64,000 bases of DNA, taken from an uncultured Nitrospiraceae bacterium. GTDB taxonomy: Bacteria > UBA10199 > SBBF01. The notes beneath the pieces are model-generated. The model had not been told where the DNA came from and did no database searches. It saw only the letters and a program-made list of their open reading frames with translations. Numbering within the stretch: position 1 is the stretch's first letter; each line of letters begins with the position of its first letter. A program made the position numbers and the translations under genes. Below, piece after piece: positions 1-64,000 of the stretch. Where the stretch lies: assembly GCA_964592255.1 (NCBI GenBank), contig CAZQCI010000001.1, positions 15,885 through 79,884 on the forward strand, written 5' to 3'.

Positions 1-279
1 TTGCTCATTTCTCGCCCGGCTAAAAGAAGCAAAAACTTTCTATTGTTCATGGGGTTCTGGTTTTTAGTGGCTCAATATGTTGATGTCTACTGGATGGTGA
101 TACCTGCTTTTTTCAAAGCTCCGATATTTGGTTGGAATGAAGTTGTTATGTTTATCGGATTTGGCGCCCTTTACTTCTTAAGCGTGGGACGTTTTCTGGA
201 AAAAGTATCTCCTGTGGCCATCAACGATCCTTGGCTACCGGCCGCTTTACATCACCATAATACGCCTAATGGTTATTAG
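1..279 (+). CDS. C-terminal fragment of a polytopic membrane protein; the gene continues upstream of the window. From context it may be a membrane subunit of a quinol:cytochrome c oxidoreductase (alternative complex III (ACIII)/NrfD-like).
   Basis: The frame is open to base 1, and the leading TTG is not a real start. Hydrophobic helices are present (FLLFMGFWFLVAQYV, VVMFIGFGALYFLSV). It lies directly upstream of the SCO-cytochrome c-cox cluster. Confidence 0.3.
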   Translation: MLISRPAKRSKNFLLFMGFWFLVAQYVDVYWMVIPAFFKAPIFGWNEVVMFIGFGALYFLSVGRFLEKVSPVAINDPWLPAALHHHNTPNGY

Positions 280-314
280 CCAAGAGCCAGTAACCACAAG
301 GTTATGTGGGTGAT

Positions 315-1085
315 ATGAAACCTTTACGATTTTTCTTTTTTGTTTTTTTAGCTGTATCGATCTTTTACAAATTGGACGCTATGGCTCAACTATCCTTAAA
401 TCCTAAGGATATTGGTATTACAGGTCAGGTCGGCCAACAAATAGGGCTAAAAGAAGTTTTTCACAATGAATCGGGAAATGATGTTGAGCTAAGCCATTTC
501 TTCAACCAAGGGCGCCCGGTCATTTTATCTTTGGTTTATTATGAATGCCCTAGCTTTTGTACCACCATGCTCAACAACTTAGTTGAGGGGCTTAATGGTC
601 TTAACTGGGAAGCGGGTCGACAGTTTAACGTTCTTGTGGTCAGCATCGACCCTCATGAAACAGCAAGCTTGGCGAAAGAAAAAAAAGCCGCGATTCTTTC
701 CATATCGCGTAGCAAGAACGAAGCCGGATGGAATTTTTTAACCGGATCTACAGATAGCCTAAACCAGTTGGCCAAGGATATTGGGTTTGGTTATATTTTT
801 GATGAAGCGACGAAACAATATTTACATGCTCCGGGGATTTTTGTTCTTAGTCCTCAAGGAAAAATTAAACGGATTTTGTACGGAAGCACTTATTCTCCCC
901 AAGATTTAAAAATGGCTTTAGGAGAAGCAGGAGTACCAACAAATTTTTTTGAAAAAATTAAAAGCATGTTGTTCGAGTATGATGTTTTGGAGCGGAAATA
1001 TAAGGTAAATAAAGTTTATTTATTAAGTATATCAAGTGTTCTTTTGCTTGTATTGATTTTTTGCAGAAAACTGTCACTCCGGTAG
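315..1085 (+). CDS. SCO1/SenC family copper chaperone (thioredoxin fold) for cytochrome oxidase CuA assembly
   Basis: CxxxC motif in YYECPSFCTTM. Downstream conserved His context HAPGIFVLSPQGKI. N-terminal TM/signal MKPLRFFFFVFLAVSIF. The ORF track starts at GTG 306; ATG 315 is more plausible. It is adjacent to the cox genes. Confidence 0.75.
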   Translation: MKPLRFFFFVFLAVSIFYKLDAMAQLSLNPKDIGITGQVGQQIGLKEVFHNESGNDVELSHFFNQGRPVILSLVYYECPSFCTTMLNNLVEGLNGLNWEAGRQFNVLVVSIDPHETASLAKEKKAAILSISRSKNEAGWNFLTGSTDSLNQLAKDIGFGYIFDEATKQYLHAPGIFVLSPQGKIKRILYGSTYSPQDLKMALGEAGVPTNFFEKIKSMLFEYDVLERKYKVNKVYLLSISSVLLLVLIFCRKLSLR

Positions 1086-1176
1086 GTTAAATTCTTAAAA
1101 GCCGGAGTAAAGTGGATCCCGGCTCAAAACTGCCGAGGTGATGATTGTGTTATTATTGATGATGAGGAATAAATGA

Positions 1177-2352
1177 ATGCCAAAGTTTAGATACAATTTA
1201 GCAACTCTTTTAGTGTGCTCTTTCATCTTGGCTTTGAACCCTCTTGCCCATGCGGATGACTTGAACGAAATTTCACAACACATCAAGTCAACACCGGACG
1301 AAATTGCCAAAGGTAAAACGGTTTTCATGACCAATTGTATGAGTTGTCATGGCTCCGAAGGAAAAGGCGATGGACCTGCTTCAGCGGCTTTTAACCCAAA
1401 ACCACGTAATTTTACAGCAGAGCCCTTCAAACAAGGTGGAAGCCCATCGGCTGTGTTTTATACCATTACCCATGGCTTAAATAGTATGCCTGGTTTTGCC
1501 TCACTCTCCGTGGCTGACCGCTTGGCCGTTGTTCACTTTCTTCTTTCTCTTTCTCCGAGTAAAGCCAACGATACTCCCGAAAGCTTAGCTAAAATCGGTT
1601 TAGGTCCCGATTTTAAACCATTAGCAGGATTTAAAGGTGACAATAAAACAGAGCTACCACTGGACTTTATCATCGAAAGAATGGCGCAAGATGGAGACGT
1701 AAATAAATTAGATTACAAAAAAATTGTTGCCGATATGAAAGCGCAAAAGGAACAAGAAGCTAAACCTCAACAAGTTACAACAACAACCACACCCAATCTT
1801 GAAAAAGGAAAAGCATTATTTGAATCTTGCAAAACTTGTCATGGGAACGCTGGGGAAGGTAGTTTTTTGGCCAAGGCCCCTCCTTTAGCGGGACAAAGTA
1901 CAGACTATCTCATTACCCAGTTACATCATTTTCAAAAAGGCATTCGTGGAGCCCACCCTAACGATGTCGATGGTCTGAGAATGCGCCCGATGTCTCGCGT
2001 GTTGCGTGATGAACAAGATGTCATTAATGTCGTCAACTACATTCATTCTCTCAAACCCACAGCCCCCATCAACACAATGCCTGCAGGCAATCCACAAAAA
2101 GGGCAAGCTGCCTTCTCAACATGTCTTGCTTGCCATGGACCAGATGCTAAAGGTGTCGCGGCTATGAAGGCTCCCTCACTTCGCTACTTGCCCGACTGGT
2201 ATATAGCTCAACAAATAAATAATTTTAAACAAGGTTATCGCGGCGTGGATACAAGAGATACCATGGGTGGTCAAATGCGGGGCATGTCTATGAGTGTCCC
2301 TAACCAACAGGCGGTTCAAGATATTGTTTCCTATATTCAAACTCTTAAATAG
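1177..2352 (+). CDS. Periplasmic triheme c-type cytochrome (three class-I cytochrome c domains)
   Basis: Signal peptide MPKFRYNLATLLVCSFILALNPLAHA. Three CxxCH motifs (CMSCHGSEGKGDG, CKTCHGNAGEG, CLACHGPDAKG), each followed by a distal Met region. It sits immediately upstream of coxB. Confidence 0.8.
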   Translation: MPKFRYNLATLLVCSFILALNPLAHADDLNEISQHIKSTPDEIAKGKTVFMTNCMSCHGSEGKGDGPASAAFNPKPRNFTAEPFKQGGSPSAVFYTITHGLNSMPGFASLSVADRLAVVHFLLSLSPSKANDTPESLAKIGLGPDFKPLAGFKGDNKTELPLDFIIERMAQDGDVNKLDYKKIVADMKAQKEQEAKPQQVTTTTTPNLEKGKALFESCKTCHGNAGEGSFLAKAPPLAGQSTDYLITQLHHFQKGIRGAHPNDVDGLRMRPMSRVLRDEQDVINVVNYIHSLKPTAPINTMPAGNPQKGQAAFSTCLACHGPDAKGVAAMKAPSLRYLPDWYIAQQINNFKQGYRGVDTRDTMGGQMRGMSMSVPNQQAVQDIVSYIQTLK

Positions 2353-2367
2353 GAGAAGTGGAGGAAT

Positions 2368-2478
2368 ATGCAACATTCTGAAGAAAACCATATTGAGTCT
2401 TTAACCAAAAATATCTTTCTCTTAACTTTAGGGAGCCTTGCCGCTTACGTTGCGGCGGTGATCTTGTTCGTCTTATAA
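2368..2478 (+). CDS. Unannotated small ORF encoding a 36-aa single-TM peptide (MQHSEENHIESLTKNIFLLTLGSLAAYVAAVILFVL). It may be a small oxidase-associated subunit.
   Basis: It is not in the supplied ORF track. ATG at 2368 is preceded by AGGAGAAGTGGAGG, the strongest SD in this region. It has one clear hydrophobic helix. It occupies the 140-nt gap between the cytochrome c gene and coxB. Confidence 0.35.
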   Translation: MQHSEENHIESLTKNIFLLTLGSLAAYVAAVILFVL

Positions 2479-2493
2479 AGGAAGTCTATTTTT

Positions 2494-3189
2494 ATGATAC
2501 AAGCCTTCGTCCCCAGCGCCTCCAGTTACAGCCAACAGATGGACAATCTGTTTACGCTTATTTTTGTCATTATGACCTTCTGGTTTTTTGCAGGCCAATT
2601 CGTCATCATCTACTTTCTCATCAAATTTAAACGCAAAGAAGGCGTCCCTTCACTTTATCTCACCGGTGAAAATAAGGCTCACAAAAAGTGGATTAGCTGG
2701 CCTCATAATTTATTGCTCATTTGTGATGTTGTGATGGTGATTTTTTCGATTATGGCTTGGTACCATATTAAACAATATCTTCCTCCGGCTGAATCCACCA
2801 TCAAAGTAATCGGTCAGCAATGGGCCTGGACTTTTGTTGATCCAGGCAAAGATGGCAAACTCGACACCTCCGATGATATTGTCACCATTGACGAACTCCA
2901 TGTGCAAGTCGATAAAACTTACCACTACCTGCTCACCACCAAAGATGTTTTACACAGTTTTTTTGTTCCCGTTTTCCGCTTAAAACAAGATGCCATCCCA
3001 GGCAGAGAAATTGTCGGCTGGTTTAAGCCGACTAAAACAGGGAATTATGACATTTCTTGTGCAGAAATCTGCGGCATTGGACATGGATTGATGGGAGCCC
3101 GGATCATTATAGAAACTCCGGAAGAACACCAAAAATGGGTCGCCTCTCATACTCCGGCAACTCCGATTAAATTGGGGGAAAATAACTAA
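2494..3189 (+). CDS. coxB: Cytochrome c oxidase subunit II
   Basis: Two N-terminal TM helices. CuA ligand motif H..CAEICGIGHGLM (…DISCAEICGIGHGLMGARI…). It is followed 1 nt later by subunit I. Confidence 0.9.
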   Translation: MIQAFVPSASSYSQQMDNLFTLIFVIMTFWFFAGQFVIIYFLIKFKRKEGVPSLYLTGENKAHKKWISWPHNLLLICDVVMVIFSIMAWYHIKQYLPPAESTIKVIGQQWAWTFVDPGKDGKLDTSDDIVTIDELHVQVDKTYHYLLTTKDVLHSFFVPVFRLKQDAIPGREIVGWFKPTKTGNYDISCAEICGIGHGLMGARIIIETPEEHQKWVASHTPATPIKLGENN

Positions 3190-3190
3190 T

Positions 3191-4861
3191 ATGTCAGACC
3201 ACGGTACACATCACGAAAGTTTTTTTAAAAAATATTTTTTCTCAACCGATCATAAAATCATCGGGATGCAATATTTATTTACCGGGATGTTTATGGGATT
3301 AGCCGGCGGCTTTATGGCTTATGTGTTCCGCATGCAGTTGGCTTTTCCTGGAATCAATGTTCCTGGCTTTGGCCCTGTTTCTCCTGCAGCTTATAACTCC
3401 CTCATTACAAACCATGGATCTATCATGATCTTTTGGTTTGCAATGCCAGTTTTAATTGCGGCCTTCGGCAACTATCTCATTCCTCTTATGATCGGATGCG
3501 ATGATATGGTTTTCCCGCGCCTCAACCGACTTTCTTATCAAATTTTTCTTGTTAGTGTCATCGTTCTGTTTGCTTCCTTCTTTGTTCAAAATGGAGGGTT
3601 TGGAGGGGCCTGGACAGCCTACCCTCCTTTATCTTCTAAAGCAGAATATAGTCTTACTCCCATGGGGGCACCTATATGGTTGTTAGCGGTGGCCCTAGAG
3701 TTTGTAGCCTTCTTGTTAGGGGGAATTAATTTCATCACTACACTCATGAATTCGCGGGCTAAAGGGATGAAGATGTATGACATCCCGATGGTCATTTGGA
3801 TGATTGTCATCGCTAGTATTTTATTCATGGCCTCGGTAGGGCCGTTAGTGGCAGGTGCGGTCATGCTGCTCTTCGATCAACTGTTAGGAACCTCATTCTA
3901 CGATGCGGCCAAAGGTGGAGATCCGTTGTTATGGCAACATTTATTTTGGTTTTTCGGTCATCCTGAAGTGTATGTTGTGTTGTTGCCTCCTATTGGAATG
4001 GTTGTGGAAGTGATCACTACTTTTTCACGCAAAAAATTGTTTGGTTATAAGTCGTTGCTTTACAGTGTTTTTGTAACTGGAGTTTTAAGCTTCTTAGTTT
4101 GGGCCCACCATCAATTTGTAGCCGGAATCGATCCACGCATGGCCAATATCTTTACGATAACCACCCTGCTCATTTCCGTACCCATTGCCGAAATTTGCTT
4201 TTTAATGATGGCGACACTTTATGGAGGATCGATTGAATTCAAAACTCCTATGTTGTTCGCATTAGCTTTTTTAATGGAGTTTATTTTAGGAGGTGTCACC
4301 GGAATTTTCTTAGGGGCCTCAGGCTTGGATATTTATTTTCACGACACTTACTTTGTTGTCGCCCACTTCCATTACACCTTTGTACCGATTGCCGTTATTG
4401 GTTTATTTACTGGAATCTATTACTGGTATCCTAAAATGTTTGGTCGGATGATGTGTGAAAAATTGGGCAAAATTCACTTTTGGGGCACTATCATCCCTTT
4501 CAACGCTATCTTCATCCCTCTATTCATTTTAGGAATGCACGCTCATCACCGCCGTATTTATGATTATCGTAACTTTCCAGAATTAGCCACAACAGGGCAA
4601 TTTCATTTAATGCAAATTGCCACAGTGGCTTTAATTGCAATGATCTTGTTTCAAGGTGTGTTCTTTTACAATTTCTTTAGAAGCTTGTTTAAAGGTGAAA
4701 AAGCTGGCTCCAATCCTTGGAAGGCCAACACTTTGGAATGGGTGGCTCCTTCCCCTCCTCCTCATGGCAACTTTAAAGAAATGCCCGAAGTTTATCGTGG
4801 GCCTTATGAATACTCTGTGCCAGGAAGAAAGTCGGACTACTGGCCGCAGAATGAACCTTAA
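3191..4861 (+). CDS. ctaD: Cytochrome c oxidase subunit I (heme-copper oxidase catalytic subunit)
   Basis: 556 aa with 12 TM helices. Canonical motifs WFFGHPEVYVVLLPPIGM and HHQFVAG…HFHYTF, plus the HAHH region. Confidence 0.95.
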   Translation: MSDHGTHHESFFKKYFFSTDHKIIGMQYLFTGMFMGLAGGFMAYVFRMQLAFPGINVPGFGPVSPAAYNSLITNHGSIMIFWFAMPVLIAAFGNYLIPLMIGCDDMVFPRLNRLSYQIFLVSVIVLFASFFVQNGGFGGAWTAYPPLSSKAEYSLTPMGAPIWLLAVALEFVAFLLGGINFITTLMNSRAKGMKMYDIPMVIWMIVIASILFMASVGPLVAGAVMLLFDQLLGTSFYDAAKGGDPLLWQHLFWFFGHPEVYVVLLPPIGMVVEVITTFSRKKLFGYKSLLYSVFVTGVLSFLVWAHHQFVAGIDPRMANIFTITTLLISVPIAEICFLMMATLYGGSIEFKTPMLFALAFLMEFILGGVTGIFLGASGLDIYFHDTYFVVAHFHYTFVPIAVIGLFTGIYYWYPKMFGRMMCEKLGKIHFWGTIIPFNAIFIPLFILGMHAHHRRIYDYRNFPELATTGQFHLMQIATVALIAMILFQGVFFYNFFRSLFKGEKAGSNPWKANTLEWVAPSPPPHGNFKEMPEVYRGPYEYSVPGRKSDYWPQNEP

Positions 4862-4897
4862 TTATTAGAGGACCCGCCGCTGCCCAAGGGCTAAGGC

Positions 4898-5488
4898 GTG
4901 GCAAGAATTATGTCACAGGGAGTTCCCATCGCTACCACTCGTTCAGCCACAGGTATTCGCACGGCTAAGCTCGCCACATGGTGGGTTATTGGTTCTGAAA
5001 TTGTTATTTTCGGCGGTTTGTTAGTCGCCTATTTATTACTCAGAATCCGTAATGAAAGCTGGTCTCATGATGCCTCTCACACCATTACCATGGCTGGCGC
5101 TTTTAATACCCTTGTCCTTTTAACCTCTAGCTATTTTGTTGTGCTGGCTCACAAAGCGGCTGAAGAAGGAAATGGGGTCAAAGCTAACCGCTTTTTATGG
5201 TATACCATCTTAGGTGGACTCATTTTCATGATGGTGAAAGCTTATGAATACACCACAGATATTTCTGAGGGCTTTACTTTATTTACAGGAGTTTTCTGGT
5301 CCTTTTATTACACCGCCACAGGATTACACGGCTGCCACGTACTAGCAGGTATGGTCATTATGGCTATTGTCGGCAATGATGCCAAAAAAGGTAAAAATCT
5401 ACATCGAGTAGAATGCATTGGCATTTACTGGCACTTTGTCGATCTTGTATGGATTTTTCTTTTTCCTTTGCTTTATATTGCGAAGTGA
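4898..5488 (+). CDS. coxC: Cytochrome c oxidase subunit III
   Basis: GTG start. 196 aa, polytopic. The C-terminal motif resembles subunit III (…HFVDLVWIFLFPLLYI). It directly follows subunit I. Confidence 0.8.
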   Translation: MARIMSQGVPIATTRSATGIRTAKLATWWVIGSEIVIFGGLLVAYLLLRIRNESWSHDASHTITMAGAFNTLVLLTSSYFVVLAHKAAEEGNGVKANRFLWYTILGGLIFMMVKAYEYTTDISEGFTLFTGVFWSFYYTATGLHGCHVLAGMVIMAIVGNDAKKGKNLHRVECIGIYWHFVDLVWIFLFPLLYIAK

Positions 5489-5565
5489 TGTCATCGCGAG
5501 GCCTATAGGGCCGTGGCGATCCAGTCATGGGTTGCTTCGTCGCTTGAAGTTCCTCGCAATGACAT
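5488..5565. other. Long imperfect hairpin (about 78 nt) immediately after the coxC stop codon
   Basis: Arms ATGTCATCGCGAGG (5488-5501) and CCTCGCAATGACAT (5552-5565) form a 14-bp stem with one C/A mismatch. The interior contains the sub-palindrome GCCTATAGGGC. It is not followed by a T-tract. Confidence 0.45.
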
Positions 5566-5573
5566 AATAACTT

Positions 5574-5879
5574 ATGTCAAACGAACAGGCACATTCTCAC
5601 ACGAACTATTTTAAAATCTGGGCTACACTAGTTGTCCTTTTAGTCATCAGCGTTTTGGGACCTATGCTCGGCATCAAGGCCATTACCCTCATTACCGCTT
5701 TTGGTATTGCCATTGTTAAAGCTTTTATGGTGGCCTCCTACTTCATGCACTTAAATGTAGAAAAAAAATATATTTGGTACATGCTGCTCACCATGCTGGC
5801 ATTGATGATTTTTTTCTTTTTCGCCATTGCTCCCGATATCATGAATACTTCAGGAACGAATTGGCGTAGCATCCCATGA
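5574..5879 (+). CDS. Cytochrome c oxidase subunit IV (prokaryotic caa3-type small subunit, CtaF-like)
   Basis: 101 aa with three TM helices. The N-terminal His-rich stretch EQAHSHTNYFKIW is typical of the bacterial COX4 family. It overlaps the next gene by ATGA. Confidence 0.6.
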   Translation: MSNEQAHSHTNYFKIWATLVVLLVISVLGPMLGIKAITLITAFGIAIVKAFMVASYFMHLNVEKKYIWYMLLTMLALMIFFFFAIAPDIMNTSGTNWRSIP

Positions 5880-6439
5880 CATCGCCGTCAAAAAAAACAG
5901 CTATCTCCAATCCCGTTTTGGGCATGCTGTTTTTTATCTTTACAGAACTGATGGTGTTCTCCGCCTTTATCAGTGCCTATAGCATCGTCCGCTCTAGTGC
6001 TATTAACTGGCCTCCACTGGACCAGCCCAGACTTCCTGTTTTAGCTACAGCCTTTAATTCCGCAGCCCTTCTCCTAAGCGGCTTTTTACTTTATGGAGGC
6101 TATCGATTCTTTCTAAAAGAAGGCTCTTCGAAACGGGTCAAACACTTCTTTTTTGCATCCTTAGTTTTAGGTTTATTTTTTGTCTGCTTTCAAGGGTGGG
6201 AATGGGTCAAACTTATTCGGTTTGGCTTAACCATGACCTCCAGTGTGTACGGTAGTTTCTTCTATCTCATTATTGGTTTTCATGGTCTGCATGTTTTGGC
6301 TGCGTCCTTCACTTTAAGCTACGCCTACCATCGTTTATCAAAGAGTTTGCTCCGGCGTGAAGTTTTTGCAGCCTGTTTGTGTTTCTGGATTTTTGTAGTT
6401 GGAGTATGGCCTTGTATTTATTATTGGGTATATTTCTAA
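5876..6439 (+). CDS. Second heme-copper oxidase subunit III-family membrane protein
   Basis: 187 aa, polytopic. Region FFYLIIGFHGLHVLAASFTL resembles the subunit III helix VI/VII His region. It has 4-nt overlaps with both neighbours. Confidence 0.55.
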   Translation: MTSPSKKTAISNPVLGMLFFIFTELMVFSAFISAYSIVRSSAINWPPLDQPRLPVLATAFNSAALLLSGFLLYGGYRFFLKEGSSKRVKHFFFASLVLGLFFVCFQGWEWVKLIRFGLTMTSSVYGSFFYLIIGFHGLHVLAASFTLSYAYHRLSKSLLRREVFAACLCFWIFVVGVWPCIYYWVYF

Positions 6440-6636
6440 TGAAAACATTAAATATATTCATTTTAATCGCCCTGATTTTTATCCCTACCCTATCGATGGC
6501 CTGTGATATGTGCGTTTCTGGAACGGGAGGAAGCGTGGGGGCTTTCCGTTGGTCCTCTCTATTTCTTAGTGTGATGCCATTTGGATTTTTTGGCTCCCTT
6601 TTTTTCTATCTACGTCATAAGATGAAAAACTTGTAA
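6439..6636 (+). CDS. Small two-TM membrane protein with a CDMC (CxxC) motif between helices
   Basis: The preferred start is ATG 6439, which overlaps the upstream TAA (taATG). The track start 6379 would overlap the previous gene by 60 nt. Sequence: MKTLNIFILIALIFIPTLSMACDMCVSGTGG…MPFGFFGSLFFYL. Confidence 0.35.
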   Translation: MKTLNIFILIALIFIPTLSMACDMCVSGTGGSVGAFRWSSLFLSVMPFGFFGSLFFYLRHKMKNL

Positions 6637-6637
6637 C

Positions 6638-7045
6638 ATGCCTTCTTTATTATTACCAAAACTGATTGCATCTCTTAATGCCATTAGCCTTTTTTTGCTT
6701 CTTTCTGCTTTCATAGCAGTCAAACAGAAAAAATTTGACCTACATAAAAAACTGATCCTAGCAGCTTTAGTTTCTTCCACCCTTTTTCTGACTTGCTATC
6801 TGATCCATCATTACCAAGTAGGTTCGATCCCTTATCCTCGTCACGATTGGACGCGCACGGTTTATTTTTTAATTTTAATTCCTCATGTCATTTTAGCAGT
6901 CGGTATGTTGCCTTTTTTAGTGATGGCCCTGCGTTATGCTTTTCAAGATCAGCGAGAAAAACACAAAAAAATAGTCCGTTGGGTTTTTCCAATTTGGGTC
7001 TATGTTTCTTTTACAGGCATTGTTGTTTACTTCATGTTGTATTAG
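6638..7045 (+). CDS. DUF420-family membrane protein; this family is commonly encoded beside the SCO/cox/ctaA genes
   Basis: 135 aa with four TM helices. His-containing helices YLIHHYQ and LILIPHVILAVG. Context with cox and ctaA. Confidence 0.55.
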   Translation: MPSLLLPKLIASLNAISLFLLLSAFIAVKQKKFDLHKKLILAALVSSTLFLTCYLIHHYQVGSIPYPRHDWTRTVYFLILIPHVILAVGMLPFLVMALRYAFQDQREKHKKIVRWVFPIWVYVSFTGIVVYFMLY

Positions 7046-7058
7046 GTAGCCTTTAATT

Positions 7059-8015
7059 ATGCGGCTTCTTATTCTTTCAACTACTTTTCTAGCCTTTATT
7101 GTCATCATTTTTGGAGCTTTTGTTCGTTTATCTGATGCCGGGCTTGGTTGCCCAGATTGGCCTGGTTGTTATGGACATCTTTCCGTATCCGCAGCTCAAG
7201 AGGCAGGACAAACTCTAGAAGCCCCTAAAGCTTGGAAAGAAATGATTCATCGTTATGCGGCAGGAACATTGGCTTTGATGATTCTGGCCATTTTTGTTTT
7301 TTCATTAGTTCAGCGCCGCCGACATCCTTCCACTCCGCTTCTTCTTCCAACGCTGTTGATGGTCATGGTTTTATTTCAAGCTCTTCTTGGAATGTGGACA
7401 GTCACTTTAAAACTCAATCCACTCGTCGTTTTAGGACACTTGCTCGGTGGCTTTGCTACTTTGAGTTTATTGTGGGTGTTATTCATACAATGGCATAACC
7501 GTGGGATGACTCTTACAAGAACCCCCTCACGCTTAACCACACTCGCACTCTTCCTTCTCATTCTCCAAATTATTTTGGGAGGCTGGACTTCCTCTAATTA
7601 TGCCGCCTTCGTCTGCCCTGACTTTCCCACTTGTCTCGGGCATTGGTGGCCTACCATGAGTTTGAAAGAGGCCTTCACATTCTGGCAGCAAATAGGCCCT
7701 AATTACGAAGGGGGTGTCATGGGCTTAGAGGCACGAGTCACCATTCAAATGATGCATCGGTTGGGCGCCTTATTAGTTTTTGTAGTCTTTGTTGTGCTAG
7801 GCATTCAAAATTTATGCTTAAACGAAAAACGTTTTAAAAGAATAGGGTTTCTCATCACTCTTCTGCTTCTTATTCAAATTGCCTTAGGCATCGGCAATGT
7901 TTTGCTGGCTCGTCCCTTAGGAATTGCCGTAGCCCACAATGGTGTGGCCGCTTTACTTCTTTTAACTACCCTCACTTTAATCTACTCATCAAACCCAAAA
8001 GGAGTTAAACTTTAA
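7059..8015 (+). CDS. ctaA: Heme A synthase (COX15/CtaA)
   Basis: CPDWPGC motif in the first periplasmic loop. Second Cys pair FVCPDFPTC. Eight TM helices with conserved His (GHLLGG, MMHRLGA). Confidence 0.8.
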   Translation: MRLLILSTTFLAFIVIIFGAFVRLSDAGLGCPDWPGCYGHLSVSAAQEAGQTLEAPKAWKEMIHRYAAGTLALMILAIFVFSLVQRRRHPSTPLLLPTLLMVMVLFQALLGMWTVTLKLNPLVVLGHLLGGFATLSLLWVLFIQWHNRGMTLTRTPSRLTTLALFLLILQIILGGWTSSNYAAFVCPDFPTCLGHWWPTMSLKEAFTFWQQIGPNYEGGVMGLEARVTIQMMHRLGALLVFVVFVVLGIQNLCLNEKRFKRIGFLITLLLLIQIALGIGNVLLARPLGIAVAHNGVAALLLLTTLTLIYSSNPKGVKL

Positions 8016-8028
8016 TAAAGGAGAATGT

Positions 8029-8517
8029 ATGCTTCCCCTAAAATGGCAACTCATAGCAATTCCTGTCACATTACTTTATGCCAATATTTTTGAATGGCTT
8101 TTTCACAAATATATTTTGCATGGTTTAGGAAGAAAAAAGAATAGTTTTTGGAGTTTCCATTGGCAGGAACATCATGTGGAAGCCAGAAAAAATGGTTTTT
8201 TAGACCCACACTATAAACGTTCTCTCTGGAGTTGGAATTCAAAATCCAAAGAAGCTTTGGCTTTAACTGTCCATGTAGTCATACTCTTTCCCATCGTTTT
8301 TTATGCTCCGATTATTTATCTCACGGTCATTTATGCCTCGCTTCGTTATTATTTCACTCACAAAAAATCCCATTTAGATCCAGAATGGGCCAAAAGGAAG
8401 CTCCCTTGGCATTACGACCATCATATGGGTAAAAATCAGCACGCCAACTGGGGTGTAACCCGTCCTTGGTTTGATTGGGTCATGGGAACAAGAGAAAAAA
8501 TGGAAAACCGTCCTTAA
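8029..8517 (+). CDS. Fatty acid hydroxylase/sterol desaturase superfamily membrane protein (di-iron His-box enzyme)
   Basis: Histidine boxes HKYILHG, HWQEHHVEARK and HYDHHMGKNQH. 162 aa. It is inserted between ctaA and ctaB. Confidence 0.5.
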   Translation: MLPLKWQLIAIPVTLLYANIFEWLFHKYILHGLGRKKNSFWSFHWQEHHVEARKNGFLDPHYKRSLWSWNSKSKEALALTVHVVILFPIVFYAPIIYLTVIYASLRYYFTHKKSHLDPEWAKRKLPWHYDHHMGKNQHANWGVTRPWFDWVMGTREKMENRP

Positions 8518-8619
8518 TCGCTTTTAAGTTTATTTTAAATTATAAAAAGTGTTCATCCAGCTCCCCCTTCCGAAAAGAGTTGAGGTTTTAAAACCTTCCG
8601 TGATAAGAAACCCCTTCCC

Positions 8620-9480
8620 ATGTTTGCCTACTTAAATCTGACAAAGCCACGTATCAGTTTGCTTTTTGCCATCACGGGTTTAACCGCCTTGATCATGGAA
8701 GGAAGTCTTTCTTATCAATCGACTCGTTTGTGGATTTTAGTAGCCGCTATCTTCATGACAGGAGGGGCCGCGAACGCCCTCAACCAATATTTTGAACGGG
8801 ACGTGGATAAACAAATGGCCCGCACTGCTAAAAAACGTCCTTTGCCATTAGGGAAAATGACACCCATGGCTGCATTAATTTTTAGCATCGGCATGGGAGC
8901 CTTAGGCACTTATCTTTTATGGCATTACGGCACTCCTTTAGCCGCCTTTCTTGGTTTAGCTACAATCGCTTTCTACAGTTTTTACTATACGTTATGGCTT
9001 AAACCCCGCACTCCTTATAACATTGTCATTGGAGGAGCCGCTGGAGCGACAGGGCCTCTCATTGGTTGGGCAGCAGCAACAGGAACCCTTTCTTGGGCAT
9101 CGTTTGTGATGTTTCTTATCATTTTCTTTTGGACTCCACCTCATTTTTGGGCGCTCGCTCTATGTTGCAAAGAAGATTACAAAACCGTTTCTTACCCTAT
9201 GTTTCCACTGGTTAAAGGAGACGCCGCTACACGCTCACAAATTTTGTGGTATTCCTTAAGCTTGCTTCCTCTTTCAGCCAGCTTGTACTTTCTTAAAAGT
9301 TCCGGACTTTTTTTCTTCTTTACCTCTTTAGCGCTCAATTTAATTTTTATCTGGCAAGCCTGGCGAGCCTATCAACAAAAAACCATTAAAGTTTATTGGC
9401 AGCTATTTGCGTATTCGATTGTATATTTATTGGTTTTGTTTGTTGTAATGATGATTGATTTGAATTTTAAAAAACCATGA
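8620..9480 (+). CDS. ctaB: Protoheme IX farnesyltransferase (heme O synthase, UbiA family)
   Basis: UbiA-type Asp-rich motifs NQYFERDVDKQMARTAKRPLP and FFWTPPHFWALAL. 286 aa, polytopic. Confidence 0.9.
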   Translation: MFAYLNLTKPRISLLFAITGLTALIMEGSLSYQSTRLWILVAAIFMTGGAANALNQYFERDVDKQMARTAKKRPLPLGKMTPMAALIFSIGMGALGTYLLWHYGTPLAAFLGLATIAFYSFYYTLWLKPRTPYNIVIGGAAGATGPLIGWAAATGTLSWASFVMFLIIFFWTPPHFWALALCCKEDYKTVSYPMFPLVKGDAATRSQILWYSLSLLPLSASLYFLKSSGLFFFFTSLALNLIFIWQAWRAYQQKTIKVYWQLFAYSIVYLLVLFVVMMIDLNFKKP

Positions 9481-10643
9481 AAAATAAACCTCTCTTAGCC
9501 ATATTTCTGGTGGTTTTCATCGATCTCATCGGCTTCGGTATGGTGGTACCGATTCTACCCTACTACGCCAAGCAGTTAGGAGCATCTCCTTCCACTTTAG
9601 GTTGGCTCATGATGTGCTATTCCGGAATGCAGTTTTTATTTTCTCCTTTTTGGGGAAAACTCTCAGACCGAATCGGACGTCGTCCAGTATTACTGACATG
9701 TATCTTGGGATTAGCAACTTCCATGATCTTTTTAGGAATGGCCAAATCTCTTGCAGGCCTTTTTGCAGCACGCCTCTTAACGGGCTTTTTTGGAGCCAAT
9801 ATTTCCACAGCGGCCGCCTACATTGCAGACATCACAAAACCGGAAGAACGTTCCAAAGGCATGGGCATGATCGGGGCTGCGTTTGGCCTTGGTTTTTTAT
9901 TCGGACCCGCCTTTGGAGGGCTTTTGTCAAAATGGGGATACGGGACATCTGGTTTTGTCGCAGGAACCTTATCCGCACTCAATTTCTTTTTTGCTTTAGC
10001 CGTTATTAAAGAGCCAAACTTATCTGAAGAAGAACGTGAAGAACACCGTCATCGCCCATCAGGCAATGCTATCTTAGCAACCCTCAAAGAACCACGGACA
10101 GGCTTACTCGTCATTGTTTTTTTCATTGTAACCCTTGGCATGGCTCAATTAGAAACCACCTTTGGATTATTTTTACTCGACCGTTTTAATTTGGATGCCA
10201 AACATGCCGGATTTATCTTAGCCTTCATTGCTTTAATGATGGCGTTTGTTCAAGGTGGGGGCATTGGAAAATTAGTAGCAAAATATGGCGAGGTTAAACT
10301 GATCATGCTTGGAACTATAGCGATGACTATGGCCATGATTGGCTCCGGATTGAGTGGGGCTATTTGGATATTTATTATTTTCTGTTCTTTGCAAGGCTTA
10401 GGTTATGGAATCACAAACCCTACTTTACAAGGATTAATGTCCAAAATGTCTTCTAAAAAAACACAAGGAGCCACGATGGGGGTCTATCAATCTGCAGGAA
10501 GTTTAGGCCGTGTTATAGGTCCTATCTCAGCTGGCTATTTATTTGAACATGCGGGTCCCGCATTTCCCTTCTATGTCGCTTCTATTTTATTTGGGATTTC
10601 GTTTGTAATTATCACCATTAAAAACAGTGTGTGGTTTGAATAA
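9477..10643 (+). CDS. MFS transporter
   Basis: 12 predicted TM helices. MFS loop 2-3 motif GKLSDRIGRRPVLL. ATGA overlap with ctaB. Confidence 0.8.
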   Translation: MKNKPLLAIFLVVFIDLIGFGMVVPILPYYAKQLGASPSTLGWLMMCYSGMQFLFSPFWGKLSDRIGRRPVLLTCILGLATSMIFLGMAKSLAGLFAARLLTGFFGANISTAAAYIADITKPEERSKGMGMIGAAFGLGFLFGPAFGGLLSKWGYGTSGFVAGTLSALNFFFALAVIKEPNLSEEEREEHRHRPSGNAILATLKEPRTGLLVIVFFIVTLGMAQLETTFGLFLLDRFNLDAKHAGFILAFIALMMAFVQGGGIGKLVAKYGEVKLIMLGTIAMTMAMIGSGLSGAIWIFIIFCSLQGLGYGITNPTLQGLMSKMSSKKTQGATMGVYQSAGSLGRVIGPISAGYLFEHAGPAFPFYVASILFGISFVIITIKNSVWFE

Positions 10644-10652
10644 GGAGGCCCA

Positions 10653-10913
10653 ATGCCTGTCTACGAATATCAATGCACTCAATGCAAAAAAACTTTTGAT
10701 TATCTCCAAAAAATAACGGATGCCCCTAAGAAAAAATGCGAAAAATGTGGCGGTAAACTTGAAAAATTATTGTCCACGGGTGGTTTTCAATTAAAAGGAA
10801 GTGGTTGGTATAAGACAGACTATGCCTCTAAACCAGCCAATGACTCAGGGGTTTCACCTTCTTCAGGTTCGAATACAAAACCCAAAACTGATAGTACCAA
10901 AAAAAGTGATTAG
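10653..10913 (+). CDS. FmdB-family zinc-ribbon protein
   Basis: MPVYEYQCTQCKKTF…CEKCGG: two CxxC pairs at the N-terminus, then a low-complexity S/T/K tail. GGAGG RBS. Confidence 0.6.
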   Translation: MPVYEYQCTQCKKTFDYLQKITDAPKKKCEKCGGKLEKLLSTGGFQLKGSGWYKTDYASKPANDSGVSPSSGSNTKPKTDSTKKSD

Positions 10914-10924
10914 AACCTTGAAGA

Positions 10925-12487
10925 TTAATGTCTAAAATGGCGCATGTTGGTTAGCACCATAGCAAGACCGTGTTCATCAGCGGCAGCTACCACCTCAGCA
11001 TCCTTGACGGAGCCTCCAGGCTGAACAATGGCGGTAATTTTATTCTTTGCAGCTTCGTCCACACCATCACGAAAAGGGAAAAAAGCATCGGAAGCCAAAA
11101 CAGCACCACTTAAAGGATGTTGAGCTTTTTGTCCGGCAATTTTAACGGAATCAACCCGGCTCATCTGCCCTGCCCCAGCTCCCAACAATTGACGGTTTTT
11201 TGTGTAGACAATGGCGTTGGATTTGACGTGCTTCACTAACTTCCAGGCAAAATCAAGCTCAGCATATTCTGCCTCAGTGGGTTTTCGTTTTGTGGGAACA
11301 GAACAGGCACGAATATCCACCTGACCACAGTCAGCATCTTGCACCAAAAGCCCCCCACTCACACGACGATATTGAGGAGATTGTATTTTTACTTCCGGCA
11401 TGGATTTAAGCGATAGCAGACGGAGGTTTTTCTTGGATTTAAGAATAGTCAAAGCCTCTTCTTCAAAACCGGGAGCAATAATACATTCAAAAAAAGTCTC
11501 ACCAATGGCTAAGGCCGTTTCTTTGTCGAGCGGACGATTCACAGCAATAATGCCACCAAAACTGGAAACAGGGTCCCCTTCTTTAGCACGTGTAAAAGCT
11601 TCTTTAAGATTACGCCCTAAAGCCGCGCCACAAGGGTTAGTATGCTTGATGATGACACACGCCGGATCCGAAAACTCAGCCACACACTGGAGCGCGGCAT
11701 CGCTGTCGAGAATATTATTGTAAGACAATTCTTTACCGTGCAACTGAAGGGCCGATGTCAACGCTCCAGGAAGAAATGGAGGCTCGGCATAATAAGCCGC
11801 TTTTTGATGAGGGTTTTCTCCATAACGTAATTCTTGTAATTTTTTAAAACTCAAATTCAATGTAGGCGGAAATACCGGACGGCCTTCTTTTACTGGAAGC
11901 CGTTGATACAAAGCATTAGCGATAAGAGAATCGTATCGAGCTGTTGATTCAAATACTTTTACAGCCAGTTCAAAATTAGTTTCTACACTCACAGTTCCTT
12001 GATGATCCTGCATTTCTTTAAGAACACGGGAATAATCAGCCGGATCGATAATAACAGTCACGTCCTGATAATTTTTAGAAGCCGCCCGCAACATGGTCGG
12101 TCCTCCAATATCAACCTGTTCAATCAACTCATGAAGTGGTAAATCCTTTTTAGCGGATGCCTTTTCAAATTCATAAAGATTCACAACCACCAGATCGATA
12201 GGAAGAATTCCCAAATCGTTCATGTCTTTGACATGAGAAGCATTGGTGCGAATCCCTAAAATGCCTCCTTCAATTTTGGGATGTAATGTCTTCAGGCGGC
12301 CATCCATTACTTCTGGAGAGCCCGTATAATCAGAAACTTCTTGGACTGAGATATTGTTCTCTCTTAAAATCTTGGCTGTACCTCCGGTAGAAAGAATGTG
12401 CACCCCCAGAGACTGAAGTCCTTTACAAAAATCCACCACTCCAGTTTTGTCGGTAACGCTTACAATAGCTCTTTGTATTTTAGGCAT
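10925..12487 (-). CDS. purH: Bifunctional AICAR transformylase/IMP cyclohydrolase
   Basis: 520 aa. N-terminal MGS-like domain MPKIQRAIVSVTDKTGVVDF…LSTGGTAK. The C-terminal AICARFT domain is conserved throughout. Confidence 0.95.
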   Translation of the reverse strand: MPKIQRAIVSVTDKTGVVDFCKGLQSLGVHILSTGGTAKILRENNISVQEVSDYTGSPEVMDGRLKTLHPKIEGGILGIRTNASHVKDMNDLGILPIDLVVVNLYEFEKASAKKDLPLHELIEQVDIGGPTMLRAASKNYQDVTVIIDPADYSRVLKEMQDHQGTVSVETNFELAVKVFESTARYDSLIANALYQRLPVKEGRPVFPPTLNLSFKKLQELRYGENPHQKAAYYAEPPFLPGALTSALQLHGKELSYNNILDSDAALQCVAEFSDPACVIIKHTNPCGAALGRNLKEAFTRAKEGDPVSSFGGIIAVNRPLDKETALAIGETFFECIIAPGFEEEALTILKSKKNLRLLSLKSMPEVKIQSPQYRRVSGGLLVQDADCGQVDIRACSVPTKRKPTEAEYAELDFAWKLVKHVKSNAIVYTKNRQLLGAGAGQMSRVDSVKIAGQKAQHPLSGAVLASDAFFPFRDGVDEAAKNKITAIVQPGGSVKDAEVVAAADEHGLAMVLTNMRHFRH

Positions 12488-12492
12488 AAATT

Positions 12493-13851
12493 TTAAGGTT
12501 TAAGATTCATCACTCCCAAGATTGACTTAATGTCATCATCGGTCATTTGAAGTCCGGCTCCCATAAACCAATCCGGATCATGTTGCTTACTGATAAAGTC
12601 ATCAAGACCTGCCATCAAGTAAAAACTTTTGGTCATATTAAGCTGGGCATAAGCTTTTAGATGAGGGGCTTGGTTTTCTTCAGTTTTAAAATTAAATGCT
12701 GAAAACTTAAGGCCCACCGGACCATAATCATAATCAATACCAAAACCGCCGGAGGATTCGATCAATCCACCACGGAAAGTAAAACCATAATATTTTTTAG
12801 CTAACTCAGCAGAAAAGCGGAATTTATCTTTACTGGTTGTTTCAATCTCTTCGCGCACATTGCTCGTAACTCCCCCGGCAGTGACCTTAGTATTTTTAAT
12901 CATCGTACTAGAAGGAGGAGAAGGATCATTAACTAATTCAAACAAAAAATATTTATCAGGACGTGGTTTAACCGCGAGCGACACATAGTGCTTAATATCA
13001 CCACTAACTCCCAAGTACTCACCATGGTAGCCCACATCTAACTGCATGCGTTTGGCCCCGCCCAAAAGATCATTTAAACTATCGATGGAGCTATTTAATT
13101 TTTCAACAGTGCTATCGTCGTTCACTAAGCGACCGATGGTACCTTGCCCATTTTTAATTTTGTCTGTAATAACAGAAATATTATCTAAAGTAGCGTTCAC
13201 TTGAGGCGTATTTCGGGCCACAAGAGTATTCATATTCACGGCTACTTCTCTTAAGTTGGCAATAAGAGCATTAAGATTAGCCTCATTATTAACCGAAACA
13301 TTTTTAAGTGACTCGGTAATTTGTTCTATATTCCTTAAGCTACGAGCAAAAGCAGAATCTTCCCCCGCCATCATTAAGCGCATAGTAGCCGTAATTTGTT
13401 TTACATCGACGGCAATTTCACTCAATTGATTGGTGAGCGAACTGATATCCCCACCCATCGAGGAGGCAACAATTGTATTTCCTTTGGCCAATGGCTCTGC
13501 GATCGGACCCGGCTGATATAATTCGATATAAGTATCACCCAAAAAACCAGTCGCCTTGATACGCGCTTGAACATCGGAGGAGAGTTTAACGGCCTTCTGA
13601 ATACTCAATTCAAGTTTCGCTTTATTGTTATCCACTAAACTGATGCCGGTTACGCTACCAATTTGTATACCGGCAATCTGAACAGGAGTTTTATCAGTGA
13701 TCCCGCTGGCCGATTCGACCATTAAATAAATGGGATAGGTGCTTCCTGGAAAAAGAGATGTTTTGCTAATTTTAAGTGTGGCATAAGCCAAAATAAAAAG
13801 AACAATAACGACAAAAACCCCCGTCTTCATTTGTGCGTTCTTAAAGTTCAT
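12493..13851 (-). CDS. mlaD: MlaD/MCE-domain protein with a long C-terminal helical extension
   Basis: N-terminal TM, then MCE domain (PVQIAGIQIGSVTGISL). About 300 aa of extended helical and beta region follow. Operon with mlaF and mlaE. 11-nt overlap with mlaF. Confidence 0.75.
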   Translation of the reverse strand: MNFKNAQMKTGVFVVIVLFILAYATLKISKTSLFPGSTYPIYLMVESASGITDKTPVQIAGIQIGSVTGISLVDNNKAKLELSIQKAVKLSSDVQARIKATGFLGDTYIELYQPGPIAEPLAKGNTIVASSMGGDISSLTNQLSEIAVDVKQITATMRLMMAGEDSAFARSLRNIEQITESLKNVSVNNEANLNALIANLREVAVNMNTLVARNTPQVNATLDNISVITDKIKNGQGTIGRLVNDDSTVEKLNSSIDSLNDLLGGAKRMQLDVGYHGEYLGVSGDIKHYVSLAVKPRPDKYFLFELVNDPSPPSSTMIKNTKVTAGGVTSNVREEIETTSKDKFRFSAELAKKYYGFTFRGGLIESSGGFGIDYDYGPVGLKFSAFNFKTEENQAPHLKAYAQLNMTKSFYLMAGLDDFISKQHDPDWFMGAGLQMTDDDIKSILGVMNLKP

Positions 13852-14581
13852 ATCCAGAGGAGCGACCTTCTAAAAATTGTTTCACAAAAGGATGAGAAGA
13901 CCTTTTAAAAACAGAGGGGTCTCCTTCCAACAATATTTTTCCTTCATAAAGCATGGCCACTTTATCTGCAATCTTAAAGGTGGCCTCAATATCATGGCTA
14001 ATGACGACGGATGTAATCCCCAATTGTCTTTGCGTATTTAAGATCAATTGGTCGATGGCATCGGTCATAATAGGATCAAGTCCGGTGGTGGGTTCGTCAT
14101 ACAATAAAATTTGAGGAAGCAGCGCAATAGCACGAGCCAACCCTACTCTTTTACGCATTCCACCGGAAAGTTGAGATGGAAATTTTGAATCGATATCTTT
14201 CAACCCCACCAAACCTAACACTTCATGCACGCGTTTTTTTATTTGAGCATCGGTATAATCTGTATGCTCAACAAGAGGAAAGGCTACATTTTCAAAAACC
14301 GTCATCGAATCAAAAAGAGCCGCGTTTTGAAATAGCATTCCAAAATGTTTTCGAAAATCTTTAATTTGTCGGTCATCCAGACTACCAACGGACGTACCAT
14401 TAACAATCACCTCTCCCTCATCGGGACGGACAAGTCCCATTAAGTGTTTTAACAAAACACTTTTCCCTTCACCACTTCGTCCAATAATAACCGTGATTTT
14501 TCCTTTGGGAATTTCGAGATCAACACCACGCAATACGGGTTGTGTTCCAAATTTTTTTTGAAGGTTTTTAAGTAAAATCAT
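13841..14581 (-). CDS. mlaF: ABC transporter ATP-binding protein MlaF
   Basis: Walker A GRSGEGKS. Signature LSGGMRKRVGLARA. Walker B LLYDEPTTGLD. The start is trimmed to ATG at 14581 (MILLKNL…), which abuts the mlaE stop. The longer track ORF has no RBS support. Confidence 0.85.
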   Translation of the reverse strand: MILLKNLQKKFGTQPVLRGVDLEIPKGKITVIIGRSGEGKSVLLKHLMGLVRPDEGEVIVNGTSVGSLDDRQIKDFRKHFGMLFQNAALFDSMTVFENVAFPLVEHTDYTDAQIKKRVHEVLGLVGLKDIDSKFPSQLSGGMRKRVGLARAIALLPQILLYDEPTTGLDPIMTDAIDQLILNTQRQLGITSVVISHDIEATFKIADKVAMLYEGKILLEGDPSVFKRSSHPFVKQFLEGRSSGYEL

Positions 14582-15363
14582 TTCGTTCCAATAATTTCCA
14601 AAATCCACTGAGTCAAAAAATAATCTACTACCAAAATAGTAACTGAAGCCATCACCACAGCACGCGTTGTAGCTTTGCCGACACCAGCAGCCCCTCCACT
14701 GGTTTTGTAACCCTGATAACAACTAATCGCTGAAAGTAAAAAGCCAAAAATGGCCGCCTTAAAAAGACCTGCATACAAATCATCTCCATCAACGTAATGC
14801 CTCATGCGCGCCATGAAAGGCCCTGCAGGAATTTCTAGTAAAACGACCCCCACTAAATAGGCTCCCAAAAAACCTACAAAATTAAAAAGAGTCGTCAATA
14901 AAGGAAGAACAAAAGTGGAGGCCAACAGGCGCGGCACCAATAGATAATGAATCGGGCTCACCGCCATACTTTCCAAAGCATCAATCTGCTCGGTCACACG
15001 CATGGTTCCAATTTCAGCGGCCATACTGGATCCCGCTCGTGCGGTGACCATAAGAGCTGCAAACACAGGAGCAATTTCACGAGTTAAACTTAAGCCAACA
15101 GTTGCCCCTACTAATGTTTCCGCATTAAATAGGCGAAAAGCATAACCTGTTTGCAAAGCAAAAACCGCTCCCGTAAATAAACTGACCAGCAAGATAATAG
15201 GGGTTGAATCAACTCCTATTCTATTAATCTGTTGAATCATGTGATTCCAACGAAAGGGTTTTTCAAAAAGCCAACGAAAAAATTGTCCACAAAATTGGAC
15301 AAAGGCCCCTAAATCTTCAAGGAGAGTCACAAGAAAAAGACGTAAAGATAAAAACACTGTCAT
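14578..15363 (-). CDS. mlaE: ABC transporter permease MlaE
   Basis: Start ATG 15363 is preceded by AAGGAGG (MTVFLSLRLFL…). 262 aa with five TM helices, typical of MlaE. The track's longer ORF start lacks an RBS. Confidence 0.85.
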   Translation of the reverse strand: MTVFLSLRLFLVTLLEDLGAFVQFCGQFFRWLFEKPFRWNHMIQQINRIGVDSTPIILLVSLFTGAVFALQTGYAFRLFNAETLVGATVGLSLTREIAPVFAALMVTARAGSSMAAEIGTMRVTEQIDALESMAVSPIHYLLVPRLLASTFVLPLLTTLFNFVGFLGAYLVGVVLLEIPAGPFMARMRHYVDGDDLYAGLFKAAIFGFLLSAISCYQGYKTSGGAAGVGKATTRAVVMASVTILVVDYFLTQWILEIIGTK

Positions 15364-15428
15364 GATTCCTCCTTTACTTGGAGGAGTTGAAGAGGAGTGA
15401 AGCGTTGTGGAACTCATAAGAGATCTCT

Positions 15429-16577
15429 TTAAAGACCGGTATAAATTCGGGGAACCCGAGATGAAATACCGCACAAAATTTCATAAGAAATGGTATCGGC
15501 CCAATTGGCCACGTCTTCGGCCGAAATTTTTTCTTCCCCTTGCGCGCCGATGAGTACCACTTCGTCACCAGTTTTAGCTTCAGGAATCTCCGTTAAATCA
15601 ACCAAAGTAAGATCCATGGAAATACGGCCAACAACCGGAGCTTTTTTACCACCGACTAACACATACCCTTTGTTGGACAGCAAACGAGGATATCCATCGG
15701 CATAACCTAAAGGCAAAACACCAATCAAACTATCACGCTGAGTAACAAAAGTACCTCCATAACCTAAAGCCGTTTGTGGGGATACTTTTCTCACCTCTGC
15801 CAAGCTACTTTTAAGAGCCATCACAGGACGCAGTTCTATTTTAGACCTATGTCTCGGGTGAGGATAAGCTCCATAAAGCATAATTCCCGGACGCACAAAA
15901 CTTTGCCCTTCTAGCGCTCTGTCAATAATCGCTGCCGAATTGGCAAAATGAATAGGAGCTTTAACTCCTTTTTCTTCCAAAATTTTTAAAATTCTTTCAA
16001 AAAGAACACATTGTCTATCGGTTGGGGCGGCATCTTCTTCATCCGCACGAGCAAGATGAGTCATAAGACCAGCCAAATTGATTTCGGCATACTTTTTAAG
16101 GACCGCAACCACGTCATCAATGTGTGACGGCAAAAACCCCAAGCGCCCCATTCCTGTATCAAATTTTAAATGGACGGCCTGTTCCCGTCCCACTTCACGA
16201 AGATATTCCCCTATTTTCTGTAAATCTTCTAAATTGGAAATAACAGGACGTAACCGATGCTCCACAAAAATTTTAGGAGCCCCAGAGAGCAAACCATCAA
16301 ATACCAAAACTTCACCGCGGATTCCCACATTACGCAATTCAATACCTTCTTCAAGAGTGGCCACACCAAAATGGCGTATTCCACATTCTTCCAGCGCTCG
16401 ACTACACCGCAACGCTCCATGTCCGTAAGCATTGGCTTTAACCACAGCTAAGGGTTGGGTTCCTTGAGGTAGACGCGCCTTAACGGCCTTAATATTAAAA
16501 CGTAAGGCATCAAGACTGACTTCAGCATAAGTGGGACGATAGTGAATAGTCATGTTTCGCTTGCGTTTATAAGTCAC
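15429..16577 (-). CDS. alr: Alanine racemase
   Basis: PLP-Lys motif AVVKANAYGHG. The N-terminus parallels known Alr proteins (RPTYAEVSLDALRFNIKAVKA). The start is ambiguous: GTG 16577, or ATG 16553 (MTIHY…). Confidence 0.9.
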   Translation of the reverse strand: MTYKRKRNMTIHYRPTYAEVSLDALRFNIKAVKARLPQGTQPLAVVKANAYGHGALRCSRALEECGIRHFGVATLEEGIELRNVGIRGEVLVFDGLLSGAPKIFVEHRLRPVISNLEDLQKIGEYLREVGREQAVHLKFDTGMGRLGFLPSHIDDVVAVLKKYAEINLAGLMTHLARADEEDAAPTDRQCVLFERILKILEEKGVKAPIHFANSAAIIDRALEGQSFVRPGIMLYGAYPHPRHRSKIELRPVMALKSSLAEVRKVSPQTALGYGGTFVTQRDSLIGVLPLGYADGYPRLLSNKGYVLVGGKKAPVVGRISMDLTLVDLTEIPEAKTGDEVVLIGAQGEEKISAEDVANWADTISYEILCGISSRVPRIYTGL

Positions 16578-16585
16578 TTCCCTCT

Positions 16586-17407
16586 ATGTTACAAGCCTTT
16601 AGTATGAGCGAAAATAAAGTTCATTTTGTAGGGCACTCCACCGTTTGGGTCACAATAGACGGGCTTCATTTTATTATCGATACTAATTTTTCTAATCGTG
16701 TCTGGCTTCTAAAAAGGAAGGCTCCTTTAGGAATTGATGTAGAAAAATTACCAAACGTTTCTGCCTTACTAGTCACCCATGCCCATTACGATCATTTAGA
16801 TTTATTTTCCTACAAATACTTTGATCAAAAAAAAGAAGTACTCTGCCCCCCTACCCTTGGATCTTTAATTTCACGATTCATTAATAACCCGGTTACGGAA
16901 TTAGCCCCATGGGAAACAAAAAACTATGGCAGCGTCACCGTTACGGCCGTTCCTACTCGCCATTACGGATTTCGTCTTTCGGGTCTGCGCTACACTCAAT
17001 GTACCGGTTATATCATTCAAGGGAAAAACTTGACCGTCTACCATCCCGGCGACACTGCCTACGGACCTCACTTTAAAGAAATTGGAGAAAAATTTAAGAT
17101 TGATGTGGCCTGTCTTCCCATAGGAGCGTTTCGTCCCCGCTGGTTTATGCAAAGCCGGCATATGAGTCCAATAGATGCCCTTCAAGCTTTTGATGATTTA
17201 AAAGCAAAAACTTTAGTCCCCATTCATTGGGGCAGCTTCAGGCTGGCACAAGATTCGCTATCGGAAGCCATTGAGATACTGCAAACGGAACTTCAATCAC
17301 GAAGTAACACCGCTTTCTTAAAAATATTGCAACCGGGAGAAAATATTCACTGGCCTGCGGAAATAGGAAGCACTTCATCTTTAGTTTCAACCACACAACT
17401 ACCATAA
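16586..17407 (+). CDS. MBL-fold metallo-hydrolase
   Basis: HxHxDH motif LLVTHAHYDHLD. Downstream His/Asp ligands (YHPGDTAY, PIHWGSF). Its 3' end overlaps the next minus-strand gene. Confidence 0.7.
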   Translation: MLQAFSMSENKVHFVGHSTVWVTIDGLHFIIDTNFSNRVWLLKRKAPLGIDVEKLPNVSALLVTHAHYDHLDLFSYKYFDQKKEVLCPPTLGSLISRFINNPVTELAPWETKNYGSVTVTAVPTRHYGFRLSGLRYTQCTGYIIQGKNLTVYHPGDTAYGPHFKEIGEKFKIDVACLPIGAFRPRWFMQSRHMSPIDALQAFDDLKAKTLVPIHWGSFRLAQDSLSEAIEILQTELQSRSNTAFLKILQPGENIHWPAEIGSTSSLVSTTQLP

Positions 17408-17799
17408 GCGATATCCGCATTAGCCGGTTTCACAGCCACCACTTTTTCTTTTGAAATAGTCACAAAGACATCCCCCACTTCACAAGAGCGGGTTACAGTT
17501 TTTCGATGAAGCATGAGCCACTGGGTAGCCGTATCACGCTCTTGATTTTCATTCACTGTCTTTTGAGTCTTTTTCTTGGTATAAAGCCAAACTTGGTCCC
17601 CGGAGCTATGCGAAAAATTTTCTGTCTGGTAAAAAGGCTGGCCACGTTGAGAAATAAGCTCCGAAACTGTCATGCCTGGCTTGATAATCTGTAGGGAGTT
17701 GTCCGGTTGCGAAGTTTCAGTCGTTGTAGCCAAAGCTAAAAAATCGACACAGAAAACAAGAAGGAAAAGAAAAAAAAGGGAGGGAAATATTCTTTTCAT
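17347..17799 (-). CDS. Hypothetical secreted protein
   Basis: Signal peptide MKRIFPSLFFLFLLVFCVDFLALA. No recognisable motif. The annotated C-terminus overlaps the 3' end of the preceding MBL-fold gene by about 60 nt. Confidence 0.4.
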   Translation of the reverse strand: MKRIFPSLFFLFLLVFCVDFLALATTTETSQPDNSLQIIKPGMTVSELISQRGQPFYQTENFSHSSGDQVWLYTKKKTQKTVNENQERDTATQWLMLHRKTVTRSCEVGDVFVTISKEKVVAVKPANADIAYGSCVVETKDEVLPISAGQ

Positions 17800-17840
17800 T
17801 CCTAAGAAATGTCACAAAGGAAAAAAAATGTAAACGAAGT

Positions 17841-19763
17841 TTAATAGGGTAACTCCAGCATTCTATTTTCTAGCGGAGATAAACTAGTATCACGGCAATC
17901 TAAGTCTTCTGTACTGCAATAAAGGGAATAGGAAATTCCTTCTTCTAAGGAAATAATGTGAGCCTCCTGGTCGTCGTAAAGCCAAATGGGGCGTGACAAC
18001 CCTTCAAAGCTTACGTCCCTAAGAGATATTTGGATAGAACCCAGGTTCATCGCACTTGCGTAGATCATATAATCCAAATCAGTTGATAAAAAATCAGCAT
18101 CCGTCAGATGTAATTGAGTATCTATTCCATTAGCAACTAAATGGATGTCACTGTCTTCAAAATCAACATCGTCAATCCTCGTTACTCCACCCGTTATATC
18201 AGCGGCCTGTCCCTCCATACTCCAACCGTGAATTTCAATCTCACTGTCAGAAAGAGACACGGCACCTACTTGATCCCGAGAATCGTTATTACCATAAGCT
18301 TCCAACTCTTCTATGCTACCCTGGGACGCCACCATAGTTAAAGCAGTATTAAAGTCTCCGGAATAATTATCAATCAAAGTCAAACCGGAAATATCGACCA
18401 CACTGCCAGTGACGTAAAGTGCCCCGACAAAACTTGAGTTATTTCCCGAAAAAACCACATCATTCATCGTCAGATAAGAAGAGGATACCCTTAAGGCTCC
18501 AGAAGCCATACTCTTATTATCCTTCAAAATGACGTTATCCAAAGTAACCCGACTAGACATAGCCGAAAGTGCAGACCCACTATGACCAGACCTATCAAAG
18601 CCGCCAGTCATAGTTAAATTAGAGAGATGAACTTCGCCCCCTGAGACTTCGAGAATAGAACCTACATTGCCTCCCGAAATCACTGTTTGAGAAGGATCTT
18701 CACTTAAACCAAGAATAGAAAAGGATCTTTCAGAAACCGCATAATTTACAAGCGTGTAGGTACCTGGTTCCACGGAAATTGTACCGCCATCTTGAAGCCT
18801 GTCGAAGGCATCATCTAGCGTGGTCACATCAGCCCGAAATGAAGGCCCTACACGCACATTTTCTCTGAAAAAATTTTCATCTTCCGGATCATTCGATAGG
18901 GCTGGCAATAAAAGGTTATCGGAGTGACCAAAGCAAGAAATAACAGCCAACTGTTCATCGACAAAACCAGGATTGCAAGAATCGGGCGATATATAATCCA
19001 TGATATTGGGTTCCGGATGGAACACATTACCTTCGGCATCAACAACATCCTCATCACAAGTAATCACGCATTCATCATCAATGTCACAATAAGCCGCACC
19101 CGGATCCGCTTCGGTACCGCACAAATAATCTCCAGTATAATAACATTCCTCATCGGTTGAACACTCGTCGTCACTACGGGAAACCAGTTCATCCGTAAAA
19201 GGCAAAGATTCTTCTTCCAATTTATCATGTCGATCGGAGGATTGCTCCCCAAAGGTATGTTCTAATCCGAACTTATGGCCTAGTTCGTGGGACCAAGCCT
19301 TTTCACCGCTGCTTGTCGAAAGGAAAATAGCCAAAGAATTACTTAAAGACTGCCCTCCCCATTTGGTTATTTCGTCATTACGATTAACATCTCTGATTTT
19401 ATCGGTTAAAAAGATGTTAATGACGTCCGAATCACTATACTGCTTATCAATTTCTTTATTATTCTGTTTGTCTCCACCGATCCAGACAGTATCGGCCCAC
19501 GAGTTATTTTTGATCGAATCGATGTCAGTAACAATAAATTGTATGCCTGATTTGGCAAAGTCTTCGTTAACCTTTTGAATATATGCATAAATTTCTTCAG
19601 GGTCCAACCCTCCAACCCCTTGCTCATTGACAAGATTATGAATAGCTACACGATAGGTTGTGACTTCAGTAGGAGATTCAAAAGATTGAAGATAAGAAGG
19701 ATCCCAACATTCTTGGGTATCTTGATTGGAACAACCAGCAGTTAACAACAATAAGGGCAACAT
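17841..19763 (-). CDS. Lipoprotein with an N-terminal metzincin zinc-metalloprotease domain (M43/pappalysin-like) fused to a C-terminal right-handed parallel beta-helix (pectin-lyase-fold) region
   Basis: Lipobox LLLTAGCSN. Zinc motif HELGHKFGLEHTF (HExxHxxGxxH). Cys/Asp-rich linker. Repeated beta-helix turns (GGNVGSILEVSGGEVHLSNLTMTGG; SSFVGALYVTGSVVDISGLTLIDN). Confidence 0.6.
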   Translation of the reverse strand: MLPLLLLTAGCSNQDTQECWDPSYLQSFESPTEVTTYRVAIHNLVNEQGVGGLDPEEIYAYIQKVNEDFAKSGIQFIVTDIDSIKNNSWADTVWIGGDKQNNKEIDKQYSDSDVINIFLTDKIRDVNRNDEITKWGGQSLSNSLAIFLSTSSGEKAWSHELGHKFGLEHTFGEQSSDRHDKLEEESLPFTDELVSRSDDECSTDEECYYTGDYLCGTEADPGAAYCDIDDECVITCDEDVVDAEGNVFHPEPNIMDYISPDSCNPGFVDEQLAVISCFGHSDNLLLPALSNDPEDENFFRENVRVGPSFRADVTTLDDAFDRLQDGGTISVEPGTYTLVNYAVSERSFSILGLSEDPSQTVISGGNVGSILEVSGGEVHLSNLTMTGGFDRSGHSGSALSAMSSRVTLDNVILKDNKSMASGALRVSSSYLTMNDVVFSGNNSSFVGALYVTGSVVDISGLTLIDNYSGDFNTALTMVASQGSIEELEAYGNNDSRDQVGAVSLSDSEIEIHGWSMEGQAADITGGVTRIDDVDFEDSDIHLVANGIDTQLHLTDADFLSTDLDYMIYASAMNLGSIQISLRDVSFEGLSRPIWLYDDQEAHIISLEEGISYSLYCSTEDLDCRDTSLSPLENRMLELPY

Positions 19764-19977
19764 ATCGGTAAAAAATCAATACTTTCCGATAATTAGACCG
19801 ATTATGAGTAAGATTTGGGCCTAATCTCATCCTTATTATCGTCAAAATTATGAATTAAGTGCTTGTATAGACAAAAAAATGTTCACAGTTGTGAATGGCT
19901 TTATGAAAAGAAAAAACTCTGAATAGCAGAAGCAAATAGGACCTTGTAATGATAAGAAATGTCTTATAAAGAATTAG

Positions 19978-21132
19978 TTGATGAGCATAGCTAAAATTAT
20001 TGAAGTTAAAGGAAATTATTTTGAAATGGGACAATCTCAAGGCGCCCAGTTTCAAGGCATCTTCCCCGATATTATCCAGTCGTTAAAACAACTTGCTTTT
20101 CTTCCCTACAATTTCCAAAAAGCCATTCCCACTTTTTTGTACAAAATTTTCTTTCAAGAACAAGGAAAGATTTTCTCGCGACGACACCACACTTTACTCA
20201 CGGGGCCCCAACAAAAACTACAAGAGCGCTGGCAAGGTATTGCCCAAGGAATGAAAGAGCCCCCCTCTCTTGTTTATGGATTAGCTTGCTTAGAAATACT
20301 CACTTCCGAAATGCCCCATATTCCTCCATTAGCATGTACCTCCCTAGCTCTGTCTCCCAACATGACTCAAAATGGAGAACCTCTTCTGGCTTATAATCAT
20401 GATTTTCCAGAGTCATTTGGAAAACATCTATTATTACGCAAAAATTTTCCTCAAAATGGCTATACCTCCATCTCAATCACTTACCCTATTATGTTTGGTG
20501 CCATTGGAGGCATTAACGAAAAAGGATTAGCCATTACCATCAACCATGCTTTTGAAAAAAAGATTATTAAAGATAAAGCAGGTTTATTGGTTACCAGCTT
20601 ATTGCAAGACTGCCTCGACACATGCGCAACAACACGGGAAGCCGTGGAAAAAATCTGCAACACCCCTGTCACTAACGGATCGATGCTTACGGTGATGGAT
20701 GCTAGTGGCCATCATGAGGTTGTGGAAGTTTCCAGCCAAAAAAATATTTTGAGAGAAAATAAGAAAAACCACTCGATCACTTTCAATAAATACAGAATTC
20801 CAGAAATGGAATCTTTGGAACTCCCCTTAGACACAGCCGGCGCTGGGGTTTTGAAAGGAAGACTCGTTCATGAAGCGACTATAGAAAGAGAAAAACGATT
20901 TGAAGAAATGTTTAATGAGCACAAAAATCTTTCAATGGAGGACATAACCAAAATTTTTTCAGACCACAAAGGAGGGTCTGGAGACTTAGGGACTCTTTGT
21001 CGACATCACCCTAAAACTTCCAGCACTTTGGGCTCTGCCCTCTTCTTTCCTCAACAAAGAAAAATGAAAATGATTTTTGGAAAAACCTGTAGCCAAAACT
21101 ACCAAGAATTCTCTCTTACCACCCCAACTTAA
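19978..21132 (+). CDS. Peptidase C45 family protein (acyl-CoA:6-aminopenicillanic-acid acyltransferase-like, Ntn-hydrolase fold)
   Basis: The N-terminus (IIEVKGNYFEMGQSQGAQF) resembles the C45 start. The candidate nucleophile Cys is in PLACTSLALSP, followed by NHDF. 384 aa. Confidence 0.5.
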   Translation: MMSIAKIIEVKGNYFEMGQSQGAQFQGIFPDIIQSLKQLAFLPYNFQKAIPTFLYKIFFQEQGKIFSRRHHTLLTGPQQKLQERWQGIAQGMKEPPSLVYGLACLEILTSEMPHIPPLACTSLALSPNMTQNGEPLLAYNHDFPESFGKHLLLRKNFPQNGYTSISITYPIMFGAIGGINEKGLAITINHAFEKKIIKDKAGLLVTSLLQDCLDTCATTREAVEKICNTPVTNGSMLTVMDASGHHEVVEVSSQKNILRENKKNHSITFNKYRIPEMESLELPLDTAGAGVLKGRLVHEATIEREKRFEEMFNEHKNLSMEDITKIFSDHKGGSGDLGTLCRHHPKTSSTLGSALFFPQQRKMKMIFGKTCSQNYQEFSLTTPT

Positions 21133-21874
21133 TGTGGCGCTTCCGTTCACTAAAGAGAGACATCCAAGCCTTAAAAACCTGTTCGCCATGACTCATCAAA
21201 CCAGAAATAAACTGAGGCGTTTGGTCGCGTATGACTTGTGGATTAATTTTATCCTTTAAAAACTCTAACTCTTCCTGATTATTTTCAATGGTCAGCCAAC
21301 GATAAATCATGGCTTCATCCACTTCCAAGTGAAACTGGAGAGCATACGCTTTATCTCCATATTTAAAGGCTTGATTGCGGCACAAGGGAGAGCTGGCTAA
21401 AGCAGTAGCTCCCTTCGGGATATCAAAAGTATCTCCATGCCATTGAAAAACAGGAAACAAAGAAGAGTGTTGAGGCGCTAAATATTGAAGTAAAGAGTCC
21501 GTGCGCCCTTGATCGTTAAGCTCCAAAGGGTACCAACCAATTTCTTTTTCAGGATTAGCCGTCACCGATGCACCTAAAGCCCGTGCCATCAATTGGGCCC
21601 CCAAGCAAATACCTAAAACCGGTTTATTTTGATCGATGGCTTTGCGGATCAGTTCCACTTCGTAAGCTAAGTTGGGATATTTCTCCACCTCATCACAATT
21701 CATCGGGCCACCCAGCACAACCAAACCATCATAGTCTTCCATCAAAGGCCTGGCATGGGGATGACGACCAAAATTAACATAACGAATGCGAAACCCATTG
21801 CGCTTTAAAAGAGGGTTTAACGTTCCTAAAAGCTCGTAGGCCACATGCTGACAAATGAGTATTTTACGAGACAT
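21116..21874 (-). CDS. Class I glutamine amidotransferase-like protein (GATase1, GMP-synthase-like domain)
   Basis: Catalytic Cys motif GICLGAQLMA. His/Glu triad region (FQWHGDTF…QFHLEVD). 252 aa. Confidence 0.8.
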   Translation of the reverse strand: MSRKILICQHVAYELLGTLNPLLKRNGFRIRYVNFGRHPHARPLMEDYDGLVVLGGPMNCDEVEKYPNLAYEVELIRKAIDQNKPVLGICLGAQLMARALGASVTANPEKEIGWYPLELNDQGRTDSLLQYLAPQHSSLFPVFQWHGDTFDIPKGATALASSPLCRNQAFKYGDKAYALQFHLEVDEAMIYRWLTIENNQEELEFLKDKINPQVIRDQTPQFISGLMSHGEQVFKAWMSLFSERKRHIKLGW

Positions 21875-21958
21875 GTTTGTAAATTTTTAACACTCACTAG
21901 AACCCACCACAACTTCTTTTATTGCCCCTGGTACCAAGAGACGTTATAGTTTTACACA

Positions 21959-23077
21959 ATGAAAAAATCGATTGTCCAAGCAATAGGCCTCGGGATTTTT
22001 TTAACGGTGCTCGTCATCATGATGCTGTATTATGTTGAAACAGCTCCAAACTATGCCGACACTCTCAAACAAGCCCCTCATTTAACTGAAGGAAAAAAAC
22101 CTCAAGCCGGCTTTACTGGCCCCCTAGCCATACGTGGCCACTTAACAACAGACAAACCTGCATTTGACCCTGATTATCTTCCGTTTCCAAACACAGAACA
22201 CAAACAATACGCCATACTTAAGCGCTCTGCCGAAATGTATGTATGGCATCAATCCAGCCAAAACTCTGCCCGCACAACTCCACAACATGTAGAAGATTAT
22301 CATTATCAAGCTGGATGGGATCGTTACATTCCTGTTTCTTCTTCTTTTTTCGTTCGTGAAGGACATACAAACCCCGAAAAATGGCCCACCCCTCCCTTAG
22401 CCATCTTTGTTGCCGAAGGCCTTAAAATTTCAGGGATCCCCATCTCAATGGGGCAAAACCAAAAAAATGCCCTTAGCCCATCGCAATGGCAGCCATTAAC
22501 ATTATCTTCCAAGATGCTCCCAGAAAAGGAAGGAAATGAAGATCCTCTTCTCACTGTGAGCCCCGATTCTAAAACTCTTTATTACACCCAAAAACAATGG
22601 GATGGGACAGACAGCTCGCTCACTATTGGAGATATGCGCTTCAGCTATGAAGGGCTGGAAATAAAAAACTCTCTAGTGGTTCTAGGTAATTGGGATGGAG
22701 CAACACTTTCCCCTATTTGCAAATCAAAATTTTATCCTTGTTTTTTAGGTATTTATGAAGGAGATTTTCAAGCATTTTCTAATCAACTTAATCAAAACTA
22801 TCATGCCCTTCGTTATGCAGCCCGTATCTTTAGCGCCCTCGTCTTATGGCTAGCTTTTTATCTGATACTCAAACCTTTTTTCCATATCTTGCAGGTCATC
22901 CCCTTTTTCGGCAGTTTTTTACGCATTGGCCTAGGCATACTATGCTTAGCCGCCTCCATCATCAGCGTGGCCATGATGTCCCTTTTCTTTAATTTCTTTT
23001 GGGTGATTTTAGTTGTGGTCTTAAGCGCTACGCTAATTCCTTTTTTCAGAAAAAAAGAACCTACTTCCAATTTTTAA
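21959..23077 (+). CDS. Hypothetical membrane protein (N-terminal TM anchor, large extracytoplasmic domain, C-terminal TM hairpins)
   Basis: TM MKKSIVQAIGLGIFLTVLVIMMLYYV. C-terminal hydrophobic block LAFYLILKPFF…ISVAMMSLFFNFFWVILVVVLSATLIPFF. No catalytic motif recognised. Confidence 0.45.
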   Translation: MKKSIVQAIGLGIFLTVLVIMMLYYVETAPNYADTLKQAPHLTEGKKPQAGFTGPLAIRGHLTTDKPAFDPDYLPFPNTEHKQYAILKRSAEMYVWHQSSQNSARTTPQHVEDYHYQAGWDRYIPVSSSFFVREGHTNPEKWPTPPLAIFVAEGLKISGIPISMGQNQKNALSPSQWQPLTLSSKMLPEKEGNEDPLLTVSPDSKTLYYTQKQWDGTDSSLTIGDMRFSYEGLEIKNSLVVLGNWDGATLSPICKSKFYPCFLGIYEGDFQAFSNQLNQNYHALRYAARIFSALVLWLAFYLILKPFFHILQVIPFFGSFLRIGLGILCLAASIISVAMMSLFFNFFWVILVVVLSATLIPFFRKKEPTSNF

Positions 23078-24293
23078 GCAACATCTCTTGGACCACGTAT
23101 TGAGAGCCTTTAGTATCCACACCAACATTAACGCTATCGGAATGATTATCTTTATTCACGTAAGCTTGGTAGATAGTAGCCGTTTTAGCATCAGCTTTGA
23201 CAATCACATTCAATCGCAAAACAGAGGTGTCATTATTATACCAGCCCACTTGAGCCGAACTCCAACGCCAGATACTATCACGCACCCAAGTTTTATTAGG
23301 AAAACGCACTCCTAAAACATCGTCTTTGGGATATTTCTTTTTCCAAGCTTTAAGAACAGCATCAGCAATTTCAGCTTTGTCTTTCTCGGCATAAACATCT
23401 TTAGGCGCCTCTGTGCCCGCCAATAATTCTTCCTTAAGTCCTTTTTTGACAGTGTCTAATTCTTTACGAGCTGCCACGAGCGAGGATTGCAATGACTTTG
23501 CAGCTTCCTTAGCCGTTCCATAATCCATAGTTGTCAAATGATCGATATAACTTTGTACTTGCTCCAAATTATTTTCAGACTGCCTAAACATCGCCACTTG
23601 TTTTTTAGCTAATGCTTGCTGAGCACGAGTAGAAGCTTCTTTTACAAGTGTTGGACCTTTGGACTGAGCCTCTTTAATCAACTCTTCTCTCTTGGCTAAA
23701 TAGCCTTGCATGGCCTTAACAGCAGCAGCATGGGCCTTTTGAATCTTAGCGCCTTCTGCAGAGCCCATTTTTATAAGAACCGCATAAGTCTTGAGCACTT
23801 CGTTGACAAAGGCTGCATTGGTTTTTAAATCATCTTCCAACATTTTCATGCTGGAGACATTCAGGTTAACCAAGTTACCGTTCACAACATACGCTTTTGC
23901 AAAACCTTCAATCTTTTGCAAATCGGCATTATAATTTTTATAACTGGAAACATCCGCCTGTTTTTCAGCGGAAGCTTTTTTATCAGAAAACTGTTTCTTC
24001 AAATCTTCAAGGCGCTTAACAAAACTAGCATGACGCTTATACCAATCCGAGACAGTCGCCTCTGTTTTAGGGCAACCATTTTTTTCAATATCAGAAGCAT
24101 ACGCGGCTAATTGTTTTAAAAATTCATCGGCTTTAGCTATAAATGCTGTCAATTGTACAGGAGCTAAAACCGCTTGTTTAATTTTTGCAGCATCAATACC
24201 CTTGTATTCGGTTTCAAAAACCTTCTTTTCAAAGCTATCTAAATTACTATTCTGACGTTTAAGGGCTTGTTGTTGAGTAGGAGTAAGAGCCAT
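23061..24293 (-). CDS. Hypothetical protein, Lys/Ala-rich and alpha-helical (coiled-coil-like), with a C-terminal beta-rich module
   Basis: 410 aa with no signal peptide. Heptad-like KxxAxK-rich sequence for about 300 aa. C-terminal WVRDSIWRWSSAQVGWYNNDTSVLRLNVIV… block. Its 3' end overlaps the upstream gene by 17 nt. Confidence 0.45.
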   Translation of the reverse strand: MALTPTQQQALKRQNSNLDSFEKKVFETEYKGIDAAKIKQAVLAPVQLTAFIAKADEFLKQLAAYASDIEKNGCPKTEATVSDWYKRHASFVKRLEDLKKQFSDKKASAEKQADVSSYKNYNADLQKIEGFAKAYVVNGNLVNLNVSSMKMLEDDLKTNAAFVNEVLKTYAVLIKMGSAEGAKIQKAHAAAVKAMQGYLAKREELIKEAQSKGPTLVKEASTRAQQALAKKQVAMFRQSENNLEQVQSYIDHLTTMDYGTAKEAAKSLQSSLVAARKELDTVKKGLKEELLAGTEAPKDVYAEKDKAEIADAVLKAWKKKYPKDDVLGVRFPNKTWVRDSIWRWSSAQVGWYNNDTSVLRLNVIVKADAKTATIYQAYVNKDNHSDSVNVGVDTKGSQYVVQEMLLKNWK

Positions 24294-24338
24294 GACTATC
24301 CTTTACAGTTTATAAAGATTTGTTTAATATCTTACCTT

Positions 24339-24842
24339 ATGAAACTACACGACCTGCTTCAACTTTTATACAAATTTATCCCCAAAGGCAAGATACAAAC
24401 TTTTTTTTACAGGTTTGTTAGAAAACAAATTAATATTTTGCTCGTTCCACCCGAAGCGGCTGGAGTGGAATTGATCAATCAATTATTTTCTACCTTACAA
24501 ATGAGTGACCCCCAGCAACGGGAAGCCGCCCTACTTCAACTGGTACATGCCAGTCTCATTTATCAAGATAAAACAGGACCCACCCTTGATAGAAGTATTA
24601 AAGAATTTTCTTACAAGCGCGCTTTAAAAAGTTACGGAGTCTACCAGCTTCCTATTAAAGTAACTGAAGTACATCGTGGTCAACGGATGGCTGTTGGCTT
24701 TCAAAAAACGGGGCAATCTGGCCGCATCGACAAATACTTCATCGCCAAAAAATTTGGCATAAAAGGCCCTCCAGCTCCCATTGATATTTTCTTTCCGGAT
24801 AATGGAGAACCCCCACGGCTGATTAATTTTGGTAGCCTGTAA
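24339..24842 (+). CDS. Hypothetical protein
   Basis: ORF track 24267..24842. Start trimmed to ATG 24339 (MKLHDLLQL…) to avoid a 27-nt overlap with the divergent gene. No motifs recognised. Confidence 0.3.
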   Translation: MKLHDLLQLLYKFIPKGKIQTFFYRFVRKQINILLVPPEAAGVELINQLFSTLQMSDPQQREAALLQLVHASLIYQDKTGPTLDRSIKEFSYKRALKSYGVYQLPIKVTEVHRGQRMAVGFQKTGQSGRIDKYFIAKKFGIKGPPAPIDIFFPDNGEPPRLINFGSL

Positions 24843-24932
24843 CTACCCTAAAAATAAAAAAATCGTACATTAAATTGTAATTACAGAAAAACTCCCCCTA
24901 ACCCGAAAAATAGGAGGCAACTTTCCCTCAAC

Positions 24933-26531
24933 TTGGCCGATAAATACTATATGATTGTTAAAGTGGTCCAGTCGCCAATACCGACAACTGAAAAAAATAC
25001 CATTGCTTTTCTCGAATTCCTCAAAAAAAACCATATCGGTAATAATGGTGACGACATTTTCACCGCACAAGAAATTCGGGATGTTTTTGTGGTTGAAGGC
25101 ATTCCCGAAGCCTCTTTCGAAACGTGGGCTTATCTGTTTAAAGAAGGGGTCTTGGCCTTTCATGCCGTGGATGAACACAAAATTATAAGACAAGCTCGTT
25201 CGGCTTACAATTATATCCAAAAAAACCACGCCGTCCTTTTACAAAGAGCACCAACAACACCGGAACATACGGTAACAGCCCATACAAAAGTCACAACTCG
25301 AGAAGGGAGTACACTTTATCTCTACCAGCCTTTAGCAGCAGGTTCATTTTTCTACGCTTTAGACTCAGAAGGAAAAATTATTAAGGAAATTGTTAAAGTA
25401 CCCCCAGGTTCACAGCGCCATAGTTATAGCGGATACACACCCAGTAGCGCAGTTATGGCCGAAGAGGAAATGGCAACGCGTTCTTTCCATCTATCTCTAG
25501 ATACGCTTGCCCCCTTAGCGTCTAAAATACTATTTTTTTCCGGAATGGAAGAAGACGACCATCACGGCAACCTATGCAATTACCTGCTTTTATCTTTTGA
25601 TTCTCCAATGGAACATCTTAGTGATAGTTGGCAAACCGGTTTACTCCTAGACAGTGAGGAGGTTGGCGCAAGCCTCGATCCTCATTGCAATTACCAGGAT
25701 TATGTAATACCTTCTTCAACAGCAGGCATAGACGCTGATTCCATCGGAGAAGGATCCCACCAAGTAACCCTAAAGTTTCAAAATGAATTGGGAGGAACAA
25801 CAACGGCAACAGGAATACTGAATGTCAAACGAGCAATGATAGCCATAGACAATGCCAGCACCCCTCTTTTTATTTATAATAATAGGCCCGACACTACTCA
25901 GGATGAAGCTGCCATCCAGATGACGGAAAGGCTTCTTCGAGAATCCCTTCAGTGTGGCATTCGCATCAAAGGATTTAGCCTTTTCCTGAACTTAGGGAGC
26001 CCTCTACAAAGTATCGTAGATTCCAATACCGGCATGGTCAACATGCCCGTCACAACCGAAACAGAAAATTGGGAGCAAAATTTCAAAGATATTTATTATC
26101 ATGAAGTGGAAGGACATTCTGCCTTCGATACCATTCCCAACGATGTTTTTATCAAATTCAACACTCTGTATAAGCAACTTGTTACCTTAGATAAAAAAGG
26201 CTCCTCTTTTAGTCCAATACCCGAATTAGCAACCTACAACACACCAGACAGCCATGAGTACACGGGACTCAAAAGCCATATGACCCATTCGTTTGATGTC
26301 TCTTACGATATAGACAATTGTGCTCTTGCTGTTTTTCAAGACGAGATCTATACAGGAATACCCAATGCCGGACACCCTTGGGACAGCAACCATGAACTTT
26401 TTGCCAGCACCCGCGCCATCATCCGACGAGGAGACAAAGATAAGCTGATTGCTAACATCAACAAAGAATTATCTGGATCAGCTCAAGAATTAGCTCTTCA
26501 GGTCATCGACACTGTCGAACAAACAATGTAG
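24933..26531 (+). CDS. Hypothetical cytoplasmic protein (532 aa, no recognisable domain)
   Basis: Long ORF with coding-like composition and no signal peptide. It contains HEVEGH, which is HExxxH and not a canonical zincin motif. Confidence 0.45.
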   Translation: MADKYYMIVKVVQSPIPTTEKNTIAFLEFLKKNHIGNNGDDIFTAQEIRDVFVVEGIPEASFETWAYLFKEGVLAFHAVDEHKIIRQARSAYNYIQKNHAVLLQRAPTTPEHTVTAHTKVTTREGSTLYLYQPLAAGSFFYALDSEGKIIKEIVKVPPGSQRHSYSGYTPSSAVMAEEEMATRSFHLSLDTLAPLASKILFFSGMEEDDHHGNLCNYLLLSFDSPMEHLSDSWQTGLLLDSEEVGASLDPHCNYQDYVIPSSTAGIDADSIGEGSHQVTLKFQNELGGTTTATGILNVKRAMIAIDNASTPLFIYNNRPDTTQDEAAIQMTERLLRESLQCGIRIKGFSLFLNLGSPLQSIVDSNTGMVNMPVTTETENWEQNFKDIYYHEVEGHSAFDTIPNDVFIKFNTLYKQLVTLDKKGSSFSPIPELATYNTPDSHEYTGLKSHMTHSFDVSYDIDNCALAVFQDEIYTGIPNAGHPWDSNHELFASTRAIIRRGDKDKLIANINKELSGSAQELALQVIDTVEQTM

Positions 26532-26598
26532 AATTTTTAGTCTTCCCTTCATTAAAAAATTCAATTAAAAATATATCACACAACCGAAAGGAAAAACT

Positions 26599-27207
26599 AT
26601 GCTTAAACTTTATTTTGCCCCTGGTGCTTGTTCGCTGGCTCCCCACATTATTTTGGAAGAAGTCAAAGTACCTTACGAATTAATACGAGTTGATTTAAAA
26701 AATAAGACATATGGATCGGAGAACTATCTTAAGGTTAATCCCAAAGGCAGCGTCCCTGCCCTGCAACTTAAAGATGGAAAAGTTCTCACCGAAACAGTGG
26801 CCATCCTTCAATTTTTAGCCGATCAAAAACCGGAAGCTCGATTAGTGCCTACTGCTGGAAGTTGGGAGAAATACCAAGAGTTAGAATGGCTCAACTTCAT
26901 TTCCACCGAAGTACACAAAGGTTTTAGCCCTCTTTGGAAGGCCGATAACTCGGAAGAAATAAAAGCAAAAGCCAAAAAAGTTTTAGATCAAAAGCTTAAT
27001 CTCCTGGAAGCTCATTTGCAGAAACATGATTTTCTGATGGGGAAAAACTTCAGCGTTGCGGATGCCTACTTATTCACGGTTCTCAATTGGTCCACTTTCT
27101 TAAAAATAGACATGTCCGGATGGGCGGCCTTAGTTAAATATATGGACCGCATCAAAACAAGGCCCGCCACACTAGCTGCCCTTCAAGCTGAAGGGTTACT
27201 TAAATAA
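26599..27207 (+). CDS. Glutathione S-transferase (beta/GstA-like class)
   Basis: N-terminal thioredoxin-like GST motif MLKLYFAPGACSLAPHIILEE. The SVPAL region is conserved in GST N-domains. C-terminal helical domain. 202 aa. Confidence 0.85.
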   Translation: MLKLYFAPGACSLAPHIILEEVKVPYELIRVDLKNKTYGSENYLKVNPKGSVPALQLKDGKVLTETVAILQFLADQKPEARLVPTAGSWEKYQELEWLNFISTEVHKGFSPLWKADNSEEIKAKAKKVLDQKLNLLEAHLQKHDFLMGKNFSVADAYLFTVLNWSTFLKIDMSGWAALVKYMDRIKTRPATLAALQAEGLLK

Positions 27208-27262
27208 ATGAAGAACTCCGTCACAAGTGGTGGGGAATAAAACCCCCTCTGGGGATTCAAAA

Positions 27263-27751
27263 CTATTTAGGAATCTCCAACTCTAGAATAACGGCGTCTT
27301 TTAACTTCTTAAGAGCCTGTGCGACTTCAACCATTTGCTGATAAGAATAAAAGGATCCATCTAACCTTGTAAGCTCTTCGTTTTTATTATCGTAAAAAGC
27401 CAATGCGGAAATAGTTCTTCTACGAATAAAAACAGTACGGTATTGCACTCTGTGCAGGTCTAACAAAGAAAACTTTTTTACAACAAAGGGATGATGTACC
27501 TCAGCGGTCATATTTGAAAACACAACAATCTTCATTTTCGCAAATCGTTTTTTTAAAAAAATCAAAAGCGCCGCAGGAAAAGCACAACCGATATAGAACA
27601 ACCATAAAATCGGATACTCTCCAACATTTTTAATAGTTGTGGCAAACAACATAAAATCGATAAAACCAAAAACAGAGACCACAGCCCAATACAAGCAGCC
27701 TGGAAAAGGATATTGACGAATAGGCTTTACTTCTAAAACAACATTTTGCAT
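27263..27751 (-). CDS. Hypothetical membrane protein (two TM helices plus a C-terminal soluble domain; YcxB/bacterial PH-like arrangement)
   Basis: Two hydrophobic helices (YWAVVSVFGFIDFMLFATTI; ILWLFYIGCAFPAALLIFL), then a charged C-terminal domain. Confidence 0.4.
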   Translation of the reverse strand: MQNVVLEVKPIRQYPFPGCLYWAVVSVFGFIDFMLFATTIKNVGEYPILWLFYIGCAFPAALLIFLKKRFAKMKIVVFSNMTAEVHHPFVVKKFSLLDLHRVQYRTVFIRRRTISALAFYDNKNEELTRLDGSFYSYQQMVEVAQALKKLKDAVILELEIPK

Positions 27752-27817
27752 TTTTATCTCCTTAAAAATAAAAACAATCTAGACAATGTAACTTTTTTTT
27801 TATAAAAACTGCATACT

Positions 27818-28255
27818 ATGAAAAATAAAATATTAACTCTAACCTCATTAATGGCTTTGTTTGCTTGTGCACCAGCGCCTAAGCAAGGCACCCCTATTTC
27901 ATTCAACCAAATATGTCAAATGGGAGGAAAAACCGTAGAAGTACAAGGCTACATGCGCCTGCCTCCCCGAATGGAATGCCGCTCTTCCAGCTGTCAAGCC
28001 AACCTCTACCCTACCAATATTATTGGACCTCAAGATCCGTTCAGCATCATTTCTTTTGACGTAGGCAAAGGAAAAAATAAAATGGAACTACCTCCGCAAA
28101 ATTATACTTACGAGAGTTTAAAAATTCACGATAGAAACGGAAAGATCATTGGGCATAATCAGCATGCTAAAATCATCGGCCTCGTTGCCAGAACGTATCC
28201 TGGGCAAGCCAATGCCTGCCAGATTTACCTCGATTCGATTGAAGCGATACCTTAA
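27818..28255 (+). CDS. Hypothetical lipoprotein
   Basis: Signal MKNKILTLTSLMALFACAP with lipobox LFAC. Four further Cys residues. 145 aa. Confidence 0.45.
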   Translation: MKNKILTLTSLMALFACAPAPKQGTPISFNQICQMGGKTVEVQGYMRLPPRMECRSSSCQANLYPTNIIGPQDPFSIISFDVGKGKNKMELPPQNYTYESLKIHDRNGKIIGHNQHAKIIGLVARTYPGQANACQIYLDSIEAIP

Positions 28256-28269
28256 GGTATCCGCAATGT

Positions 28270-28986
28270 ATGAAAAAAAAATTTCTACTGCCAGCCATTG
28301 CCTTGATGGTCATACCGGGTTTGTCTTACTCACAAGCTTATTCAGGAACAGCCTGCACCAATGGGGGTAATCCCCTTCTTAAAACACAGCTCAAAGAAGG
28401 AAAAATGGCCGCTATTGAAGGGATTGGTTATGGATATTACCAAAATTGGGCCAGCTCTTACTTAGCCGCCTCAGGTAGCAAGCCTACCAACACAAACTCA
28501 TCTGCCGTAGAAGACCAAGAAAATAATGCCGAAGCCCAAGATAAATGGAGTTGCATGTACGCTCCTTACAATTTGATCGACGGAGACAACAAAACGGCAT
28601 GGTGTGAGGGGAGCAAAACTGAAGGGGTTGGAGAAATCGCGATGGCACGTATCGATTTGGATAAACCCGTTGAAATTGCCGTTGGGTATCAAAAATCTCC
28701 AACAACTTATCAAGCCAATAACCGCCCCAGCAAAATAAAAATTTATGTTCTTGAAGGAGACCAGTGGATGGATGGCCTTACAACAAGTGAAGGGAATAAA
28801 GTTGAAAATCTCACCCTCTTGGCCCAACAAGAAGTAGAATTAAAAGACACAAATGCGTATCAACCCCTTTCAATCCCTTCATTTAAATCGAATGGCAAAA
28901 AAACATTCTTAGCCCTTGAACTTGTTTCTGTGACCAAAGGAACACAATTCAACGACACCTGCATTTCAGAAATTAGAAATAAATAG
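28270..28986 (+). CDS. Hypothetical secreted protein
   Basis: Signal peptide MKKKFLLPAIALMVIPGLSYSQA. 238 aa. No motif recognised. Confidence 0.45.
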   Translation: MKKKFLLPAIALMVIPGLSYSQAYSGTACTNGGNPLLKTQLKEGKMAAIEGIGYGYYQNWASSYLAASGSKPTNTNSSAVEDQENNAEAQDKWSCMYAPYNLIDGDNKTAWCEGSKTEGVGEIAMARIDLDKPVEIAVGYQKSPTTYQANNRPSKIKIYVLEGDQWMDGLTTSEGNKVENLTLLAQQEVELKDTNAYQPLSIPSFKSNGKKTFLALELVSVTKGTQFNDTCISEIRNK

Positions 28987-29011
28987 AATGGATAAGACCC
29001 CTAACAACGTC

Positions 29012-29031
29012 ACCCCGGTGAAAACCGGGGT
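29012..29031. terminator. GC-rich hairpin between convergent genes (candidate bidirectional terminator)
   Basis: ACCCCGG-TGAAAA-CCGGGGT: a 7-bp stem with a 6-nt loop. It lies 25 nt after the plus-strand gene and 85 nt after the murJ stop. Flanking T-tracts are weak. Confidence 0.4.
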
Positions 29032-29115
29032 CCAAGTTAAAGACAAATGAAGTCCGGCTTACGTCCCTACAGAATTTTGCCGGGATAACAACATATGGCG
29101 TTCGCGTAAAATGAA

Positions 29116-30756
29116 TCATCTCAATATCTTTTTCTTAAGTGCTAAGGCTTCCGGAAATTTAAAAAAAGAAGTAAGAGCAAGGTATAGAAAAGTAAACGGA
29201 ATCAAAACAAACATCGCCGTCAGCCACGGATGAAGTTGCGGCATCGGAAACAAGAAGGCCCCTATTTCTCCTCCGGCTAAATCAGTTCCATAAAAAAATG
29301 TTAACATCATTTTGATTCCTAAACTGAGTGCTCCTGCACAAACAGCAGATCCCCATAAGCGAGACAAAAAAGACAAAGAAAGCCCCGTTTTGCCAATACG
29401 CACTGAAAGACGACGACGCAGAAGAAGAAACTCAATCCACGCGGCAAAGCCGGTTGTGGCGGTAATCCCTACCCCTCCCATTTCACGACTTACACCCAAC
29501 ACGCCCGGCAATTTAACCGCTGACCAATAAGCCAGCGCCGCAGTTAAAATCACACGGAGTGCGGCAAAATAAAGAGGTGTTTTTGTGTCTCGCAGAGCAT
29601 AAAACGCCGAAGCATAAAGTCTCCCCATCGTGCTGGCTACAAGGCCACACGTGGAACCCATTAAAAGATACCACAGATAGCGCGTGTCAGAGCTATTGAA
29701 TTTACCAGTTTGAAACAAAGCCCCGCCCACAATATCCCCCAAACAAAACAGACAAACCGTTGAAGGAATGACAAAAAAAGCAATGCGTCTTAAACCATTG
29801 TTAATACGTGCTGCAATTTTTGAAGCAACTTCTTCAGAACTTCCTTGCGAACGCGACATTTCCGGAAGCTCCGCAGCCGATACCGCCATCCCAAAAAGAC
29901 TGATCGGAATTAAATAAAGAGCTTGAGCATACGCAAGCGCTGACAACGCACGTTCCGAAATAAGAGAAGCATACGCCGTATCGATATAAGCACTCACCTG
30001 CACCACGCCACGCCCTAAAACTACAGGCCCAAAACTTTTAAGCACCTGACGAATATGGCGATTTCCCGCTTTTAAATTAGGTTTAAATTGTCCCAACAAA
30101 GAAGAAACAGCAGGCCATTGAATAGCAAATTGCAGTAAGCAACCTACCGCCACGCCATAAGCAGCGCATAGAGCAAGACGTTCTTGAGAAACATGTTTAA
30201 CAAATCCAAAAATAAGCACCGAAAAAATAATTGCCGCATTCCACAACACCGGCGCCATATAAGCGATAAAAAATCGGCGATGACTATTTAAAATACCCAA
30301 GCACCAAGCAGAAAGAACCAGTAGCCCCACTCCCGGAAAAATAATACGAACTAAATTAATCGTCAGAGCTCTGGTTTCACCACTAAAACCGGGAGCTACT
30401 AAATCAATCAGAAGAGGAGTAAAAAAAACTCCCAAACTCACCAAAATTGCCGTTACTAAACTAAGCAAACCAAAAACAGCGTTAGCAACAATATTAGCTT
30501 CCTTCTGATCATCTTTTCCCAGTAGAGAAGCATAGACGGGAATAAAAGAAGCAGACAAAACCCCTTCACCAAAAAGATTTTGAAGAAAATTAGGAATGCG
30601 TAATGCCGCTTTAAAAGCGGCTGAAGCCATTGAGTTGCCCAGATAGTGCGCTAAAACCCGTTCGCGCAATAAACCCATAATGCGTGAAAGAAAAATTCCC
30701 GCACCGACAAAAAAAGCCCCTCGAGAGGAGCTAGAAGATTCTGTAGATTGAGCCAC
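29116..30756 (-). CDS. murJ: Lipid II flippase MurJ (MviN)
   Basis: 546 aa, about 14 TM helices. N-terminus FFVGAGIFLSRIMGLLRERVLAHYLG is typical of MurJ/MOP superfamily flippases. Confidence 0.9.
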   Translation of the reverse strand: MAQSTESSSSSRGAFFVGAGIFLSRIMGLLRERVLAHYLGNSMASAAFKAALRIPNFLQNLFGEGVLSASFIPVYASLLGKDDQKEANIVANAVFGLLSLVTAILVSLGVFFTPLLIDLVAPGFSGETRALTINLVRIIFPGVGLLVLSAWCLGILNSHRRFFIAYMAPVLWNAAIIFSVLIFGFVKHVSQERLALCAAYGVAVGCLLQFAIQWPAVSSLLGQFKPNLKAGNRHIRQVLKSFGPVVLGRGVVQVSAYIDTAYASLISERALSALAYAQALYLIPISLFGMAVSAAELPEMSRSQGSSEEVASKIAARINNGLRRIAFFVIPSTVCLFCLGDIVGGALFQTGKFNSSDTRYLWYLLMGSTCGLVASTMGRLYASAFYALRDTKTPLYFAALRVILTAALAYWSAVKLPGVLGVSREMGGVGITATTGFAAWIEFLLLRRRLSVRIGKTGLSLSFLSRLWGSAVCAGALSLGIKMMLTFFYGTDLAGGEIGAFLFPMPQLHPWLTAMFVLIPFTFLYLALTSFFKFPEALALKKKILR

Positions 30757-30968
30757 AAAAAATCTCTAATGAATTTCAATTATTTTGTCCATGCAAACTA
30801 AGAACAAACTCCTCGTCTCAATAGTGTGACAAAATAAAAAAACTGCCATTTGTTTGACATAAACTTGTTGCGACAATGTGGTTGTACTTTTCTTCACACC
30901 CCTGGTTAAAGCGGACCCATCTTAAATACTGACTTTTTGATTTTAACTTTAACCCTTTAATAGGAGAA

Positions 30969-32219
30969 ATGATGAACCCATTATTATTACCCTTGTTACT
31001 TGTTGCCTGCGGAGGCAAAGACGAAAATCCACATACCGACGATACCGGTTCTGCTGGTAACGACACAGGCTCTATTGATTCACAACCCAATGATAGCGAC
31101 AGCGTGGGAGGAACTGATAGTGATACAGGAACCCCCTCTGTTGATGATAGCAGCGATACTGGAGACAGTGGCGACACCGGAGAAGTCTATACTCCATCCT
31201 GCTTTATCGATGCCTTCACCATGGACACTACCACCGTCACCATCAGCGGTCTTCAACCTCAAGTCAGTAGCTCCGTATGGGACCCTATTTACAACTCCCT
31301 CATCGTCGGTACCGATGAAGACGACACCCTTGGTTCCCAATATGGCTATATTTCTGCCGAAGATCTTGATGCTGGCACGTCAACGGTTCTATTAAGCGAT
31401 GACGAAGCCGCCTTAACATATAATATGAAAGGTCTCGCGACCTATCATACAGACAGCGCTGATGTACTCTTTGCTGTCGAAGGTTCGGAAGGCCATGGCG
31501 CTAGAATCCACACCATTGATATGCAAACCGGCGACTCTTATCTTCAAGAAGATAAAGACGGTGAGATGGATGACAGAAACAATTTGGACAGTGAAACCGC
31601 TGATTTTAAAGAAATAGAAAAAGAAGATTTAGAAAATGATCCCGACTACAAAGCGGGAGCAATGATGCTCGTCGTCTCTCCTGATAAAGATAAGGCTAAC
31701 TTTTATGTGGCGGATACGGCAGAAGATGGATACCAACTGATTGGAAAATATGAAACAACGGTCTTTGATGATAATGGCATCCCCAATGCCCAGCAACTTG
31801 AACTAGTCAAAGAATTCAATCCTGTTGATGACTTTCCTGAATTAACAGAGCAACTCTATGGCCGAAAAATTAGAGGCTTAACTCTTAACGCGGATGGTAC
31901 CCGGTCTGTTTTCTATGGCACCGAAGGGCTCCATAGCGTTTTCGGCACTGAAGAAGGAGATACCGATCACGTTTTTGAAGGATCCCTTGTTCTCCTCTAT
32001 GATAATGATTGGAATCGATTGGATCCACTGGGTGATGCCGATGGCGTCCACTATGATTGGGCAGAAAATGATTCCCAAAATCCGGGAGACTTTGCAACAC
32101 GCATGGTCACTACAGACGAAGATTCGGATGCCAAAGAGGATTATTGTGTCGTTTACACTCCTCTGGATAACACCACAGCAGGAATGGTGGAAATCAGAAG
32201 CACAAAAGTCGATCGTTAG
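30969..32219 (+). CDS. Acidic lipoprotein with a D/T/G/S-rich linker and a beta-rich C-terminal domain
   Basis: Lipobox LLVACGG. Low-complexity stretch DDTGSAGNDTGSIDSQPNDSDSVGGTDSDTGTPSVDDSSDTGDSGDTGE. No catalytic motif recognised. Confidence 0.5.
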   Translation: MMNPLLLPLLLVACGGKDENPHTDDTGSAGNDTGSIDSQPNDSDSVGGTDSDTGTPSVDDSSDTGDSGDTGEVYTPSCFIDAFTMDTTTVTISGLQPQVSSSVWDPIYNSLIVGTDEDDTLGSQYGYISAEDLDAGTSTVLLSDDEAALTYNMKGLATYHTDSADVLFAVEGSEGHGARIHTIDMQTGDSYLQEDKDGEMDDRNNLDSETADFKEIEKEDLENDPDYKAGAMMLVVSPDKDKANFYVADTAEDGYQLIGKYETTVFDDNGIPNAQQLELVKEFNPVDDFPELTEQLYGRKIRGLTLNADGTRSVFYGTEGLHSVFGTEEGDTDHVFEGSLVLLYDNDWNRLDPLGDADGVHYDWAENDSQNPGDFATRMVTTDEDSDAKEDYCVVYTPLDNTTAGMVEIRSTKVDR

Positions 32220-32231
32220 AATGAAATAAGA

Positions 32232-32268
32232 AATCCCCCTTCCTAAAACAGGAAGGGGGATTTTTATT
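32232..32268 (+). terminator. Rho-independent terminator
   Basis: AATCCCCCTTCC-TAAAACA-GGAAGGGGGATT, a 12-bp perfect stem, followed by TTTTATT. It lies 13 nt after the stop of the 30969..32219 gene. Confidence 0.7.
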
Positions 32269-32362
32269 AAACAGTAACCCCACATACCCATTTTCGTCTT
32301 TTCTTGCCTTATTCGTTTTAAACAATTAAGATGTTTGGTTCAACTTTAACCAAAAGGAACCC

Positions 32363-32767
32363 ATGGAAAACAAATTAGCCGTCGGCAAGGAAGTGTTATC
32401 TTATTGTGGTAAATGCAAACTACCCTTAATTCACGTCATCGTAGCCTTGAAAAACCCAACCACTATTGCCACATGCGAATGCAAAACATGCAAAGCGGTT
32501 CATCTGTATCGCGACCCTGTCACAGTGGGAGCCAAGAAAAAAACAACCAAAACTTCAACAAAAAAAGCTCCCGAAAAAGTATGGAGCCCTACCCTTTTTG
32601 AAGGAGGGATTAAACCCAAAACTTATTCCATGAGTGGCTCCTTTAAAGAAGGGGATCTCATTGCCCACCCCACTTTTGGCAAGGGCGTTGTCGAAAAGAT
32701 TCTTCCTCCTAACAAAATGGAAACCCTCTTTGAGCAGGGAATGAAAATCTTGATCTTTGCAGCGTAA
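32363..32767 (+). CDS. Hypothetical zinc-ribbon protein
   Basis: CxxC…CxCxxC cluster (YCGKCKLP…CECKTCKAV), a Lys/Thr-rich linker, and a conserved-looking C-terminal module (GDLIAHPTFGKGVV). Confidence 0.4.
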   Translation: MENKLAVGKEVLSYCGKCKLPLIHVIVALKNPTTIATCECKTCKAVHLYRDPVTVGAKKKTTKTSTKKAPEKVWSPTLFEGGIKPKTYSMSGSFKEGDLIAHPTFGKGVVEKILPPNKMETLFEQGMKILIFAA

Positions 32768-32843
32768 AGACACTTCACGCTTGCCATCATAATGTCACGA
32801 AGTGGTCAATAATTTGACAAGGTTTTAGATTATTGAAGATGGG

Positions 32844-34697
32844 ATGAAAACTTCCCCTATCTTCTTGGCTCTATTTTCACTAGCCCTTTACGGTTGCAGC
32901 GGAAAATCTTCAGACACTCACGACAACGCCATCACCATTGCTCCCTTGGAAAGAACACAAAACCCCAATGGAGGCACAGTGAAAGGGTCATCATCTAACA
33001 CCCCAAATACATCTTCTAATCCAAGCCCTAGTGGAAGCACCTCTGGAAGAGGCGGAAGCACAGGCTCCGAAAGAGATACAGACCCAAGTGGCGGCACAAG
33101 TTCAACCACACCCGAAGAGGAAACCGACACAACACCTCACGTCTCTTCTATTTCGATGGAACGCATCGGACGTTTTTCAACTGGCCTTTTTAATGAAGAT
33201 GCTCAAACGATTTTAGATTACGACTCCATCAATGAACGGGCTTTTGTCATTAATTCCAGCAGCGCTCACCCTTCTGTGTCTGTGCTGGACATGAGTGACC
33301 CGTTAAACATTGTCGAATATAGCGCCCATTCAGCCATCGAGCCGTATTATCCCGGTACAACCCCATTGGGTATTTCAATTTTTAAAACATACATTGCGAT
33401 TTCATACCAAGCTAATCCTAAAACCGATAATGGTTACGTAGTTTTTTACGACTCTAACACTTTTGCCGTATTGGCCAAAGTTACCGTAGGAGCAAATCCA
33501 GACATGATTACTTTTACGCCGGATGGTACTAAAGTTATTGTCGCCAATGAGGGCGAGCCGAGTGACGATTACACGACAGATCCCGTAGGTTCTGTGGGCA
33601 TTATTGAGCTTCCTGATGACATCACCGATTTGAGAAATAGCGATGTAAAAACAGCCAGCTTTACAAGTTTTAATGCTCAAAAAATAATTTTAAAAAACAG
33701 AGGCGTTCATTTTTCAACAACAGGGGCTAGTGTTGCCAAGGATTTAGAACCAGAATACGTTACGGTTTCGGACGATGGAGCCACCGCCTGGGTTGTCTTA
33801 CAAGAAAACAATGCTTTAGCCGTTGTCGATATTAACAGTGCCACCGTTACCAAAATACTTCCCTTGGGTGTAAAAGATTTTAATGACTCTTCTTTAAGCC
33901 ATGGACTTGATCCAAGTGATAAAGATGGCGGGGCCAACATTAACAATTGGCCTGTGTATGGCATGTACCAACCGGATGGTATTGCCAGTTATACCGTAGA
34001 TGGGAACACCTACCTCGTCACCGCTAACGAAGGAGACGGTCGGGATTATACTGGGTTTAGTGAAGAAGCTCGTGTGGAAGACTTAACTCTAGACTCTACG
34101 GCCTTTGCTGCTTATCCCGATCTAGATGATGAAGAAAATTTAGGCCGACTGAAAGTCACCTCTTCCAAAGGAGATACGGATGGAGATGGCGATTATGATG
34201 CTTTGTATTGTTTTGGAACACGCTCCTTTTCTATTTGGTCCAGTGTTGGAGAATTAGTTTATGACAGCGGCGCCGATTTTGAAGAAAAAATTCTAGAAAC
34301 TGCTGGAGAAGATTATTTCAACACAGACTATAATTCTAACGAAGGAGACTCCCGTAGTGATAATAATGGTCCTGAACCGGAACCCCTAACTGTCGGCACC
34401 ATTTATGATAAAACTTATGCTTTCATCGGTATGGATAGAGAAGGAGGAATTATGATCTATGATATCACCACTCCCTCCTCTCCTACTTTTGTGGATTATG
34501 TCCTTAACCGCAATTTCACCGCTGTCCCCTCCGACCGTTTGATCACCAGCGATGATGGAACCAGTGACTTATCTCCAGAAGGGATCCGCTTTATCTCTGC
34601 GGAAGACAGCCCCACCCAAGCTCCGCTTCTTCTTGTCGGTAATTCAGTAAGCGGCTCTACTACGGCCTATGAAATCGACGTGACACTCACGGAATAA
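32844..34697 (+). CDS. Lipoprotein with an S/T/G/P-rich linker and a large beta-propeller-like domain (choice-of-anchor-I/phytase-like repeats)
   Basis: Lipobox LALYGCSG. Linker …SSSNTPNTSSNPSPSGSTSGRGGSTGSERDTDPSGGTSSTTPEEETDTT. Repeated motifs of type LVTANEGDGRDY, VIVANEGEPSDDY and YCFGTRSFSIW. Confidence 0.5.
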   Translation: MKTSPIFLALFSLALYGCSGKSSDTHDNAITIAPLERTQNPNGGTVKGSSSNTPNTSSNPSPSGSTSGRGGSTGSERDTDPSGGTSSTTPEEETDTTPHVSSISMERIGRFSTGLFNEDAQTILDYDSINERAFVINSSSAHPSVSVLDMSDPLNIVEYSAHSAIEPYYPGTTPLGISIFKTYIAISYQANPKTDNGYVVFYDSNTFAVLAKVTVGANPDMITFTPDGTKVIVANEGEPSDDYTTDPVGSVGIIELPDDITDLRNSDVKTASFTSFNAQKIILKNRGVHFSTTGASVAKDLEPEYVTVSDDGATAWVVLQENNALAVVDINSATVTKILPLGVKDFNDSSLSHGLDPSDKDGGANINNWPVYGMYQPDGIASYTVDGNTYLVTANEGDGRDYTGFSEEARVEDLTLDSTAFAAYPDLDDEENLGRLKVTSSKGDTDGDGDYDALYCFGTRSFSIWSSVGELVYDSGADFEEKILETAGEDYFNTDYNSNEGDSRSDNNGPEPEPLTVGTIYDKTYAFIGMDREGGIMIYDITTPSSPTFVDYVLNRNFTAVPSDRLITSDDGTSDLSPEGIRFISAEDSPTQAPLLLVGNSVSGSTTAYEIDVTLTE

Positions 34698-34739
34698 ATT
34701 GAAGAGTCAACGACTAATATAATTGCCAAAATGTAAAAT

Positions 34740-35258
34740 TTGGATTCTAATTCAGGTATGAATAAAATCATCCCTGTACTCATTATATTTTTCCACCTTC
34801 TTTTTAGTTCTATCTCTATGGCAGAGGGCCTATGCACGCCAGAAGAACACACTTATTTTTCTTGTCCCATCAAAAGTGGTAAAACCCTTTCCGTCTGCGG
34901 TCAAAAAACGGCGGACAGCCTTAGCTGGCTGCAATACCGTTTTGGAACAAAACAAAAAATAGAACTAAGCTACCCAACAGATGCAAAAAACATTAAACCG
35001 GGGGAAGTCTTTTCCTTTTCTCATTATATGCGGGGTTCTCCTTTTACTCAAAACGATAATTTAAGTTTTACCAACGGTAGCACAACCTACAATGTCACCG
35101 TAGATTTAGAAGACGCTTCCGTAACCGATGATGGAAAAGAGCTTGTCAAATATGGTGTAGAAATCACCACGACTGAAAAACCAGACAACCCTATTTTTAT
35201 CTCGTGTACCAAACCCGTCACCAATCATTTGGACGAACTACAAGGGCTAATTCCTTAA
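34740..35258 (+). CDS. Hypothetical secreted protein (172 aa) immediately upstream of the Pel-like operon
   Basis: Signal-like N-terminus …MNKIIPVLIIFFHLLFSSISMAEG-LC. The lipobox is atypical. Cys-containing mature N-terminus (CTPEEHTYFSC). Possibly starts at the internal ATG (MNKIIP). Confidence 0.4.
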   Translation: MDSNSGMNKIIPVLIIFFHLLFSSISMAEGLCTPEEHTYFSCPIKSGKTLSVCGQKTADSLSWLQYRFGTKQKIELSYPTDAKNIKPGEVFSFSHYMRGSPFTQNDNLSFTNGSTTYNVTVDLEDASVTDDGKELVKYGVEITTTEKPDNPIFISCTKPVTNHLDELQGLIP

Positions 35259-35268
35259 GGAGAGTACC

Positions 35269-35637
35269 ATGGCGGATGCTAAAACCATTCTTGTTGTAGA
35301 AGATGAATATTTTTTGGCCGAATCTATCAAAGATCGTTTGGAATACTTAGGCTACCAAGTTTTACTGGCAGAACATGGTGAAGCCGCTCTTGAATTATTA
35401 AAAGAAAAAAAATGCAATTTGATTCTCTTAGACATCATCATGCCCGTTTTAGATGGCTGGGATACCCTCAAAGCCATTCGACAAAATTCTCAACTCAAAA
35501 ACTTGCCTGTCATTATGGTTTCAGCCAGAGCTACGGATCAAGACAAAGAAAAATCTCTGGCCTACGGAGCCAATGATCACCTGAACAAACCTTTCTCTTG
35601 GGATGATATGGCAGCCCTCATTAAAAAACACCTATGA
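35269..35637 (+). CDS. Stand-alone response-regulator receiver domain (CheY-like), first gene of the Pel-like operon
   Basis: Acidic pocket VVEDE. Phospho-acceptor D in LILLDIIMP. Conserved S (MVSA) and K (NKPF). 122 aa with no output domain. GGAG RBS. ATGA overlap with the next gene. Confidence 0.8.
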   Translation: MADAKTILVVEDEYFLAESIKDRLEYLGYQVLLAEHGEAALELLKEKKCNLILLDIIMPVLDGWDTLKAIRQNSQLKNLPVIMVSARATDQDKEKSLAYGANDHLNKPFSWDDMAALIKKHL

Positions 35638-36449
35638 GACAATGGCTTCTTGTTTTATGCCTGCTTTTCCTCACATCGTGTTCTTCACGTCTGCATTGGG
35701 TTATTTATTATGGATCCACACCGCCTAGTACACCGCTCAAAAAAGTCGATTGGGCTATTTTAGAACCAGACAATCTCCAGCCTTCTTCACTTAAAAATCC
35801 GAAAATTAAAACGTTAGGTTACATCAGCTTGGGTGAAATTAATAGCTCCCGTTCTTATTGGCCCAAAATTCAAAACTCTTCTTTTATTGTAGAAGAAAAC
35901 CCCAACTGGCCTGGAGCTTACCGTGTAGATATTCGCTCGACGGACTGGCAAGACTTATTGATCCAACAAATTCTTCCTTCCATATTAAATCAAGGATTTG
36001 ATGGTTTTTTCTTAGACACAGTAGATACAGCACTGTATCTGCAAGAAAAAGATCCCGTAAAATATTCACATTCTCAAGAAGCCATGGTGAATTTTATTAA
36101 GAAAATACGTGCTTCTTTTCCCAAAGCCCTCATTGTTCCCAATAATGGTCTCGAAATGCTGCCGGAAATCGGAAAAAATATCGACGCCATATTGGTAGAA
36201 GACCTTTATACCCGTTATGACTTCAACAACAAAACTGTCATCGCCACTCCAACTGAAGTAAGTCTAACCAAGGAAAAAATGTTGGATAAATTTACACACG
36301 ATTTCCACAAGCCCGTATTGGCTTTACTCTATGAAAATTCCACTAATACCCCTCTCACAAAACATGCTATAAGTAAGTGTAAAGAAAAGGATTATAGCTG
36401 GGCTGTCACAACAGTGGATCTGATGCACTGGAACGTGCCTACCCATTAG
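35634..36449 (+). CDS. Lipoprotein TIM-barrel glycoside hydrolase of the GH114/GH166 type (PelA hydrolase-domain-like)
   Basis: Lipobox FLTSCSS. Motif GFDGFFLDTVD is typical of the GH114/TM1410-like endo-alpha-1,4-hexosaminidase fold. 271 aa. 6-nt gap to the next gene. Confidence 0.55.
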   Translation: MRQWLLVLCLLFLTSCSSRLHWVIYYGSTPPSTPLKKVDWAILEPDNLQPSSLKNPKIKTLGYISLGEINSSRSYWPKIQNSSFIVEENPNWPGAYRVDIRSTDWQDLLIQQILPSILNQGFDGFFLDTVDTALYLQEKDPVKYSHSQEAMVNFIKKIRASFPKALIVPNNGLEMLPEIGKNIDAILVEDLYTRYDFNNKTVIATPTEVSLTKEKMLDKFTHDFHKPVLALLYENSTNTPLTKHAISKCKEKDYSWAVTTVDLMHWNVPTH

Positions 36450-36455
36450 CCATTT

Positions 36456-38525
36456 TTGAAAAATTTTATTCAACAATTGATTATTGTATTTTCTCTGTTG
36501 CTCCCTGCTCTTTCGGGTTTAGCAGCCTCTCAAGAGCCTCTTTCACGGAAAGTATTAGCGCTTTATGAATCCAGCGTTTATTCAGATCCAGCCTCTACAC
36601 TCATTCATCGGACGGCAGAACTCACATTAAACTATTTGGGCCTACAAGTGGAATACCGCCCCGTGGAAAGCCCCCTTCCTTCTGATGATGACATGCAGCC
36701 TTACATAGGCTTCATCACTTGGTTTACCAATGAAAATGCCGTCCCCCATCCGGATCTTTACTGTCAATGGATGCGCCATCAGATTCAAACAGGAAAAAAA
36801 ATAGTTCTCTTAGAAAACTGGGGATTGTTTCAAGACAAAAAACGTCATCTCAGCCCCATATGTGAAGACACTTTTAAAAAATTGGGAATAGAATACAAAG
36901 GGGAATACGCCGACAACCCCTACTTTTTAGAAGTAGCGGAACAAAAAACAGAATGGGTAGAATTTGAACGAAAAATTAATTTTACCGAAAACCTCACTTA
37001 CAGTTGGTTTAAAGCCATTGATCCCCAAAGTACCGTCTACCTTAAAGTTCGTAGAACGGACATGGTGAATAGTGAATCAGACATGGTTGTCACCACCCCT
37101 CAAGGTGGCTTTGTAGCACCAACCTGGCTCATCTATAACGACACAGAAACGAATCATATTCAATGGCGTGTTAATCCTTTTTTATTTTTTGAAAAAGCGT
37201 TTGACGTACCAGACTGGCCGCGCCCCGATACAACAACTTTAAATGGAAACCGAATTTTTTATAGCCACATTGATGGTGATGGCATTTTTAATATTTCTAA
37301 AATTGATCAAAAATCATTTTCTGGAGAAGTGATCTTAAATGAAATTTTAAAGCAATACCCCTCACTCCCTATCACACTCGGCCTCATCACAGGCTACATG
37401 GACTTGAAGGAATTCAACAATCCACGCACTCAAAAGCTGTACCGCGAGATGATAGAATTGCCGCAAGTAGAAATTGCCTCGCATGGCTATGCCCATCCTT
37501 TGGTTTGGAAAACAGGAGAACTGTCTTTAAAAATTCCAGATTACAACATGAATGCCGAAAAAGAAATCAACGGATCTATTCAGCAACTCAACCAAATGAT
37601 TGAGTCTTTAGGAATCACGTATAAAAAAACCTCTCTCTTTCAATGGACAGGAGACTGCACCCCTTCCGCCATACAAATTAAAATGGCAGAACAAACGGGG
37701 TTACCTAATCTTAATGGAGGTGGTGGGCGCCAAGATGACAATTTCTATGGTTTAGCGGCCCTCTACCCCATCGGCATTACAAAAGAAGGCGCCCATCAAA
37801 TTTATGCCGGGGCTTTTAACGAAAATAATTTCACCAATCTGTGGAGCGGCCCTTATTATGGGTTTGCCCACTTACTCTCCACATTGGACAAAACCGAAAA
37901 CCCTCTACGCCTTAAAGCCGTAGATGTTTATTATCATTTTTACAGTGGGGAACGTTGGGCTTCACTAAAAGCTGTGAAAAAAATTTATGATTCCTTTTTA
38001 AACAAAAATATCTTCCCCATTCATGCCAGCCAATACGCCAGAATTGCTGAAGGATTTTACACAACTGAAATTAAGCGCATTGCCAGTGGTCATTTTGTCG
38101 TTAGTAAAAATGGAGTCTTACAAACCATTCGTTTTGACCATGAAAAAAGAAATCTAGACCTCTCTCAATCGACAGGTGTTCTAGGTTTTATTCACGATAA
38201 AAATGCCCTGTATGTTTCATTAGATGAATCGGAAAACCACGTCATTCAACTATCAGAGGCTCAGCCCTCTTCTCCTTACTTAATTCAATCTACTTTTCAG
38301 GTTTCGCAACTAACAAAAAAAGTGGAGGGCTTTTCGTTTCAAAAACAAGGATGGTTAAAAAGTCATTGCCTTTGGGGAGGGCTAAGACCCAACCACAGTT
38401 ACCGAGTCATAACACAAGATGAAACTCAACGATTAACAACTTCTTCAACAGGGGAATTGAAAATAGACTTTCAAAAAAGTGAAAATGGATTAACCCCCGT
38501 CTTAGTAAGGGTTGAAGCAGAATAA
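36456..38525 (+). CDS. Periplasmic polysaccharide deacetylase (CE4/NodB-homology) multidomain protein, equivalent to the C-terminal two-thirds of PelA
   Basis: Signal peptide MKNFIQQLIIVFSLLLPALSGLAA. CE4 motifs FYSHIDGDG (MT1-like) and EIASHGYAHP (HxxxHP, MT2). 689 aa. Overlaps the PelB-like gene. Confidence 0.6.
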   Translation: MKNFIQQLIIVFSLLLPALSGLAASQEPLSRKVLALYESSVYSDPASTLIHRTAELTLNYLGLQVEYRPVESPLPSDDDMQPYIGFITWFTNENAVPHPDLYCQWMRHQIQTGKKIVLLENWGLFQDKKRHLSPICEDTFKKLGIEYKGEYADNPYFLEVAEQKTEWVEFERKINFTENLTYSWFKAIDPQSTVYLKVRRTDMVNSESDMVVTTPQGGFVAPTWLIYNDTETNHIQWRVNPFLFFEKAFDVPDWPRPDTTTLNGNRIFYSHIDGDGIFNISKIDQKSFSGEVILNEILKQYPSLPITLGLITGYMDLKEFNNPRTQKLYREMIELPQVEIASHGYAHPLVWKTGELSLKIPDYNMNAEKEINGSIQQLNQMIESLGITYKKTSLFQWTGDCTPSAIQIKMAEQTGLPNLNGGGGRQDDNFYGLAALYPIGITKEGAHQIYAGAFNENNFTNLWSGPYYGFAHLLSTLDKTENPLRLKAVDVYYHFYSGERWASLKAVKKIYDSFLNKNIFPIHASQYARIAEGFYTTEIKRIASGHFVVSKNGVLQTIRFDHEKRNLDLSQSTGVLGFIHDKNALYVSLDESENHVIQLSEAQPSSPYLIQSTFQVSQLTKKVEGFSFQKQGWLKSHCLWGGLRPNHSYRVITQDETQRLTTSSTGELKIDFQKSENGLTPVLVRVEAE

Positions 38526-41499
38526 AATGAATTACTCACGGACTCAAATTATTATCTTCTTTATCGCCATTGTGGTTCTAGGATGGCTTTTATACCCGCG
38601 TACGCTTTTTCTTGGATTTATTTATGAAGGCTCAGCTTCATTAGAAAAATCAGAAAATTATTATCAACAGTATTTGGCTAAAAAACCTTTCAACCGCTTT
38701 GCCACATTACGTTTGGTCGATATCTACGAACGTATGGGGGAACCTGAAAAAGCCACTCCTCTCTATACCAATCTCTATTCCCATCGCCTTCACGATTGGG
38801 ATTTGGCTCAAAAATATTTAAAGCATTTAGAAAACAAAGGCGACTTTGAAGCCGCCTATAAACTAAGACAAGAAATAGCCCATAACTTTTTTGACGAAAA
38901 AAATATCCCACGAGAAAAAATTCAAGATCTGCTGACGCAAGCATTTAAATATGCTCAATGGAAACAAAAAACGGAAGAGGCTTATCAGCTCTTACAAAAA
39001 ATAGCGGATATTTCAAAAAATCCAGACGCCACTCTTCAAACCCTACATTGGCTCGATTTAGGCCTGAAACATACCGATAAAATCATCGCACGGCTCAAAA
39101 AACAATTGGCTGAAAACCCACATGATAAAAATAGTCGCCGTGAACTTATTTCTGTCCAAATGGCATCTAAAAACTTTGAAGAAGCTTACCAAACTATTGA
39201 CGAGGGATTAACGCAAGATCCGCGTGACACGACTTTACTCAAACAACGTATTCAACTTGATGCAATAACTGGAAAATCGGAAATAGAAATCAAAGATACG
39301 CTCAAAATACTCAATCTGGCGACATTATCTTCAGAGGAGACAATCTATTTCAAGCTACACTTAGTATTTTTGTATCAAAAAATAGGACGTCTGGAAGAAG
39401 CGCTCCCTCTTTTTGAAGAACTCACAAAGACCAACCCTAAAAATAAGGACATTTGGAAAAACTGGGCTTTTGTCTTAACACAGGATCAAAAAATAGATGC
39501 GGCTCTCAAGGTATTGGAAAAAAGTCGGTTTTATTTTCCTGATGATCTGGACTTAGAAGAACAACAAGTCTCTCTTCTTCTCTACCAGAAAAAAGACACC
39601 TCTTCCGTTGCTTTGTATGACGATTTTCTAAAGAAAAAACCCAAACCTTCTTTTGCCTTAGACGTGGCCTATCTTCTACTGGATCAAAAAGAAAAAAACA
39701 AAGCCCAAAACTGGTTAAACCGTGCATTAAAACTATTCCCCGAAAATGATAAACTCATCTTTTTGCTAGCGGATGTGAATGTTGAATTAGGTTTGCTTGA
39801 AGATGCTGATTTTTTGCTCACTTCTTATCTAAAAAAACACCCAAACAATTCTACAGCTCATTTAAAAACCGCTCATTTAGCAGCTATACGCTTTCAATTT
39901 GCCGCGTTAGAGCAACATTTACAGCAATACTTAAGCCTTGAAAAAAATAAGTTCCAATCTCTCATCGCAGCCGGACAAGAATATTTGTTCGCAGGCCTTA
40001 ATTCACAAGCGCAAAACTATTTCCAAAAAGCCCGTGACCAAAACCCGAAAGACCCGACTCCCTGGTTTTGGCTATCTGCAGCTTATTGGAGTCAAAACTC
40101 AAAAAAGTCCTCACAACAATCAGCCCATCAGGCAAGTCTCCTTTTCTCTAAAAAGAAAAGTAATACTACTTGGGAACGATTAAGCCTTAAAGCTCAAGCA
40201 ATGGCTCGTTTTGATGAAGACATACGCCAAAAATATAAAAAAGCCTTGGAGCGCCATCCAAAAGATTTTGATTTTTACGCTGACTTTGCGGACGTGCTTC
40301 TTATGGAACAAGAAAACACCTTGGCTGCCGAAATTATTAAAACAATCGAGCAAAAATTTTCACAAAGACCAGAGGATGTCATTTCTCTTAAAGTGCGTTT
40401 AGCTCAACAGCAACACGATTGGAAAGAAGTGATTGATTTACTTAATAATCACCCAAAACCTTATTTAAGAGACACAAAAACTTTGGCGGAAGCTTACGCC
40501 GCCAATGGGCAATGGAAAAAAGCCATGGACTATTATCAGCAATTATCCTCATCCTCCGATGAGGAAGCTCAGAAAAAACTAGGTTTAACCGAGGAAGCAG
40601 CCAAACTCCATGCCGAATATGATCATCGCATTGGTCAAAACTTTCATTATCTGGATTTAGGAAACGATACCATCATTGAAGAGGGAATTTTCACTAAACA
40701 TTACTTAAATGAATCACTCAAGATAACGGGTGAATTTGTCTGGGGGCACTATCAATCCCCCGGAATTGATTTTGAGGGAAACGCAGAATATGGTAGGATC
40801 CTTCTTTCAAAACAATGGGGGCCCCAATGGCAACTTGAAGGAGGTCTGGGGTTTGGGGTGAGTGAGCAACATGAAACAGTGTCACCTTTATTAGGAATAC
40901 GCTACAAACCTTGGGAGAAACTTTTATTGGAAATGCAAGGAAGTCTTCGGGAATTAAGAACGGATCTTCCCCAATCGGTAGCCCGGGGCGCACTAAAAAG
41001 CCAAGTGTCTTTTCAGTGGAATTGGCAAGCTACTTCCCGTTTTAATTTTTCCGGCACTTATCGTCTGGGAAAAAATAGCTTAAGCGGAGGAGAAAAAGCT
41101 TGGGAACAAAGTTTTGAACCGTCGCTTTCGTTTCTATTGCTGCGCCAACCCGATGTATTTATAGGCTACCAGTTCAGCCTGGTTCATGTAGATGACAATG
41201 ACGGTTTTTTAAGAAAACTCCCCTTGCTACCCGATGTGAGGGCGCATTATTTAACAGCTGGGTTTAATCATCCCATCACCCCAACCTTTAAGGTGGCAAG
41301 TGGCTTTTTTCTGGGTGAAGACACGGCAAGAAACCTTCATTTTTTTGAAGGCGATTTATGGGGGGCCAATGCCTCCTTTGTGTGGAACCTCACCTCATGG
41401 TTAGATATGACAGGTTTTTATAGTTACGGCAGAGAAACTCTCACTGAAAGCGCCGGTCAGAGCCATAATCTCAACTTCGGCTTTTCAGGACATTGGTAA
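38512..41499 (+). CDS. pelB: PelB-like outer-membrane export protein: N-terminal TM anchor, long TPR array, C-terminal beta-barrel porin
   Basis: TM IIIFFIAIVVLGWLLYP. About 700 aa of TPR-like helical repeats. C-terminal region of alternating amphipathic beta strands ending …NLNFGFSGHW (aromatic terminus typical of OM barrels). Alternative start ATG 38527. Confidence 0.7.
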   Translation: MKQNKMNYSRTQIIIFFIAIVVLGWLLYPRTLFLGFIYEGSASLEKSENYYQQYLAKKPFNRFATLRLVDIYERMGEPEKATPLYTNLYSHRLHDWDLAQKYLKHLENKGDFEAAYKLRQEIAHNFFDEKNIPREKIQDLLTQAFKYAQWKQKTEEAYQLLQKIADISKNPDATLQTLHWLDLGLKHTDKIIARLKKQLAENPHDKNSRRELISVQMASKNFEEAYQTIDEGLTQDPRDTTLLKQRIQLDAITGKSEIEIKDTLKILNLATLSSEETIYFKLHLVFLYQKIGRLEEALPLFEELTKTNPKNKDIWKNWAFVLTQDQKIDAALKVLEKSRFYFPDDLDLEEQQVSLLLYQKKDTSSVALYDDFLKKKPKPSFALDVAYLLLDQKEKNKAQNWLNRALKLFPENDKLIFLLADVNVELGLLEDADFLLTSYLKKHPNNSTAHLKTAHLAAIRFQFAALEQHLQQYLSLEKNKFQSLIAAGQEYLFAGLNSQAQNYFQKARDQNPKDPTPWFWLSAAYWSQNSKKSSQQSAHQASLLFSKKKSNTTWERLSLKAQAMARFDEDIRQKYKKALERHPKDFDFYADFADVLLMEQENTLAAEIIKTIEQKFSQRPEDVISLKVRLAQQQHDWKEVIDLLNNHPKPYLRDTKTLAEAYAANGQWKKAMDYYQQLSSSSDEEAQKKLGLTEEAAKLHAEYDHRIGQNFHYLDLGNDTIIEEGIFTKHYLNESLKITGEFVWGHYQSPGIDFEGNAEYGRILLSKQWGPQWQLEGGLGFGVSEQHETVSPLLGIRYKPWEKLLLEMQGSLRELRTDLPQSVARGALKSQVSFQWNWQATSRFNFSGTYRLGKNSLSGGEKAWEQSFEPSLSFLLLRQPDVFIGYQFSLVHVDDNDGFLRKLPLLPDVRAHYLTAGFNHPITPTFKVASGFFLGEDTARNLHFFEGDLWGANASFVWNLTSWLDMTGFYSYGRETLTESAGQSHNLNFGFSGHW

Positions 41500-41503
41500 A
41501 GAT

Positions 41504-41869
41504 ATGGGAAAAAAAATATTGTTAATCGACGATGAAGTAGATTTTACTGAAGTGGTGGGCACCTTGCTGCGTTTTCATGATTTCGACGTAGACACTATCA
41601 ATGAGCCTCTTCTAGCTCCTGAAGCTATTAATAAAAATAATTATGATCTCATTGTTAGCGATTTGATGATGCCCGATATCAACGGCTTTGAATTGGTCGA
41701 GAAGATTAGGACCATGCCGCGCTACAAAGACACCCCAATCATTACCTTGTCGGCAAAACTCCTTAACGATGAAGAAAGAAAACAATTGCTCCATCATGGT
41801 GTTCATTGTTTATCTAAACCATTCGAGCCCAGTGGATTGGTAGATCAAATTTGTCAATTACTTGGCTAA
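41504..41869 (+). CDS. Second stand-alone CheY-like receiver domain, between the pelB- and pelD-like genes
   Basis: LLIDDE acidic pocket. D in DLIVSDLMMP. S in ITLSAK. K in LSKPF. 121 aa, no output domain. The start lies 4 nt after the pelB stop. Confidence 0.8.
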   Translation: MGKKILLIDDEVDFTEVVGTLLRFHDFDVDTINEPLLAPEAINKNNYDLIVSDLMMPDINGFELVEKIRTMPRYKDTPIITLSAKLLNDEERKQLLHHGVHCLSKPFEPSGLVDQICQLLG

Positions 41870-41905
41870 AGACCGTCTCTTCTTTTGTCATAAAAAGACA
41901 AAAGA

Positions 41906-43294
41906 ATGAGTAGGGAGAAAATTTCGGATTTGAAACGATACTCTTATTTGTACGAAATTCCTCTTTTTTACTTGGTTTTATGTGGAATCAATTTCTACCT
42001 GGTGCCGGAATATCCTTCTTTTTTTGGCATTGATCCCCATCCTTATTGGTTAGGCATTGTATTATTTGCCTTCCGGTATGGATTAGTCCCCTCACTCATC
42101 TCAGGCGTGTTATCAGCCCTATTATTTTTATTCGGAATATTCTTATTTGGAGAACGCTATCTTTTTGAAGACGCCGTTTTCTTCCTTCTACCCTCTTTCT
42201 TCATCATTGTTTCAACTTGCCTAGGTTTCTTAACACGCCAAACACATAAAAAAATAATCCAATTCCAAGACGCCGAAATAAGCGCCAGTCAAAAGGAAAA
42301 ACATTTAAACGAAGAAATAAAAACCCTAACCGAAATTAATAATAACCTTGAAAAAAGAATAGTCACTCGTATGTCAACCTTGGTGACTTTATATGAAGGA
42401 GCCAGGAGGCTTGAAACTCACGATATCGAAGAGCTTTACAAATCAGGCTTGGACTTTATCACTAAAACATTAGGAGCCGATGAAGCAGCCATTTATCTTA
42501 AACAAAACAATGAATGGCATTTAAAAGAAAGCATTGGCTGGAAAGAGTACGAAAAGCATCCAAAAATATTAAAATGGTCCGAGGGCCTAACCGGACTTGC
42601 AGGATCTACGAATAAGATTGTCAGCATTCGTGATTTTATGGGTCACAGCCCTAAAGAACTCCCTAATATATTTAGCGACGCACTAGTAGCCGCTCCTTTA
42701 CGCTTAGGGGAGCATGGCAAAGTCATCGGTGTAATTGCCATTCAACGAATGCCTTTTTTAAGTTTCACTAGCTCTTCAGTCAACCTCTTCTCTTTTCTCA
42801 TGAACTGGATTTCACGTTCCGTAGGAGAAGCTTCGTATATTCAAGAGTTAAAAGAACAAGAAATTATCGATCCAGAACTTCAGGTATATTCTCATTCTTA
42901 TTTTTTATCTCGTGCACGGCAAGAATTCTTACGATCAAAAAACTATTATTTACCTCTTGGGCTTGGAGTTGTCTCCTTCGATCAAACCACTCCTTTATCT
43001 GCCAAAGAAAATAAACGCCTTCTCTTAGCCATAGCCCAGCTCCTTAAACAAAACATACGTGAAATGGATGTGGTTGCACGCTTTCCTTCTTCAGAACACC
43101 CTTTTTCTATTCTCTTCATCACAGCTAGCCCTAAACAAACCGAAGAGATGACTGAAAAAATAACGCATGCTTACCAGGAATTAAAATTAGTCGATGCTAA
43201 AGGTAAGCCCCTGCCTCTTATTAAAATTAAATTGTCTCATTTTTCCCCACAAGTGGCCGATATCGATCAAATGCTTCGAGAGGCTCTCATATGA
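41906..43294 (+). CDS. pelD: PelD-like inner-membrane c-di-GMP receptor (4 TM + GAF + degenerate GGDEF)
   Basis: Four N-terminal TM helices. GAF-like region (LGADEAAIYLKQNNEWHL…VIGVIAIQRMPF). C-terminal degenerate cyclase-like domain. An RxxD (REMD) lies five residues upstream of where a degenerate GG(D/E)EF would sit (ARFPS…). ATGA overlap with the next gene. Confidence 0.6.
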   Translation: MSREKISDLKRYSYLYEIPLFYLVLCGINFYLVPEYPSFFGIDPHPYWLGIVLFAFRYGLVPSLISGVLSALLFLFGIFLFGERYLFEDAVFFLLPSFFIIVSTCLGFLTRQTHKKIIQFQDAEISASQKEKHLNEEIKTLTEINNNLEKRIVTRMSTLVTLYEGARRLETHDIEELYKSGLDFITKTLGADEAAIYLKQNNEWHLKESIGWKEYEKHPKILKWSEGLTGLAGSTNKIVSIRDFMGHSPKELPNIFSDALVAAPLRLGEHGKVIGVIAIQRMPFLSFTSSSVNLFSFLMNWISRSVGEASYIQELKEQEIIDPELQVYSHSYFLSRARQEFLRSKNYYLPLGLGVVSFDQTTPLSAKENKRLLLAIAQLLKQNIREMDVVARFPSSEHPFSILFITASPKQTEEMTEKITHAYQELKLVDAKGKPLPLIKIKLSHFSPQVADIDQMLREALI

Positions 43295-44328
43295 TGCATG
43301 CACGATTCATGTTTTTTTGGGGTTTAAGTGGTCTCTGTGAGTTTCCGTTTCTCCAAACTCTATTAGGTTTTCCTTATTTTTTTAAAGGGCACACTCCCTT
43401 TGTGGTCTTACTGCATGTGACGGGATCCGTATTGCTCTTTTTTTGTGTCCCCAAAGGAGAAGGCTGGTTTCATCCGGCACGCATGGGCGCAAAAACCTTT
43501 TTCTACATGGGGCTTTTTTTGCCGTTTGTAGGATGGATCATTTCCGGAATCTTATACATTCATTTCATCAAAGAAAAAGACAAACCCTATACTATAAACC
43601 AGGAAGATGATGATAATTTTTTCATGGACTCATTTCCTTCTTTATCCCTTTCTATTCAGCTTCCACGGCGAAATCGTCTTCAAAAACAATTGGATTTTAT
43701 TCCTTTAGTAGACATCATCCGAGGACCGGAAGAGATAGAGCTTAAACGTGGAGCTATCGAAAAACTTGCTCAAATTAATACCCCAGAAACAATCGACCTA
43801 CTTTTCTCTCTACGTAGCGATCCAGTCATGGAAGTGCGTTTCTATGCTACGTCTGCTTTGGGAAAAATCAAAAAAGAATTTGATGAACGTCTTGATGCTG
43901 CCAAAGAAGAAATAAAAAAAACAAGCCCCAGCAGTAAGGCACGACTCAACTTAGCTCAGGCTTACTTAGAATATGCCCAATCTCATCTTTTGGATAAAGT
44001 AACAACTTCCGCCTACGAAACAGAAGCTCTGTTTCACTTGCAGGAAGAGCTCAACAACCCCTTCCCTTCCCTACAAGCCTTTTGGATGCTCATTGATTTA
44101 TACAAAAATCATCGTCGATGGGAGCAAGCATTAGATTTACTAGAAAAATTGGAGCACCACCCGGAAACAGAAATTATTTTAGTTTTAAAAAGTAAAATTG
44201 AAATTATTTATTTGATGCAACGCTATCAAGAAATACCGGTTTTATTAGAAAAACTGACTCAAAAAAATAAATTACCAGACGAATGGACCGCTCTAGCACA
44301 ATGGTGGGGGGCCCATGTTGAACATTAA
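43291..44328 (+). CDS. pelE: PelE-like inner-membrane protein (N-terminal TM helices plus HEAT/TPR-like helical repeats)
   Basis: Hydrophobic N-terminal 100 aa. Helical repeats follow (PETIDLLFSLRSDPVMEVRFYATSALGKI; LNLAQAYLEYAQSH). Position between pelD and pelF. 345 aa. Confidence 0.5.
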   Translation: MMHARFMFFWGLSGLCEFPFLQTLLGFPYFFKGHTPFVVLLHVTGSVLLFFCVPKGEGWFHPARMGAKTFFYMGLFLPFVGWIISGILYIHFIKEKDKPYTINQEDDDNFFMDSFPSLSLSIQLPRRNRLQKQLDFIPLVDIIRGPEEIELKRGAIEKLAQINTPETIDLLFSLRSDPVMEVRFYATSALGKIKKEFDERLDAAKEEIKKTSPSSKARLNLAQAYLEYAQSHLLDKVTTSAYETEALFHLQEELNNPFPSLQAFWMLIDLYKNHRRWEQALDLLEKLEHHPETEIILVLKSKIEIIYLMQRYQEIPVLLEKLTQKNKLPDEWTALAQWWGAHVEH

Positions 44329-46279
44329 AAAAATTAAAGAACTCATTCATGGACCCAGTGAAGACGGTCGATTTGAAGCCTTTTTAGAGCTCTTTGAATC
44401 GGAAGATCCCAAAGCTTTGGAGGAAATACATCATATACTCACATCTCCCGACCCAGTGATTAAAATTAAATTCTTGCGCTTCTTATCACACGCAGAATCA
44501 GAAAAATCTTTGCCATTAATTGTTACATGCTTAAAAGATAAAAATCCCATCGTCATCAACGTGGCTCGAAAGGTTTTTGAAAAAAATACTTTTCCTTTAA
44601 AGTTTCGAAGCCTTCTTCCATTTCTCAACGCCCCTCACGATGATTTATTTACTTATGCGGTAAAAGCGTTAGCTCAGGCGGGTATCACCGAAATTATTGA
44701 ACCTTTATTTGAACAGCTAAAAAGAGTGGGGGAAGAAAGGCAGCTGATTATTTTATCGGTTTTACGTTGGCTTCCCGAAGAAAGAATGATTCCTGTTCTC
44801 CTGTCTTATCTTAAATCAAAAAATGACAATATCCGCTATAAAACTTTAATGGTCTTTGGAAGTCTATTGAGTGCAGGCCATAGTTCGGCACGCAAACATC
44901 TACTTCCCTCTCTCAAGGATAACAATGCCTCAATTCGGCAAGCTGTTTTATGGTGTTTAAAAAGAGCCCCTTCAAAAAAAGATTATTCAATTTTTTTAAA
45001 TTACTCACAAAAAGATCCAGATCCTTTAGTCAGACAAGAAGCTCTAATAGGGCTGAGTACTTTTCCCCCACGAAAAATTATTTTGCCTATTCTTTCTCTC
45101 ATGGCGACTGAAAAATCACGCATGGTTTTATTGAAAGGAGAAGGACTTCTTTTGGGAATAAACATTCAAGATCTGGAATCCGAGTTAAGTAAAGCGCTTC
45201 AATCCAAAAATACCAAAATTAGAGAAAGAGCCCAACTGTTAATGTCGGAATTAGGACGCAATTCGGAAAGTTTTTGTAAAAAATTACTCGAAAAAGCCAT
45301 GCGGATCAAATCACCTAAAGAAAGACTCACTTTAATTGAAGCACTAGGCAATACACAAAGTCACAATGCCATTGCCTGGCTGGAAACCCTGCTCAACACA
45401 GATCCCTTAACATCCTATGCAGCTATTTCGGCCTTGTTAAAAATTTGGGGCGAAAACCCACAACAACCCATTCTTAAATATTTACAACATCAAAAATCAG
45501 CCATTACCCGCCAAAACGTACTCAAGCATCTGGTTAAAAAAAATATCCCTTTGAAAAGCAATACTGATTTAGAAAAATATCTGATGGGTCTTTTAGAAGA
45601 CGCCAATTTAAATATTCGATATCTAGCAACTCAAGCCTTGCTCAAGATCAACAGCTCAATGCTGCTACACCCCTTAATGAAAACATTACTTAACGAGTCT
45701 GACCCCACAACTTTTCAACTTTTGCGACAAAGTATTTTATCTTTACTAGCAAAAAACCCCCAATTAATCGGTCCAATGTTAAAATTGTATTATCAAGACA
45801 GTAAGGCTCTTCATACTTTAATCAACCTGATGAGTGAAATCGACTTGGAAGGATCTCATTCTTTAGAACTATTAATCATTCTCTTATCCCCACCTTTCAT
45901 GCTGGATAACTCGCCTTTGCTTCAAGAAGCGGTCCGTTTCATCCTCATCCAATATCTTCAAGATAAAATTCGCTTAGAAGATGTGGTTGAAAGCGTATCT
46001 ACTATTCCACAACGGGATTTGATTTTTGATTGTTTATATACTCAACTAGAAAATCAATCTAGCTCTATGCGCCCTATTTTTTCTAAATCTAAAATTGAAA
46101 CCTGGCTTCATAACGACTGCCTGCTCTCCCCTTCCTTATTACGGCTACTCGCTTTAAGTCAGGATGAAAAATTAATCGCTGTATTAGTTCAATTCACATC
46201 ACAAAAACCTTTAGCACCATACAAAGCAGAATTGATCCATACTCTTAATCGGATGATTTGGCAGGAGGCCTGCTCATGA
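44315..46279 (+). CDS. Large HEAT-repeat (PBS-lyase-type HEAT-like) protein embedded in the Pel-like operon
   Basis: 654 aa. More than 10 repeats of about 30 aa with the pattern D/NPxVRxxAxxALxxIG (e.g. DPVIKIKFLRFLS, NASIRQAVLWCLKRAP, DPLVRQEALIGLS, NLNIRYLATQALLKI). No TM or signal. Overlaps both neighbours (14 and 22 nt). Confidence 0.6.
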   Translation: MLNIKKIKELIHGPSEDGRFEAFLELFESEDPKALEEIHHILTSPDPVIKIKFLRFLSHAESEKSLPLIVTCLKDKNPIVINVARKVFEKNTFPLKFRSLLPFLNAPHDDLFTYAVKALAQAGITEIIEPLFEQLKRVGEERQLIILSVLRWLPEERMIPVLLSYLKSKNDNIRYKTLMVFGSLLSAGHSSARKHLLPSLKDNNASIRQAVLWCLKRAPSKKDYSIFLNYSQKDPDPLVRQEALIGLSTFPPRKIILPILSLMATEKSRMVLLKGEGLLLGINIQDLESELSKALQSKNTKIRERAQLLMSELGRNSESFCKKLLEKAMRIKSPKERLTLIEALGNTQSHNAIAWLETLLNTDPLTSYAAISALLKIWGENPQQPILKYLQHQKSAITRQNVLKHLVKKNIPLKSNTDLEKYLMGLLEDANLNIRYLATQALLKINSSMLLHPLMKTLLNESDPTTFQLLRQSILSLLAKNPQLIGPMLKLYYQDSKALHTLINLMSEIDLEGSHSLELLIILLSPPFMLDNSPLLQEAVRFILIQYLQDKIRLEDVVESVSTIPQRDLIFDCLYTQLENQSSSMRPIFSKSKIETWLHNDCLLSPSLLRLLALSQDEKLIAVLVQFTSQKPLAPYKAELIHTLNRMIWQEACS

Positions 46280-47736
46280 TCGACGTATGCCTCCTCTTAG
46301 AAGGAACCTATCCTTATGTCGCTGGAGGAGTATCCACGTGGGTTCATCAACTTATTTCTTCCATCAAAGATTTACGCTTTGGTATTTTATTCATTGCACC
46401 TTATTCAGACCCTACACGCACTCTAAAATATGAAGTACCCAACCATGTGCTCTATCTGAAAGAAATTTATTTACACGACTACAACTTAGAATTACGACCC
46501 AAAAGAAAACCAACCTCACAAGACTATGAACTGATTAAAAAATTTTATGAAAATGTTCAAAAAGAGGATTTCAAGTTATTTGCTAACTTTGTTCGCCTCT
46601 TCCAAGGAGAAAACTCATGTTTCGGCATCCAAAATCTTTTTAATTCGGAGCAAACCTGGGATTTGCTTACTTATTTTTACGAACGATATGCGGGTGATAT
46701 TTCTTTCATTGATTATTTTTGGACTTGGCGAGGTACCCATTTACCCTTGATGCAAATGCTCACTGCAGAAATTCCACGAGCTAAAATTTACCATGCCGTC
46801 TCAACCGGTTATGCAGGTCTTATTGGAGCCATTGCTAAACAATTCAATCAAGGAAAGTTTTTTTTAACAGAACACGGGCTCTATACTCACGAGCGCATGC
46901 TAGAAATCTCACAAGCCTCTTGGATTTATGAACAGAAAAAAAGAGATTTCAAAGCCGAAAAAGGATTTTCTTTTTTTAAGCAATGGTGGATTACCATTTT
47001 TGATACTCTCAGTCGTTTAGCCTACGATTCAGCCGACAATATTTATACTCTATTTGAAGGCAACAAAAGACGGCAAATTTTACAAGGCGCACAAGCCGAT
47101 AAAATCACAGTCATCCCTAACGGCATTGATGTTATCGCCTTTGAAAAAATTGAGCGGAGTAAAAAAACACACCCACAAATAGGTCTTATTGGACGAGTTG
47201 TCACAATTAAAGATATCAAAACATATATTCAAGCAGCCCGTATTGTTCTTCAAAAGTTACCGACAGCCTCTTTTTACATCATTGGCCCTACGGATGAAGA
47301 GCAAGAATATTTTGAAGAATGTAAAATGATGGTGGAAGCCCTGCACATGGAAAATAATATTATCTTCACGGGGCGAGTAGACCCAAAAACCTATTATGCG
47401 TTTCTGGACTTAGTAGTCCTTACCAGTATTTCAGAAGCCCAACCTTATGTCATTTTAGAAGCCAATGCCGTAGGCATACCGGTAGTAGCCAGCGATGTGG
47501 GGGCTTGCCGAGAAATGCTGGAAGGAAGCAGTTCTTTGGATCGGACCTTAGGAGTGAGTGGTAAAATCACAGAAGTATCCAACCCTGACGATACAGCTAA
47601 AGCCATTGTAGAGATTATGACCAACGAAACCCTGTATCGGCATATGAGCCAAACGGGAAAACAAAGAGTGAAACAATATTATGACGATCGTGATTTGATC
47701 AGCAAATACATAAATATTTACGAAAAAAACTTATAA
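46258..47736 (+). CDS. pelF: PelF-like cytoplasmic GT4 glycosyltransferase with an N-terminal DUF3492-type domain
   Basis: N-terminus MIDVCLLLEGTYPYVAGGVSTWVHQLI matches the PelF/DUF3492 start. C-terminal GT4 region (EAQPYVILEANAVGIPVVASDVGACREML). Confidence 0.8.
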   Translation: MAGGLLMIDVCLLLEGTYPYVAGGVSTWVHQLISSIKDLRFGILFIAPYSDPTRTLKYEVPNHVLYLKEIYLHDYNLELRPKRKPTSQDYELIKKFYENVQKEDFKLFANFVRLFQGENSCFGIQNLFNSEQTWDLLTYFYERYAGDISFIDYFWTWRGTHLPLMQMLTAEIPRAKIYHAVSTGYAGLIGAIAKQFNQGKFFLTEHGLYTHERMLEISQASWIYEQKKRDFKAEKGFSFFKQWWITIFDTLSRLAYDSADNIYTLFEGNKRRQILQGAQADKITVIPNGIDVIAFEKIERSKKTHPQIGLIGRVVTIKDIKTYIQAARIVLQKLPTASFYIIGPTDEEQEYFEECKMMVEALHMENNIIFTGRVDPKTYYAFLDLVVLTSISEAQPYVILEANAVGIPVVASDVGACREMLEGSSSLDRTLGVSGKITEVSNPDDTAKAIVEIMTNETLYRHMSQTGKQRVKQYYDDRDLISKYINIYEKNL

Positions 47737-47745
47737 CTTATTCTT

Positions 47746-49152
47746 ATGGCTGGCATTGGCTTCAGATTACAAAAACTTCTTGCGGGTGAGTCCTACACTG
47801 ACTTGATACGGGCTTACTTATACTCTTCTGTTATCACTTCAGGACCTATGATCATCGTCATGATCACTTTAATGCTGACTAACTCTCTCATTAGTCATAA
47901 CCTAGATTTAGAAGCAGCTAAAAATATACTCCCACTCATCATTTACGTTTATGCTTTTTCCATGGTTGGCGTAGGGCCTTTTGTCTATGTCGTCACCAGA
48001 AATATTGCAGATAAATATTATTTGAAAGAAATAGAATCTTTCACTCCCATTTACTTTGCAACATTGGAAATTGTATTTATATCTCAAACTTTACTCGCCT
48101 TGCCTTTTCTTGTCTTTTCTTCTTTTGATTTCACCACTAAATGGGTCGTACTTTGTCTCTATCTTCTAGTAAGCGGAATTTGGGTAGCCATGCTTTTTCT
48201 TTCTGCCGCCAGAAGTTACTTGTGGATTGTAGGAGGCTTTATTTTTGGAGGCCTAGCCGGGCTAGCCTTTTCCTGGTTTTTAAGTCGGATAGAGGGGCCT
48301 CTTGGTTTTATTAAGGGCTATACGCTAGGCCAAGGAGTCACTTTTTTAATTTTATGCCTGCGTATTTTTAAAGAGTTCGGTTATCGCTTTAACCATGATT
48401 ATGGTTTTCTACTTTATTTCAAACGTTACAATTCTTTGGCCTGGGTTGGTTTTTTTTATTATGCCGGTATCTGGGTCGATAAATTTATATTTTGGTTTTT
48501 TGGACCCGAAAGCAACATGGTTCATGGTTTAAAAATTTATAATAATTATGACACCCCTCTTTTCTTATCATTCATCAGTGTCATTCCTTCCATGGCTTTT
48601 TTTCTCATTCAAATGGAAACCAACTTTGTACGGCATTACCATTCTTACTACAAAGCCATACGCGAGCGTGGTTCCCTGCTTCTCATCAGAGAAAAAAAGA
48701 AAAAAATCATCGAAACTCTCAGCCAGCATTTTCAAAAATTTGCCATTCTACAGGGGCTTTTTACAGCCGTAATCATCCTATTTATTGTTCCATTATCTGA
48801 AGCCCTTGGGCTTAACCCTTATCAAGTAGGCATTCTACGGATCAGCCTGTTAGGATCTTACTTACTCATGGGTTATGTGATGGTACTTAATATTTTATTT
48901 TATTTTGAACTACAAAAAGAAGCGTTTTGGATTTCTGCCATTTTCTTTTTCGGAAATGCCCTCTTTACTTTTGCCACTTTAAAAATTGGATTTGCCTCTT
49001 ACGGTTTTGGATATACTTTAGCCTCTTTTGTAAGTGTCATGGTAGGCTTTATCGTATTAAATCGTCGGTTAGAAAAACTGAACTGCTTAACCTTTATGAA
49101 TCAACCTATTTTAGTCCCTCAGTTTAAATTAGAAAATGAAGAGCAAAACTAA
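47746..49152 (+). CDS. pelG: PelG-like polysaccharide exporter (MATE/MOP-like, 12 TM)
   Basis: N-terminus MAGIGFRLQKLLAGESYTDLIRAYLYSSVITSGPMI resembles the conserved PelG start. 468 aa, polytopic. Confidence 0.7.
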   Translation: MAGIGFRLQKLLAGESYTDLIRAYLYSSVITSGPMIIVMITLMLTNSLISHNLDLEAAKNILPLIIYVYAFSMVGVGPFVYVVTRNIADKYYLKEIESFTPIYFATLEIVFISQTLLALPFLVFSSFDFTTKWVVLCLYLLVSGIWVAMLFLSAARSYLWIVGGFIFGGLAGLAFSWFLSRIEGPLGFIKGYTLGQGVTFLILCLRIFKEFGYRFNHDYGFLLYFKRYNSLAWVGFFYYAGIWVDKFIFWFFGPESNMVHGLKIYNNYDTPLFLSFISVIPSMAFFLIQMETNFVRHYHSYYKAIRERGSLLLIREKKKKIIETLSQHFQKFAILQGLFTAVIILFIVPLSEALGLNPYQVGILRISLLGSYLLMGYVMVLNILFYFELQKEAFWISAIFFFGNALFTFATLKIGFASYGFGYTLASFVSVMVGFIVLNRRLEKLNCLTFMNQPILVPQFKLENEEQN

Positions 49153-50249
49153 AACATAAAACGTCTCATACTAATATTAAGTGCAAGGGCCAAGGCAATC
49201 CAGTTAGCAAGCAGAGCCGAGCCACCATAACTAAAAAAAGGTAAAGGAACTCCTGTTAAGGGCATCAAGCCTAACACACCCCCCAAGTTAATAACCATGT
49301 GCCAAAACACTAAACTAGCCAAACCAACACATAAAAAGAAACAAAAACGCTCATGAGAATGAAATGCAATATTCAATTCCAACAACAAAAAAGCCAAATA
49401 GAGTAGTAAGATAAAAGAACAACCTAAAAAACCCCATTCTTCTGCCAAAACGCTAAAAATAAAATCGGTATGCCGTTCAGGAACAAATTTTAACTTATGG
49501 GTTTGTCCTTTCAGATACCCTTTACCTACCCATCCTCCGGATCCTACAGCAATACGTGACTGGATGACGTGATAACCAGCACCTTTACGATCCATTTCTG
49601 GATTCATAAAGGTTGTAATACGATCTTTTTGGTACGGAGATAAAAATGAATAAGCCACCACACACAAAATAATACCTCCAGAAGCTAAGCTCGCTATCAC
49701 TTTCCAACGGATGCCTTGAAGAAGAGCTAAGGTTAAATAAATTAAACCAAAAAATAAACTGGAACCTAAATCCCCTTGTTTTAACACCAAAAGAGCAGGA
49801 AGAAGAAAAAGTATAAATGAAGGAATTAAATCAAGAAAACCCGCAACCCTTGAAGAGGGTTGATCAGAAAAATATTTAGCCAATCCAAAAATCAATCCTA
49901 ATTTTGCCAACTCACTGGGCTGAAGACTAATCCCCCCAAACTGCAACCAGCTTTGATGGCCTGCAATTTTTCTACCCACCACAAGAACCAGTATCAATAA
50001 AAGCAAACTCATACCGTAAAAAAAGTAACTAGCATGGGATAAATGGCGATAATGGATGCTCACAATGACAATCATCAACCCGAAACCAATGCCACTCCAC
50101 ATTAATTGGGCTCGAAACAAAGCACCAATGCTATGGACATCAAAACTGGAAGTGGCACTACGCAAGTTCAATAAACCCATTCCAGCCAACAAAAAAGCCA
50201 CAATTAACAAAGGCCAATTAAAATGAGTTAAGAGTCGTCTATCAAACAT
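49149..50249 (-). CDS. rodA: Peptidoglycan glycosyltransferase RodA (SEDS family)
   Basis: 366 aa, 10 TM. SEDS motifs (…VPERHTDFIFSVLAEEWGFLG…; GVLGLMPLTGVPLPFFSYGGSAL). The stop overlaps the pelG stop by 4 nt (convergent). Confidence 0.9.
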   Translation of the reverse strand: MFDRRLLTHFNWPLLIVAFLLAGMGLLNLRSATSSFDVHSIGALFRAQLMWSGIGFGLMIVIVSIHYRHLSHASYFFYGMSLLLLILVLVVGRKIAGHQSWLQFGGISLQPSELAKLGLIFGLAKYFSDQPSSRVAGFLDLIPSFILFLLPALLVLKQGDLGSSLFFGLIYLTLALLQGIRWKVIASLASGGIILCVVAYSFLSPYQKDRITTFMNPEMDRKGAGYHVIQSRIAVGSGGWVGKGYLKGQTHKLKFVPERHTDFIFSVLAEEWGFLGCSFILLLYLAFLLLELNIAFHSHERFCFFLCVGLASLVFWHMVINLGGVLGLMPLTGVPLPFFSYGGSALLANWIALALALNISMRRFMF

Positions 50250-50260
50250 AATGGATTCTC

Positions 50261-52153
50261 TTATAAAGAAGGGCCAGGGTTTTGCTTTCCTAGATAAGCC
50301 TCAATGACTGCCAACGCTACAGGGGCAGCGGCAGCGCCGCCATGTCCTCCGTTTTCAACAACAACAGCCATAGCAATTTGTGGATGATCATAGGGGGCGT
50401 AACAAACAAACCAAGCATGGTCATTCGTGTCCTGACTCCGTGCCCGTTTTGATTCATAACCAATCACCTGAGCGGTCCCCGTTTTTCCAGCAATCTTATA
50501 AGGGCTAGCCCTCAACCGTCCGGCGGTCCCCCCTGCTCCATGAACCACATCAATGAGACCTTTTTGAATCCATTGCAACTCCTCGGGGGGCACCACGGCA
50601 GATGGAGCCCCTGTAGTAGAGGGAGAAACTGGAAAACTTAATTCACGAACTACTTGCTTCTGAGCATCTAAAATATTTTTACCTGCATGAGGATGAAGAG
50701 GATACCCTCCGTTAGCAATCATTGCAATCATCCGGGCATTTTGTAATGGAGTCACCAAATCATAGCCTTGTCCGATGGAAATGGAGAGCGTTTCACTTTC
50801 AATCCAGGGTTGCTTAAAACGTTTGAGTTTCCATTCCGAACTGGGAATAAGACCAGATTGCTCGAAAGGAAGATCCACTCCTGTTTTCTCCCCTAATCCA
50901 AGAAGATGAGCATAGTGATGCAAGCCATCTACACCTACTTTCAAGCCAACGTTATAGAAAAACACATCACATGATTGAGCAATCGCTCGCACTAATTCCG
51001 TCGAACCATGCCCCCCTTTGTTCCAGCATTGAAAAAAACGGTTTCCAAACTGCATACCCCCACCGCAACTAAAATGACTATCCGGAGTAATTGCATGAGA
51101 ATGCAAACCGGCAAAAGAACCAACAATTTTATAGGTGGAACCGGGTGGATAAGTGGCCTGAATAGCCCGGTTATAAAGGTATTTAGCAGGGTCCAAATTA
51201 ATTTTCTGCCAATAAGCATGGTCAATATTGCCCATGACTCGGTTACCATCATAACCGGGGCTGCTATAAAGTACCAAGACTTCCCCAGAAGAAGGGTCCA
51301 AAGCAACAACCGAGCCTTTTCGATCCCCTAAGGCTTGAGCGGCTGCTTGCTGCGCATCAAAATCAAGAGTCGTCAATAAATGATGACCATCAATGGCCGC
51401 CTCACTCTCACGCTCTTGAATTAAAGAGATGTCAGCATGTCCTTTGACTTGACGACCACGAGCATCCACCACACGGGCCTTCATACCATCTTGCCCCTTT
51501 AAGTCTTTGTCGTAGGTTGCTTCAACACCAGCAGCACCCATAAAGTCACCAGAAGAATAAATTTCTGGGTGTTCCAGCTGCATTTTTTCCAAAGTTGTTT
51601 TATCGATTTCTTTCAAGTACCCCAAGACATGTGAAAATAATTCGGGATAACGATACACACGAAGATGAGAAGAACGCACCTCTATCCCTTTGAGCGGTGA
51701 AGAACCCTCATCGGCATCATCAGGAGCTTGATATTCACGAATACGGGCCACCCAATCATAAGGAGCATCCTCACGCAGCACAACAGGCATAAACGAAGGC
51801 TGGCCGGCGGCTTTCTTAAGCCGGGCATCCATCTCTGTTCGTGTTAGTGGGATAAGACGAGCTAAAAAATCCAAACTCTTTTCCTTGTCGTGCAAATCCT
51901 GAGGGATAACAACAATTTCAAAATAAGGCCGATTATCGGCTAATACTTTACCGTTGCGGTCGAGAATTAATCCTCGCCTAGCTCTCACTTCTTCAGAACG
52001 AATGGAGATTTGTTCAGAAATTTGCTTATAAGTATCTCCTCGGAGAATTTGAAGATAAAATAATCGAGAAAGAACTATCAGAATAAAAATAAAAACCGAT
52101 AAAAATAAAAAAGCCATTTTAACCTGTAGGGCTTGTGGTTCATCGGAGTTCAT
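50261..52153 (-). CDS. mrdA: Penicillin-binding protein 2 (elongasome transpeptidase)
   Basis: N-terminal TM. SxxK STYK. SxN SCD. KTG KTGTA. 630 aa. Confidence 0.9.
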   Translation of the reverse strand: MNSDEPQALQVKMAFLFLSVFIFILIVLSRLFYLQILRGDTYKQISEQISIRSEEVRARRGLILDRNGKVLADNRPYFEIVVIPQDLHDKEKSLDFLARLIPLTRTEMDARLKKAAGQPSFMPVVLREDAPYDWVARIREYQAPDDADEGSSPLKGIEVRSSHLRVYRYPELFSHVLGYLKEIDKTTLEKMQLEHPEIYSSGDFMGAAGVEATYDKDLKGQDGMKARVVDARGRQVKGHADISLIQERESEAAIDGHHLLTTLDFDAQQAAAQALGDRKGSVVALDPSSGEVLVLYSSPGYDGNRVMGNIDHAYWQKINLDPAKYLYNRAIQATYPPGSTYKIVGSFAGLHSHAITPDSHFSCGGGMQFGNRFFQCWNKGGHGSTELVRAIAQSCDVFFYNVGLKVGVDGLHHYAHLLGLGEKTGVDLPFEQSGLIPSSEWKLKRFKQPWIESETLSISIGQGYDLVTPLQNARMIAMIANGGYPLHPHAGKNILDAQKQVVRELSFPVSPSTTGAPSAVVPPEELQWIQKGLIDVVHGAGGTAGRLRASPYKIAGKTGTAQVIGYESKRARSQDTNDHAWFVCYAPYDHPQIAMAVVVENGGHGGAAAAPVALAVIEAYLGKQNPGPSL

Positions 52154-52707
52154 TTCAAATATTTCCTCTGATTGCTTTTGACCTGATAAAAATCAGCTGC
52201 GGTAATTTGAGCCTTCTGCTTTGAAAACAAGCCCAACCAAGGACGCACCGTTACATCAAGTAGAATGAATAGTGGCAAGCTCGCCAACGCGGTTAAAATG
52301 GAACTACTCAACATCACTCCTAAAGCAGAAGGAGCACGATCCAAAACAGAAAACCCTCCAAAAAGCCAAAGGTTTAAAAATTGATTCCCCAAATAAAAGA
52401 GAAACACCCAAATCATTTTTGTCAAATAAGCTTCGGTCAGTATTTGATCCACAACAAGCTGGAGCACAGAAAAAATAATTAAATGGGTGAGTACTAAAAA
52501 ACCAGGAGGAACATAACTAAAAGTTTCTGCCATTAGGGAAAGTCCTACAACGGCTACCATGCCTCGTCCCAAAGATAGAGTAAACCCAGTATAGATCACT
52601 AATAAGGTGATACAACCCAGTTCCCCTCCAAAAAAAGGAACCCGAATCAACATTTGAGGTACCAATAACAAGGCCCCCCATAACCATATGAAAAAAATTT
52701 CCAACAT
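52150..52707 (-). CDS. mreD: Rod shape-determining protein MreD
   Basis: 185 aa, polytopic and hydrophobic. Position between mreC and mrdA. ATGA overlap. Confidence 0.7.
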   Translation of the reverse strand: MLEIFFIWLWGALLLVPQMLIRVPFFGGELGCITLLVIYTGFTLSLGRGMVAVVGLSLMAETFSYVPPGFLVLTHLIIFSVLQLVVDQILTEAYLTKMIWVFLFYLGNQFLNLWLFGGFSVLDRAPSALGVMLSSSILTALASLPLFILLDVTVRPWLGLFSKQKAQITAADFYQVKSNQRKYLK

Positions 52708-52724
52708 AAGAGAAGTGTTTAGTT

Positions 52725-53555
52725 TTACTGGGGTGTTTTCAGCACCCTCACCTGTTCCAGCTTACCCATATCTACTTTAGGAAGTACTAAAGCGGTTTGA
52801 AAAAGGTCATTGTCTCCCTTTTTAATATCCATAACCGTACCAACAGGAATCCCTTTAGGGTAAATCGGGCTTAATCCAGAGGTCATCAATAAATCTCCTG
52901 GATGAATTTCATCCCCTAAGTTGAGGTATTCCATTTGGCTTAAAAATGGGTAGCGTTTAAGCTCCACTGTATCTCCCAAACCAGACACCAAGGCTTTAAC
53001 CCGAGTATTTTCATCCAGCACATCAACAGAAAAACGGGAGTCAATCAGCAACAAAACTTGAGCTGTTTGAGGAAAAACTTTAACGACCCGCCCCACCAAA
53101 CCTAAAGAAGCAACCACCGGCTGATTTACTTTAACTCCTTTGTCATAACCAGCAGAAATCCAAATAGTTTTTGATAAGGCCAGAGGATCAAAAGAAATAA
53201 CATCAGCTGCAATAAAATCTCCCAAAGAAGACGTAAGCCGGTCTGTATCTTGAGACTGGTGAATTCGTTTTAATTCTTCATTAAGAAAAAGAATTTTTTG
53301 GTCTAAAGCGGCCAACTGCTCTTTAAGAAGGCTATTTTCCTTACTAACACCCACTAGAAAAAAGTATCCAGACACCCCTTTTTTAAAGAAAGAACTTACA
53401 GAAGACAGGCCCGATGCCACGGGTTGGTAGACCCGGACCAAGAAGCGATCGATATAACCAGCTACCGGCCAAGAGTCTTTCCAGGAAGAATGAAGCAGGA
53501 AAAGGAAGCTTCCCAGTAAAAACAAGAGAAGAAGAAGACGGCGTTTAAAAAACAT
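52725..53555 (-). CDS. mreC: Rod shape-determining protein MreC
   Basis: N-terminal TM. Coiled-coil segment (LKEQLAALDQKILFLNEELKRI). Beta-domain motif SGLGLVGRVV. 276 aa. Confidence 0.85.
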   Translation of the reverse strand: MFFKRRLLLLLFLLGSFLFLLHSSWKDSWPVAGYIDRFLVRVYQPVASGLSSVSSFFKKGVSGYFFLVGVSKENSLLKEQLAALDQKILFLNEELKRIHQSQDTDRLTSSLGDFIAADVISFDPLALSKTIWISAGYDKGVKVNQPVVASLGLVGRVVKVFPQTAQVLLLIDSRFSVDVLDENTRVKALVSGLGDTVELKRYPFLSQMEYLNLGDEIHPGDLLMTSGLSPIYPKGIPVGTVMDIKKGDNDLFQTALVLPKVDMGKLEQVRVLKTPQ

Positions 53556-53603
53556 ACAGGAAGAATATTTCTTCTCCTTTGATAAGGAGAGATGAAGGAG
53601 AGA

Positions 53604-54668
<1,065 letters not shown>

Positions 54669-54788
54669 TCACAGGCAAGAATTTTGTAGAAAATTTGATA
54701 CAACATCCAACTCATAAGCCCAGCAGACAAACTCAAAATACCAAAAACAACAACATACAAATGAATCATCTATTGACAAAATTTATTA

Positions 54789-54812
54789 ATTGAATAATTA
54801 ATTAATTATTCA
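54789..54812. promoter_or_regulatory. Perfect 24-bp AT-rich palindrome (candidate operator) in the promoter region of the Cys-rich protein gene
   Basis: TTGAATAATTAATTAATTATTCAA equals its reverse complement. An extra TTGAA half-site follows immediately. It ends 13 nt before the AGGAGGG RBS of the 54838 gene. Confidence 0.45.
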
Positions 54813-54837
54813 ATTGAACAATTAAAAAGGAGGGAAT

Positions 54838-55974
54838 ATGGAAGCTTCAGCAATCAGCCTGGCTATTCTCATGATAGGTTGTGAGAGCAGTGACAAGAGC
54901 GAGACAGATTCATCTAGCAGTGAAGCTACTCTTTGTGACGAAGGCCCCTCTAATGATGAGGCCTGGGAATCCAATAACAGCTTAAGTGAAGCAACCCCCG
55001 TTGAGTGCGGACAAGAAATTGATGCGACTATTGCAGGTAGTACTAATCGATTTAACTCAGATACTGACTGGTATGTCCTAGAGCTTGATCGTAAAACAGC
55101 ACTCAGCGTGGATGTGTATAAATATAATTATTGCAGGCAAGTAGATCTTTACCTTTACGATAGTGATCGTAACCCATTAAATACGGATGAGTTTGTTGAT
55201 GGCACTGTCTATATTGAAGCAAACGCTGCATCTGAAGACGACCCCGATCCCGAATATTATCATCTCACAATATCATGCGAGCAATGTCCAGACACCCCTG
55301 CCACAACCGAATGTTATGAGGGAGATTTATGGTCTTATACCGAATGTGGAGATCTGATTGAACAAGTGCAAGATTGTGGAAACGAGGAGACTGATTGCAA
55401 TGAGGGTGCATGCTGTGACCCGGAAGCCAGAGGTAGCAGTGAATGTTATGACGGTGATGCCTGGTATAATAACGAGTGTGGGGACTTGCTTGAAAAGAAA
55501 AGAGAGTGCGGTAGCGATGATTGCAATGAAGGGAAATGCTGTGACCCGGAAGAACCCAACGGCAATCTTGTTTGCAACGGTGATGATTTATGGACTTCCA
55601 GCGAATGTGACACACCACTGGAGTTTGAAGAAGACTGTGGTAGCTGCGGCTGTAATAGCGCTTTTGATAAATGCGAAAAAGATGTAAATTATTACTATTG
55701 TAACATTTATGCTGAGGATGAGGCCGATATCTATTACCTCAATTTCTGCACTACGGATGGAAATATAGAGTATTATGACACATGCCCTGAAGGAACATAT
55801 TGTCATGTCAATTGGCCAGACCAAACTTCAGTGAGCTGTGTAGATTACTATGAGATGACCTCTACCCAACCACCTTTCGAACCATCAGGATGGGAAGGAG
55901 TCCAAACTTTTTCAGGCATGAACAGCGTGCTTGATGAATGCACCCTAGTCCCTTCTGAGACTACAGCGGAATAA
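54838..55974 (+). CDS. Secreted Cys-rich protein: PPC (pre-peptidase C-terminal)-like domain followed by three tandem Cys-rich modules
   Basis: Short N-terminal hydrophobic segment with a possible lipobox (LMIGCESS). PPC-like DTDWYVLELDRKTALSVDVY. Three repeats of about 42 aa: ECYEGDLWSYTECGDLIEQVQDCGNEETDCNEGACCDPEA, ECYDGDAWYNNECGDLLEKKRECGSDDCNEGKCCDPEE, CNGDDLWTSSECDTPLEFEEDCGSCGCN. Confidence 0.5.
   Translation: MEASAISLAILMIGCESSDKSETDSSSSEATLCDEGPSNDEAWESNNSLSEATPVECGQEIDATIAGSTNRFNSDTDWYVLELDRKTALSVDVYKYNYCRQVDLYLYDSDRNPLNTDEFVDGTVYIEANAASEDDPDPEYYHLTISCEQCPDTPATTECYEGDLWSYTECGDLIEQVQDCGNEETDCNEGACCDPEARGSSECYDGDAWYNNECGDLLEKKRECGSDDCNEGKCCDPEEPNGNLVCNGDDLWTSSECDTPLEFEEDCGSCGCNSAFDKCEKDVNYYYCNIYAEDEADIYYLNFCTTDGNIEYYDTCPEGTYCHVNWPDQTSVSCVDYYEMTSTQPPFEPSGWEGVQTFSGMNSVLDECTLVPSETTAE
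55309..55680 (+). repeat. Three imperfect tandem coding repeats (about 126 nt each) encoding the Cys-rich module
   Basis: Protein-level triple repeat as above. It is in-frame and diverged at the nucleotide level. Confidence 0.5.
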
Positions 55975-56015
55975 AATCCTTTGCATCTTTTTGAACCCCT
56001 TTATAATAAAGGGAA

Positions 56016-56621
56016 ATGGCTAACAAAAAAGATCCCGAGCTGGAAGTTCAGCGTAAAACGCGTATTATGCTGGCTACTTTTAAGCTCATGTCCCAAAAAT
56101 CCGTAGAAGAAATGACGATGGCGGATGTCGCCAAAGAAAGTTCGATTAGCCCGGGACTGGTTTCCTATTACTTCCAAAATAAAGAAAACCTGATTGTAGA
56201 AACCGCCCACTTCATCCTCAACATTCGTAAAGAAGGCCTTTTCACCTTGGCTAAAATGAAAACATCCGCAAAAAATCGGATTAAAAAATTTGCGGAATTA
56301 GCACTTCCTTCTCAAGATGAAGTGGAAATCATCGCTAAATTCTTCATTCACCTATGGATGTATAGCCAAAAAAGCCCCCGCGTTTCTGAAGTTTTTATGG
56401 GCCTTGTTCACGAACAGCAAGATTTTGTGGAAAAAATAGCCCAACAATTAAGACAAGAAGGGGTTGTCAAAAAAGGCAATATGAAAGCCAAGGCTTTTCT
56501 CATCAATGCCGTTTTAGACGGATTAGGAATCCATATGACCTTAAAGCCCGAATGGACCAAAAAACAAATACACAAAATGTTTCACACCATGATTAATCAA
56601 ATCATTCAAAGCGATATCTAA
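56016..56621 (+). CDS. TetR/AcrR family transcriptional regulator
   Basis: N-terminal HTH TMADVAKESSISPGLVSYYFQNKENL. 201 aa. Confidence 0.8.
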   Translation: MANKKDPELEVQRKTRIMLATFKLMSQKSVEEMTMADVAKESSISPGLVSYYFQNKENLIVETAHFILNIRKEGLFTLAKMKTSAKNRIKKFAELALPSQDEVEIIAKFFIHLWMYSQKSPRVSEVFMGLVHEQQDFVEKIAQQLRQEGVVKKGNMKAKAFLINAVLDGLGIHMTLKPEWTKKQIHKMFHTMINQIIQSDI

Positions 56622-56682
56622 AGGGAGTACCATAAGAGAAAACGGTTGCATTTGAGTATCAAGAGACGTTAAAAATACAGTC

Positions 56683-57846
56683 ATGCTCGATATTTTACGT
56701 AAAAACGCTTCGTCTTGGATCACTAAACTCATTCTCGGTATTATTGCCGTAAGTTTTGCCCTATTTTACGGGTGGAACTCTCTGCATAAAGTGCCAGGAG
56801 CCCCCGAAACAGAAGTGGCCGAAGTTAATGGAGAACCTATTCTCTTTCAAGAATTCTCCCAACGTTATCAAAATCAGCTCAATACTTACGAACAAATTTA
56901 CAAAAGCAAACTGCCCGATCCTCTTCGTAACCAGTTACAACAAATGGCGCTTAACTCATTGATTCAGGAACGTATTATCCGTCAAGCTGCAGAAAAAATA
57001 GGTCTTAAAGTTACCGATGCCGAAGTTCGCGACACCATCGTCAATAACCCCAACTTGCAAGTCAATGGCAAGTTCGATCCCAATCAATATAAAAATGTTT
57101 TTCGCCCTTGGTTTTTAAATCATAATGGTATTGATTATGAAGACGCTCTACGCAGCGACAAACTAAAAGAAAAATTCATCAAACAATTTGAAGGCACCCT
57201 CTTCGTTTCCGACCTCTCTCTGCGCCAGCAATTCACCGTGGAAAATACGAAAATGGCCCTGAAAATGGTATCCCTTTCCCCCGATGATCTTGCAAAAGAT
57301 TATAAAGAAGACCCCCAAGCCTTGCAGAAAAAAATGGATAGCCTCAAACAACAAGGCACAAGTAACGAAGAAGATTTAAAGCAACAAGCAAGTGAGGCCT
57401 TAAAAGCAGAATATGGCCTAAGCAAAGCCAATAAATTAGCTGATGAGCTTTGGCCCTTATGGTCTGCGGGTAAGCCAACTGAAACATTGATTAAACAGAT
57501 GGGTTTAAAAGTAACCGATATTCCGGCGACTCCTTTATCTCAGACAAATACCTTTTTTAAAGGGGAAGACGACCCGCAAGCCGTCAGCACTCTCTTCTCA
57601 CTTACCAAAAACAAACCTTATACAGACAAACCCTTACGCGTAGGAGACTCCATCTACCTTATCCAATTAACATCGCGCACTGATCCCGACCCCAATGACT
57701 TTGAAAAGAATAAAAGCAGTCTGAAATCCCAAGCCCAGCGTGAAATTTCACGCCAGTATTTTCAAGCCTGGTACCAACAAGCTCTCACTCAGGCTAAAGT
57801 GAAAATTCTGAAAACGGGCCTTGGAAACGATACAGGCACTTCATGA
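56683..57846 (+). CDS. Membrane-anchored periplasmic chaperone-like protein with a SurA-N-terminal-type domain and no PPIase domain evident
   Basis: N-terminal TM WITKLILGIIAVSFALFY. N-domain pattern like PpiD/SurA (NGEPILFQEFSQRYQNQL). 387 aa. Overlaps cca by 4 nt. Confidence 0.5.
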   Translation: MLDILRKNASSWITKLILGIIAVSFALFYGWNSLHKVPGAPETEVAEVNGEPILFQEFSQRYQNQLNTYEQIYKSKLPDPLRNQLQQMALNSLIQERIIRQAAEKIGLKVTDAEVRDTIVNNPNLQVNGKFDPNQYKNVFRPWFLNHNGIDYEDALRSDKLKEKFIKQFEGTLFVSDLSLRQQFTVENTKMALKMVSLSPDDLAKDYKEDPQALQKKMDSLKQQGTSNEEDLKQQASEALKAEYGLSKANKLADELWPLWSAGKPTETLIKQMGLKVTDIPATPLSQTNTFFKGEDDPQAVSTLFSLTKNKPYTDKPLRVGDSIYLIQLTSRTDPDPNDFEKNKSSLKSQAQREISRQYFQAWYQQALTQAKVKILKTGLGNDTGTS

Positions 57847-59237
57847 ATCCCCTTAAATTTCCCCGTTTCAATTTCATAACACGCCTCTTAAGCGTACAAG
57901 GAGAAGTTTATCTTGTAGGAGGTACGGTAAGAGACATCCTTATGGGATTACCCCATAAAGATTATGACCTTCTGGTTAGAGGCCTTCCCCCCGAAGAATT
58001 AGTAAAAACTTTAAAGCCGTTGGGATATATCAAAGAAGTAGGTAAATCTTTTGGTGTCTTCAAATTCCGTCCCAACGAATTTTCAGAATTTGAATTCGAC
58101 ATTGCCCTACCTCGCGTAGAAAAATCAACAGGTGTAGGCCATCGCGATTTTCAAGTAGATTTTAATCATCTTTTAACCGCAGAAGAAGATTTAGGCCGAC
58201 GGGATTTCACCCTTAACGCCATGGCCTACAATCTGCAAACAGAAACACTGGTAGACCCTTTTGACGGAAAAAAAGATTTAGAACAAAAAATTTTGAGACA
58301 AGTTTTTCCCAAAGCGTTTGAAGAAGACCCTCTTCGCCTACTGCGAGCAGTCCAGTTTGCAGCGCGTTTTTCGCTCACCATAGAACCTAACACCTTAAAC
58401 GCCATGAAAGAGCACGCTGAAAAAATAAAAACAGTCTCACGCGAAAGAATTATTATTGAAGTACAAAAATTGATGACTGCTCCAAAACCCTCACACGGCT
58501 TTGACATTATGCGGAATACAGGCATTTTGGAGCACATCTTTCCGTTTGTCAAAAAAATGATCGGCGTTCTGCAACCCATGAAACAAAATGAAGACGTTTA
58601 TCTTCATACAATGAAAGTCTTGGACGCTGCAAGAAACAGCTCCGAAATGGAGCATCCTGGCGAAATGGAAATGATGTTTTCTGCCCTTCTTCACGATGCC
58701 GGTAAACCCCAAACCCATCGTATTGATCCTAAAACTGGTAAAACCACGTTTTACGCACATCAGATCGTTTCTAAAAAAATTGCCCGACGTTGGCTGGAGG
58801 AATACAAAGCCTCCACCATCGGTTTAAACGTTGATCAAGTTTTAAGTCTAGTAGAACACCACATGTTCGAAACTAAATCCTTCTATAGTGAAAAAGCCAT
58901 TCGCCGTTTTGTTTCAAAAATAGGGCAAGACTCTATTTTCAAGCTCATCGATCTACGTATTGCGGACAAAAAAGGTGGACGATACCCAGATAGCATGAAA
59001 GGCATTCTTAAACTCAGGGACGTGATTCGTGCCGAAATCAATAAAAAGCCACCCTTCGGACCCAAAGACTTAGCCATCAACGGTCATGAGATTATGACTT
59101 TAGGCTTTAAACCTGGCCCCATCATTGGTAAGATACAGGCGTTTCTCATGGAAAAAGTACTGGATGAACCTGGGTTGAATGAGAAAGAAAAACTAATTCA
59201 ATTGATTAAGGAGAATTTTAGCGTCATTCCCGCGTAG
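57843..59237 (+). CDS. cca: CCA tRNA nucleotidyltransferase (PolyA-polymerase head domain plus HD domain)
   Basis: Nucleotidyltransferase motif LVGGTVRDILMG…DYDL. Head domain RRDFTLNAMAY. HD motif LHDAGK. 464 aa. Confidence 0.85.
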   Translation: MNPLKFPRFNFITRLLSVQGEVYLVGGTVRDILMGLPHKDYDLLVRGLPPEELVKTLKPLGYIKEVGKSFGVFKFRPNEFSEFEFDIALPRVEKSTGVGHRDFQVDFNHLLTAEEDLGRRDFTLNAMAYNLQTETLVDPFDGKKDLEQKILRQVFPKAFEEDPLRLLRAVQFAARFSLTIEPNTLNAMKEHAEKIKTVSRERIIIEVQKLMTAPKPSHGFDIMRNTGILEHIFPFVKKMIGVLQPMKQNEDVYLHTMKVLDAARNSSEMEHPGEMEMMFSALLHDAGKPQTHRIDPKTGKTTFYAHQIVSKKIARRWLEEYKASTIGLNVDQVLSLVEHHMFETKSFYSEKAIRRFVSKIGQDSIFKLIDLRIADKKGGRYPDSMKGILKLRDVIRAEINKKPPFGPKDLAINGHEIMTLGFKPGPIIGKIQAFLMEKVLDEPGLNEKEKLIQLIKENFSVIPA

Positions 59238-59320
59238 GCGGGAATCCAGATAACCCTTCGACAAGCCACAATGTGGCAAGCTCAGGGTGTCCATAATTTA
59301 CAGGACATGGTGAGCTTGTC
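59226..59320. other. Two consecutive stem-loops at the end of cca and in the cca-downstream intergenic region
   Basis: (1) ATTCCCGC-GTAG-GCGGGAAT: a perfect 8-bp stem that includes the cca TAG stop. (2) 59279-59320 CAAGCTCAGGGTGTCC…GGACATGGTGAGCTTG: about 16 bp paired with 2 mismatches. No T-tract. Confidence 0.4.
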
Positions 59321-59331
59321 TAACCATAAAT

Positions 59332-59754
59332 ATGAAATCCAAATTCCAATCCCACGTTGACAAAGGCGACAAACACGCTTCTAAAAACAAATTTGATAAA
59401 GCGCTTAAAGAATATAAAAAAGCCAAAGATTTAGATCCTGAAAATAAAGAAATTTATTCCAAACTGGTCGATACCCATAAAAAAGCCACAATAGAATGGA
59501 ATGAAACCGATTTTACCGAAAGCTTGGAGTGGACCATGAAACTACAAGAACTGGAAAATCCCAAAATGAAGCGTCTACACGCTCAAATGACCCCAGAATG
59601 GAAACGCATCAATGGTTTAATTAGGCTTCTGCTCGAAACGAAAGAAGAAGCAGAAGAAACCGATTTTGTGGAAAAAATTTCGGCTTATGGCAAAGAAGCT
59701 GTCTATCCTCTGGTAGAATTTATTCTTCAATTCAAACGTCTAAACAAAGCATGA
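59332..59754 (+). CDS. Hypothetical Lys/Glu-rich protein with a TPR-like helix pair
   Basis: KALKEYKKAKDLDPENKEIYSKL is TPR-like. 140 aa. ATGA overlap with coaE. Confidence 0.4.
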   Translation: MKSKFQSHVDKGDKHASKNKFDKALKEYKKAKDLDPENKEIYSKLVDTHKKATIEWNETDFTESLEWTMKLQELENPKMKRLHAQMTPEWKRINGLIRLLLETKEEAEETDFVEKISAYGKEAVYPLVEFILQFKRLNKA

Positions 59755-60377
59755 AAATCATTGGCCTCACAGGCTCCATCGGCTCCGGCAAATCCACCGT
59801 TTCGGGCATAATTCGGAAAATGGGTATCCCTGTCATTTGTGCGGACCACATTGCCAAGCAAGTTGTCGAAACAGGTCAACCCGCTTACAGAAAAATCATC
59901 AAAAATTTTGGACAAAAAATTCTCAACCCTGACAAAAGCCTTAACCGCACACTCTTAGGACAGCTCGTTTTTGGCTCCGCTACAAAAAGAAAACAGCTCA
60001 ATCGAATTGTTCATCCTTACGTCATCAAACATATTCGCCAACAACTAGCATCTCACAAAAAGAAAAAAACACCGTTGATTGTTTTAGACATCCCCCTGCT
60101 CTACGAGGAAAAATTAGATTCTTTGTGCAATGAAGTCATTGTCGTCTATGCTCCTGCGAAAAAAATGTTGGAGCGAGTACGGAGACGAGATTTGCTACCT
60201 GTGAAAGAAATTAAAAACAGAATTGCCTCACAAGTTTCAATTGAAAAAAAGAAGAAAAAAGCCGACTGGATTATTGATAATTCTAAAAGAGTTGAATCTA
60301 CGAAAAGACAGGTGAAAAACTTATTTAATTCACTTGGTGTTGCTCATAATTCCAGAATTGTTTCGGTTTCAGAATAG
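59751..60377 (+). CDS. coaE: Dephospho-CoA kinase
   Basis: P-loop MKIIGLTGSIGSGKST. Conserved LDIPLLYE. 208 aa. Confidence 0.9.
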   Translation: MKIIGLTGSIGSGKSTVSGIIRKMGIPVICADHIAKQVVETGQPAYRKIIKNFGQKILNPDKSLNRTLLGQLVFGSATKRKQLNRIVHPYVIKHIRQQLASHKKKKTPLIVLDIPLLYEEKLDSLCNEVIVVYAPAKKMLERVRRRDLLPVKEIKNRIASQVSIEKKKKKADWIIDNSKRVESTKRQVKNLFNSLGVAHNSRIVSVSE

Positions 60378-60732
60378 AAATTCCTTGATATCCTTTCAAA
60401 ACGAGCAAATCTTTGTCTCCCGTAATAATGCATTGGCATTGCCCAGTAATGGCCGTGGCCAAAATGATATCGTCGTCCGGGTCTCGGCTTATGGAGACAG
60501 CAAACTTTTCCGGCTTGACTATCAAAAACTTTGAAAGAAGCAGATGGGTCATCTGGCTAATTTCAGTAGCACTGCAATCAAACTTTTTTTTCAGATTTTT
60601 TTGGAATTTCTGGATAATAAAATGGGAACTAATTAAGGAATGATTTACAATACAGTGCTCAAATAATTCGGTACACACCCCTCTGGAAATAAAGGCAGAG
60701 ATGAGGACATTAGTGTCAAAAACAATTCTCAT
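60325..60732 (-). CDS. PIN-domain toxin (VapC-like)
   Basis: MRIVFDTNVLISAF N-terminal PIN motif with acidic residues (D6, …ITGDKDL). 135 aa. Its 3' end overlaps the coaE 3' end by 53 nt on the opposite strand. Confidence 0.7.
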   Translation of the reverse strand: MRIVFDTNVLISAFISRGVCTELFEHCIVNHSLISSHFIIQKFQKNLKKKFDCSATEISQMTHLLLSKFLIVKPEKFAVSISRDPDDDIILATAITGQCQCIITGDKDLLVLKGYQGISILKPKQFWNYEQHQVN

Positions 60733-60941
60733 GAAACCTTTTCAAATACTTCCTCATCAGTCACGACTTGTTTTCTTTTCGATAAGATATTTTTTCTGAT
60801 TTTTCTGAATTGACGTAAAAAGAGATAATCACGAAGAGACTCGCGAATAAGGTCACTTTTACCAACACCCTCCTCCCGACACGCTTTGTCGAGATCTTTC
60901 TTGATTTGGGATGGCAAACTGATTGTAAGAGTTTGTCTCAT
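60729..60941 (-). CDS. Ribbon-helix-helix (CopG-like) antitoxin
   Basis: 70 aa. N-terminal beta-strand then helices (QTLTISLPSQIKKDLDKACREEGVGKSDLIRESLRDYL). 4-nt overlap with the PIN gene. Confidence 0.6.
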   Translation of the reverse strand: MRQTLTISLPSQIKKDLDKACREEGVGKSDLIRESLRDYLFLRQFRKIRKNILSKRKQVVTDEEVFEKVS

Positions 60942-60996
60942 TACTGTATTAATTTGTAATACAACTTAATATAAGAATCAAGGAGGAAAAATTGGA

Positions 60997-61848
60997 TCAC
61001 AACGACAAAATCTTGCGTGCCTCTGCGGGGCTAGCCACTTCCCGGCCACATTCCCGGACCATCTTAGCGGCGTCCTCTACGACACACGCATTCGATTTGG
61101 CCATAGTTCCATCTACACGATAAAAATTATCTTCTAAACCAACCCGAATATTACCACCTAACTCAAGCGCTGCACGGATCATAGGCCATTGGTCTCGGCT
61201 AATACCAATCACCTCCCATGTGTGAGGACCATACTGTTTGGCTTGCGAGGCCTGAAAAGCCAGCGCTTCTTTTGTCGCTGCAATACCACCCAGAACTCCC
61301 ATGATAAACGAGTATTGAATAGGAGTTTTGAGAAGACCCATATCGATGAAAGGATAGACGTTGCTCACATGGCCCGCGTCAAAACATTCCAGCTCGGGCT
61401 TAACCCCAGCATTCACCATGTGTCGTAGAAAAAATTCGATGGTTTCAAATTTATTTTCAAAACAATGATCGAAGATAAACGATTTTCTTTTTTCAGAATA
61501 AATGGCGTAATTCATCGAACCCATATTCAGCGCCGCCAACTCTGGCTTAAGCCTCGTAATGTGATCGATGCGTTCTTCTTTAGGAATCCCTACTGTACCT
61601 GTTGAAAAGTTGATGACAATATCACACTTGGCTTGAACTTTCTTTTGAATCGCCTCGTAAACTTCCACACGCTGGGTAGGTCGTCCATCATCTTCACGGG
61701 CATGAATATGGACAACAGAAGCCCCTGCTTGCCAGGCACGATAAGTATCCTCTGCTATTTCATCGGGTGTATAAGGTATAGCGGGGCATTGCTGACGATT
61801 GGCTGCCAAGCCAGTGATGGCTACAGTAATAATAACTTTATTCGTCAT
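60997..61848 (-). CDS. kce: 3-keto-5-aminohexanoate cleavage enzyme family protein (BKACE/DUF849 TIM barrel)
   Basis: N-terminus MTNKVIITVAITG. Zn-ligand His/Glu pattern (VHIHARE…HxH). 283 aa. Overlaps the upstream carboxyltransferase gene by 4 nt. Confidence 0.75.
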   Translation of the reverse strand: MTNKVIITVAITGLAANRQQCPAIPYTPDEIAEDTYRAWQAGASVVHIHAREDDGRPTQRVEVYEAIQKKVQAKCDIVINFSTGTVGIPKEERIDHITRLKPELAALNMGSMNYAIYSEKRKSFIFDHCFENKFETIEFFLRHMVNAGVKPELECFDAGHVSNVYPFIDMGLLKTPIQYSFIMGVLGGIAATKEALAFQASQAKQYGPHTWEVIGISRDQWPMIRAALELGGNIRVGLEDNFYRVDGTMAKSNACVVEDAAKMVRECGREVASPAEARKILSL

Positions 61849-63452
61849 ACAGGCACCACTCCATTTCTTCTTTCAGGAATAATCACTTTTTTATTCGCGG
61901 TCATTTTCAAAGTATCCAAAATAACTCGCCGCGTATCACGTGGGTCGATCACATCGTCGATATAAGCCCCACCTGCCGCCATTTGTAAACTGATACGATC
62001 ACGAAACTGGCTTACTAATTCGTTACGACGTGATTTTGGGTCTTGAGAGGATTCAATGTCTTTACGAAACAAAATATTCACCGCACCTTCCGCTCCCATC
62101 AAACTGATTTCTGCGCTCGGCCAAGCGACAATTAAGTCAGGACCATAAGCCTTACCACACATCACATAATAACCCGCGCCATAGGCTTTGCGAATAATAA
62201 TAGTCATTTTAGGCACTGTCGCATGGCTCACCGCCCACAACATTTTCGCACCGTGCCGGATAATCCCCTGCTTTTCCACTTTAGAACCCACCATAAATCC
62301 AGGACAGTCTTCAAGAAAAACTAAAGGGATCGTGTAAGCATTACATAAATTAATAAACTTGGCGGCTTTATCAGCTTCATCAACTTGAATCACCCCACCC
62401 ATAAAAGAAGGTTGATTCGCCACAATACCGACGGAGTTCCCTCCAATACGTGCCAAACCCGTGATCAATCCTTGTCCAAACTTGGGTTTAATTTCAAAAA
62501 AATCGCCACCATCGACAATTTTTTCGATAATTTTTTTCATATCGTAGAGTTTTTTAGAATCTTCCGGCAAGCAATCAAGAATATCATCATCTAAACGCTC
62601 TTCACTTTGAGAGGAACCCGTGAGAAGACGACTTAAACGATCACTTTGATCCCGAGTCGATGCAGATTTTTGAAGAGTCGGTGGTTTTTCCCCACAATGG
62701 CTGGGTAAAAAACTTAAATATTTTTTCACCGCTTCAATACAGGCTTTATCATCTACAACTTCCAAATCACCCACACCACTGACTTCACAATGAACCTTGC
62801 TTCCACCTAAATCTTCAGTAGAAATTTTTTCACCAATAGCCGCTTCTACCAAGGGAGGGCCTGCCAAGGCCATAGAGGAAGTCCCCTTCACCATCGGAAC
62901 AAAATCCGCCAGCCCTGCAATGTAGGCAGTGCCAGCCGCACAGGGCCCCATCATCGCTGCCACCTGAGGCACCACACCCGACATCATCACTTGATCGAAA
63001 AACATTTTGCCCGTAATAGCAAATTTACTGCTGGCAATTTCCTGAACCCGGGCACCGGCAGAATCAAGCAGCCAGACAAGAGGCATTCTTTCTTGAAGAG
63101 CGATTTCTCGCATACGTTCCGCTTTTCTCTCCCCTACTTCACCAATCGTTCCTGCAATAACAGTAAAGTCATAGGCAATAACCGCTATACGTCGTCCATC
63201 CACTAACCCATGCCCCGTAACAACACCATCGGCAGGAGCCGGTTTTCCTTTAAGCAAGGGATCGTTAGGATCAGGCTCTGCTAGTTGAGATAATTCGCAA
63301 AACGATCCAGAATCAAAGAGCAAATCCAGCCGTTCCCGTACGGTCAACTTGCCTTGTGCATGTTGTTTTTCAATGGCTTCCTTCCCACCCAAAGTAAGTG
63401 TTTCTTGTTTTTGTTGAATATAATTTTGAGTGAGTTCTTTAAGAGTAGTCAT
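61845..63452 (-). CDS. Acyl-CoA carboxylase carboxyltransferase (beta) subunit (methylcrotonyl-/propionyl-CoA carboxylase beta-like)
   Basis: 535 aa. Two carboxyltransferase half-domains (GGARVQE…; GGAYIDDVIDPRDTR). Divergent from an acyl-CoA dehydrogenase. Confidence 0.85.
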   Translation of the reverse strand: MTTLKELTQNYIQQKQETLTLGGKEAIEKQHAQGKLTVRERLDLLFDSGSFCELSQLAEPDPNDPLLKGKPAPADGVVTGHGLVDGRRIAVIAYDFTVIAGTIGEVGERKAERMREIALQERMPLVWLLDSAGARVQEIASSKFAITGKMFFDQVMMSGVVPQVAAMMGPCAAGTAYIAGLADFVPMVKGTSSMALAGPPLVEAAIGEKISTEDLGGSKVHCEVSGVGDLEVVDDKACIEAVKKYLSFLPSHCGEKPPTLQKSASTRDQSDRLSRLLTGSSQSEERLDDDILDCLPEDSKKLYDMKKIIEKIVDGGDFFEIKPKFGQGLITGLARIGGNSVGIVANQPSFMGGVIQVDEADKAAKFINLCNAYTIPLVFLEDCPGFMVGSKVEKQGIIRHGAKMLWAVSHATVPKMTIIIRKAYGAGYYVMCGKAYGPDLIVAWPSAEISLMGAEGAVNILFRKDIESSQDPKSRRNELVSQFRDRISLQMAAGGAYIDDVIDPRDTRRVILDTLKMTANKKVIIPERRNGVVPV

Positions 63453-63551
63453 ATCGTCCTATAGTGAGGGAGTACCTCAAAAAATCAAGAAATTTTTGGA
63501 AATAAAACATTAAAATTGACGAATGAATCATGGCTGTGTCAGCATCGCGCC

Positions 63552-64000
63552 ATGACTAGTCAATTTTTTACTGAAGATCATCATATCTTTCGCAAAACAG
63601 TTCGTTCTTTTGTCGAAAAAGAACTACTTCCTCATCAACAAAAATGGGAAAAAGAAAAATTCGTTCCTAAAGATATTTTTAAAAAGTTAGGCCACCAAGG
63701 TTTTTTGGGAATTAATTATCCGGAAAACCTAGGTGGGAGTGGTTGTGATTACTGGTATAAAGTCGTTTTTGCAGAAGAAATGGTACGTTGCCGCATGAAC
63801 GGATTTGTCATGGACGTGCTCGTTCATACCGACATGACAACACCGGTCATCAATAAAATAGGTAATGAAGAACAACGGAAGATGGTTTTAGTCCCTGCCA
63901 TCACAGGTGAAAAAATATGTGCTCTCGGAGTCACCGAACCAGGCGGCGGATCGGATGTCGCCCATATTCGTACAACAGCTAGAAAAGATGGTGATTATTA
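63552..64000 (+). CDS. Acyl-CoA dehydrogenase, N-terminal part; continues beyond the window
   Basis: MTSQFFTEDHHIFRKTVRSFVEKELLPHQQKWEKEKFVPKDIFKKLG is a typical ACAD N-terminal domain. Open to the window end. Confidence 0.8.
   Translation, partial: MTSQFFTEDHHIFRKTVRSFVEKELLPHQQKWEKEKFVPKDIFKKLGHQGFLGINYPENLGGSGCDYWYKVVFAEEMVRCRMNGFVMDVLVHTDMTTPVINKIGNEEQRKMVLVPAITGEKICALGVTEPGGGSDVAHIRTTARKDGDY

What the first reader, a model, noticed from the sequence alone, without database searches (positions are those of the whole stretch)
2368..2478. Unannotated 36-aa single-TM ORF with the strongest RBS of the cox region, between the cytochrome c gene and coxB
It is absent from the ORF track, probably through a length cutoff. 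ATG 2368 sits 8 nt after AGGAGAAGTGGAGG. It encodes MQHSEENHIESLTKNIFLLTLGSLAAYVAAVILFVL, a polar head plus one TM helix.
Small single-TM subunits and assembly factors of heme-copper oxidases are routinely missed by annotation. Its placement inside the operon argues that it is real.
Basis: seen in the sequence. Interest (0 to 1): 0.5.

Follow-up and report, generated by a model that had tools for sequence, protein, structure and literature searches.

The report
Conserved tiny membrane protein beside coxB
The 36-codon reading frame just upstream of the cytochrome oxidase subunit II gene is a real, widely conserved gene for a one-helix membrane peptide that has no name or described family. It is most likely an overlooked small subunit, or helper, of this type of aa3 cytochrome c oxidase.

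Summary
The ORF at 2368-2478 (+) exists as described and encodes a 36-aa peptide with a polar head and one transmembrane helix. It also has the strongest Shine-Dalgarno match in the cox cluster.

**It is a real gene.**
- All 14 related loci found through CoxB or CoxA that include the sequence upstream of coxB carry an alignable ORF directly there (one of them cut by the contig end). Their GC content ranges from 41% to 68%.
- A profile search of 1.84 billion proteins found 49 clusters, mostly 34-37 aa. The consensus is MAxxxxxDxLAKxxFxITMxGxxxYIxAVxxFVL-stop.
- All seven members checked for context sit immediately before COX2-COX1; where the contig extends further, COX3-COX4_pro-COX3 follow.
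- dN/dS is 0-0.18 in the one clade with unsaturated synonymous sites.
- The RNA-structure rival fails, with fold z-scores from -1.6 to +2.1.

**It is undescribed.** There is no match in Pfam, NCBIfam or PDB sequences. It shows no relation to ba3 subunit IIa or Paracoccus subunit IV. Every database name found is "hypothetical protein".

**Function is inferred, not shown.** I read it as a peptide with its N-terminus in the cytoplasm and C-terminus outside. One conserved helix face would pack against the oxidase, probably subunit II or I, making it an accessory subunit. A transient assembly factor is the main rival.

The parts
2351..2364 (+). Shine-Dalgarno region: AGGAG (2351-2355, overlapping the TAG stop of the cytochrome c gene) and GGAGG (2360-2364, 3 nt before the ATG)
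   Evidence: Sequence read. Anti-SD duplex of -9.3 kcal/mol, the strongest of 15 cox-cluster starts. GAGG-type motifs also precede the orthologous ORFs in L001-L004, L011 and L027-L030.
2368..2478 (+). Small gene: a 36-aa single-pass membrane peptide (3,986.6 Da average mass) belonging to an unnamed family that always sits directly upstream of coxB
   Evidence: ORF. Leave-one-out profile score of 45.7 bits, E = 3.5e-13. Orthologs in 14 of 14 unbiased loci. Mass.
2368..2412 (+). Polar N-terminal head (residues 1-15), predicted to be cytoplasmic. Family-conserved positions are an acidic residue at 10, L12, A/T13 and K14.
   Evidence: Column statistics: D or E in 50 of 53 at position 10, A in 44 of 53 at position 13, and K/R within the last 4 head residues in 49 of 53.
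2413..2475 (+). Transmembrane helix (residues 16-36) ending at the C-terminus. The conserved face is F17, T20, Y27, A30/V31 and F34-V35-L36.
   Evidence: F17 is invariant (53 of 53), T20 occurs in 46 of 53, and an aromatic residue at 27 in 53 of 53. Conservation periodicity peaks at 100-110 degrees.
2494..3189 (+). coxB, subunit II, with two hydrophobic helices and the CuA motif H...CAEICGIGHGLM. This is the invariant downstream neighbour and the most likely partner.
   Evidence: Pfam COX2 and TIGR02866 CoxB hits. Sequence. Closest solved structures are A-type aa3 subunit II.
3191..4861 (+). coxA, subunit I, of A1 type (GHPEV motif)
   Evidence: Sequence. Best PDB matches are aa3 subunit I at about 1e-124.
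4898..5488 (+). COX3-like subunit (196 aa); the Pfam match covers only the C-terminal half of the COX3 model
   Evidence: Pfam COX3, model positions 128-255 of 258.
5574..5879 (+). Subunit IV (COX4_pro / caa3_sub_IV family)
5876..6439 (+). Second COX3-like subunit (187 aa)
   Evidence: Pfam COX3, model positions 78-255 of 258.
1177..2352 (+). Tri-haem c-type cytochrome, the upstream neighbour (di-haem in Myxococcota relatives). Probable electron donor, and not an obligatory neighbour of the peptide.
   Evidence: Three Cytochrom_C stretches. L011 has ctaB in this position instead.

Best explanation
The ORF is a genuine, translated gene for a 36-aa bitopic membrane peptide.

**Proposed mechanism.**
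1. The peptide is made from the polycistronic act/cox message, using its own strong Shine-Dalgarno site.
2. It inserts with the 15-residue polar head in the cytoplasm. The single helix crosses the membrane, so the free C-terminus (...FVL) ends at the periplasmic surface.
3. One conserved face of the helix (F17, T20, Y27, A30/V31, F34) packs against the transmembrane region of the aa3-type cytochrome c oxidase encoded immediately downstream.
4. The partner is most probably subunit II and/or subunit I.
5. The peptide therefore acts as a small accessory subunit that supports assembly or stability. This is what subunit IIa does for ba3, CcoM and CcoQ for cbb3, and CydX for bd oxidases.

**Shown:** the gene is real, under purifying selection, and tightly linked to coxB.

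**Inferred:** the topology, the binding to the oxidase, the binding partner and the stabilising role.
For: **Conserved synteny.**
- An alignable ORF lies directly upstream of coxB in every unbiased relative whose upstream sequence is held.
- L001-L004 came from the genome scan with CoxB. L007-L012 came from the metagenome scan (L008 is cut by the contig end). L027-L030 came through CoxA at 82-85% identity.

**Family size.**
- The profile search of 1.84 billion representatives gave 49 clusters at E <= 1e-3, nearly all 34-57 aa.
- A second search gave 58 hits.
- Seven of seven members checked for context lie directly before COX2; wherever an upstream gene is identifiable it is a c-type cytochrome. 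Where the contig reaches further, COX1-COX3-COX4_pro-COX3 follow.

**Selection.**
- In seven Myxococcota loci dN/dS is 0-0.18, with variable sites by codon position of 8, 7 and 31.
- In the window's own clade pN is 0.14-0.46 against a saturated pS of 0.74-0.92.

**Specificity.**
- The leave-one-out profile scores 45.7 bits against a next-best of 5.8 bits in the window.
- Peptides from L027-L030, which were not in the profile, score 21.7-38.9 bits.

**Linkage is to coxB, not to cytochrome c or ACIII.**
- L011 has ctaB upstream of the peptide.
- L015, L018, L024 and L026 have no act genes adjacent.

**Topology and interface.**
- K/R lies just before the helix in 49 of 53 members.
- The C-terminal tails of the 12 long forms carry a mean net charge of -3.7.
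- Conservation has helical periodicity, peaking at 100-110 degrees.

**Precedents.** Small single-helix subunits are known for all oxidase families, and they were often found late (PMC3128077, PMC4742706, PMC12648545).
Against: - There is no direct evidence of translation, membrane insertion or association with the oxidase.
- No solved structure exists for this oxidase subtype. The best PDB relatives are Rhodobacter and Paracoccus aa3 at modest similarity.
- No fusion of the peptide to CoxB or any other subunit was found that would prove a physical partner. All hits are 33-72 aa.
- The peptide evolves much faster than the catalytic subunits. In the window clade it is 28-67% identical, against 61-72% for CoxB and 82-85% for CoxA. 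That fits a peripheral subunit, but equally a loosely constrained helper.
- Gene adjacency cannot separate a stoichiometric subunit from a transient assembly factor.
Confidence: 0.58

Rival explanations
1. The peptide is a transient assembly factor rather than a stable subunit. It would help insert or mature CoxB or CoxA (N-tail export of subunit II, haem a or copper loading) and then leave, as the 52-aa CcoS does for cbb3 oxidase.
For: - The operon is rich in biogenesis genes: SCO1/SenC, DUF420, CtaA and CtaB.
- A strong SD site and fast sequence evolution are both compatible with a helper.
- CcoS is a precedent for a small single-helix assembly factor that works with SenC (PMC12648545).
- The peptide has the topology of an uncleaved signal anchor. 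CoxB here lacks a signal peptide, yet it must export its N-tail (sequence; this step is inference).
Against: - Short forms have no periplasmic residues at all, since the chain ends at ...FVL. Direct handling of periplasmic copper is therefore unlikely.
- The gene always sits with the structural genes, directly before coxB, rather than with ctaA/ctaB or SCO1.
- One-face conservation along the entire helix points to a fixed packing interface.
Confidence: 0.22
2. The peptide is a membrane tether or docking element for the electron donor. It would hold the upstream multi-haem cytochrome c, or ACIII, against the oxidase, making it a supercomplex linker.
For: - In most loci the gene lies between a cytochrome c gene and coxB.
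- The window clade and L022 have ACIII genes directly upstream.
- Long forms carry an acidic periplasmic tail that could contact a cytochrome.
Against: - L011 has the peptide and coxB with ctaB, not a cytochrome c, upstream.
- Several loci have no act genes nearby.
- Most members, including the window's, have no periplasmic tail at all.
- Flavobacteriales ACIII-aa3 loci lack the peptide.
Confidence: 0.08
3. The product has no function. On this reading the ORF is either a chance open frame, a leader whose translation merely couples cytochrome c and coxB expression, or the coding-frame shadow of a cis-acting RNA hairpin or terminator at 2438-2458.
For: - A 36-codon ORF alone is not improbable in AT-rich DNA (my own estimate is about 10% per frame).
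- The top terminator-like hit of the 11-kb scan lies inside the ORF.
- The gaps to both neighbouring genes are 15 nt, which is compatible with coupling.
Against: - Amino-acid sequence is conserved across 41-68% GC with dN/dS of 0-0.18 and a third-position excess of variable sites.
- The start, length and C-terminal FVL-stop are all preserved.
- Fold energies are not unusual, with z from -1.6 to +2.1. The hairpin appears only where Ala-Ala...Ala-Ala codons occur.
- Terminator-like counts do not exceed the shuffles (18 against 13.1 +/- 4.3).
- There is no Rfam hit.
Confidence: 0.03
4. The peptide is a divergent homolog of subunit IIa (CbaD) of B-type ba3 oxidases.
For: It has the same gene position directly upstream of subunit II, the same size (34-41 aa), the same head-plus-one-helix design, and probably the same orientation with the N-terminus in the cytoplasm (PMC3128077).
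Against: - The oxidase here is A1-type, and its subunit II already has both transmembrane helices.
- The PxGT motif and conserved Trp of the IIa family are absent (PMC3128077).
- None of the 53 members hits Pfam CoxIIa.
- The family profile does not find 1ehk_C or 1xme_C in the PDB even at E <= 10.
- hhalign probability against the Thermus IIa sequence is 0.5% (that sequence was verified).
Confidence: 0.02

Closest known systems
Subunit IIa (CbaD) of B-type ba3 cytochrome oxidases (Thermus thermophilus 1ehk/1xme chain C; Aquifex aeolicus; PMC3128077)
   Same: It is a 34-41 aa peptide with a polar head and one transmembrane helix. [quoted passage not shown] Its presumed role is in stability or assembly.
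   Different: IIa accompanies oxidases whose subunit II has a single helix, and it fills the place of the missing TM1. Here subunit II has both helices and the enzyme is A1-type. There is no sequence relationship (hhalign 0.5%, no Pfam CoxIIa hit, no PxGT/Trp motif).
Subunit IV of alpha-proteobacterial aa3 oxidases (Paracoccus denitrificans 1qle_D/7ate_D; Rhodobacter sphaeroides 1m56_D)
   Same: It is a small single-helix protein with a polar, His/Glu-rich N-terminal head, bound to an A-type aa3 oxidase. It was discovered only through structure determination (PMC4742706, section 12).
   Different: There is no detectable homology (hhalign 0.45%; not found by the profile in the PDB). As I recall, it is not encoded upstream of coxB. 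The operon here already carries a separate COX4_pro-type subunit IV.
CcoM and CcoQ of cbb3 oxidases, and CydX, CydS, CydH and CioY of bd-type oxidases
   Same: They are peptides of about 30-60 aa with one helix that associate with a terminal oxidase and affect assembly or stability. They are hard to annotate, and sequence families differ between lineages while the structural role is shared (PMC4742706, PMC12648545, PMC4325964).
   Different: The partner enzymes differ (C-family haem-copper oxidases or bd oxidases). CcoQ and CcoS have the opposite topology, N-out/C-in (PMC12648545). There is no sequence similarity.
ActG, the single-helix subunit encoded in some ACIII (act) gene clusters (PMC5928083)
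   Same: It is a predicted one-helix protein encoded in the same super-operon region (act genes followed by oxidase genes), and it is not universally present.
   Different: ActG belongs to the act cluster. The peptide here is separated from actF by SCO1 and the cytochrome c gene. It stays with coxB in loci that have no adjacent act genes. A sequence comparison was not possible.

Membership tests
B-type oxidase subunit IIa (CbaD, Pfam CoxIIa) | [quoted passage not shown] | tested here: met
   15-nt gap to coxB in the window. Same position in all related loci.
B-type oxidase subunit IIa (CbaD, Pfam CoxIIa) | Peptide of about 34-41 aa with one transmembrane helix | tested here: met
   36 aa; residues 16-36 have a mean hydropathy of +2.57.
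B-type oxidase subunit IIa (CbaD, Pfam CoxIIa) | Partner is a B-family oxidase whose subunit II has only one transmembrane helix, with IIa replacing TM1 | tested here: not met
   CoxB has two hydrophobic helices and CoxA carries the A1-type GHPEV motif. The best PDB matches are A-type aa3 enzymes; ba3 subunit II matches only at 3e-5 over the CuA domain.
B-type oxidase subunit IIa (CbaD, Pfam CoxIIa) | Sequence similarity, including the PxGT motif and a conserved Trp (PMC3128077) | tested here: not met
   No such motif in the 53-member alignment. 0 of 53 members hit Pfam CoxIIa. The profile does not find 1ehk_C or 1xme_C at E <= 10. hhalign probability is 0.5%.
aa3 subunit IV, Paracoccus/Rhodobacter type | Sequence homology to 7ate_D / 1m56_D | tested here: not met
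   Query sequence verified style check. hhalign probability is 0.45%. Not retrieved by the profile search of the PDB.
aa3 subunit IV, Paracoccus/Rhodobacter type | Bound at the subunit I/III surface of an A-type oxidase in a solved structure | not testable with these tools
   No structure exists for this oxidase subtype and no multimer prediction was available.
CcoQ / CcoM / CcoS (cbb3) and CydX-type (bd) small subunits | Match to the family models (FixQ, NF041600 CcoM, YbgT_YccB) and a C-family or bd partner enzyme | tested here: not met
   Only one of 53 members touches the CcoM model, at E = 0.051, which is chance level. No FixQ or CydX hits. The partner is an A-type aa3 oxidase.
ActG of alternative complex III | Encoded within the act cluster, next to actF | tested here: not met
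   In the window, SCO1 and the cytochrome c gene lie between actF (1-279) and the ORF. The peptide occurs beside coxB in loci without adjacent act genes.
ActG of alternative complex III | Sequence similarity to ActG | not tested
   No ActG sequence was available. The PDB profile search returned no ACIII chain.
Unnamed family defined here: coxB-upstream 33-72-aa peptides (most 34-37 aa) | Fits the consensus M-A-x5-[DE]-x-L-A-[KR]-x-x-F-x-[IL]-T-x6-[YFW]-x-x-A-V-x-x-F-V-L, usually ending at the stop codon | tested here: met
   Leave-one-out profile score of 45.7 bits, E = 3.5e-13. The window has E10, L12, T13, K14, F17, T20, Y27, A30, V31, F34, V35, L36.
Unnamed family defined here: coxB-upstream 33-72-aa peptides (most 34-37 aa) | Located immediately 5' of coxB in a coxB-coxA-COX3-COX4_pro-COX3 cluster | tested here: met
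   Window genes. The same order is seen in L015, L022, L024 and L026-L030.
Functional class: stable small accessory subunit of a terminal oxidase | Co-purifies with, or is resolved in a structure of, the oxidase | not testable with these tools
   This needs biochemistry or cryo-EM. Only gene linkage and one-face helix conservation are available.

The most novel reading that the evidence does not exclude
The peptide is a stoichiometric extra subunit that marks a structurally uncharacterised subclass of A1-type aa3 oxidase. That subclass would comprise CoxB, CoxA, two five-helix COX3 paralogues, a COX4_pro subunit, this peptide, and a second conserved 65-92-aa CxxC protein. The helix would occupy a site with no counterpart in solved oxidases. 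One candidate site is the space left by the missing TM1-2 of subunit III. Another is the cytoplasmic end of subunit II near the K-pathway entrance, where the conserved acidic head residue could matter for proton uptake or for docking of ACIII.
Probability: 0.15. Interest if true: 0.6.

Novelty: new member of a known kind. Interest (0 to 1): 0.45.

Why it matters
- **A gap in what is known.** Small one-helix subunits have repeatedly turned out to be needed for the assembly, stability or activity of terminal oxidases (IIa, CcoM, CcoQ, CydX). A 2025 review of bacterial small membrane proteins lists none for aa3-type enzymes (PMC12648545).
- **A concrete candidate.** This family is conserved and specific to one oxidase subtype. 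That subtype is encoded downstream of alternative complex III in the window's clade and is common in Myxococcota and related 'delta-proteobacterial' lineages from soil, water and the ocean. No structure of it exists.
- **Annotation.** The genes are unnamed, inconsistently called (missed in GCA_019695305.1) and absent from Pfam and NCBIfam. A family model would fix annotation in many genomes.
- **Experiments.** Anyone purifying or imaging this oxidase or its supercomplex would know which peptide of about 4 kDa to look for.
- **Caveat.** It extends a well-known theme rather than overturning anything.

Tried and rejected
- **Direct homolog search with the peptide.** I got round this by putting a 61-aa ortholog first in the alignment.
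- **Look-up of the window peptide's own contig.** Nothing on record. Named CoxA relatives are 'bacterium', 'Deltaproteobacteria', 'Bdellovibrio sp.' and 'Myxococcota' MAGs.
- **Collection scans with CoxB.** The genome and metagenome scans returned nothing closer than 62% identity. Closer relatives were reached only through CoxA.
- **Known families.** No Pfam, NCBIfam or PDB-sequence match for the peptide or for the 53 family members. I rejected homology to ba3 IIa and to Paracoccus subunit IV.
- **RNA-element reading.** No Rfam hit in the window. The terminator-like hairpin at 2438-2458 is neither unusually stable nor conserved.
- **Stop-codon readthrough into CoxB.** The ORF and coxB share a frame in the window and in L015. 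They do not in L004, L018, L022 or L024 (coordinates). No fused proteins exist among the hits. Rejected.
- **Structure prediction of peptide plus CoxB as one chain.** No multimer tool was available. I skipped a helix-only model of the peptide as uninformative.
- **Literature.** The F. johnsoniae ACIII-aa3 supercomplex paper (PMC6004266) is not held. I could not check it for unassigned helices.
- **Flavobacteriales-type loci.** L014 has actF directly followed by coxB, with no small ORF. The family is therefore not a general feature of ACIII-linked oxidases.

Full report
**1. The observation**

- The + strand carries ATG 2368 to TAA 2476-2478, encoding MQHSEENHIESLTKNIFLLTLGSLAAYVAAVILFVL, 36 aa.
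- It fills most of the 141-nt gap between a tri-haem c-type cytochrome gene (1177-2352) and coxB (2494-3189), with 15-nt spacers on each side.
- Residues 1-15 are polar (mean hydropathy -1.56). Residues 16-36 are strongly hydrophobic (+2.57).
- Two Shine-Dalgarno (SD) motifs precede the start: AGGAG at 2351-2355 and GGAGG at 2360-2364.
- The best duplex with the anti-SD sequence is -9.3 kcal/mol, the strongest of 15 starts scored in the cox cluster.
- A 36-codon open frame in roughly 40%-GC DNA is not improbable on its own. My estimate is about 10% per frame. The case therefore rests on comparison with other genomes.

**2. Gene context**

- Genes on the + strand are tightly packed, in this order:
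  - actF 3' end (1-279, 48% identical to the ActF-position protein of L027)
  - SCO1/SenC (306-1085)
  - tri-haem cytochrome c
  - the small ORF
  - coxB, with the CuA motif
  - coxA (3191-4861, GHPEV motif, A1-type)
  - COX3 (4898-5488)
  - COX4_pro (5574-5879)
  - a second COX3 (5876-6439)
  - a 65-aa ORF (6439-6636)
  - DUF420 (6638-7045)
  - ctaA (7059-8015)
  - a small FA_hydroxylase-family gene (8029-8517)
  - ctaB (8620-9480)
- This is an aa3-type cytochrome c oxidase operon following an alternative complex III (ACIII) operon.

**3. Conservation at the syntenic position**

- Scans with the window's CoxB retrieved Myxococcota MAG loci L001-L004 from genomes and L007-L013 from metagenomes. 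CoxB identity is 56-62%.
- Every such locus that includes sequence upstream of coxB has a small ORF there that aligns with the window peptide:
  - L004 (GC 0.68): MTEKNSPDTLAKTIFWLTMGGAALFISTIFLFVL
  - L011 (GC 0.43): MDNNEADVLAKKVFQITFIAAVLFMLSVIFFIL
  - L001-3, 7, 9, 10, 12: 54-61-aa forms such as MAKRLSSEEYAKRAFVITALMAAAYI..., with an acidic C-terminal tail
- Closer relatives were reached through CoxA at 82-85% identity. L027-L030 have the same operon from actD to ctaA (ctaB follows in L028 and L029). Each has a 34-36-aa ORF in the same place:
  - L027: MADNDNVTPEGEAKYFFYFTLGLLAAYVGAVLIFVF
  - L028: MNNQQQDCPNALAKNIFLGTMGALGLYVVAVIAFVL
  - L029: MENHSEENPEQAVKHIFFIAFGMYVAFLLSVVFFVL
  - L030: MENHETPEHTVKHIFFTAFGIYAAFVLTVLLFVL
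- In total, 14 of 14 loci found without reference to the peptide carry it. L008 is truncated by the contig end.
- The ORF was not called as a gene in L027 (NCBI GCA_019695305.1).
- The two Flavobacteriales-type loci (CoxB 25% identical) differ. The one I read (L014) has actF directly followed by coxB, with no small ORF. L005 gave no profile hit.

**4. Family size and specificity**

- A profile of the first orthologs was searched against 1.84 billion representative proteins. It found 49 clusters at E <= 1e-3, mostly 34-37 aa, with some of 50-57 aa.
- A word-seeded search with the 53-member alignment found 58 hits, all 33-72 aa.
- The consensus is MAxxxxxDxLAKxxFxITMxGxxxYIxAVxxFVL, and the chain usually ends right there.
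- Seven members were checked for context: P0015, P0017, P0022, P0026, P0036, P0053 and P0059.
  - All lie directly before COX2, and wherever an upstream gene is identifiable it is a c-type cytochrome.
  - COX1-COX3-COX4_pro-COX3, a gene of about 90 aa and (in L024) CtaA follow where the contig reaches that far.
  - One sample is from TARA Oceans, and one locus sits on a 4.25-Mb contig.
- A profile built without the window peptide scores the window ORF at 45.7 bits (E = 3.5e-13) among 1,878 six-frame segments. The next best scores 5.8 bits.
- The L027-L030 peptides, never included in the profile, score 21.7-38.9 bits.

**5. Selection on the protein**

- Seven long-form loci have unsaturated synonymous sites. 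Pairwise Nei-Gojobori dN/dS over 44 codons is 0-0.18. Variable sites by codon position are 8, 7 and 31.
- In the window clade synonymous sites are saturated (pS 0.74-0.92), while pN is 0.14-0.46.
- The peptide evolves faster than its neighbours: 28-67% identity, against 61-72% for CoxB and 82-85% for CoxA. Start, length, frame and the C-terminal FV[LF]-stop are nevertheless kept.

**6. RNA-level rivals**

- A terminator-like hairpin at 2438-2458 is the top hit of the consensus scan. Such hits are no more frequent than in shuffles (18 against 13.1 +/- 4.3).
- Folding the 3' part of the ORF plus 25 nt in 11 loci gives z-scores from -1.6 to +2.1 and no common structure.
- The hairpin appears only where the peptide has Ala-Ala-Tyr-x-Ala-Ala, whose GCN codons are self-complementary.
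- There is no Rfam family in the window.
- The ORF and coxB share a frame in the window but not in most relatives. No fused proteins exist. Readthrough is rejected.

**7. What the peptide looks like**

- K or R lies within the last four head residues in 49 of 53 members.
- The tails of the 12 long forms are acidic, with a mean net charge of -3.7. By the positive-inside rule the N-terminus is cytoplasmic and the C-terminus periplasmic (inference).
- Conserved positions are F17 (53 of 53), T20 (46 of 53), an aromatic at 27 (53 of 53), A30, V31, F34, V35 and L36.
- Conservation along the helix has its spectral peak at 100-110 degrees. One helix face is therefore conserved, as expected for a helix packed against a fixed protein partner.
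- In the head, position 10 is D or E in 50 of 53 members and position 13 is Ala in 44 of 53.

**8. Which partner**

- The invariant neighbour is coxB.
- In L011 the upstream gene is ctaB, not a cytochrome c.
- In L015, L018, L024 and L026 no act genes are adjacent.
- Linkage is therefore to the oxidase structural genes, not to the cytochrome c or to ACIII.
- I infer binding to the oxidase membrane core, most probably subunit II and/or I. I cannot show it.

**9. Comparison with known small subunits**

- The closest analogue by design and gene position is subunit IIa of B-type ba3 oxidases. It is 34-41 aa, lies directly upstream of subunit II, and is often unannotated (PMC3128077).
- Membership fails on four counts:
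  - The enzyme here is A1-type, and its subunit II has both helices.
  - The PxGT/Trp signature is absent.
  - There is no Pfam CoxIIa hit in 53 members.
  - hhalign probability is 0.5% against the verified Thermus sequence.
- Paracoccus and Rhodobacter subunit IV has a similar head-plus-helix design. It is unrelated (0.45%), and the operon already has a COX4_pro subunit IV.
- The CcoQ, CcoM and CydX models do not match.
- The family profile finds no PDB chain at E < 0.7.
- ActG of ACIII is excluded by position.
- Every name attached to family members is 'hypothetical protein'.
- A 2025 review of bacterial small membrane proteins lists oxidase-associated peptides only for bd and cbb3 enzymes (PMC12648545).

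**10. Verdict**

- The ORF is a real gene (about 0.97).
- It belongs to a conserved, unnamed family tied to one subtype of aa3 oxidase.
- My estimates for its role:
  - stable accessory subunit: 0.58
  - transient assembly factor: 0.22
  - cytochrome c or supercomplex tether: 0.08
  - no protein function: 0.03
  - divergent IIa homolog: 0.02
- It adds a new sequence family to a well-known class. This is moderately interesting and directly testable by mass spectrometry or cryo-EM of the enzyme.

Noticed in passing
window 6439-6636 (+); also L022 10334-10612, L024 5924-6184, L026 14170-14433, L028 8205-8414, L029 8165-8401, L030 8230-8427, L027 about 8255-8455: A second conserved small gene sits in the same oxidase cluster. 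It encodes 65-92 aa, and in the window its ATG overlaps the stop of the second COX3 gene. The protein has a signal-peptide-like N-terminus, an invariant A-C-x-x-C motif, then a C-terminal transmembrane helix with a conserved Pro and a basic tail. It has no Pfam or NCBIfam hit and is not called in L027. It may be a thiol or copper-handling assembly protein.
   Followed up: partly
window 8029-8517 (+): A 162-aa FA_hydroxylase-family (di-iron, His-motif) membrane protein with a strong SD site (-8.7 kcal/mol) lies between ctaA and ctaB. L028 and L029, whose loci include both ctaA and ctaB, have nothing there. Its possible relation to haem or quinone modification is unknown.
   Followed up: partly
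window 1177-2352 (+) compared with L001 5005-5811, L002 5167-5826, L015 5348-6001: The cytochrome c upstream of the small ORF has three haem-binding domains (386-396 aa) in the window clade. In Myxococcota relatives it has two (about 217 aa), and several of those have lipoprotein-type signal sequences.
   Followed up: no
window 4898-5488 and 5876-6439 (+): Two COX3-like genes flank the COX4_pro gene, an arrangement reminiscent of coxMNOP. Both match only the C-terminal part of the Pfam COX3 model, so helices 1-2 of canonical subunit III appear to be missing from both.
   Followed up: no
window 2438-2458 (+): A GC-rich hairpin with a T-rich tail lies inside the small ORF and is the top terminator-like hit of the region. 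It is not conserved and not unusually stable (z = -0.6). It is explained by self-complementary Ala codons.
   Followed up: yes
window 2368-3189 (+); L015 6001 and 6118: The small ORF and coxB are in the same reading frame, separated by TAA plus five codons. A readthrough product would be a topologically sensible three-helix CoxB. The shared frame is not conserved in L004, L018, L022 or L024, and no fused homologs exist.
   Followed up: yes
L027 4167-4277 (NCBI GCA_019695305.1, JAIBAG010000001.1): The orthologous 36-aa ORF, and also the CxxC small ORF, have no called gene in this public assembly. Equivalents in L028-L030 were called, so annotation of the family is inconsistent.
   Followed up: partly
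L011 3791-3892 and 4001 (metagenome contig WASW01028406.1): In this low-GC relative the peptide gene follows ctaB rather than a cytochrome c gene. It is separated from coxB by an unusually long spacer of about 108 nt whose function is unknown.
   Followed up: no
L026 11366-13218: On a 4.25-Mb contig the coxA region is split into several short called genes (108, 90 and 77 aa). This probably reflects frameshift errors in a long-read assembly rather than biology.
   Followed up: no

What the first reader, a model, noticed from the sequence alone, without database searches (positions are those of the whole stretch)
17841..19763. Lipoprotein fusing an M43-like metzincin domain to a pectin-lyase-fold beta-helix
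HELGHKFGLEHTF (HExxHxxGxxH with HTF) is most like the pappalysin/cytophagalysin (M43) zinc site. It is followed by a Cys/Asp-rich linker and about 350 aa of right-handed beta-helix repeats.
The beta-helix may be a carbohydrate-binding or adhesin module. This would target a surface-anchored protease to a glycan substrate, a combination suited to predation, host interaction or matrix remodelling.
Basis: partly seen in the sequence, partly recalled or inferred. Interest (0 to 1): 0.5.

Follow-up and report, generated by a model that had tools for sequence, protein, structure and literature searches.

The report
Pappalysin-type zinc protease fused to beta-helix
This gene encodes a very divergent but apparently intact zinc protease of the pappalysin (M43) family, with a lipoprotein-like N-terminus and a C-terminal right-handed beta-helix; the domain combination is rare, but both parts are known kinds.

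Summary
Window 17841-19763 (- strand) is one 640-aa ORF with HELGHKFGLEH at residues 159-169 and a Met-turn (NIMDY, M255).

Pfam's M43 model misses the protein (E 0.24). However, a profile of the query plus six same-architecture homologues hits PAPP-A2, PAPP-A, ulilysin and mirolysin at 3e-13 to 6e-6, and other metzincins only at 3e-3 or worse. 54 of the 66 sequences in the N-domain alignment match Pfam Peptidase_M43. An AlphaFold model (pLDDT 79.5) matches proulilysin, PAPP-A and promirolysin best.

One correction: the "Cys/Asp-rich linker" is the lower subdomain of the catalytic domain, not a linker.

The lipobox (LTAG-C11) recurs in homologues, but the signal peptide is unusually short and has no basic residue. 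A subfamily-conserved Cys19 may act as a short cysteine-switch prosegment; this is inferred.

About eight proteins with this architecture were found among the best 150 hits in 1.8 billion representatives. Gene neighbourhoods are not conserved. Modest interest.

The parts
17841..19763 (-). Whole gene: 640-aa ORF including the stop codon. Predicted mature protein is ~69 kDa with pI ~4.05.
19731..19763 (-). N-terminal hydrophobic peptide with a lipobox-like end (MLPLLLLTAG-C11). It is short and has no basic residue.
   Evidence: Comparable lipobox-like N-termini occur in homologues P0003 (TTIA-C), P0010 (LAQG-C), P0011 (LFA-C) and P0025 (SLVG-C).
19665..19730 (-). Short prosegment-like stretch (residues 12-33) containing Cys19 (codon 19707-19709). 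It is a candidate cysteine switch.
   Evidence: A Cys sits at a fixed 23-24 residues before the first beta-strand in 7 of 8 subfamily members. The model has short helices at 14-26. The role is inferred from mirolysin and ulilysin (PMC6949598, PMC11674741).
18909..19664 (-). M43 / lower-pappalysin catalytic domain (residues ~34-285).
19257..19289 (-). Extended zinc-binding motif HELGHKFGLEH. Zinc ligands are H159, H163 and H169; E160 is the catalytic base.
19002..19250 (-). Acidic, Cys-rich lower subdomain (residues 172-254). It has 27 D/E against 3 K/R, cysteines 201/207/215/226/232/236, and the invariant motif G211-D212...T217...D220. It probably binds calcium and is disulfide-stabilised.
   Evidence: The calcium role is inferred from PMC6949598 and PMC11674741. 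pLDDT is low at 175-182 and 200-203.
18993..19007 (-). Met-turn NIMDY. M255 is the Met-turn methionine and Y257 sits at the 'tyrosine-switch' position two residues downstream.
   Evidence: PMC11674741
18867..18908 (-). Short interdomain linker (residues ~286-299), modelled with low confidence.
17994..18866 (-). Right-handed parallel beta-helix (residues ~300-590). It has about 10-11 coils of degenerate PMP-like repeats. Its N-terminal cap (TLDDAFDRLQDGGTISVEPGTY) resembles the start of pectinesterase and NosD domains.
17844..17993 (-). C-terminal tail (residues 591-640). The subfamily-conserved Y-x-C616-S-x5-C623 motif is probably a disulfide cap. There is no beta-barrel, T9SS sorting domain or C-terminal membrane anchor.

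Best explanation
The gene encodes an exported zinc endopeptidase of the lower-pappalysin (MEROPS M43) group of metzincins, fused to a non-enzymatic right-handed beta-helix.

**Shown**
- The active-site inventory is intact: zinc ligands H159, H163 and H169, general base E160, Met-turn M255 and Tyr257.
- The family-specific lower subdomain is present (GDxxCxTxADP, the conserved cysteines, FxxEQ).
- The predicted fold is closest to proulilysin, PAPP-A and promirolysin.
- The C-terminal ~290 residues fold as a pectin-lyase-type beta-helix. Its sequence relatives are PMP or Beta_helix repeat proteins.

**Inferred**
- The protein is exported through Sec and probably lipidated on Cys11. With Ser at +2 it would be sent to the outer membrane under the E. 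coli rule.
- Residues 12-33 act as an unusually short prosegment. Cys19 may cap the catalytic zinc, as in mirolysin and ulilysin.
- The acidic lower subdomain binds structural calcium.
- The beta-helix lies distal to the membrane anchor and has no conserved charged residues. It would serve as a binding or targeting surface that brings a protein or glycan-decorated substrate to the membrane-proximal protease.

The gene stands alone. Its neighbours are housekeeping genes, and they differ in every homologue locus examined.
For: **ORF and motifs:**

**Invariant catalytic and family residues in the subfamily:**

**M43 homology**
- Exhaustive phmmer hits to N-domain proteins at 1e-12 to 1e-7.
- 54 of the 66 sequences in alignment A2 match PF05572.
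- Profile A1 hits PAPP-A2 at 2.6e-13, PAPP-A at 6e-12, ulilysin at 1.4e-9 and mirolysin at 5.7e-6. Other metzincins score 3e-3 or worse.
- Profile A2 hits ulilysin at 5e-22.
- A profile built without the query or its subfamily scores the query at 191 bits over residues 29-297.

**Structure**
- AlphaFold model with pLDDT 79.5 and pTM 0.72.
- Foldseek top hits are proulilysin 8cdb, PAPP-A, PAPP-A2 and promirolysin 6r7v.

**Beta-helix relatives:** 24 of 48 match Chlam_PMP, 20 of 48 Beta_helix and 8 of 48 NosD.

**No conserved D/E/H/K/R in the beta-helix:**

**Lipobox-like N-termini in 5 of 8 subfamily members:**. A GTG start would give P0003 a canonical MASHRKIMLLLTTIA-C.

**Conserved Cys at fixed spacing:**

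**Family features:** taken from PMC6949598 and PMC11674741.
Against: - Curated models do not reach threshold on the protein itself: Peptidase_M43 E 0.24, Reprolysin_5 26.6 bits against a cutoff of 27, and no Pfam hit at all for residues 282-640.
- The signal peptide is only 10 residues before the Cys and has no K/R. It could be cleaved by signal peptidase I after TAG, or the 5' end could carry an assembly error.
- Cys19 is followed by Trp, not the Cys-Gly of known lower pappalysins. The prosegment is about 20 residues rather than 34-60.
- The subfamily consensus has an odd number of catalytic-domain cysteines, so Cys19 could instead form a disulfide.
- The profiles used were built from hits to the query, which inflates their scores.
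- No activity, localisation or ligand data exist.
Confidence: 0.8

Rival explanations
1. Bifunctional enzyme. The beta-helix would itself be a polysaccharide lyase, hydrolase or epimerase, so the protein would cleave both glycan and protein in a matrix or cell wall.
For: The best structural neighbours of the beta-helix are carbohydrate-active enzymes and phage depolymerases: pectin lyase-like 7chu, GH87, RbmB, AlgE4, PL6 and GH28. The N-terminal cap resembles pectinesterase (8tne, 3.5e-5).
Against: No D/E/H/K/R column is conserved across the subfamily's beta-helix; only Gly, Asn, Ala, hydrophobic and Cys positions are. No Pfam or NCBIfam enzyme family is matched. Sequence relatives are mainly PMP or Beta_helix repeat proteins. 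The same fold is shared by non-enzymatic adhesins and passengers such as PfbA, Vag8 and rhombotarget A.
Confidence: 0.12
2. Soluble secreted or periplasmic protease rather than a lipoprotein. The N-terminal peptide would be removed by signal peptidase I, or the annotated start is wrong.
For: The peptide is very short (Cys at position 11) and has no basic n-region. T-A-G also fits a signal peptidase I -3/-1 site. No good Shine-Dalgarno sequence lies at the proper spacing. An upstream ATG in another frame (MRLGPNLTHNRSNYRKVLIF...) would join the ORF if the 6-T run were one base shorter, giving a basic n-region.
Against: A Cys directly after a hydrophobic stretch recurs in 5 of 8 subfamily members. 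A TGA five codons upstream blocks any in-frame extension. A promoter-like site at 19830-19801 would start the transcript downstream of the alternative ATG (weak evidence).
Confidence: 0.3
3. Catalytically dead or non-proteolytic metzincin-like module that serves only as a binding domain on a beta-helix adhesin.
For: The protein is very divergent, falls below all curated thresholds, and carries a long low-confidence acidic insert after the zinc motif.
Against: Every residue needed for catalysis is present and invariant in the subfamily: HExxHxxGxxH, E160, M255 and Y257. This is the pattern expected under selection for activity.
Confidence: 0.07

Closest known systems
Ulilysin (Methanosarcina acetivorans) and mirolysin (Tannerella forsythia), the lower pappalysins of MEROPS M43
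   Same: Extended zinc motif, Met-turn with Tyr two residues downstream, a lower subdomain carrying the D-T-P/A-D-P segment and conserved cysteines, and the FTxxQ helix. These are the best sequence-profile and fold matches. There is also an N-terminal segment with a Cys ahead of the catalytic domain.
   Different: Identity is only ~14-20% in structural alignments. The prosegment is about 20 residues rather than 34-60 and lacks the Cys-Gly motif and the Arg two residues before the Cys (PMC6949598). The protein has extra cysteines (8 in the catalytic domain), a longer acidic insert, a lipobox instead of a plain signal peptide or T9SS tail, and a C-terminal beta-helix.
Cytophagalysin (CPL1) and other multidomain bacterial M43 proteins
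   Same: A lower-pappalysin catalytic domain followed by non-catalytic C-terminal modules (PMC11674741). Many of the query's N-domain homologues are of this type, carrying PKD, MAM, fn3, GEVED and Por_Secre_tail domains.
   Different: The C-terminal module here is a beta-helix, not Ig-like domains. There is no T9SS C-terminal sorting domain.
Pappalysin-1 and pappalysin-2 (PAPP-A, PAPP-A2)
   Same: These are the top profile hits for the subfamily (2.6e-13 and 6e-12) and top fold hits.
   Different: They are ~1500-residue animal proteins with LNR and CCP modules and specific IGFBP substrates. None of those modules is present here.
Chlamydial Pmp-type (PF02415) and Beta_helix/NosD (CASH) repeat proteins
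   Same: The C-terminal domain's sequence homologues are mostly these families. The repeat pattern (G-A-L/V ... F/L-x-x-N) and the fold agree.
   Different: The query's repeats are too degenerate to match any Pfam repeat model. There is no autotransporter barrel.
SPATE/IgA-protease-type autotransporters (a protease head on a beta-helix)
   Different: Those proteases are serine proteases, not metzincins. Only ~50 residues follow the helix here, so there is no C-terminal beta-barrel translocator. The membrane attachment, if any, is an N-terminal lipid.

Membership tests
Metzincin clan | Extended zinc motif HExxHxxG/NxxH/D | tested here: met
   HELGHKFGLEH at residues 159-169. H159, E160, G162, H163 and H169 are invariant in the subfamily.
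Metzincin clan | Met-turn methionine downstream of the zinc motif | tested here: met
   M255 in NIMDY. It is invariant in A1 and nearly invariant in A2. It aligns to the NYMDY Met-turn of ulilysin.
Pappalysin family (MEROPS M43; lower pappalysins) | Significant sequence relationship to M43 members that is stronger than to other metzincin families | tested here: met
   A1 profile: PAPP-A2 2.6e-13, PAPP-A 6e-12, ulilysin 1.4e-9, mirolysin 5.7e-6, against 3e-3 or worse for serralysins, adamalysins and astacins. 54 of the 66 sequences in A2 match PF05572. The leave-out profile gives 191 bits.
Pappalysin family (MEROPS M43; lower pappalysins) | Match of the protein itself to the curated Pfam model PF05572 above its gathering score | tested here: not met
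   E 0.24-0.73, 10-12 bits against a cutoff of 23, covering only residues 155-187. Membership rests on intermediate sequences and on fold.
Pappalysin family (MEROPS M43; lower pappalysins) | Tyr two positions after the Met-turn Met ('tyrosine switch') and the two conserved catalytic-domain disulfides | tested here: met
   Y257 is invariant. Cys207, Cys215, Cys226 and Cys263 align with the family's conserved Cys columns. The features are as described in PMC11674741. The disulfide pairing itself was not tested.
Pappalysin family (MEROPS M43; lower pappalysins) | Catalytic-domain fold closest to solved pappalysins | tested here: met
   Foldseek ranks 1-10 and 12 are proulilysin, PAPP-A and PAPP-A2; promirolysin is at rank 23. 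Adamalysins and fragilysin rank lower. The model has pLDDT 79.5.
Pappalysin family (MEROPS M43; lower pappalysins) | N-terminal prosegment with a Cys-Gly cysteine switch | tested here: inconclusive
   Cys19 is conserved at a fixed spacing in 7 of 8 subfamily members, but it is followed by W/F/R/A/L/H rather than Gly. It lies 23-24 residues before the reference position in the first beta-strand, against mostly 33-49 in ordinary M43 hits.
Pappalysin family (MEROPS M43; lower pappalysins) | Structural calcium sites in the lower subdomain | not testable with these tools
   Invariant D212, T217 and D220 and an acidic segment (27 D/E in 85 residues) are consistent with calcium binding. Metal binding cannot be computed here.
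Right-handed parallel beta-helix (pectin lyase-like fold) | Stacked three-strand coils forming a right-handed helix, similar to solved members | tested here: met
Pfam Beta_helix / NosD / Chlam_PMP repeat families | Match to the curated repeat models | tested here: not met
   There is no Pfam hit for residues 282-640 even at E 10. NCBIfam NosD gives only 24 bits against a cutoff of 300. The homologues do match these families.
Bacterial lipoprotein | Signal peptide with a basic n-region, a hydrophobic core and a lipobox [LVI][ASTVI][GAS]C | tested here: inconclusive
   L-T-A-G-C11 follows a hydrophobic run, but no K/R is present and the Cys is at position 11. The motif recurs in homologues. No dedicated predictor was available.
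Type Va autotransporter | C-terminal ~250-300-residue beta-barrel translocator after the beta-helix passenger | tested here: not met
   Only ~50 residues follow the helix and they have no family match.
T9SS cargo (as with many bacterial M43 proteins) | Por_Secre_tail C-terminal sorting domain | tested here: not met
   The domain is present in 33 of the 66 A2 sequences but absent from the query.

The most novel reading that the evidence does not exclude
The protein belongs to a small, undescribed subfamily of lower pappalysins in which the lipid anchor, a minimal cysteine-switch prosegment (~20 residues, C-x-x-P type) and the catalytic domain are arranged in series. Removal of the prosegment would then both activate the protease and release it from the membrane. 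The shed enzyme would be guided to a surface polymer of another cell or of the matrix by its PMP-like beta-helix. In effect this would be an 'activate-and-shed' targeted protease.
Probability: 0.15. Interest if true: 0.45.

Novelty: new variant of a known kind. Interest (0 to 1): 0.27.

Why it matters
- It extends the lower-pappalysin (M43) family to a lineage so divergent that curated models miss it.
- It shows a domain partner, a PMP-like beta-helix, that the one literature search made did not turn up for this family.
- The short Cys-containing segment placed between a lipid anchor and the catalytic domain suggests a compact way to couple latency with membrane release. If real, that would interest protease biochemists.
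- Practically, it is a candidate secreted or surface protease of an uncultured bacterium.
- It does not change what is known about how metzincins or beta-helices work.

Tried and rejected
- **Direct family scans.** Pfam and NCBIfam scans of the protein and of each half gave only sub-threshold metzincin hits and nothing for the C-terminal half.
- **Word-indexed homologue searches.** The query alone returned only itself. The A1 profile returned only beta-helix proteins.
- **Direct phmmer against PDB.** Nothing meaningful was found.
- **Single-sequence AlphaFold.** The model was unusable (pLDDT 45.7). A second run with a 62-sequence alignment was needed.
- **Genome scans.** The A1 alignment had no stretch conserved enough to search with. 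The query alone found no relative, so the source genome and close relatives are not among the GTDB representatives.
- **Organism identification.** CoxI matched Myxococcota, Oligoflexales/Bdellovibrionales and Opitutales MAGs equally well at 72-76%. The organism stays unresolved, so the 'predation' idea has no taxonomic support either way.
- **AFDB fold search.** That library was unavailable.
- **Conserved neighbourhood or partner gene.** I looked for something like a potempin-type inhibitor (mentioned in the abstract of PMC9890683 listed). Three homologue loci have unrelated neighbours, and tblastn of the window's neighbours against them found nothing.
- **Rejected hypotheses.** Autotransporter and T9SS cargo were rejected because there is no barrel and no sorting domain.
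- **TGA recoding upstream of the start.** TGA ends 5 of 33 long ORFs in the window, so it is an ordinary stop here.
Full report
**1. The observation**

Window 17841-19763 on the - strand is a single 640-aa ORF. It starts at an ATG that lies five codons after an in-frame TGA, so it cannot be extended upstream. HELGHKFGLEH translates from 19257-19289, and a Met-turn-like NIMDY from 18993-19007. Base composition around the gene (GC 0.405) matches the rest of the window. The neighbours are ordinary chromosomal genes: alanine racemase, MlaD/E/F, an MBL-fold hydrolase, an Ntn/AAT-type hydrolase, a class-I glutamine amidotransferase and a TMEM43-like protein.

**2. The N-terminal domain**

*Curated models are nearly blind to this protein.* Reprolysin_5 scores 26.6 bits against a cutoff of 27. 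Peptidase_M66 scores 22.5 bits, just above its 20.6 cutoff, but covers only 74 residues around the zinc site. Peptidase_M43 reaches only E 0.24. A word-indexed search of 5.8 billion proteins returned only the protein itself.

*An exhaustive search does find relatives.* phmmer against 1.84 billion cluster representatives found 984 proteins at E<=1e-3 and 35 at E<=1e-10. They fall into three groups:
- A handful of 440-730-aa proteins that match both halves: P0003, P0009, P0010, P0011, P0015 (and its cluster mate P0151), P0025 and P0055.
- Many proteins that match only residues ~30-290.
- Many proteins, often about 2000 aa long, that match only residues ~300-590.

*The family is M43.*
- Of the 66 sequences in the N-domain alignment A2 (the query's N-domain, the seven same-architecture proteins and 58 N-domain-only hits), 54 match Pfam Peptidase_M43 and 33 carry a T9SS Por_Secre_tail.
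- A profile of the query plus six same-architecture homologues (A1) hits solved pappalysins: PAPP-A2 at 2.6e-13, PAPP-A at 6e-12, ulilysin at 1.4e-9 and mirolysin at 5.7e-6. Serralysins, adamalysins, astacins and MMPs score 3e-3 or worse.
- The broader profile A2 gives ulilysin at 5e-22.
- A profile built from 58 N-domain homologues, leaving out the query and its subfamily, scores the query at 191 bits across residues 29-297. Those sequences were chosen as hits to the query, so the score is inflated, but the margin is large.

*Family features are present.* The invariant subfamily positions are H159, E160, G162, H163, L167, H169, G211, D212, T217, D220, M255, Y257 and Q271. These correspond to:
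- the metzincin zinc motif;
- the lower-pappalysin D...T-P-A-D-P segment;
- the Met-turn;
- the Tyr two residues after it (the 'tyrosine switch');
- the FTxxQ helix.

All of these are described for ulilysin, mirolysin and cytophagalysin in PMC6949598 and PMC11674741.

**3. Structure**

A single-sequence AlphaFold run was useless (pLDDT 45.7). With a 62-sequence alignment (A4) the model reached pLDDT 79.5 and pTM 0.72.

**4. Corrected anatomy**

| Residues | Feature |
|---|---|
| 1-11 | Hydrophobic peptide ending in a lipobox-like LTAG-C |
| 12-33 | Short segment with two small helices and Cys19 |
| 34-285 | Catalytic domain |
| ~286-299 | Low-confidence linker |
| ~300-590 | Beta-helix of about 10-11 coils |
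| 591-640 | Low-confidence tail with the conserved pair C616/C623 |

It is therefore the lower subdomain of the catalytic domain. It has 27 D/E against 3 K/R and six cysteines. By analogy with mirolysin, it is the region that holds the structural calcium sites and disulfides (PMC6949598; inference). The mature protein is very acidic, with pI about 4.05.

**5. The beta-helix**

It has no Pfam match of its own, even at E 10. NCBIfam NosD matches only the N-terminal cap (residues 316-416, 24 bits against a cutoff of 300). Of 48 sequence homologues, 24 match Chlam_PMP, 20 match Beta_helix and 8 match NosD. The repeats read as a degenerate G-A-L/V ... F/L-x-x-N pattern.

Across the subfamily the only conserved beta-helix columns are Gly, Asn, Ala, hydrophobic residues and C616/C623. 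No D, E, H, K or R is conserved. That argues against a conserved glycan-cleaving active site and for a structural or binding role.

The lipid anchor, if real, is next to the protease, so the beta-helix is the membrane-distal end. It cannot be a stalk and is more plausibly a ligand-capturing surface. What it binds is unknown.

**6. Export and latency (inferred)**

*Export.* Five of eight subfamily members have a Cys right after an N-terminal hydrophobic run. P0003 becomes a canonical MASHRKIMLLLTTIA-C if a GTG start is used. However, the query's peptide is very short and lacks a basic residue. An alternative is cleavage by signal peptidase I, or an assembly error. A 6-T run lies just upstream, and one T fewer would fuse an upstream ATG frame that carries a basic n-region. 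I put lipoprotein status at about 0.6.

*Latency.* Lower pappalysins are made as zymogens. In them a prosegment Cys, within a Cys-Gly motif, blocks the zinc (PMC6949598, PMC11674741). Here a Cys sits at a fixed 23-24 residues before the reference position in the first strand in 7 of 8 subfamily members. In ordinary M43 hits the CG(T) motif lies mostly 33-49 residues before that position. This looks like a shortened switch. But the Gly and the Arg two residues before the Cys are missing. Cysteine parity does not exclude a disulfide. I could not inspect model coordinates.

**7. Context and distribution**

The same-architecture homologues are all singleton or near-singleton clusters from MAGs and read-archive assemblies, and none carries a name. 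Their loci have unrelated neighbours. None of the window's neighbours recurs there. The gene therefore stands alone and is not part of a conserved system.

The source organism could not be placed. The gene is absent from GTDB representatives. CoxI is 72-76% identical to Myxococcota, Oligoflexales/Bdellovibrionales and Opitutales MAGs alike.

One full-text search for pappalysin together with beta-helix listed three papers, none of whose titles or abstracts concerns such a fusion; I did not open them.

**8. Verdict**

This is a real, intact, highly divergent lower pappalysin (M43) fused to a PMP-like right-handed beta-helix. It is probably exported and possibly lipid-anchored. The protein is a rare variant of two well-known modules rather than a new kind of system, and interest is modest.

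Noticed in passing
window 19764-19835 (- strand): Just upstream of the start there is a 6-T run (GATTTTTTACC). In another frame an ATG opens MRLGPNLTHNRSNYRKVLIF.... One T fewer would fuse this basic n-region to the lipobox peptide, giving a 31-residue lipoprotein signal. This could be a homopolymer assembly error or a coincidence. A promoter-like site at 19830-19801 argues weakly against it.
   Followed up: partly
window 17347-17799 (- strand): A 150-aa ORF with a signal peptide and two cysteines starts 41 nt downstream of the protease gene on the same strand. It has no significant family match (DUF2845, E 0.11). No counterpart lies next to the homologues, so a potempin-like inhibitor role is not supported.
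   Followed up: partly
L001 7084-8001 and the start of the gene at 8001: Homologue P0003 is annotated as starting MLLLTTIAC. An in-frame GTG seven codons upstream gives MASHRKIMLLLTTIA-C, a canonical lipoprotein signal, and overlaps the preceding gene. The database start is probably called too short.
   Followed up: partly
window 23061-24293 (-) and 24933-26531 (+): Two long ORFs (410 and 532 aa) have no Pfam match at E<=1e-3 or 1e-5. The 410-aa one is Lys/Ala-rich and looks helical.
   Followed up: no
window 32844-34697 (+): A 617-aa protein with a full-length 'choice-of-anchor I' domain (E 1e-124). A GH57-like protein and a 995-aa TPR protein follow further downstream (36456-41499).
   Followed up: no
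window 13841-15474 (- strand): The mechanically listed MlaF-like and MlaE-like ORFs overlap by 145 nt (13841-14722 and 14578-15474). The listed TTG start of the ATPase is almost certainly too far upstream.
   Followed up: no
P0050 (homologue, residues ~153-230): One N-domain homologue carries an even more Cys-rich insert after the zinc motif (HCSCCACGDSGIPCPVCEQECDCDC). The loop after the third His therefore seems to be a hotspot for Cys/acidic insertions in this family.
   Followed up: no

What the first reader, a model, noticed from the sequence alone, without database searches (positions are those of the whole stretch)
34740..49152. Non-canonical Pel-type exopolysaccharide locus (split PelA, two embedded receiver domains, a HEAT-repeat protein, no PelC)
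Homologues of PelB (TPR plus C-terminal barrel), PelD (4 TM-GAF-degenerate GGDEF), PelE, PelF (DUF3492-GT4, N-terminus MIDVCLLLEGTYPYVAGGVSTWVHQLI) and PelG (MAGIGF…SGPMI) are present. They sit in one tightly coupled operon, with 4-22 nt overlaps at most junctions.
The gene order is RR-GH-CE4-PelB-RR-PelD-PelE-HEAT-PelF-PelG. PelA is split into a GH114/166-like lipoprotein and a separate CE4 protein. Two receiver-only response regulators and a 654-aa HEAT-repeat protein are inserted. No PelC-like lipoprotein gene lies inside the operon.
I am not aware of this combination as a described Pel variant. It suggests a phosphorelay-controlled, structurally modified Pel-like secretion machine. This is the best candidate in the window for an undescribed system.
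Basis: partly seen in the sequence, partly recalled or inferred. Interest (0 to 1): 0.85.

Follow-up and report, generated by a model that had tools for sequence, protein, structure and literature searches.

The report
Pel biofilm-sugar operon, unusual conserved variant
This is a real gene cluster for making and exporting a Pel-type biofilm polysaccharide, in a little-known version found in many uncultivated bacteria: it carries an extra large scaffold protein and two phosphorylation-switch proteins, and it lacks the PelC outer-membrane ring that papers on Pseudomonas aeruginosa describe as essential for Pel export.

Summary
Window 35269-49152 (+) holds ten tightly packed genes: RR1, PelA hydrolase (lipoprotein), PelA deacetylase, PelB, RR2, PelD, PelE, a 654-aa HEAT solenoid, PelF and PelG.

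PelF, PelG, PelA, PelD and PelE are secure homologues. PelB is supported by TPRs, gene position and a 90%-probability profile match of its C-terminal domain.

The layout is not a one-off:
- HEAT lies between pelE and pelF in 14 of 14 related loci that cover that interval.
- RR2 lies before pelD in 16 of 18 loci.
- The loci come from MAGs labelled Deltaproteobacteria/UBA10199, Elusimicrobia and others.
- The HEAT family has about 95 full-length clusters at 50% identity.

PelC is absent from the 64-kb window and from 15 related loci. Two deeper-branching HEAT-type loci keep PelC just before the RR. So RR2 did not replace PelC; PelC was most likely lost later.

The split PelA varies within the clade and is already known elsewhere. 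The deacetylase is PelA-type (CE21), not classic CE4. The 172-aa ORF at 34740 is not conserved and is probably not part of the system.

I found no paper describing this variant. Verdict: a new, recurrent variant of a known system. How RR2 and HEAT act is inferred, not shown.

The parts
35269..35637 (+). RR1: stand-alone receiver domain (122 aa), first gene of the operon
   Evidence: PF00072 at 1.2e-28. The acidic pocket E11/D12, acceptor D55, S85 and K107 are all present, and no output domain or membrane helix is found. One to three such RRs precede pelA in L002, L005, L009 and L014. It overlaps the next gene by 4 nt.
35634..36449 (+). PelA hydrolase part (PelA_H): GH114/GH166-like lipoprotein, 271 aa
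   Evidence: PF03537 at 1.6e-21. Matches the PelA hydrolase domain structures 5tcb and 9cgy at about 1e-12. Lipobox LTSC at residues 13-16. The Glu in ILVEDL (186-191) aligns with the Glu of the PaPelA AVAVES motif, which is probably catalytic E218.
36456..38525 (+). PelA deacetylase part (PelA_DA): 689 aa with its own signal peptide
   Evidence: Matches PelA 9cgy residues 241-830 at 1.3e-68. Motifs HIDGDG 271-276, SHGYAH 342-347 and YYHFYSG 492-498 are kept; they correspond to the CE21 catalytic base, metal triad and acid of PMC12022489.
38512..41499 (+). PelB-like export protein: N-terminal membrane helix, TPR scaffold, C-terminal putative porin (995 aa)
   Evidence: Many TPR families, for example TPR_19 at 1.9e-34. 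N-terminal hydrophobic helix at residues 8-38. The C-terminal 320-aa profile matches the canonical PelB C-terminal profile by hhalign at 89.9% probability, E 1.7e-6, while controls score below 0.3%. The protein ends ...GFSGHW. Its position after pelA is conserved.
41504..41869 (+). RR2: stand-alone receiver domain (121 aa), just upstream of pelD
   Evidence: PF00072 at 1.8e-20. D9/D10, acceptor D53, S83 and K105 are kept. Orthologues at 43-60% identity sit between pelB and pelD in 13 of 15 related PelC-less loci, or 14 of 16 counting the window. They often overlap pelD by 4 nt.
41906..43294 (+). PelD: about 4 membrane helices, GAF, degenerate GGDEF (462 aa)
   Evidence: Canonical PelD HMM at 2.9e-20. 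hhalign 99.6%, E 3.8e-24. The I-site REMD (385-388) is followed by PSSEH in place of GGDEF. RxxD is kept in 9 of 10 variant PelDs and aligns with the canonical RxxD.
43291..44328 (+). PelE: 2 membrane helices plus a helical-repeat cytoplasmic domain (345 aa)
   Evidence: Canonical PelE HMM at 2e-5. Profile-profile match 97.8%, E 1.2e-12. Membrane helices at 34-56 and 69-93.
44315..46279 (+). 654-aa HEAT-repeat solenoid, a conserved accessory protein of unknown role
   Evidence: HEAT_2 at 1.8e-36. No membrane helix or signal peptide. The AF2 model has pLDDT 88.6 and 40 helices, and resembles only generic HEAT solenoids. It is not a PelE paralogue. It is present between pelE and pelF in 14 of 14 loci that cover the interval. 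The family has about 95 full-length clusters.
46276..47736 (+). PelF: cytoplasmic GT4 glycosyltransferase (486 aa from ATG 46276; the ORF also opens at TTG 46258)
   Evidence: NF038011 PelF equivalog at 5.2e-149, 497 bits against a cut-off of 100. DUF3492 at 3.3e-82. E-x7-E motif EAQPYVILE. ATG 46276 gives an ATGA overlap with the HEAT stop codon.
47746..49152 (+). PelG: polytopic inner-membrane protein (468 aa)
   Evidence: PF16933 at 1.2e-120 over the full length. About 11 hydrophobic helices. It ends convergent with rodA on the minus strand.

Best explanation
The locus encodes a working member of a conserved but undescribed branch of the Pel synthase-dependent exopolysaccharide system.

Assignments by homology and their proposed roles (the homology is shown; the activities are assumed from the canonical system):
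- PelF polymerises a GalNAc-type sugar in the cytoplasm.
- PelD, PelE and PelG form the inner-membrane platform. PelD keeps its c-di-GMP I-site.
- A lipoprotein hydrolase (PelA_H) and a separate deacetylase (PelA_DA) process the polymer in the periplasm.
- A TPR-plus-porin PelB exports it.

Two cytoplasmic proteins are extra core parts of this branch.

Inferred:
- The 650-aa HEAT solenoid, translationally coupled between pelE and pelF, most likely acts as a scaffold of the PelD-E-F-G complex.
- The single-domain response regulator RR2, encoded next to pelD, most likely adds a phosphorylation-dependent on/off input at the protein level on top of c-di-GMP.
- RR1 at the head of the operon belongs to the same phosphorelay. 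In some relatives its kinase is encoded next door.
- In the window's sub-clade PelC has been lost, so PelB is presumed to export without the lipoprotein ring, as the PgaA and BcsC porins do.
For: Homology of each Pel part.

Catalytic and ligand motifs are kept:
- CE21 motifs HIDGDG, SHGYAH and YYHFYSG.
- A Glu aligned with the probable PaPelA E218.
- PelF E-x7-E.
- PelD RxxD.

Recurrence:
- The order PelA_DA-PelB-RR2-PelD-PelE-HEAT-PelF-PelG is seen in L001, L002, L005, L009, L014, L015, L016, L021 and L023. L005 and L015 are cut at one end.
- L022 and L024 have the same order without RR2.
- L010-L013 show PelB-RR2-PelD.

Family size:
- The PelF clade has more than 100 clusters at 54-66% identity, plus Elusimicrobia members at 47-51%.
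- The HEAT family has about 95 full-length single-stretch members of 640-670 aa.

Cytoplasmic location of RR1, RR2, HEAT and PelF.

Overlapping stop/start codons link PelD/PelE, PelE/HEAT and HEAT/PelF in the window. They link RR2/PelD in L015, L016 and L023.

Receiver phosphorylation residues are conserved in all RR1 and RR2 copies aligned.

A REC-HisKA-HATPase-GGDEF kinase lies directly upstream of the RRs in L009, and an orthologous HATPase fragment lies there in L005.

PelC:
- No hit in the window or in 11 variant loci searched in six frames.
- The gene lists of four further loci show no candidate.
- The same HMM finds PelC at 1.7e-26 in L025.

An NJ tree of PelF puts the HEAT-type loci together. 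The PelC-bearing L025 is sister to the PelC-less group.
Against: - Nothing here shows that the polymer is made, what it is, or that HEAT or RR2 touch the synthase.
- Two sister loci (L022, L024) lack RR2, so it is not indispensable.
- No kinase, diguanylate cyclase or UDP-GalNAc epimerase lies in the 64-kb window.
- The PelB porin is supported only by a 90% profile match. The AF2 model of it failed at pLDDT 35.5, and a profile search of the PDB did not reach PelB.
- PelC could be encoded elsewhere in these genomes, which I could not scan.
- All relatives are metagenome-derived.
- The tree has no support values.
Confidence: 0.7

Rival explanations
1. The receivers do not dock on the synthase. 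They are intermediates or phosphate sinks of a phosphorelay whose real output is elsewhere, such as transcription or c-di-GMP level. Pel activity would then be controlled only through PelD and c-di-GMP, as in Pseudomonas.
For: - One to three tandem RRs stand at the head of the operon in L005 and L009, with a hybrid REC-HisKA-HATPase-GGDEF protein upstream. This looks like a multi-step relay linked to c-di-GMP.
- PelD keeps its RxxD I-site.
- L022 and L024 function, presumably, without RR2.
Against: - RR2 is a distinct orthologous group: 43-60% identity across loci, against 25-30% to RR1.
- It is fixed next to pelD and often translationally coupled to it.
- The GGDEF of the L009 kinase reads TFKEF, so it is probably not a cyclase (read from the sequence).
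Confidence: 0.25
2. The cluster makes a polymer chemically different from Pel. The extra HEAT protein would reflect a different assembly or substrate-supply step rather than regulation.
For: - PelF is only 35-41% identical to the proteobacterial PelFs sampled from plasmids.
- There is no epimerase gene nearby.
- Authors of the operon survey caution that divergent pel loci may give different products (PMC7112194).
Against: - PelF passes the NCBIfam PelF equivalog cut-off almost five-fold.
- The PelA-type deacetylase motifs, and a hydrolase of the PelA_H/GH114 type annotated in related records as endo-alpha-1,4-polygalactosaminidase, are both kept.
Confidence: 0.15
3. PelC is not lost. It is encoded elsewhere in the genome, so export is canonical.
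For: Only the 64-kb window and flanks of up to 10 kb on each side of the matched gene (less where a contig ends) were examined.
Against: - In every PelC-containing locus examined, pelC lies inside the operon between pelB and pelD. This holds for five proteobacterial loci and two HEAT-type loci.
- Sixteen junctions of the window's clade have none.
- The HMM has a positive control at 1.7e-26.
Confidence: 0.1
4. The RR and HEAT genes are unrelated passengers that happen to sit inside a pel operon.
For: Real passengers do occur: a HEPN/nucleotidyltransferase pair in L002 and an EF-G fragment in L016 lie between pelF and pelG.
Against: - HEAT is present in 14 of 14 loci and RR2 in 16 of 18.
- The positions and coding overlaps are the same across lineages whose PelF has diverged to 46-66% identity.
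- In 13 of the 14 related loci that carry a HEAT-family gene it lies next to Pel genes: four of these were reached through the HEAT protein itself and nine through PelF or PelD. The 14th (L005) has no gene table, but tblastn places its HEAT match between the PelE and PelF matches.
Confidence: 0.03

Closest known systems
Pseudomonas aeruginosa-type pelABCDEFG (canonical Gram-negative Pel system)
   Same: - Homologues of PelA (both catalytic parts), PelB, PelD, PelE, PelF and PelG, in the same relative order.
- The PelD I-site is kept.
- PelB has an N-terminal membrane helix, TPRs and a C-terminal domain.
   Different: - No PelC, which is called a hallmark of the system and essential in PMC12141448.
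- PelA is split into two proteins.
- There is an extra 654-aa HEAT protein between pelE and pelF.
- Two receiver-only response regulators are present.
- PelB is shorter: 995 aa, against 1164-1324 aa in the four single-gene proteobacterial examples fetched.
Bacillus cereus-type pelDEA_DAFG with a separate pelA_H (Gram-positive Pel, PMC7112168)
   Same: PelA hydrolase and deacetylase are separate proteins. PelC is absent. PelD, PelE, PelF and PelG form the core.
   Different: - The window has a PelB export protein and sits in a genome with Mla and SurA-like genes, so the cell is diderm.
- The gene order differs.
- No HEAT protein or embedded receivers are reported for the Gram-positive loci.
Azospirillum thermophilum plasmid pel locus (L020, NZ_CP029356.1)
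   Same: A separate GH114-type hydrolase and a PelA_DA, followed by PelB (split there), PelD, PelE, PelF and PelG. This shows that the split PelA occurs in a cultured Gram-negative.
   Different: It has PelC (annotated as GNA1162 family) and a PelX-like epimerase. It has no RR and no HEAT protein.
Deeper HEAT-type pel loci that keep PelC (L025, L026)
   Same: RR-PelD-PelE-HEAT in the same order. L025 also has a split PelA, PelF and PelG.
   Different: PelC is present just before the RR (1.7e-26 in L025; a weak GNA1162-like match in L026). PelB is full size at 1175 aa.
Cytoplasmic accessory subunits of E. coli-type cellulose secretion (BcsE with a degenerate receiver and GGDEF, BcsQ, BcsR; review PMC8892547, seen only in the results list, its text not read; the domain details are from my own knowledge)
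   Same: A functional analogy only: extra soluble cytoplasmic proteins, one with a receiver-like fold, attached to a c-di-GMP-controlled synthase-dependent exopolysaccharide machine.
   Different: There is no sequence relationship. The receivers here keep all phosphorylation residues, and the HEAT solenoid has no Bcs counterpart.

Membership tests
Pel synthase-dependent exopolysaccharide system | PelF: GT4 glycosyltransferase with an N-terminal DUF3492 | tested here: met
   NF038011 at 497 bits (cut-off 100); PF11997 at 3.3e-82; E-x7-E motif present.
Pel synthase-dependent exopolysaccharide system | PelG polytopic membrane protein | tested here: met
   PF16933 at 1.2e-120 over residues 1-450 of 468.
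Pel synthase-dependent exopolysaccharide system | PelD: membrane helices, GAF, and a degenerate GGDEF with an RxxD I-site | tested here: met
   Five-sequence canonical HMM at 2.9e-20; hhalign 99.6%; REMD at 385-388 aligned with the canonical RxxD. Actual c-di-GMP binding was not testable.
Pel synthase-dependent exopolysaccharide system | PelE: two membrane helices plus a helical-repeat domain | tested here: met
   hhalign 97.8%, E 1.2e-12; HMM at 2e-5; membrane helices at 34-56 and 69-93.
Pel synthase-dependent exopolysaccharide system | PelA deacetylase (CE21) with its catalytic base, metal triad and acid | tested here: met
   9cgy at 1.3e-68; HIDGDG, SHGYAH and YYHFYSG kept.
Pel synthase-dependent exopolysaccharide system | PelA glycoside hydrolase domain | tested here: met
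   Present as a separate lipoprotein. PF03537 at 1.6e-21; 5tcb at 1.4e-12; a Glu aligns with the probable E218, where the residue offset is my estimate.
Pel synthase-dependent exopolysaccharide system | PelB: TPR scaffold plus a C-terminal 16-strand porin | tested here: inconclusive
   TPRs are clear. The C-terminal profile matches canonical PelB at 89.9%, E 1.7e-6, with clean negative controls. However, the AF2 model failed at pLDDT 35.5 and a PDB profile search missed PelB.
Pel synthase-dependent exopolysaccharide system | PelC: dodecameric outer-membrane lipoprotein (the Gram-negative hallmark) | tested here: not met
   No hit in the six-frame window or in 11 variant loci, and no unassigned small gene in any operon. 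Positive control: L025 at 1.7e-26.
Pel synthase-dependent exopolysaccharide system | Product is partially deacetylated alpha-1,4-GalNAc | not testable with these tools
   This needs isolation of the polymer or lectin and enzyme assays.
Single-domain (CheY-like) response regulators | Receiver fold with an acidic pocket, a phospho-acceptor Asp, a Ser/Thr and a Lys, and no output domain | tested here: met
   RR1 has E11/D12, D55, S85 and K107. RR2 has D9/D10, D53, S83 and K105. Both are conserved in the nine receiver sequences aligned (four RR2, five RR1-type, from the window, L001, L002 and L005).
Single-domain (CheY-like) response regulators | A cognate histidine kinase | tested here: inconclusive
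   None in the 64-kb window. A complete kinase is adjacent in L009 and an orthologous HATPase fragment in L005.
Gram-positive pelDEA_DAFG type | No outer-membrane export component (no PelB or PelC) | tested here: not met
   A PelB-like gene is present. Mla and SurA-like genes in the window indicate a diderm cell.

The most novel reading that the evidence does not exclude
The HEAT solenoid and RR2 are true additional subunits of the Pel synthase. Phosphorylated RR2 would dock on the HEAT/PelD cytoplasmic assembly and gate polymerisation. That would make this a synthase-dependent exopolysaccharide machine switched directly by two-component phosphorylation as well as by c-di-GMP. The PelC-less PelB of this clade would also show that the PelC ring is dispensable for Pel export across an outer membrane.
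Probability: 0.3. Interest if true: 0.7.

Novelty: new variant of a known kind. Interest (0 to 1): 0.55.

Why it matters
Pel is one of the most widespread biofilm matrix polymers. Its machinery is understood almost entirely from Pseudomonas aeruginosa, where PelC is described as an essential hallmark and c-di-GMP binding to PelD as the post-translational switch.

This large, conserved branch differs on both counts:
- It carries an extra 650-aa scaffold protein and a phosphorylatable receiver wired into the synthase genes.
- One sub-clade, in diderm bacteria, has dropped PelC.

That gives natural experiments on three open questions: what holds PelF at the membrane, how else the synthase can be switched, and whether PelB can export without its ring. 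Earlier surveys that used PelC as the search query (PMC7112168) would have missed these loci.

The limits are real. All members found are from uncultivated organisms, and no function is shown.

Tried and rejected
1. PelE-HEAT fusion as evidence of physical association. L022 was called as one 991-aa protein. Another reading frame encodes the conserved PelE C-terminus ...EWQTAVFWWSDD followed by a stop. This is therefore a frameshift in a 4x-coverage contig, not a fusion.
2. 'RR2 replaced PelC', suggested because canonical pelC sits exactly between pelB and pelD. Rejected: L025 and L026 have PelC and the RR side by side.
3. The 172-aa ORF at 34740 as a PelC analogue. It has no Pfam, NCBIfam or PDB hit and no homologue in the seven related loci first compared (L001-L006, L009-L013).
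4. HEAT as a duplicated PelE. BLASTP E is 1.0, and hhalign gives 7.6% and 25% over a single repeat.
5. AF2 model of the PelB C-terminal domain from a two-sequence alignment. pLDDT was 35.5, so it was unusable and not sent to fold search.
6. Homologue search with the PelB C-terminus gave one hit only. A PDB profile search gave nothing relevant.
7. Fold search of the HEAT model returned only generic solenoids such as importin-beta, CAND1 and PP2A-A, with TM-score 0.36 or below.
8. The search for related loci with the nine-sequence HEAT alignment failed for lack of a conserved stretch. A four-sequence alignment worked.
9. No histidine kinase was found in the window.
10. No HEAT-family gene was found in 72,556 plasmids.
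11. The exact organism could not be named.

Full report
**1. What is in the window**

Eleven ORFs lie head to tail on the + strand from 34740 to 49152. Family and structure-database searches assign ten of them.

- RR1 (35269-35637): a receiver domain only, Response_reg 1.2e-28.
- 35634-36449: a 271-aa protein matching Glyco_hydro_114 (1.6e-21) and the solved PelA hydrolase domain (5tcb and 9cgy, about 1e-12). It has a lipobox LTSC.
- 36456-38525: a 689-aa protein that aligns with solved PelA (9cgy) residues 241-830 at 1.3e-68.
- 38512-41499: a 995-aa TPR-rich protein.
- RR2 (41504-41869): Response_reg 1.8e-20.
- 41906-43294: a 462-aa protein with GAF and a weak GGDEF.
- 43291-44328: a 345-aa protein with membrane helices and HEAT_2/TPR.
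- 44315-46279: a 654-aa protein with five HEAT_2 stretches (1.8e-36).
- PelF: NCBIfam equivalog NF038011 at 497 bits against a cut-off of 100, and DUF3492 at 3.3e-82.
- PelG: PF16933 at 1.2e-120.

Junctions are overlaps of 4-14 nt or gaps of 4-36 nt. PelF most likely starts at ATG 46276, which gives an ATGA overlap with the HEAT stop codon.

The first ORF (34740-35258, 172 aa, with a signal peptide) has no family or PDB hit. It has no counterpart in the seven related loci first compared (L001-L006, L009-L013). I do not count it as part of the system.

The flanks are chromosomal housekeeping genes. MurJ and a choice-of-anchor I protein lie upstream. RodA, PBP2, MreC and MreB lie downstream on the other strand.

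**2. Are the weakly scoring genes really Pel genes?**

I fetched five annotated proteobacterial pel loci from plasmids: Paraburkholderia, Pseudoalteromonas, Azonexus, Burkholderia and Azospirillum. From these I built small HMMs and profiles.

| Window gene | HMM result | Profile-profile result |
|---|---|---|
| PelD | 2.9e-20 | 99.6%, E 3.8e-24 |
| PelE | 2e-5 | 97.8%, E 1.2e-12 |
| PelB, C-terminal 320 aa | TPR-level only | 89.9%, E 1.7e-6 over 199 columns |

Cross-family controls scored 0.1-0.3%.

- PelB also has an N-terminal hydrophobic helix and ends ...GFSGHW.
- An AF2 model of its C-terminal domain failed at pLDDT 35.5. I therefore rate the porin as likely but not proven.
- Functional motifs are retained:
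  - the CE21 deacetylase motifs HIDGDG, SHGYAH and YYHFYSG;
  - a Glu aligned with the probable catalytic Glu of PelA_H;
  - the PelF E-x7-E motif;
  - the PelD I-site REMD, followed by PSSEH where GGDEF would be.
- RR1, RR2, HEAT and PelF have no hydrophobic segment, so they are cytoplasmic.

**3. The extra genes are conserved, not accidental**

- A homologue search with the HEAT protein found a small family of proteins of about 650 aa.
- A full HMMER scan of 1.84 billion representatives found about 95 full-length, single-stretch members of 640-670 aa.
- PelF has more than 100 clusters at 54-66% identity, mostly from MAGs labelled Deltaproteobacteria. One carries the isolate name HK-STAS-UBA10199-2. 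Elusimicrobia members follow at 47-51%.

I examined gene neighbourhoods reached through HEAT, PelD or PelF.

- L001, L002, L005, L009, L014, L015, L016, L021 and L023 all read PelA_DA-PelB-RR2-PelD-PelE-HEAT-PelF-PelG. L005 and L015 are cut at one end.
- L010-L013 are short but show PelB-RR2-PelD.
- L022 and L024 have everything except RR2.

Counts and other features:

- HEAT is present in 14 of 14 loci that cover the pelE-pelF interval.
- RR2 is present in 16 of 18 loci.
- RR2 copies are 43-60% identical to the window's, against 25-30% for RR1 compared with RR2.
- Both receiver types keep the acidic pocket, the acceptor Asp, the Ser/Thr and the Lys.
- RR2 overlaps pelD by 4 nt in several loci.
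- One to three RR1-like genes head the operon in L002, L005, L009 and L014.
- In L009 these are preceded by a REC-HisKA-HATPase-GGDEF hybrid kinase. In L005 an orthologous HATPase fragment, cut by the contig end, lies in the same place.
- The window itself has no kinase within 64 kb.

**4. PelC**

In all five proteobacterial loci pelC lies between pelB and pelD, which is exactly where RR2 lies here.

- A five-sequence PelC HMM finds nothing in the six-frame translation of the window or of 11 variant loci.
- The gene lists of the other four loci leave no unassigned small gene.
- The HMM is sensitive enough. In L025, reached through a distant HEAT-family member, it scores a 185-aa lipoprotein at 1.7e-26.
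- That locus reads GH114-PelA_DA-PelB(1175 aa)-PelC-RR-PelD-PelE-HEAT-PelF-PelG.
- L026 likewise has a GNA1162-like (weak Pfam match) gene followed by RR-PelD-PelE-HEAT.

So HEAT and the RR coexist with PelC in deeper branches, and RR2 did not take PelC's place. An NJ tree of PelF groups all HEAT-type loci apart from the canonical ones. L025 is sister to the PelC-less group, and the two RR-less loci pair together (no support values). This suggests that PelC was lost once in the window's clade. The window also encodes MlaDEF and a SurA-like chaperone, which fits a diderm cell.

**5. The split PelA is not the novelty**

- Within the clade, PelA_H is a separate gene in the window, L005, L016, L021, L022 and L024. 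It is fused to PelA_DA in L002 and absent next to PelA_DA in L001 and L009.
- The window's and L005's PelA_DA have their own signal peptides, so the split there is real.
- A split PelA plus PelC occurs in a cultured Azospirillum.
- Separate PelA_H and PelA_DA are established in Gram-positives (PMC7112168).

**6. The HEAT protein**

- AF2 gives a confident all-helical solenoid of 40 helices at pLDDT 88.6.
- Foldseek against the PDB returns only generic HEAT scaffolds at low TM-scores.
- It is not related to PelE beyond one repeat.
- An apparent PelE-HEAT fusion in L022 is a frameshift.

Its constant position, overlapping both pelE and pelF, and its cytoplasmic location lead me to infer that it is a scaffold of the PelD-E-F-G complex. 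This is inference only.

**7. Literature**

- PelC is described as a hallmark of Gram-negative Pel and as essential (PMC12141448).
- PelC was used as the query to find Gram-negative pel operons (PMC7112168).
- The operon survey PMC7112194 reports rearrangements, pelB fission and locus gains, but the words 'response regulator' and 'HEAT' do not occur in it.
- A 2025 preprint notes divergent 'pel-like' clusters recognised only by pelFG.
- No paper in the library combines PelF with 'HEAT repeat', or PelD/PelE with embedded receivers.

**8. Verdict**

The finding is real and correctly read. It is a recurrent and, as far as I could search, undescribed variant of the Pel system. Its defining additions are a 650-aa HEAT protein and a receiver next to pelD. 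The window belongs to a sub-clade that has also lost PelC. Regulation by phosphorylation and PelC-independent export are the most likely consequences, but they remain untested.

Noticed in passing
window 34740-35258 (+): A 172-aa ORF with a signal peptide lies 10 nt upstream of RR1. It has no Pfam, NCBIfam or PDB match and no homologue in the seven related pel loci first compared. It may be a lineage-specific secreted protein co-transcribed with the operon, or it may not be a gene.
   Followed up: partly
L009 2455-4086 (+); L005 37-546 (+): A hybrid REC-HisKA-HATPase protein with a C-terminal GGDEF domain lies directly upstream of the RR genes that head the pel operon in L009. Its motif reads TFKEF after an RKGD I-site-like element. 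An orthologous HATPase fragment is cut by the contig end in L005. This is the likely cognate kinase; it is absent from the window.
   Followed up: partly
L002 13495-14230 (-): A HEPN / nucleotidyltransferase pair (toxin-antitoxin-like) is inserted between pelF and pelG in the window's closest relative. That relative shares the pelG-rodA junction with the window.
   Followed up: no
L016 11476-12477 (+): A 333-aa gene made only of EF-G domains III, IV and C sits between pelF and pelG in an Elusimicrobia MAG. An OmpR-type regulator and a CsgG-like gene follow pelG.
   Followed up: no
L023 13004-15255: A further stand-alone receiver and a second, unrelated-length HEAT protein (625 aa, opposite strand) lie just downstream of pelG in this locus.
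   Followed up: no
L022 7029-10004: PelE and HEAT are called as one 991-aa protein. Another frame encodes the conserved PelE C-terminus and a stop. This is a frameshift in a 4x-coverage contig, or a real pseudogenising mutation.
   Followed up: yes
window 32844-34697 (+): A 617-aa choice-of-anchor I domain protein (1.2e-124) with a lipoprotein-like N-terminus and a long Ser/Thr/Gly/Pro-rich linker lies immediately upstream of the pel region.
   Followed up: no
window 1177-8015 (+), 12493-15474 (-), 56683-57846 (+): An aa3-type cytochrome c oxidase operon with assembly genes, an MlaDEF-like lipid transport operon and a SurA-like chaperone. Together these indicate an aerobic, diderm organism.
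   Followed up: partly
window 17841-19763 (-), 24933-26531 (+), 30969-32219 (+), 54838-55974 (+): Four sizeable ORFs (640, 532, 416 and 378 aa) have no Pfam family at the thresholds used.
   Followed up: no
window 28270-28986 (+): A 238-aa protein matches the NAD glycohydrolase translocation F5/8 type C domain (PF25302, 4e-22). This is an unusual domain for this genomic context.
   Followed up: no
L002/L004 record title: The window's closest relative is deposited as 'Nitrospira sp.', whereas the other close relatives are labelled Deltaproteobacteria/UBA10199. The label may be a binning or naming inconsistency.
   Followed up: no
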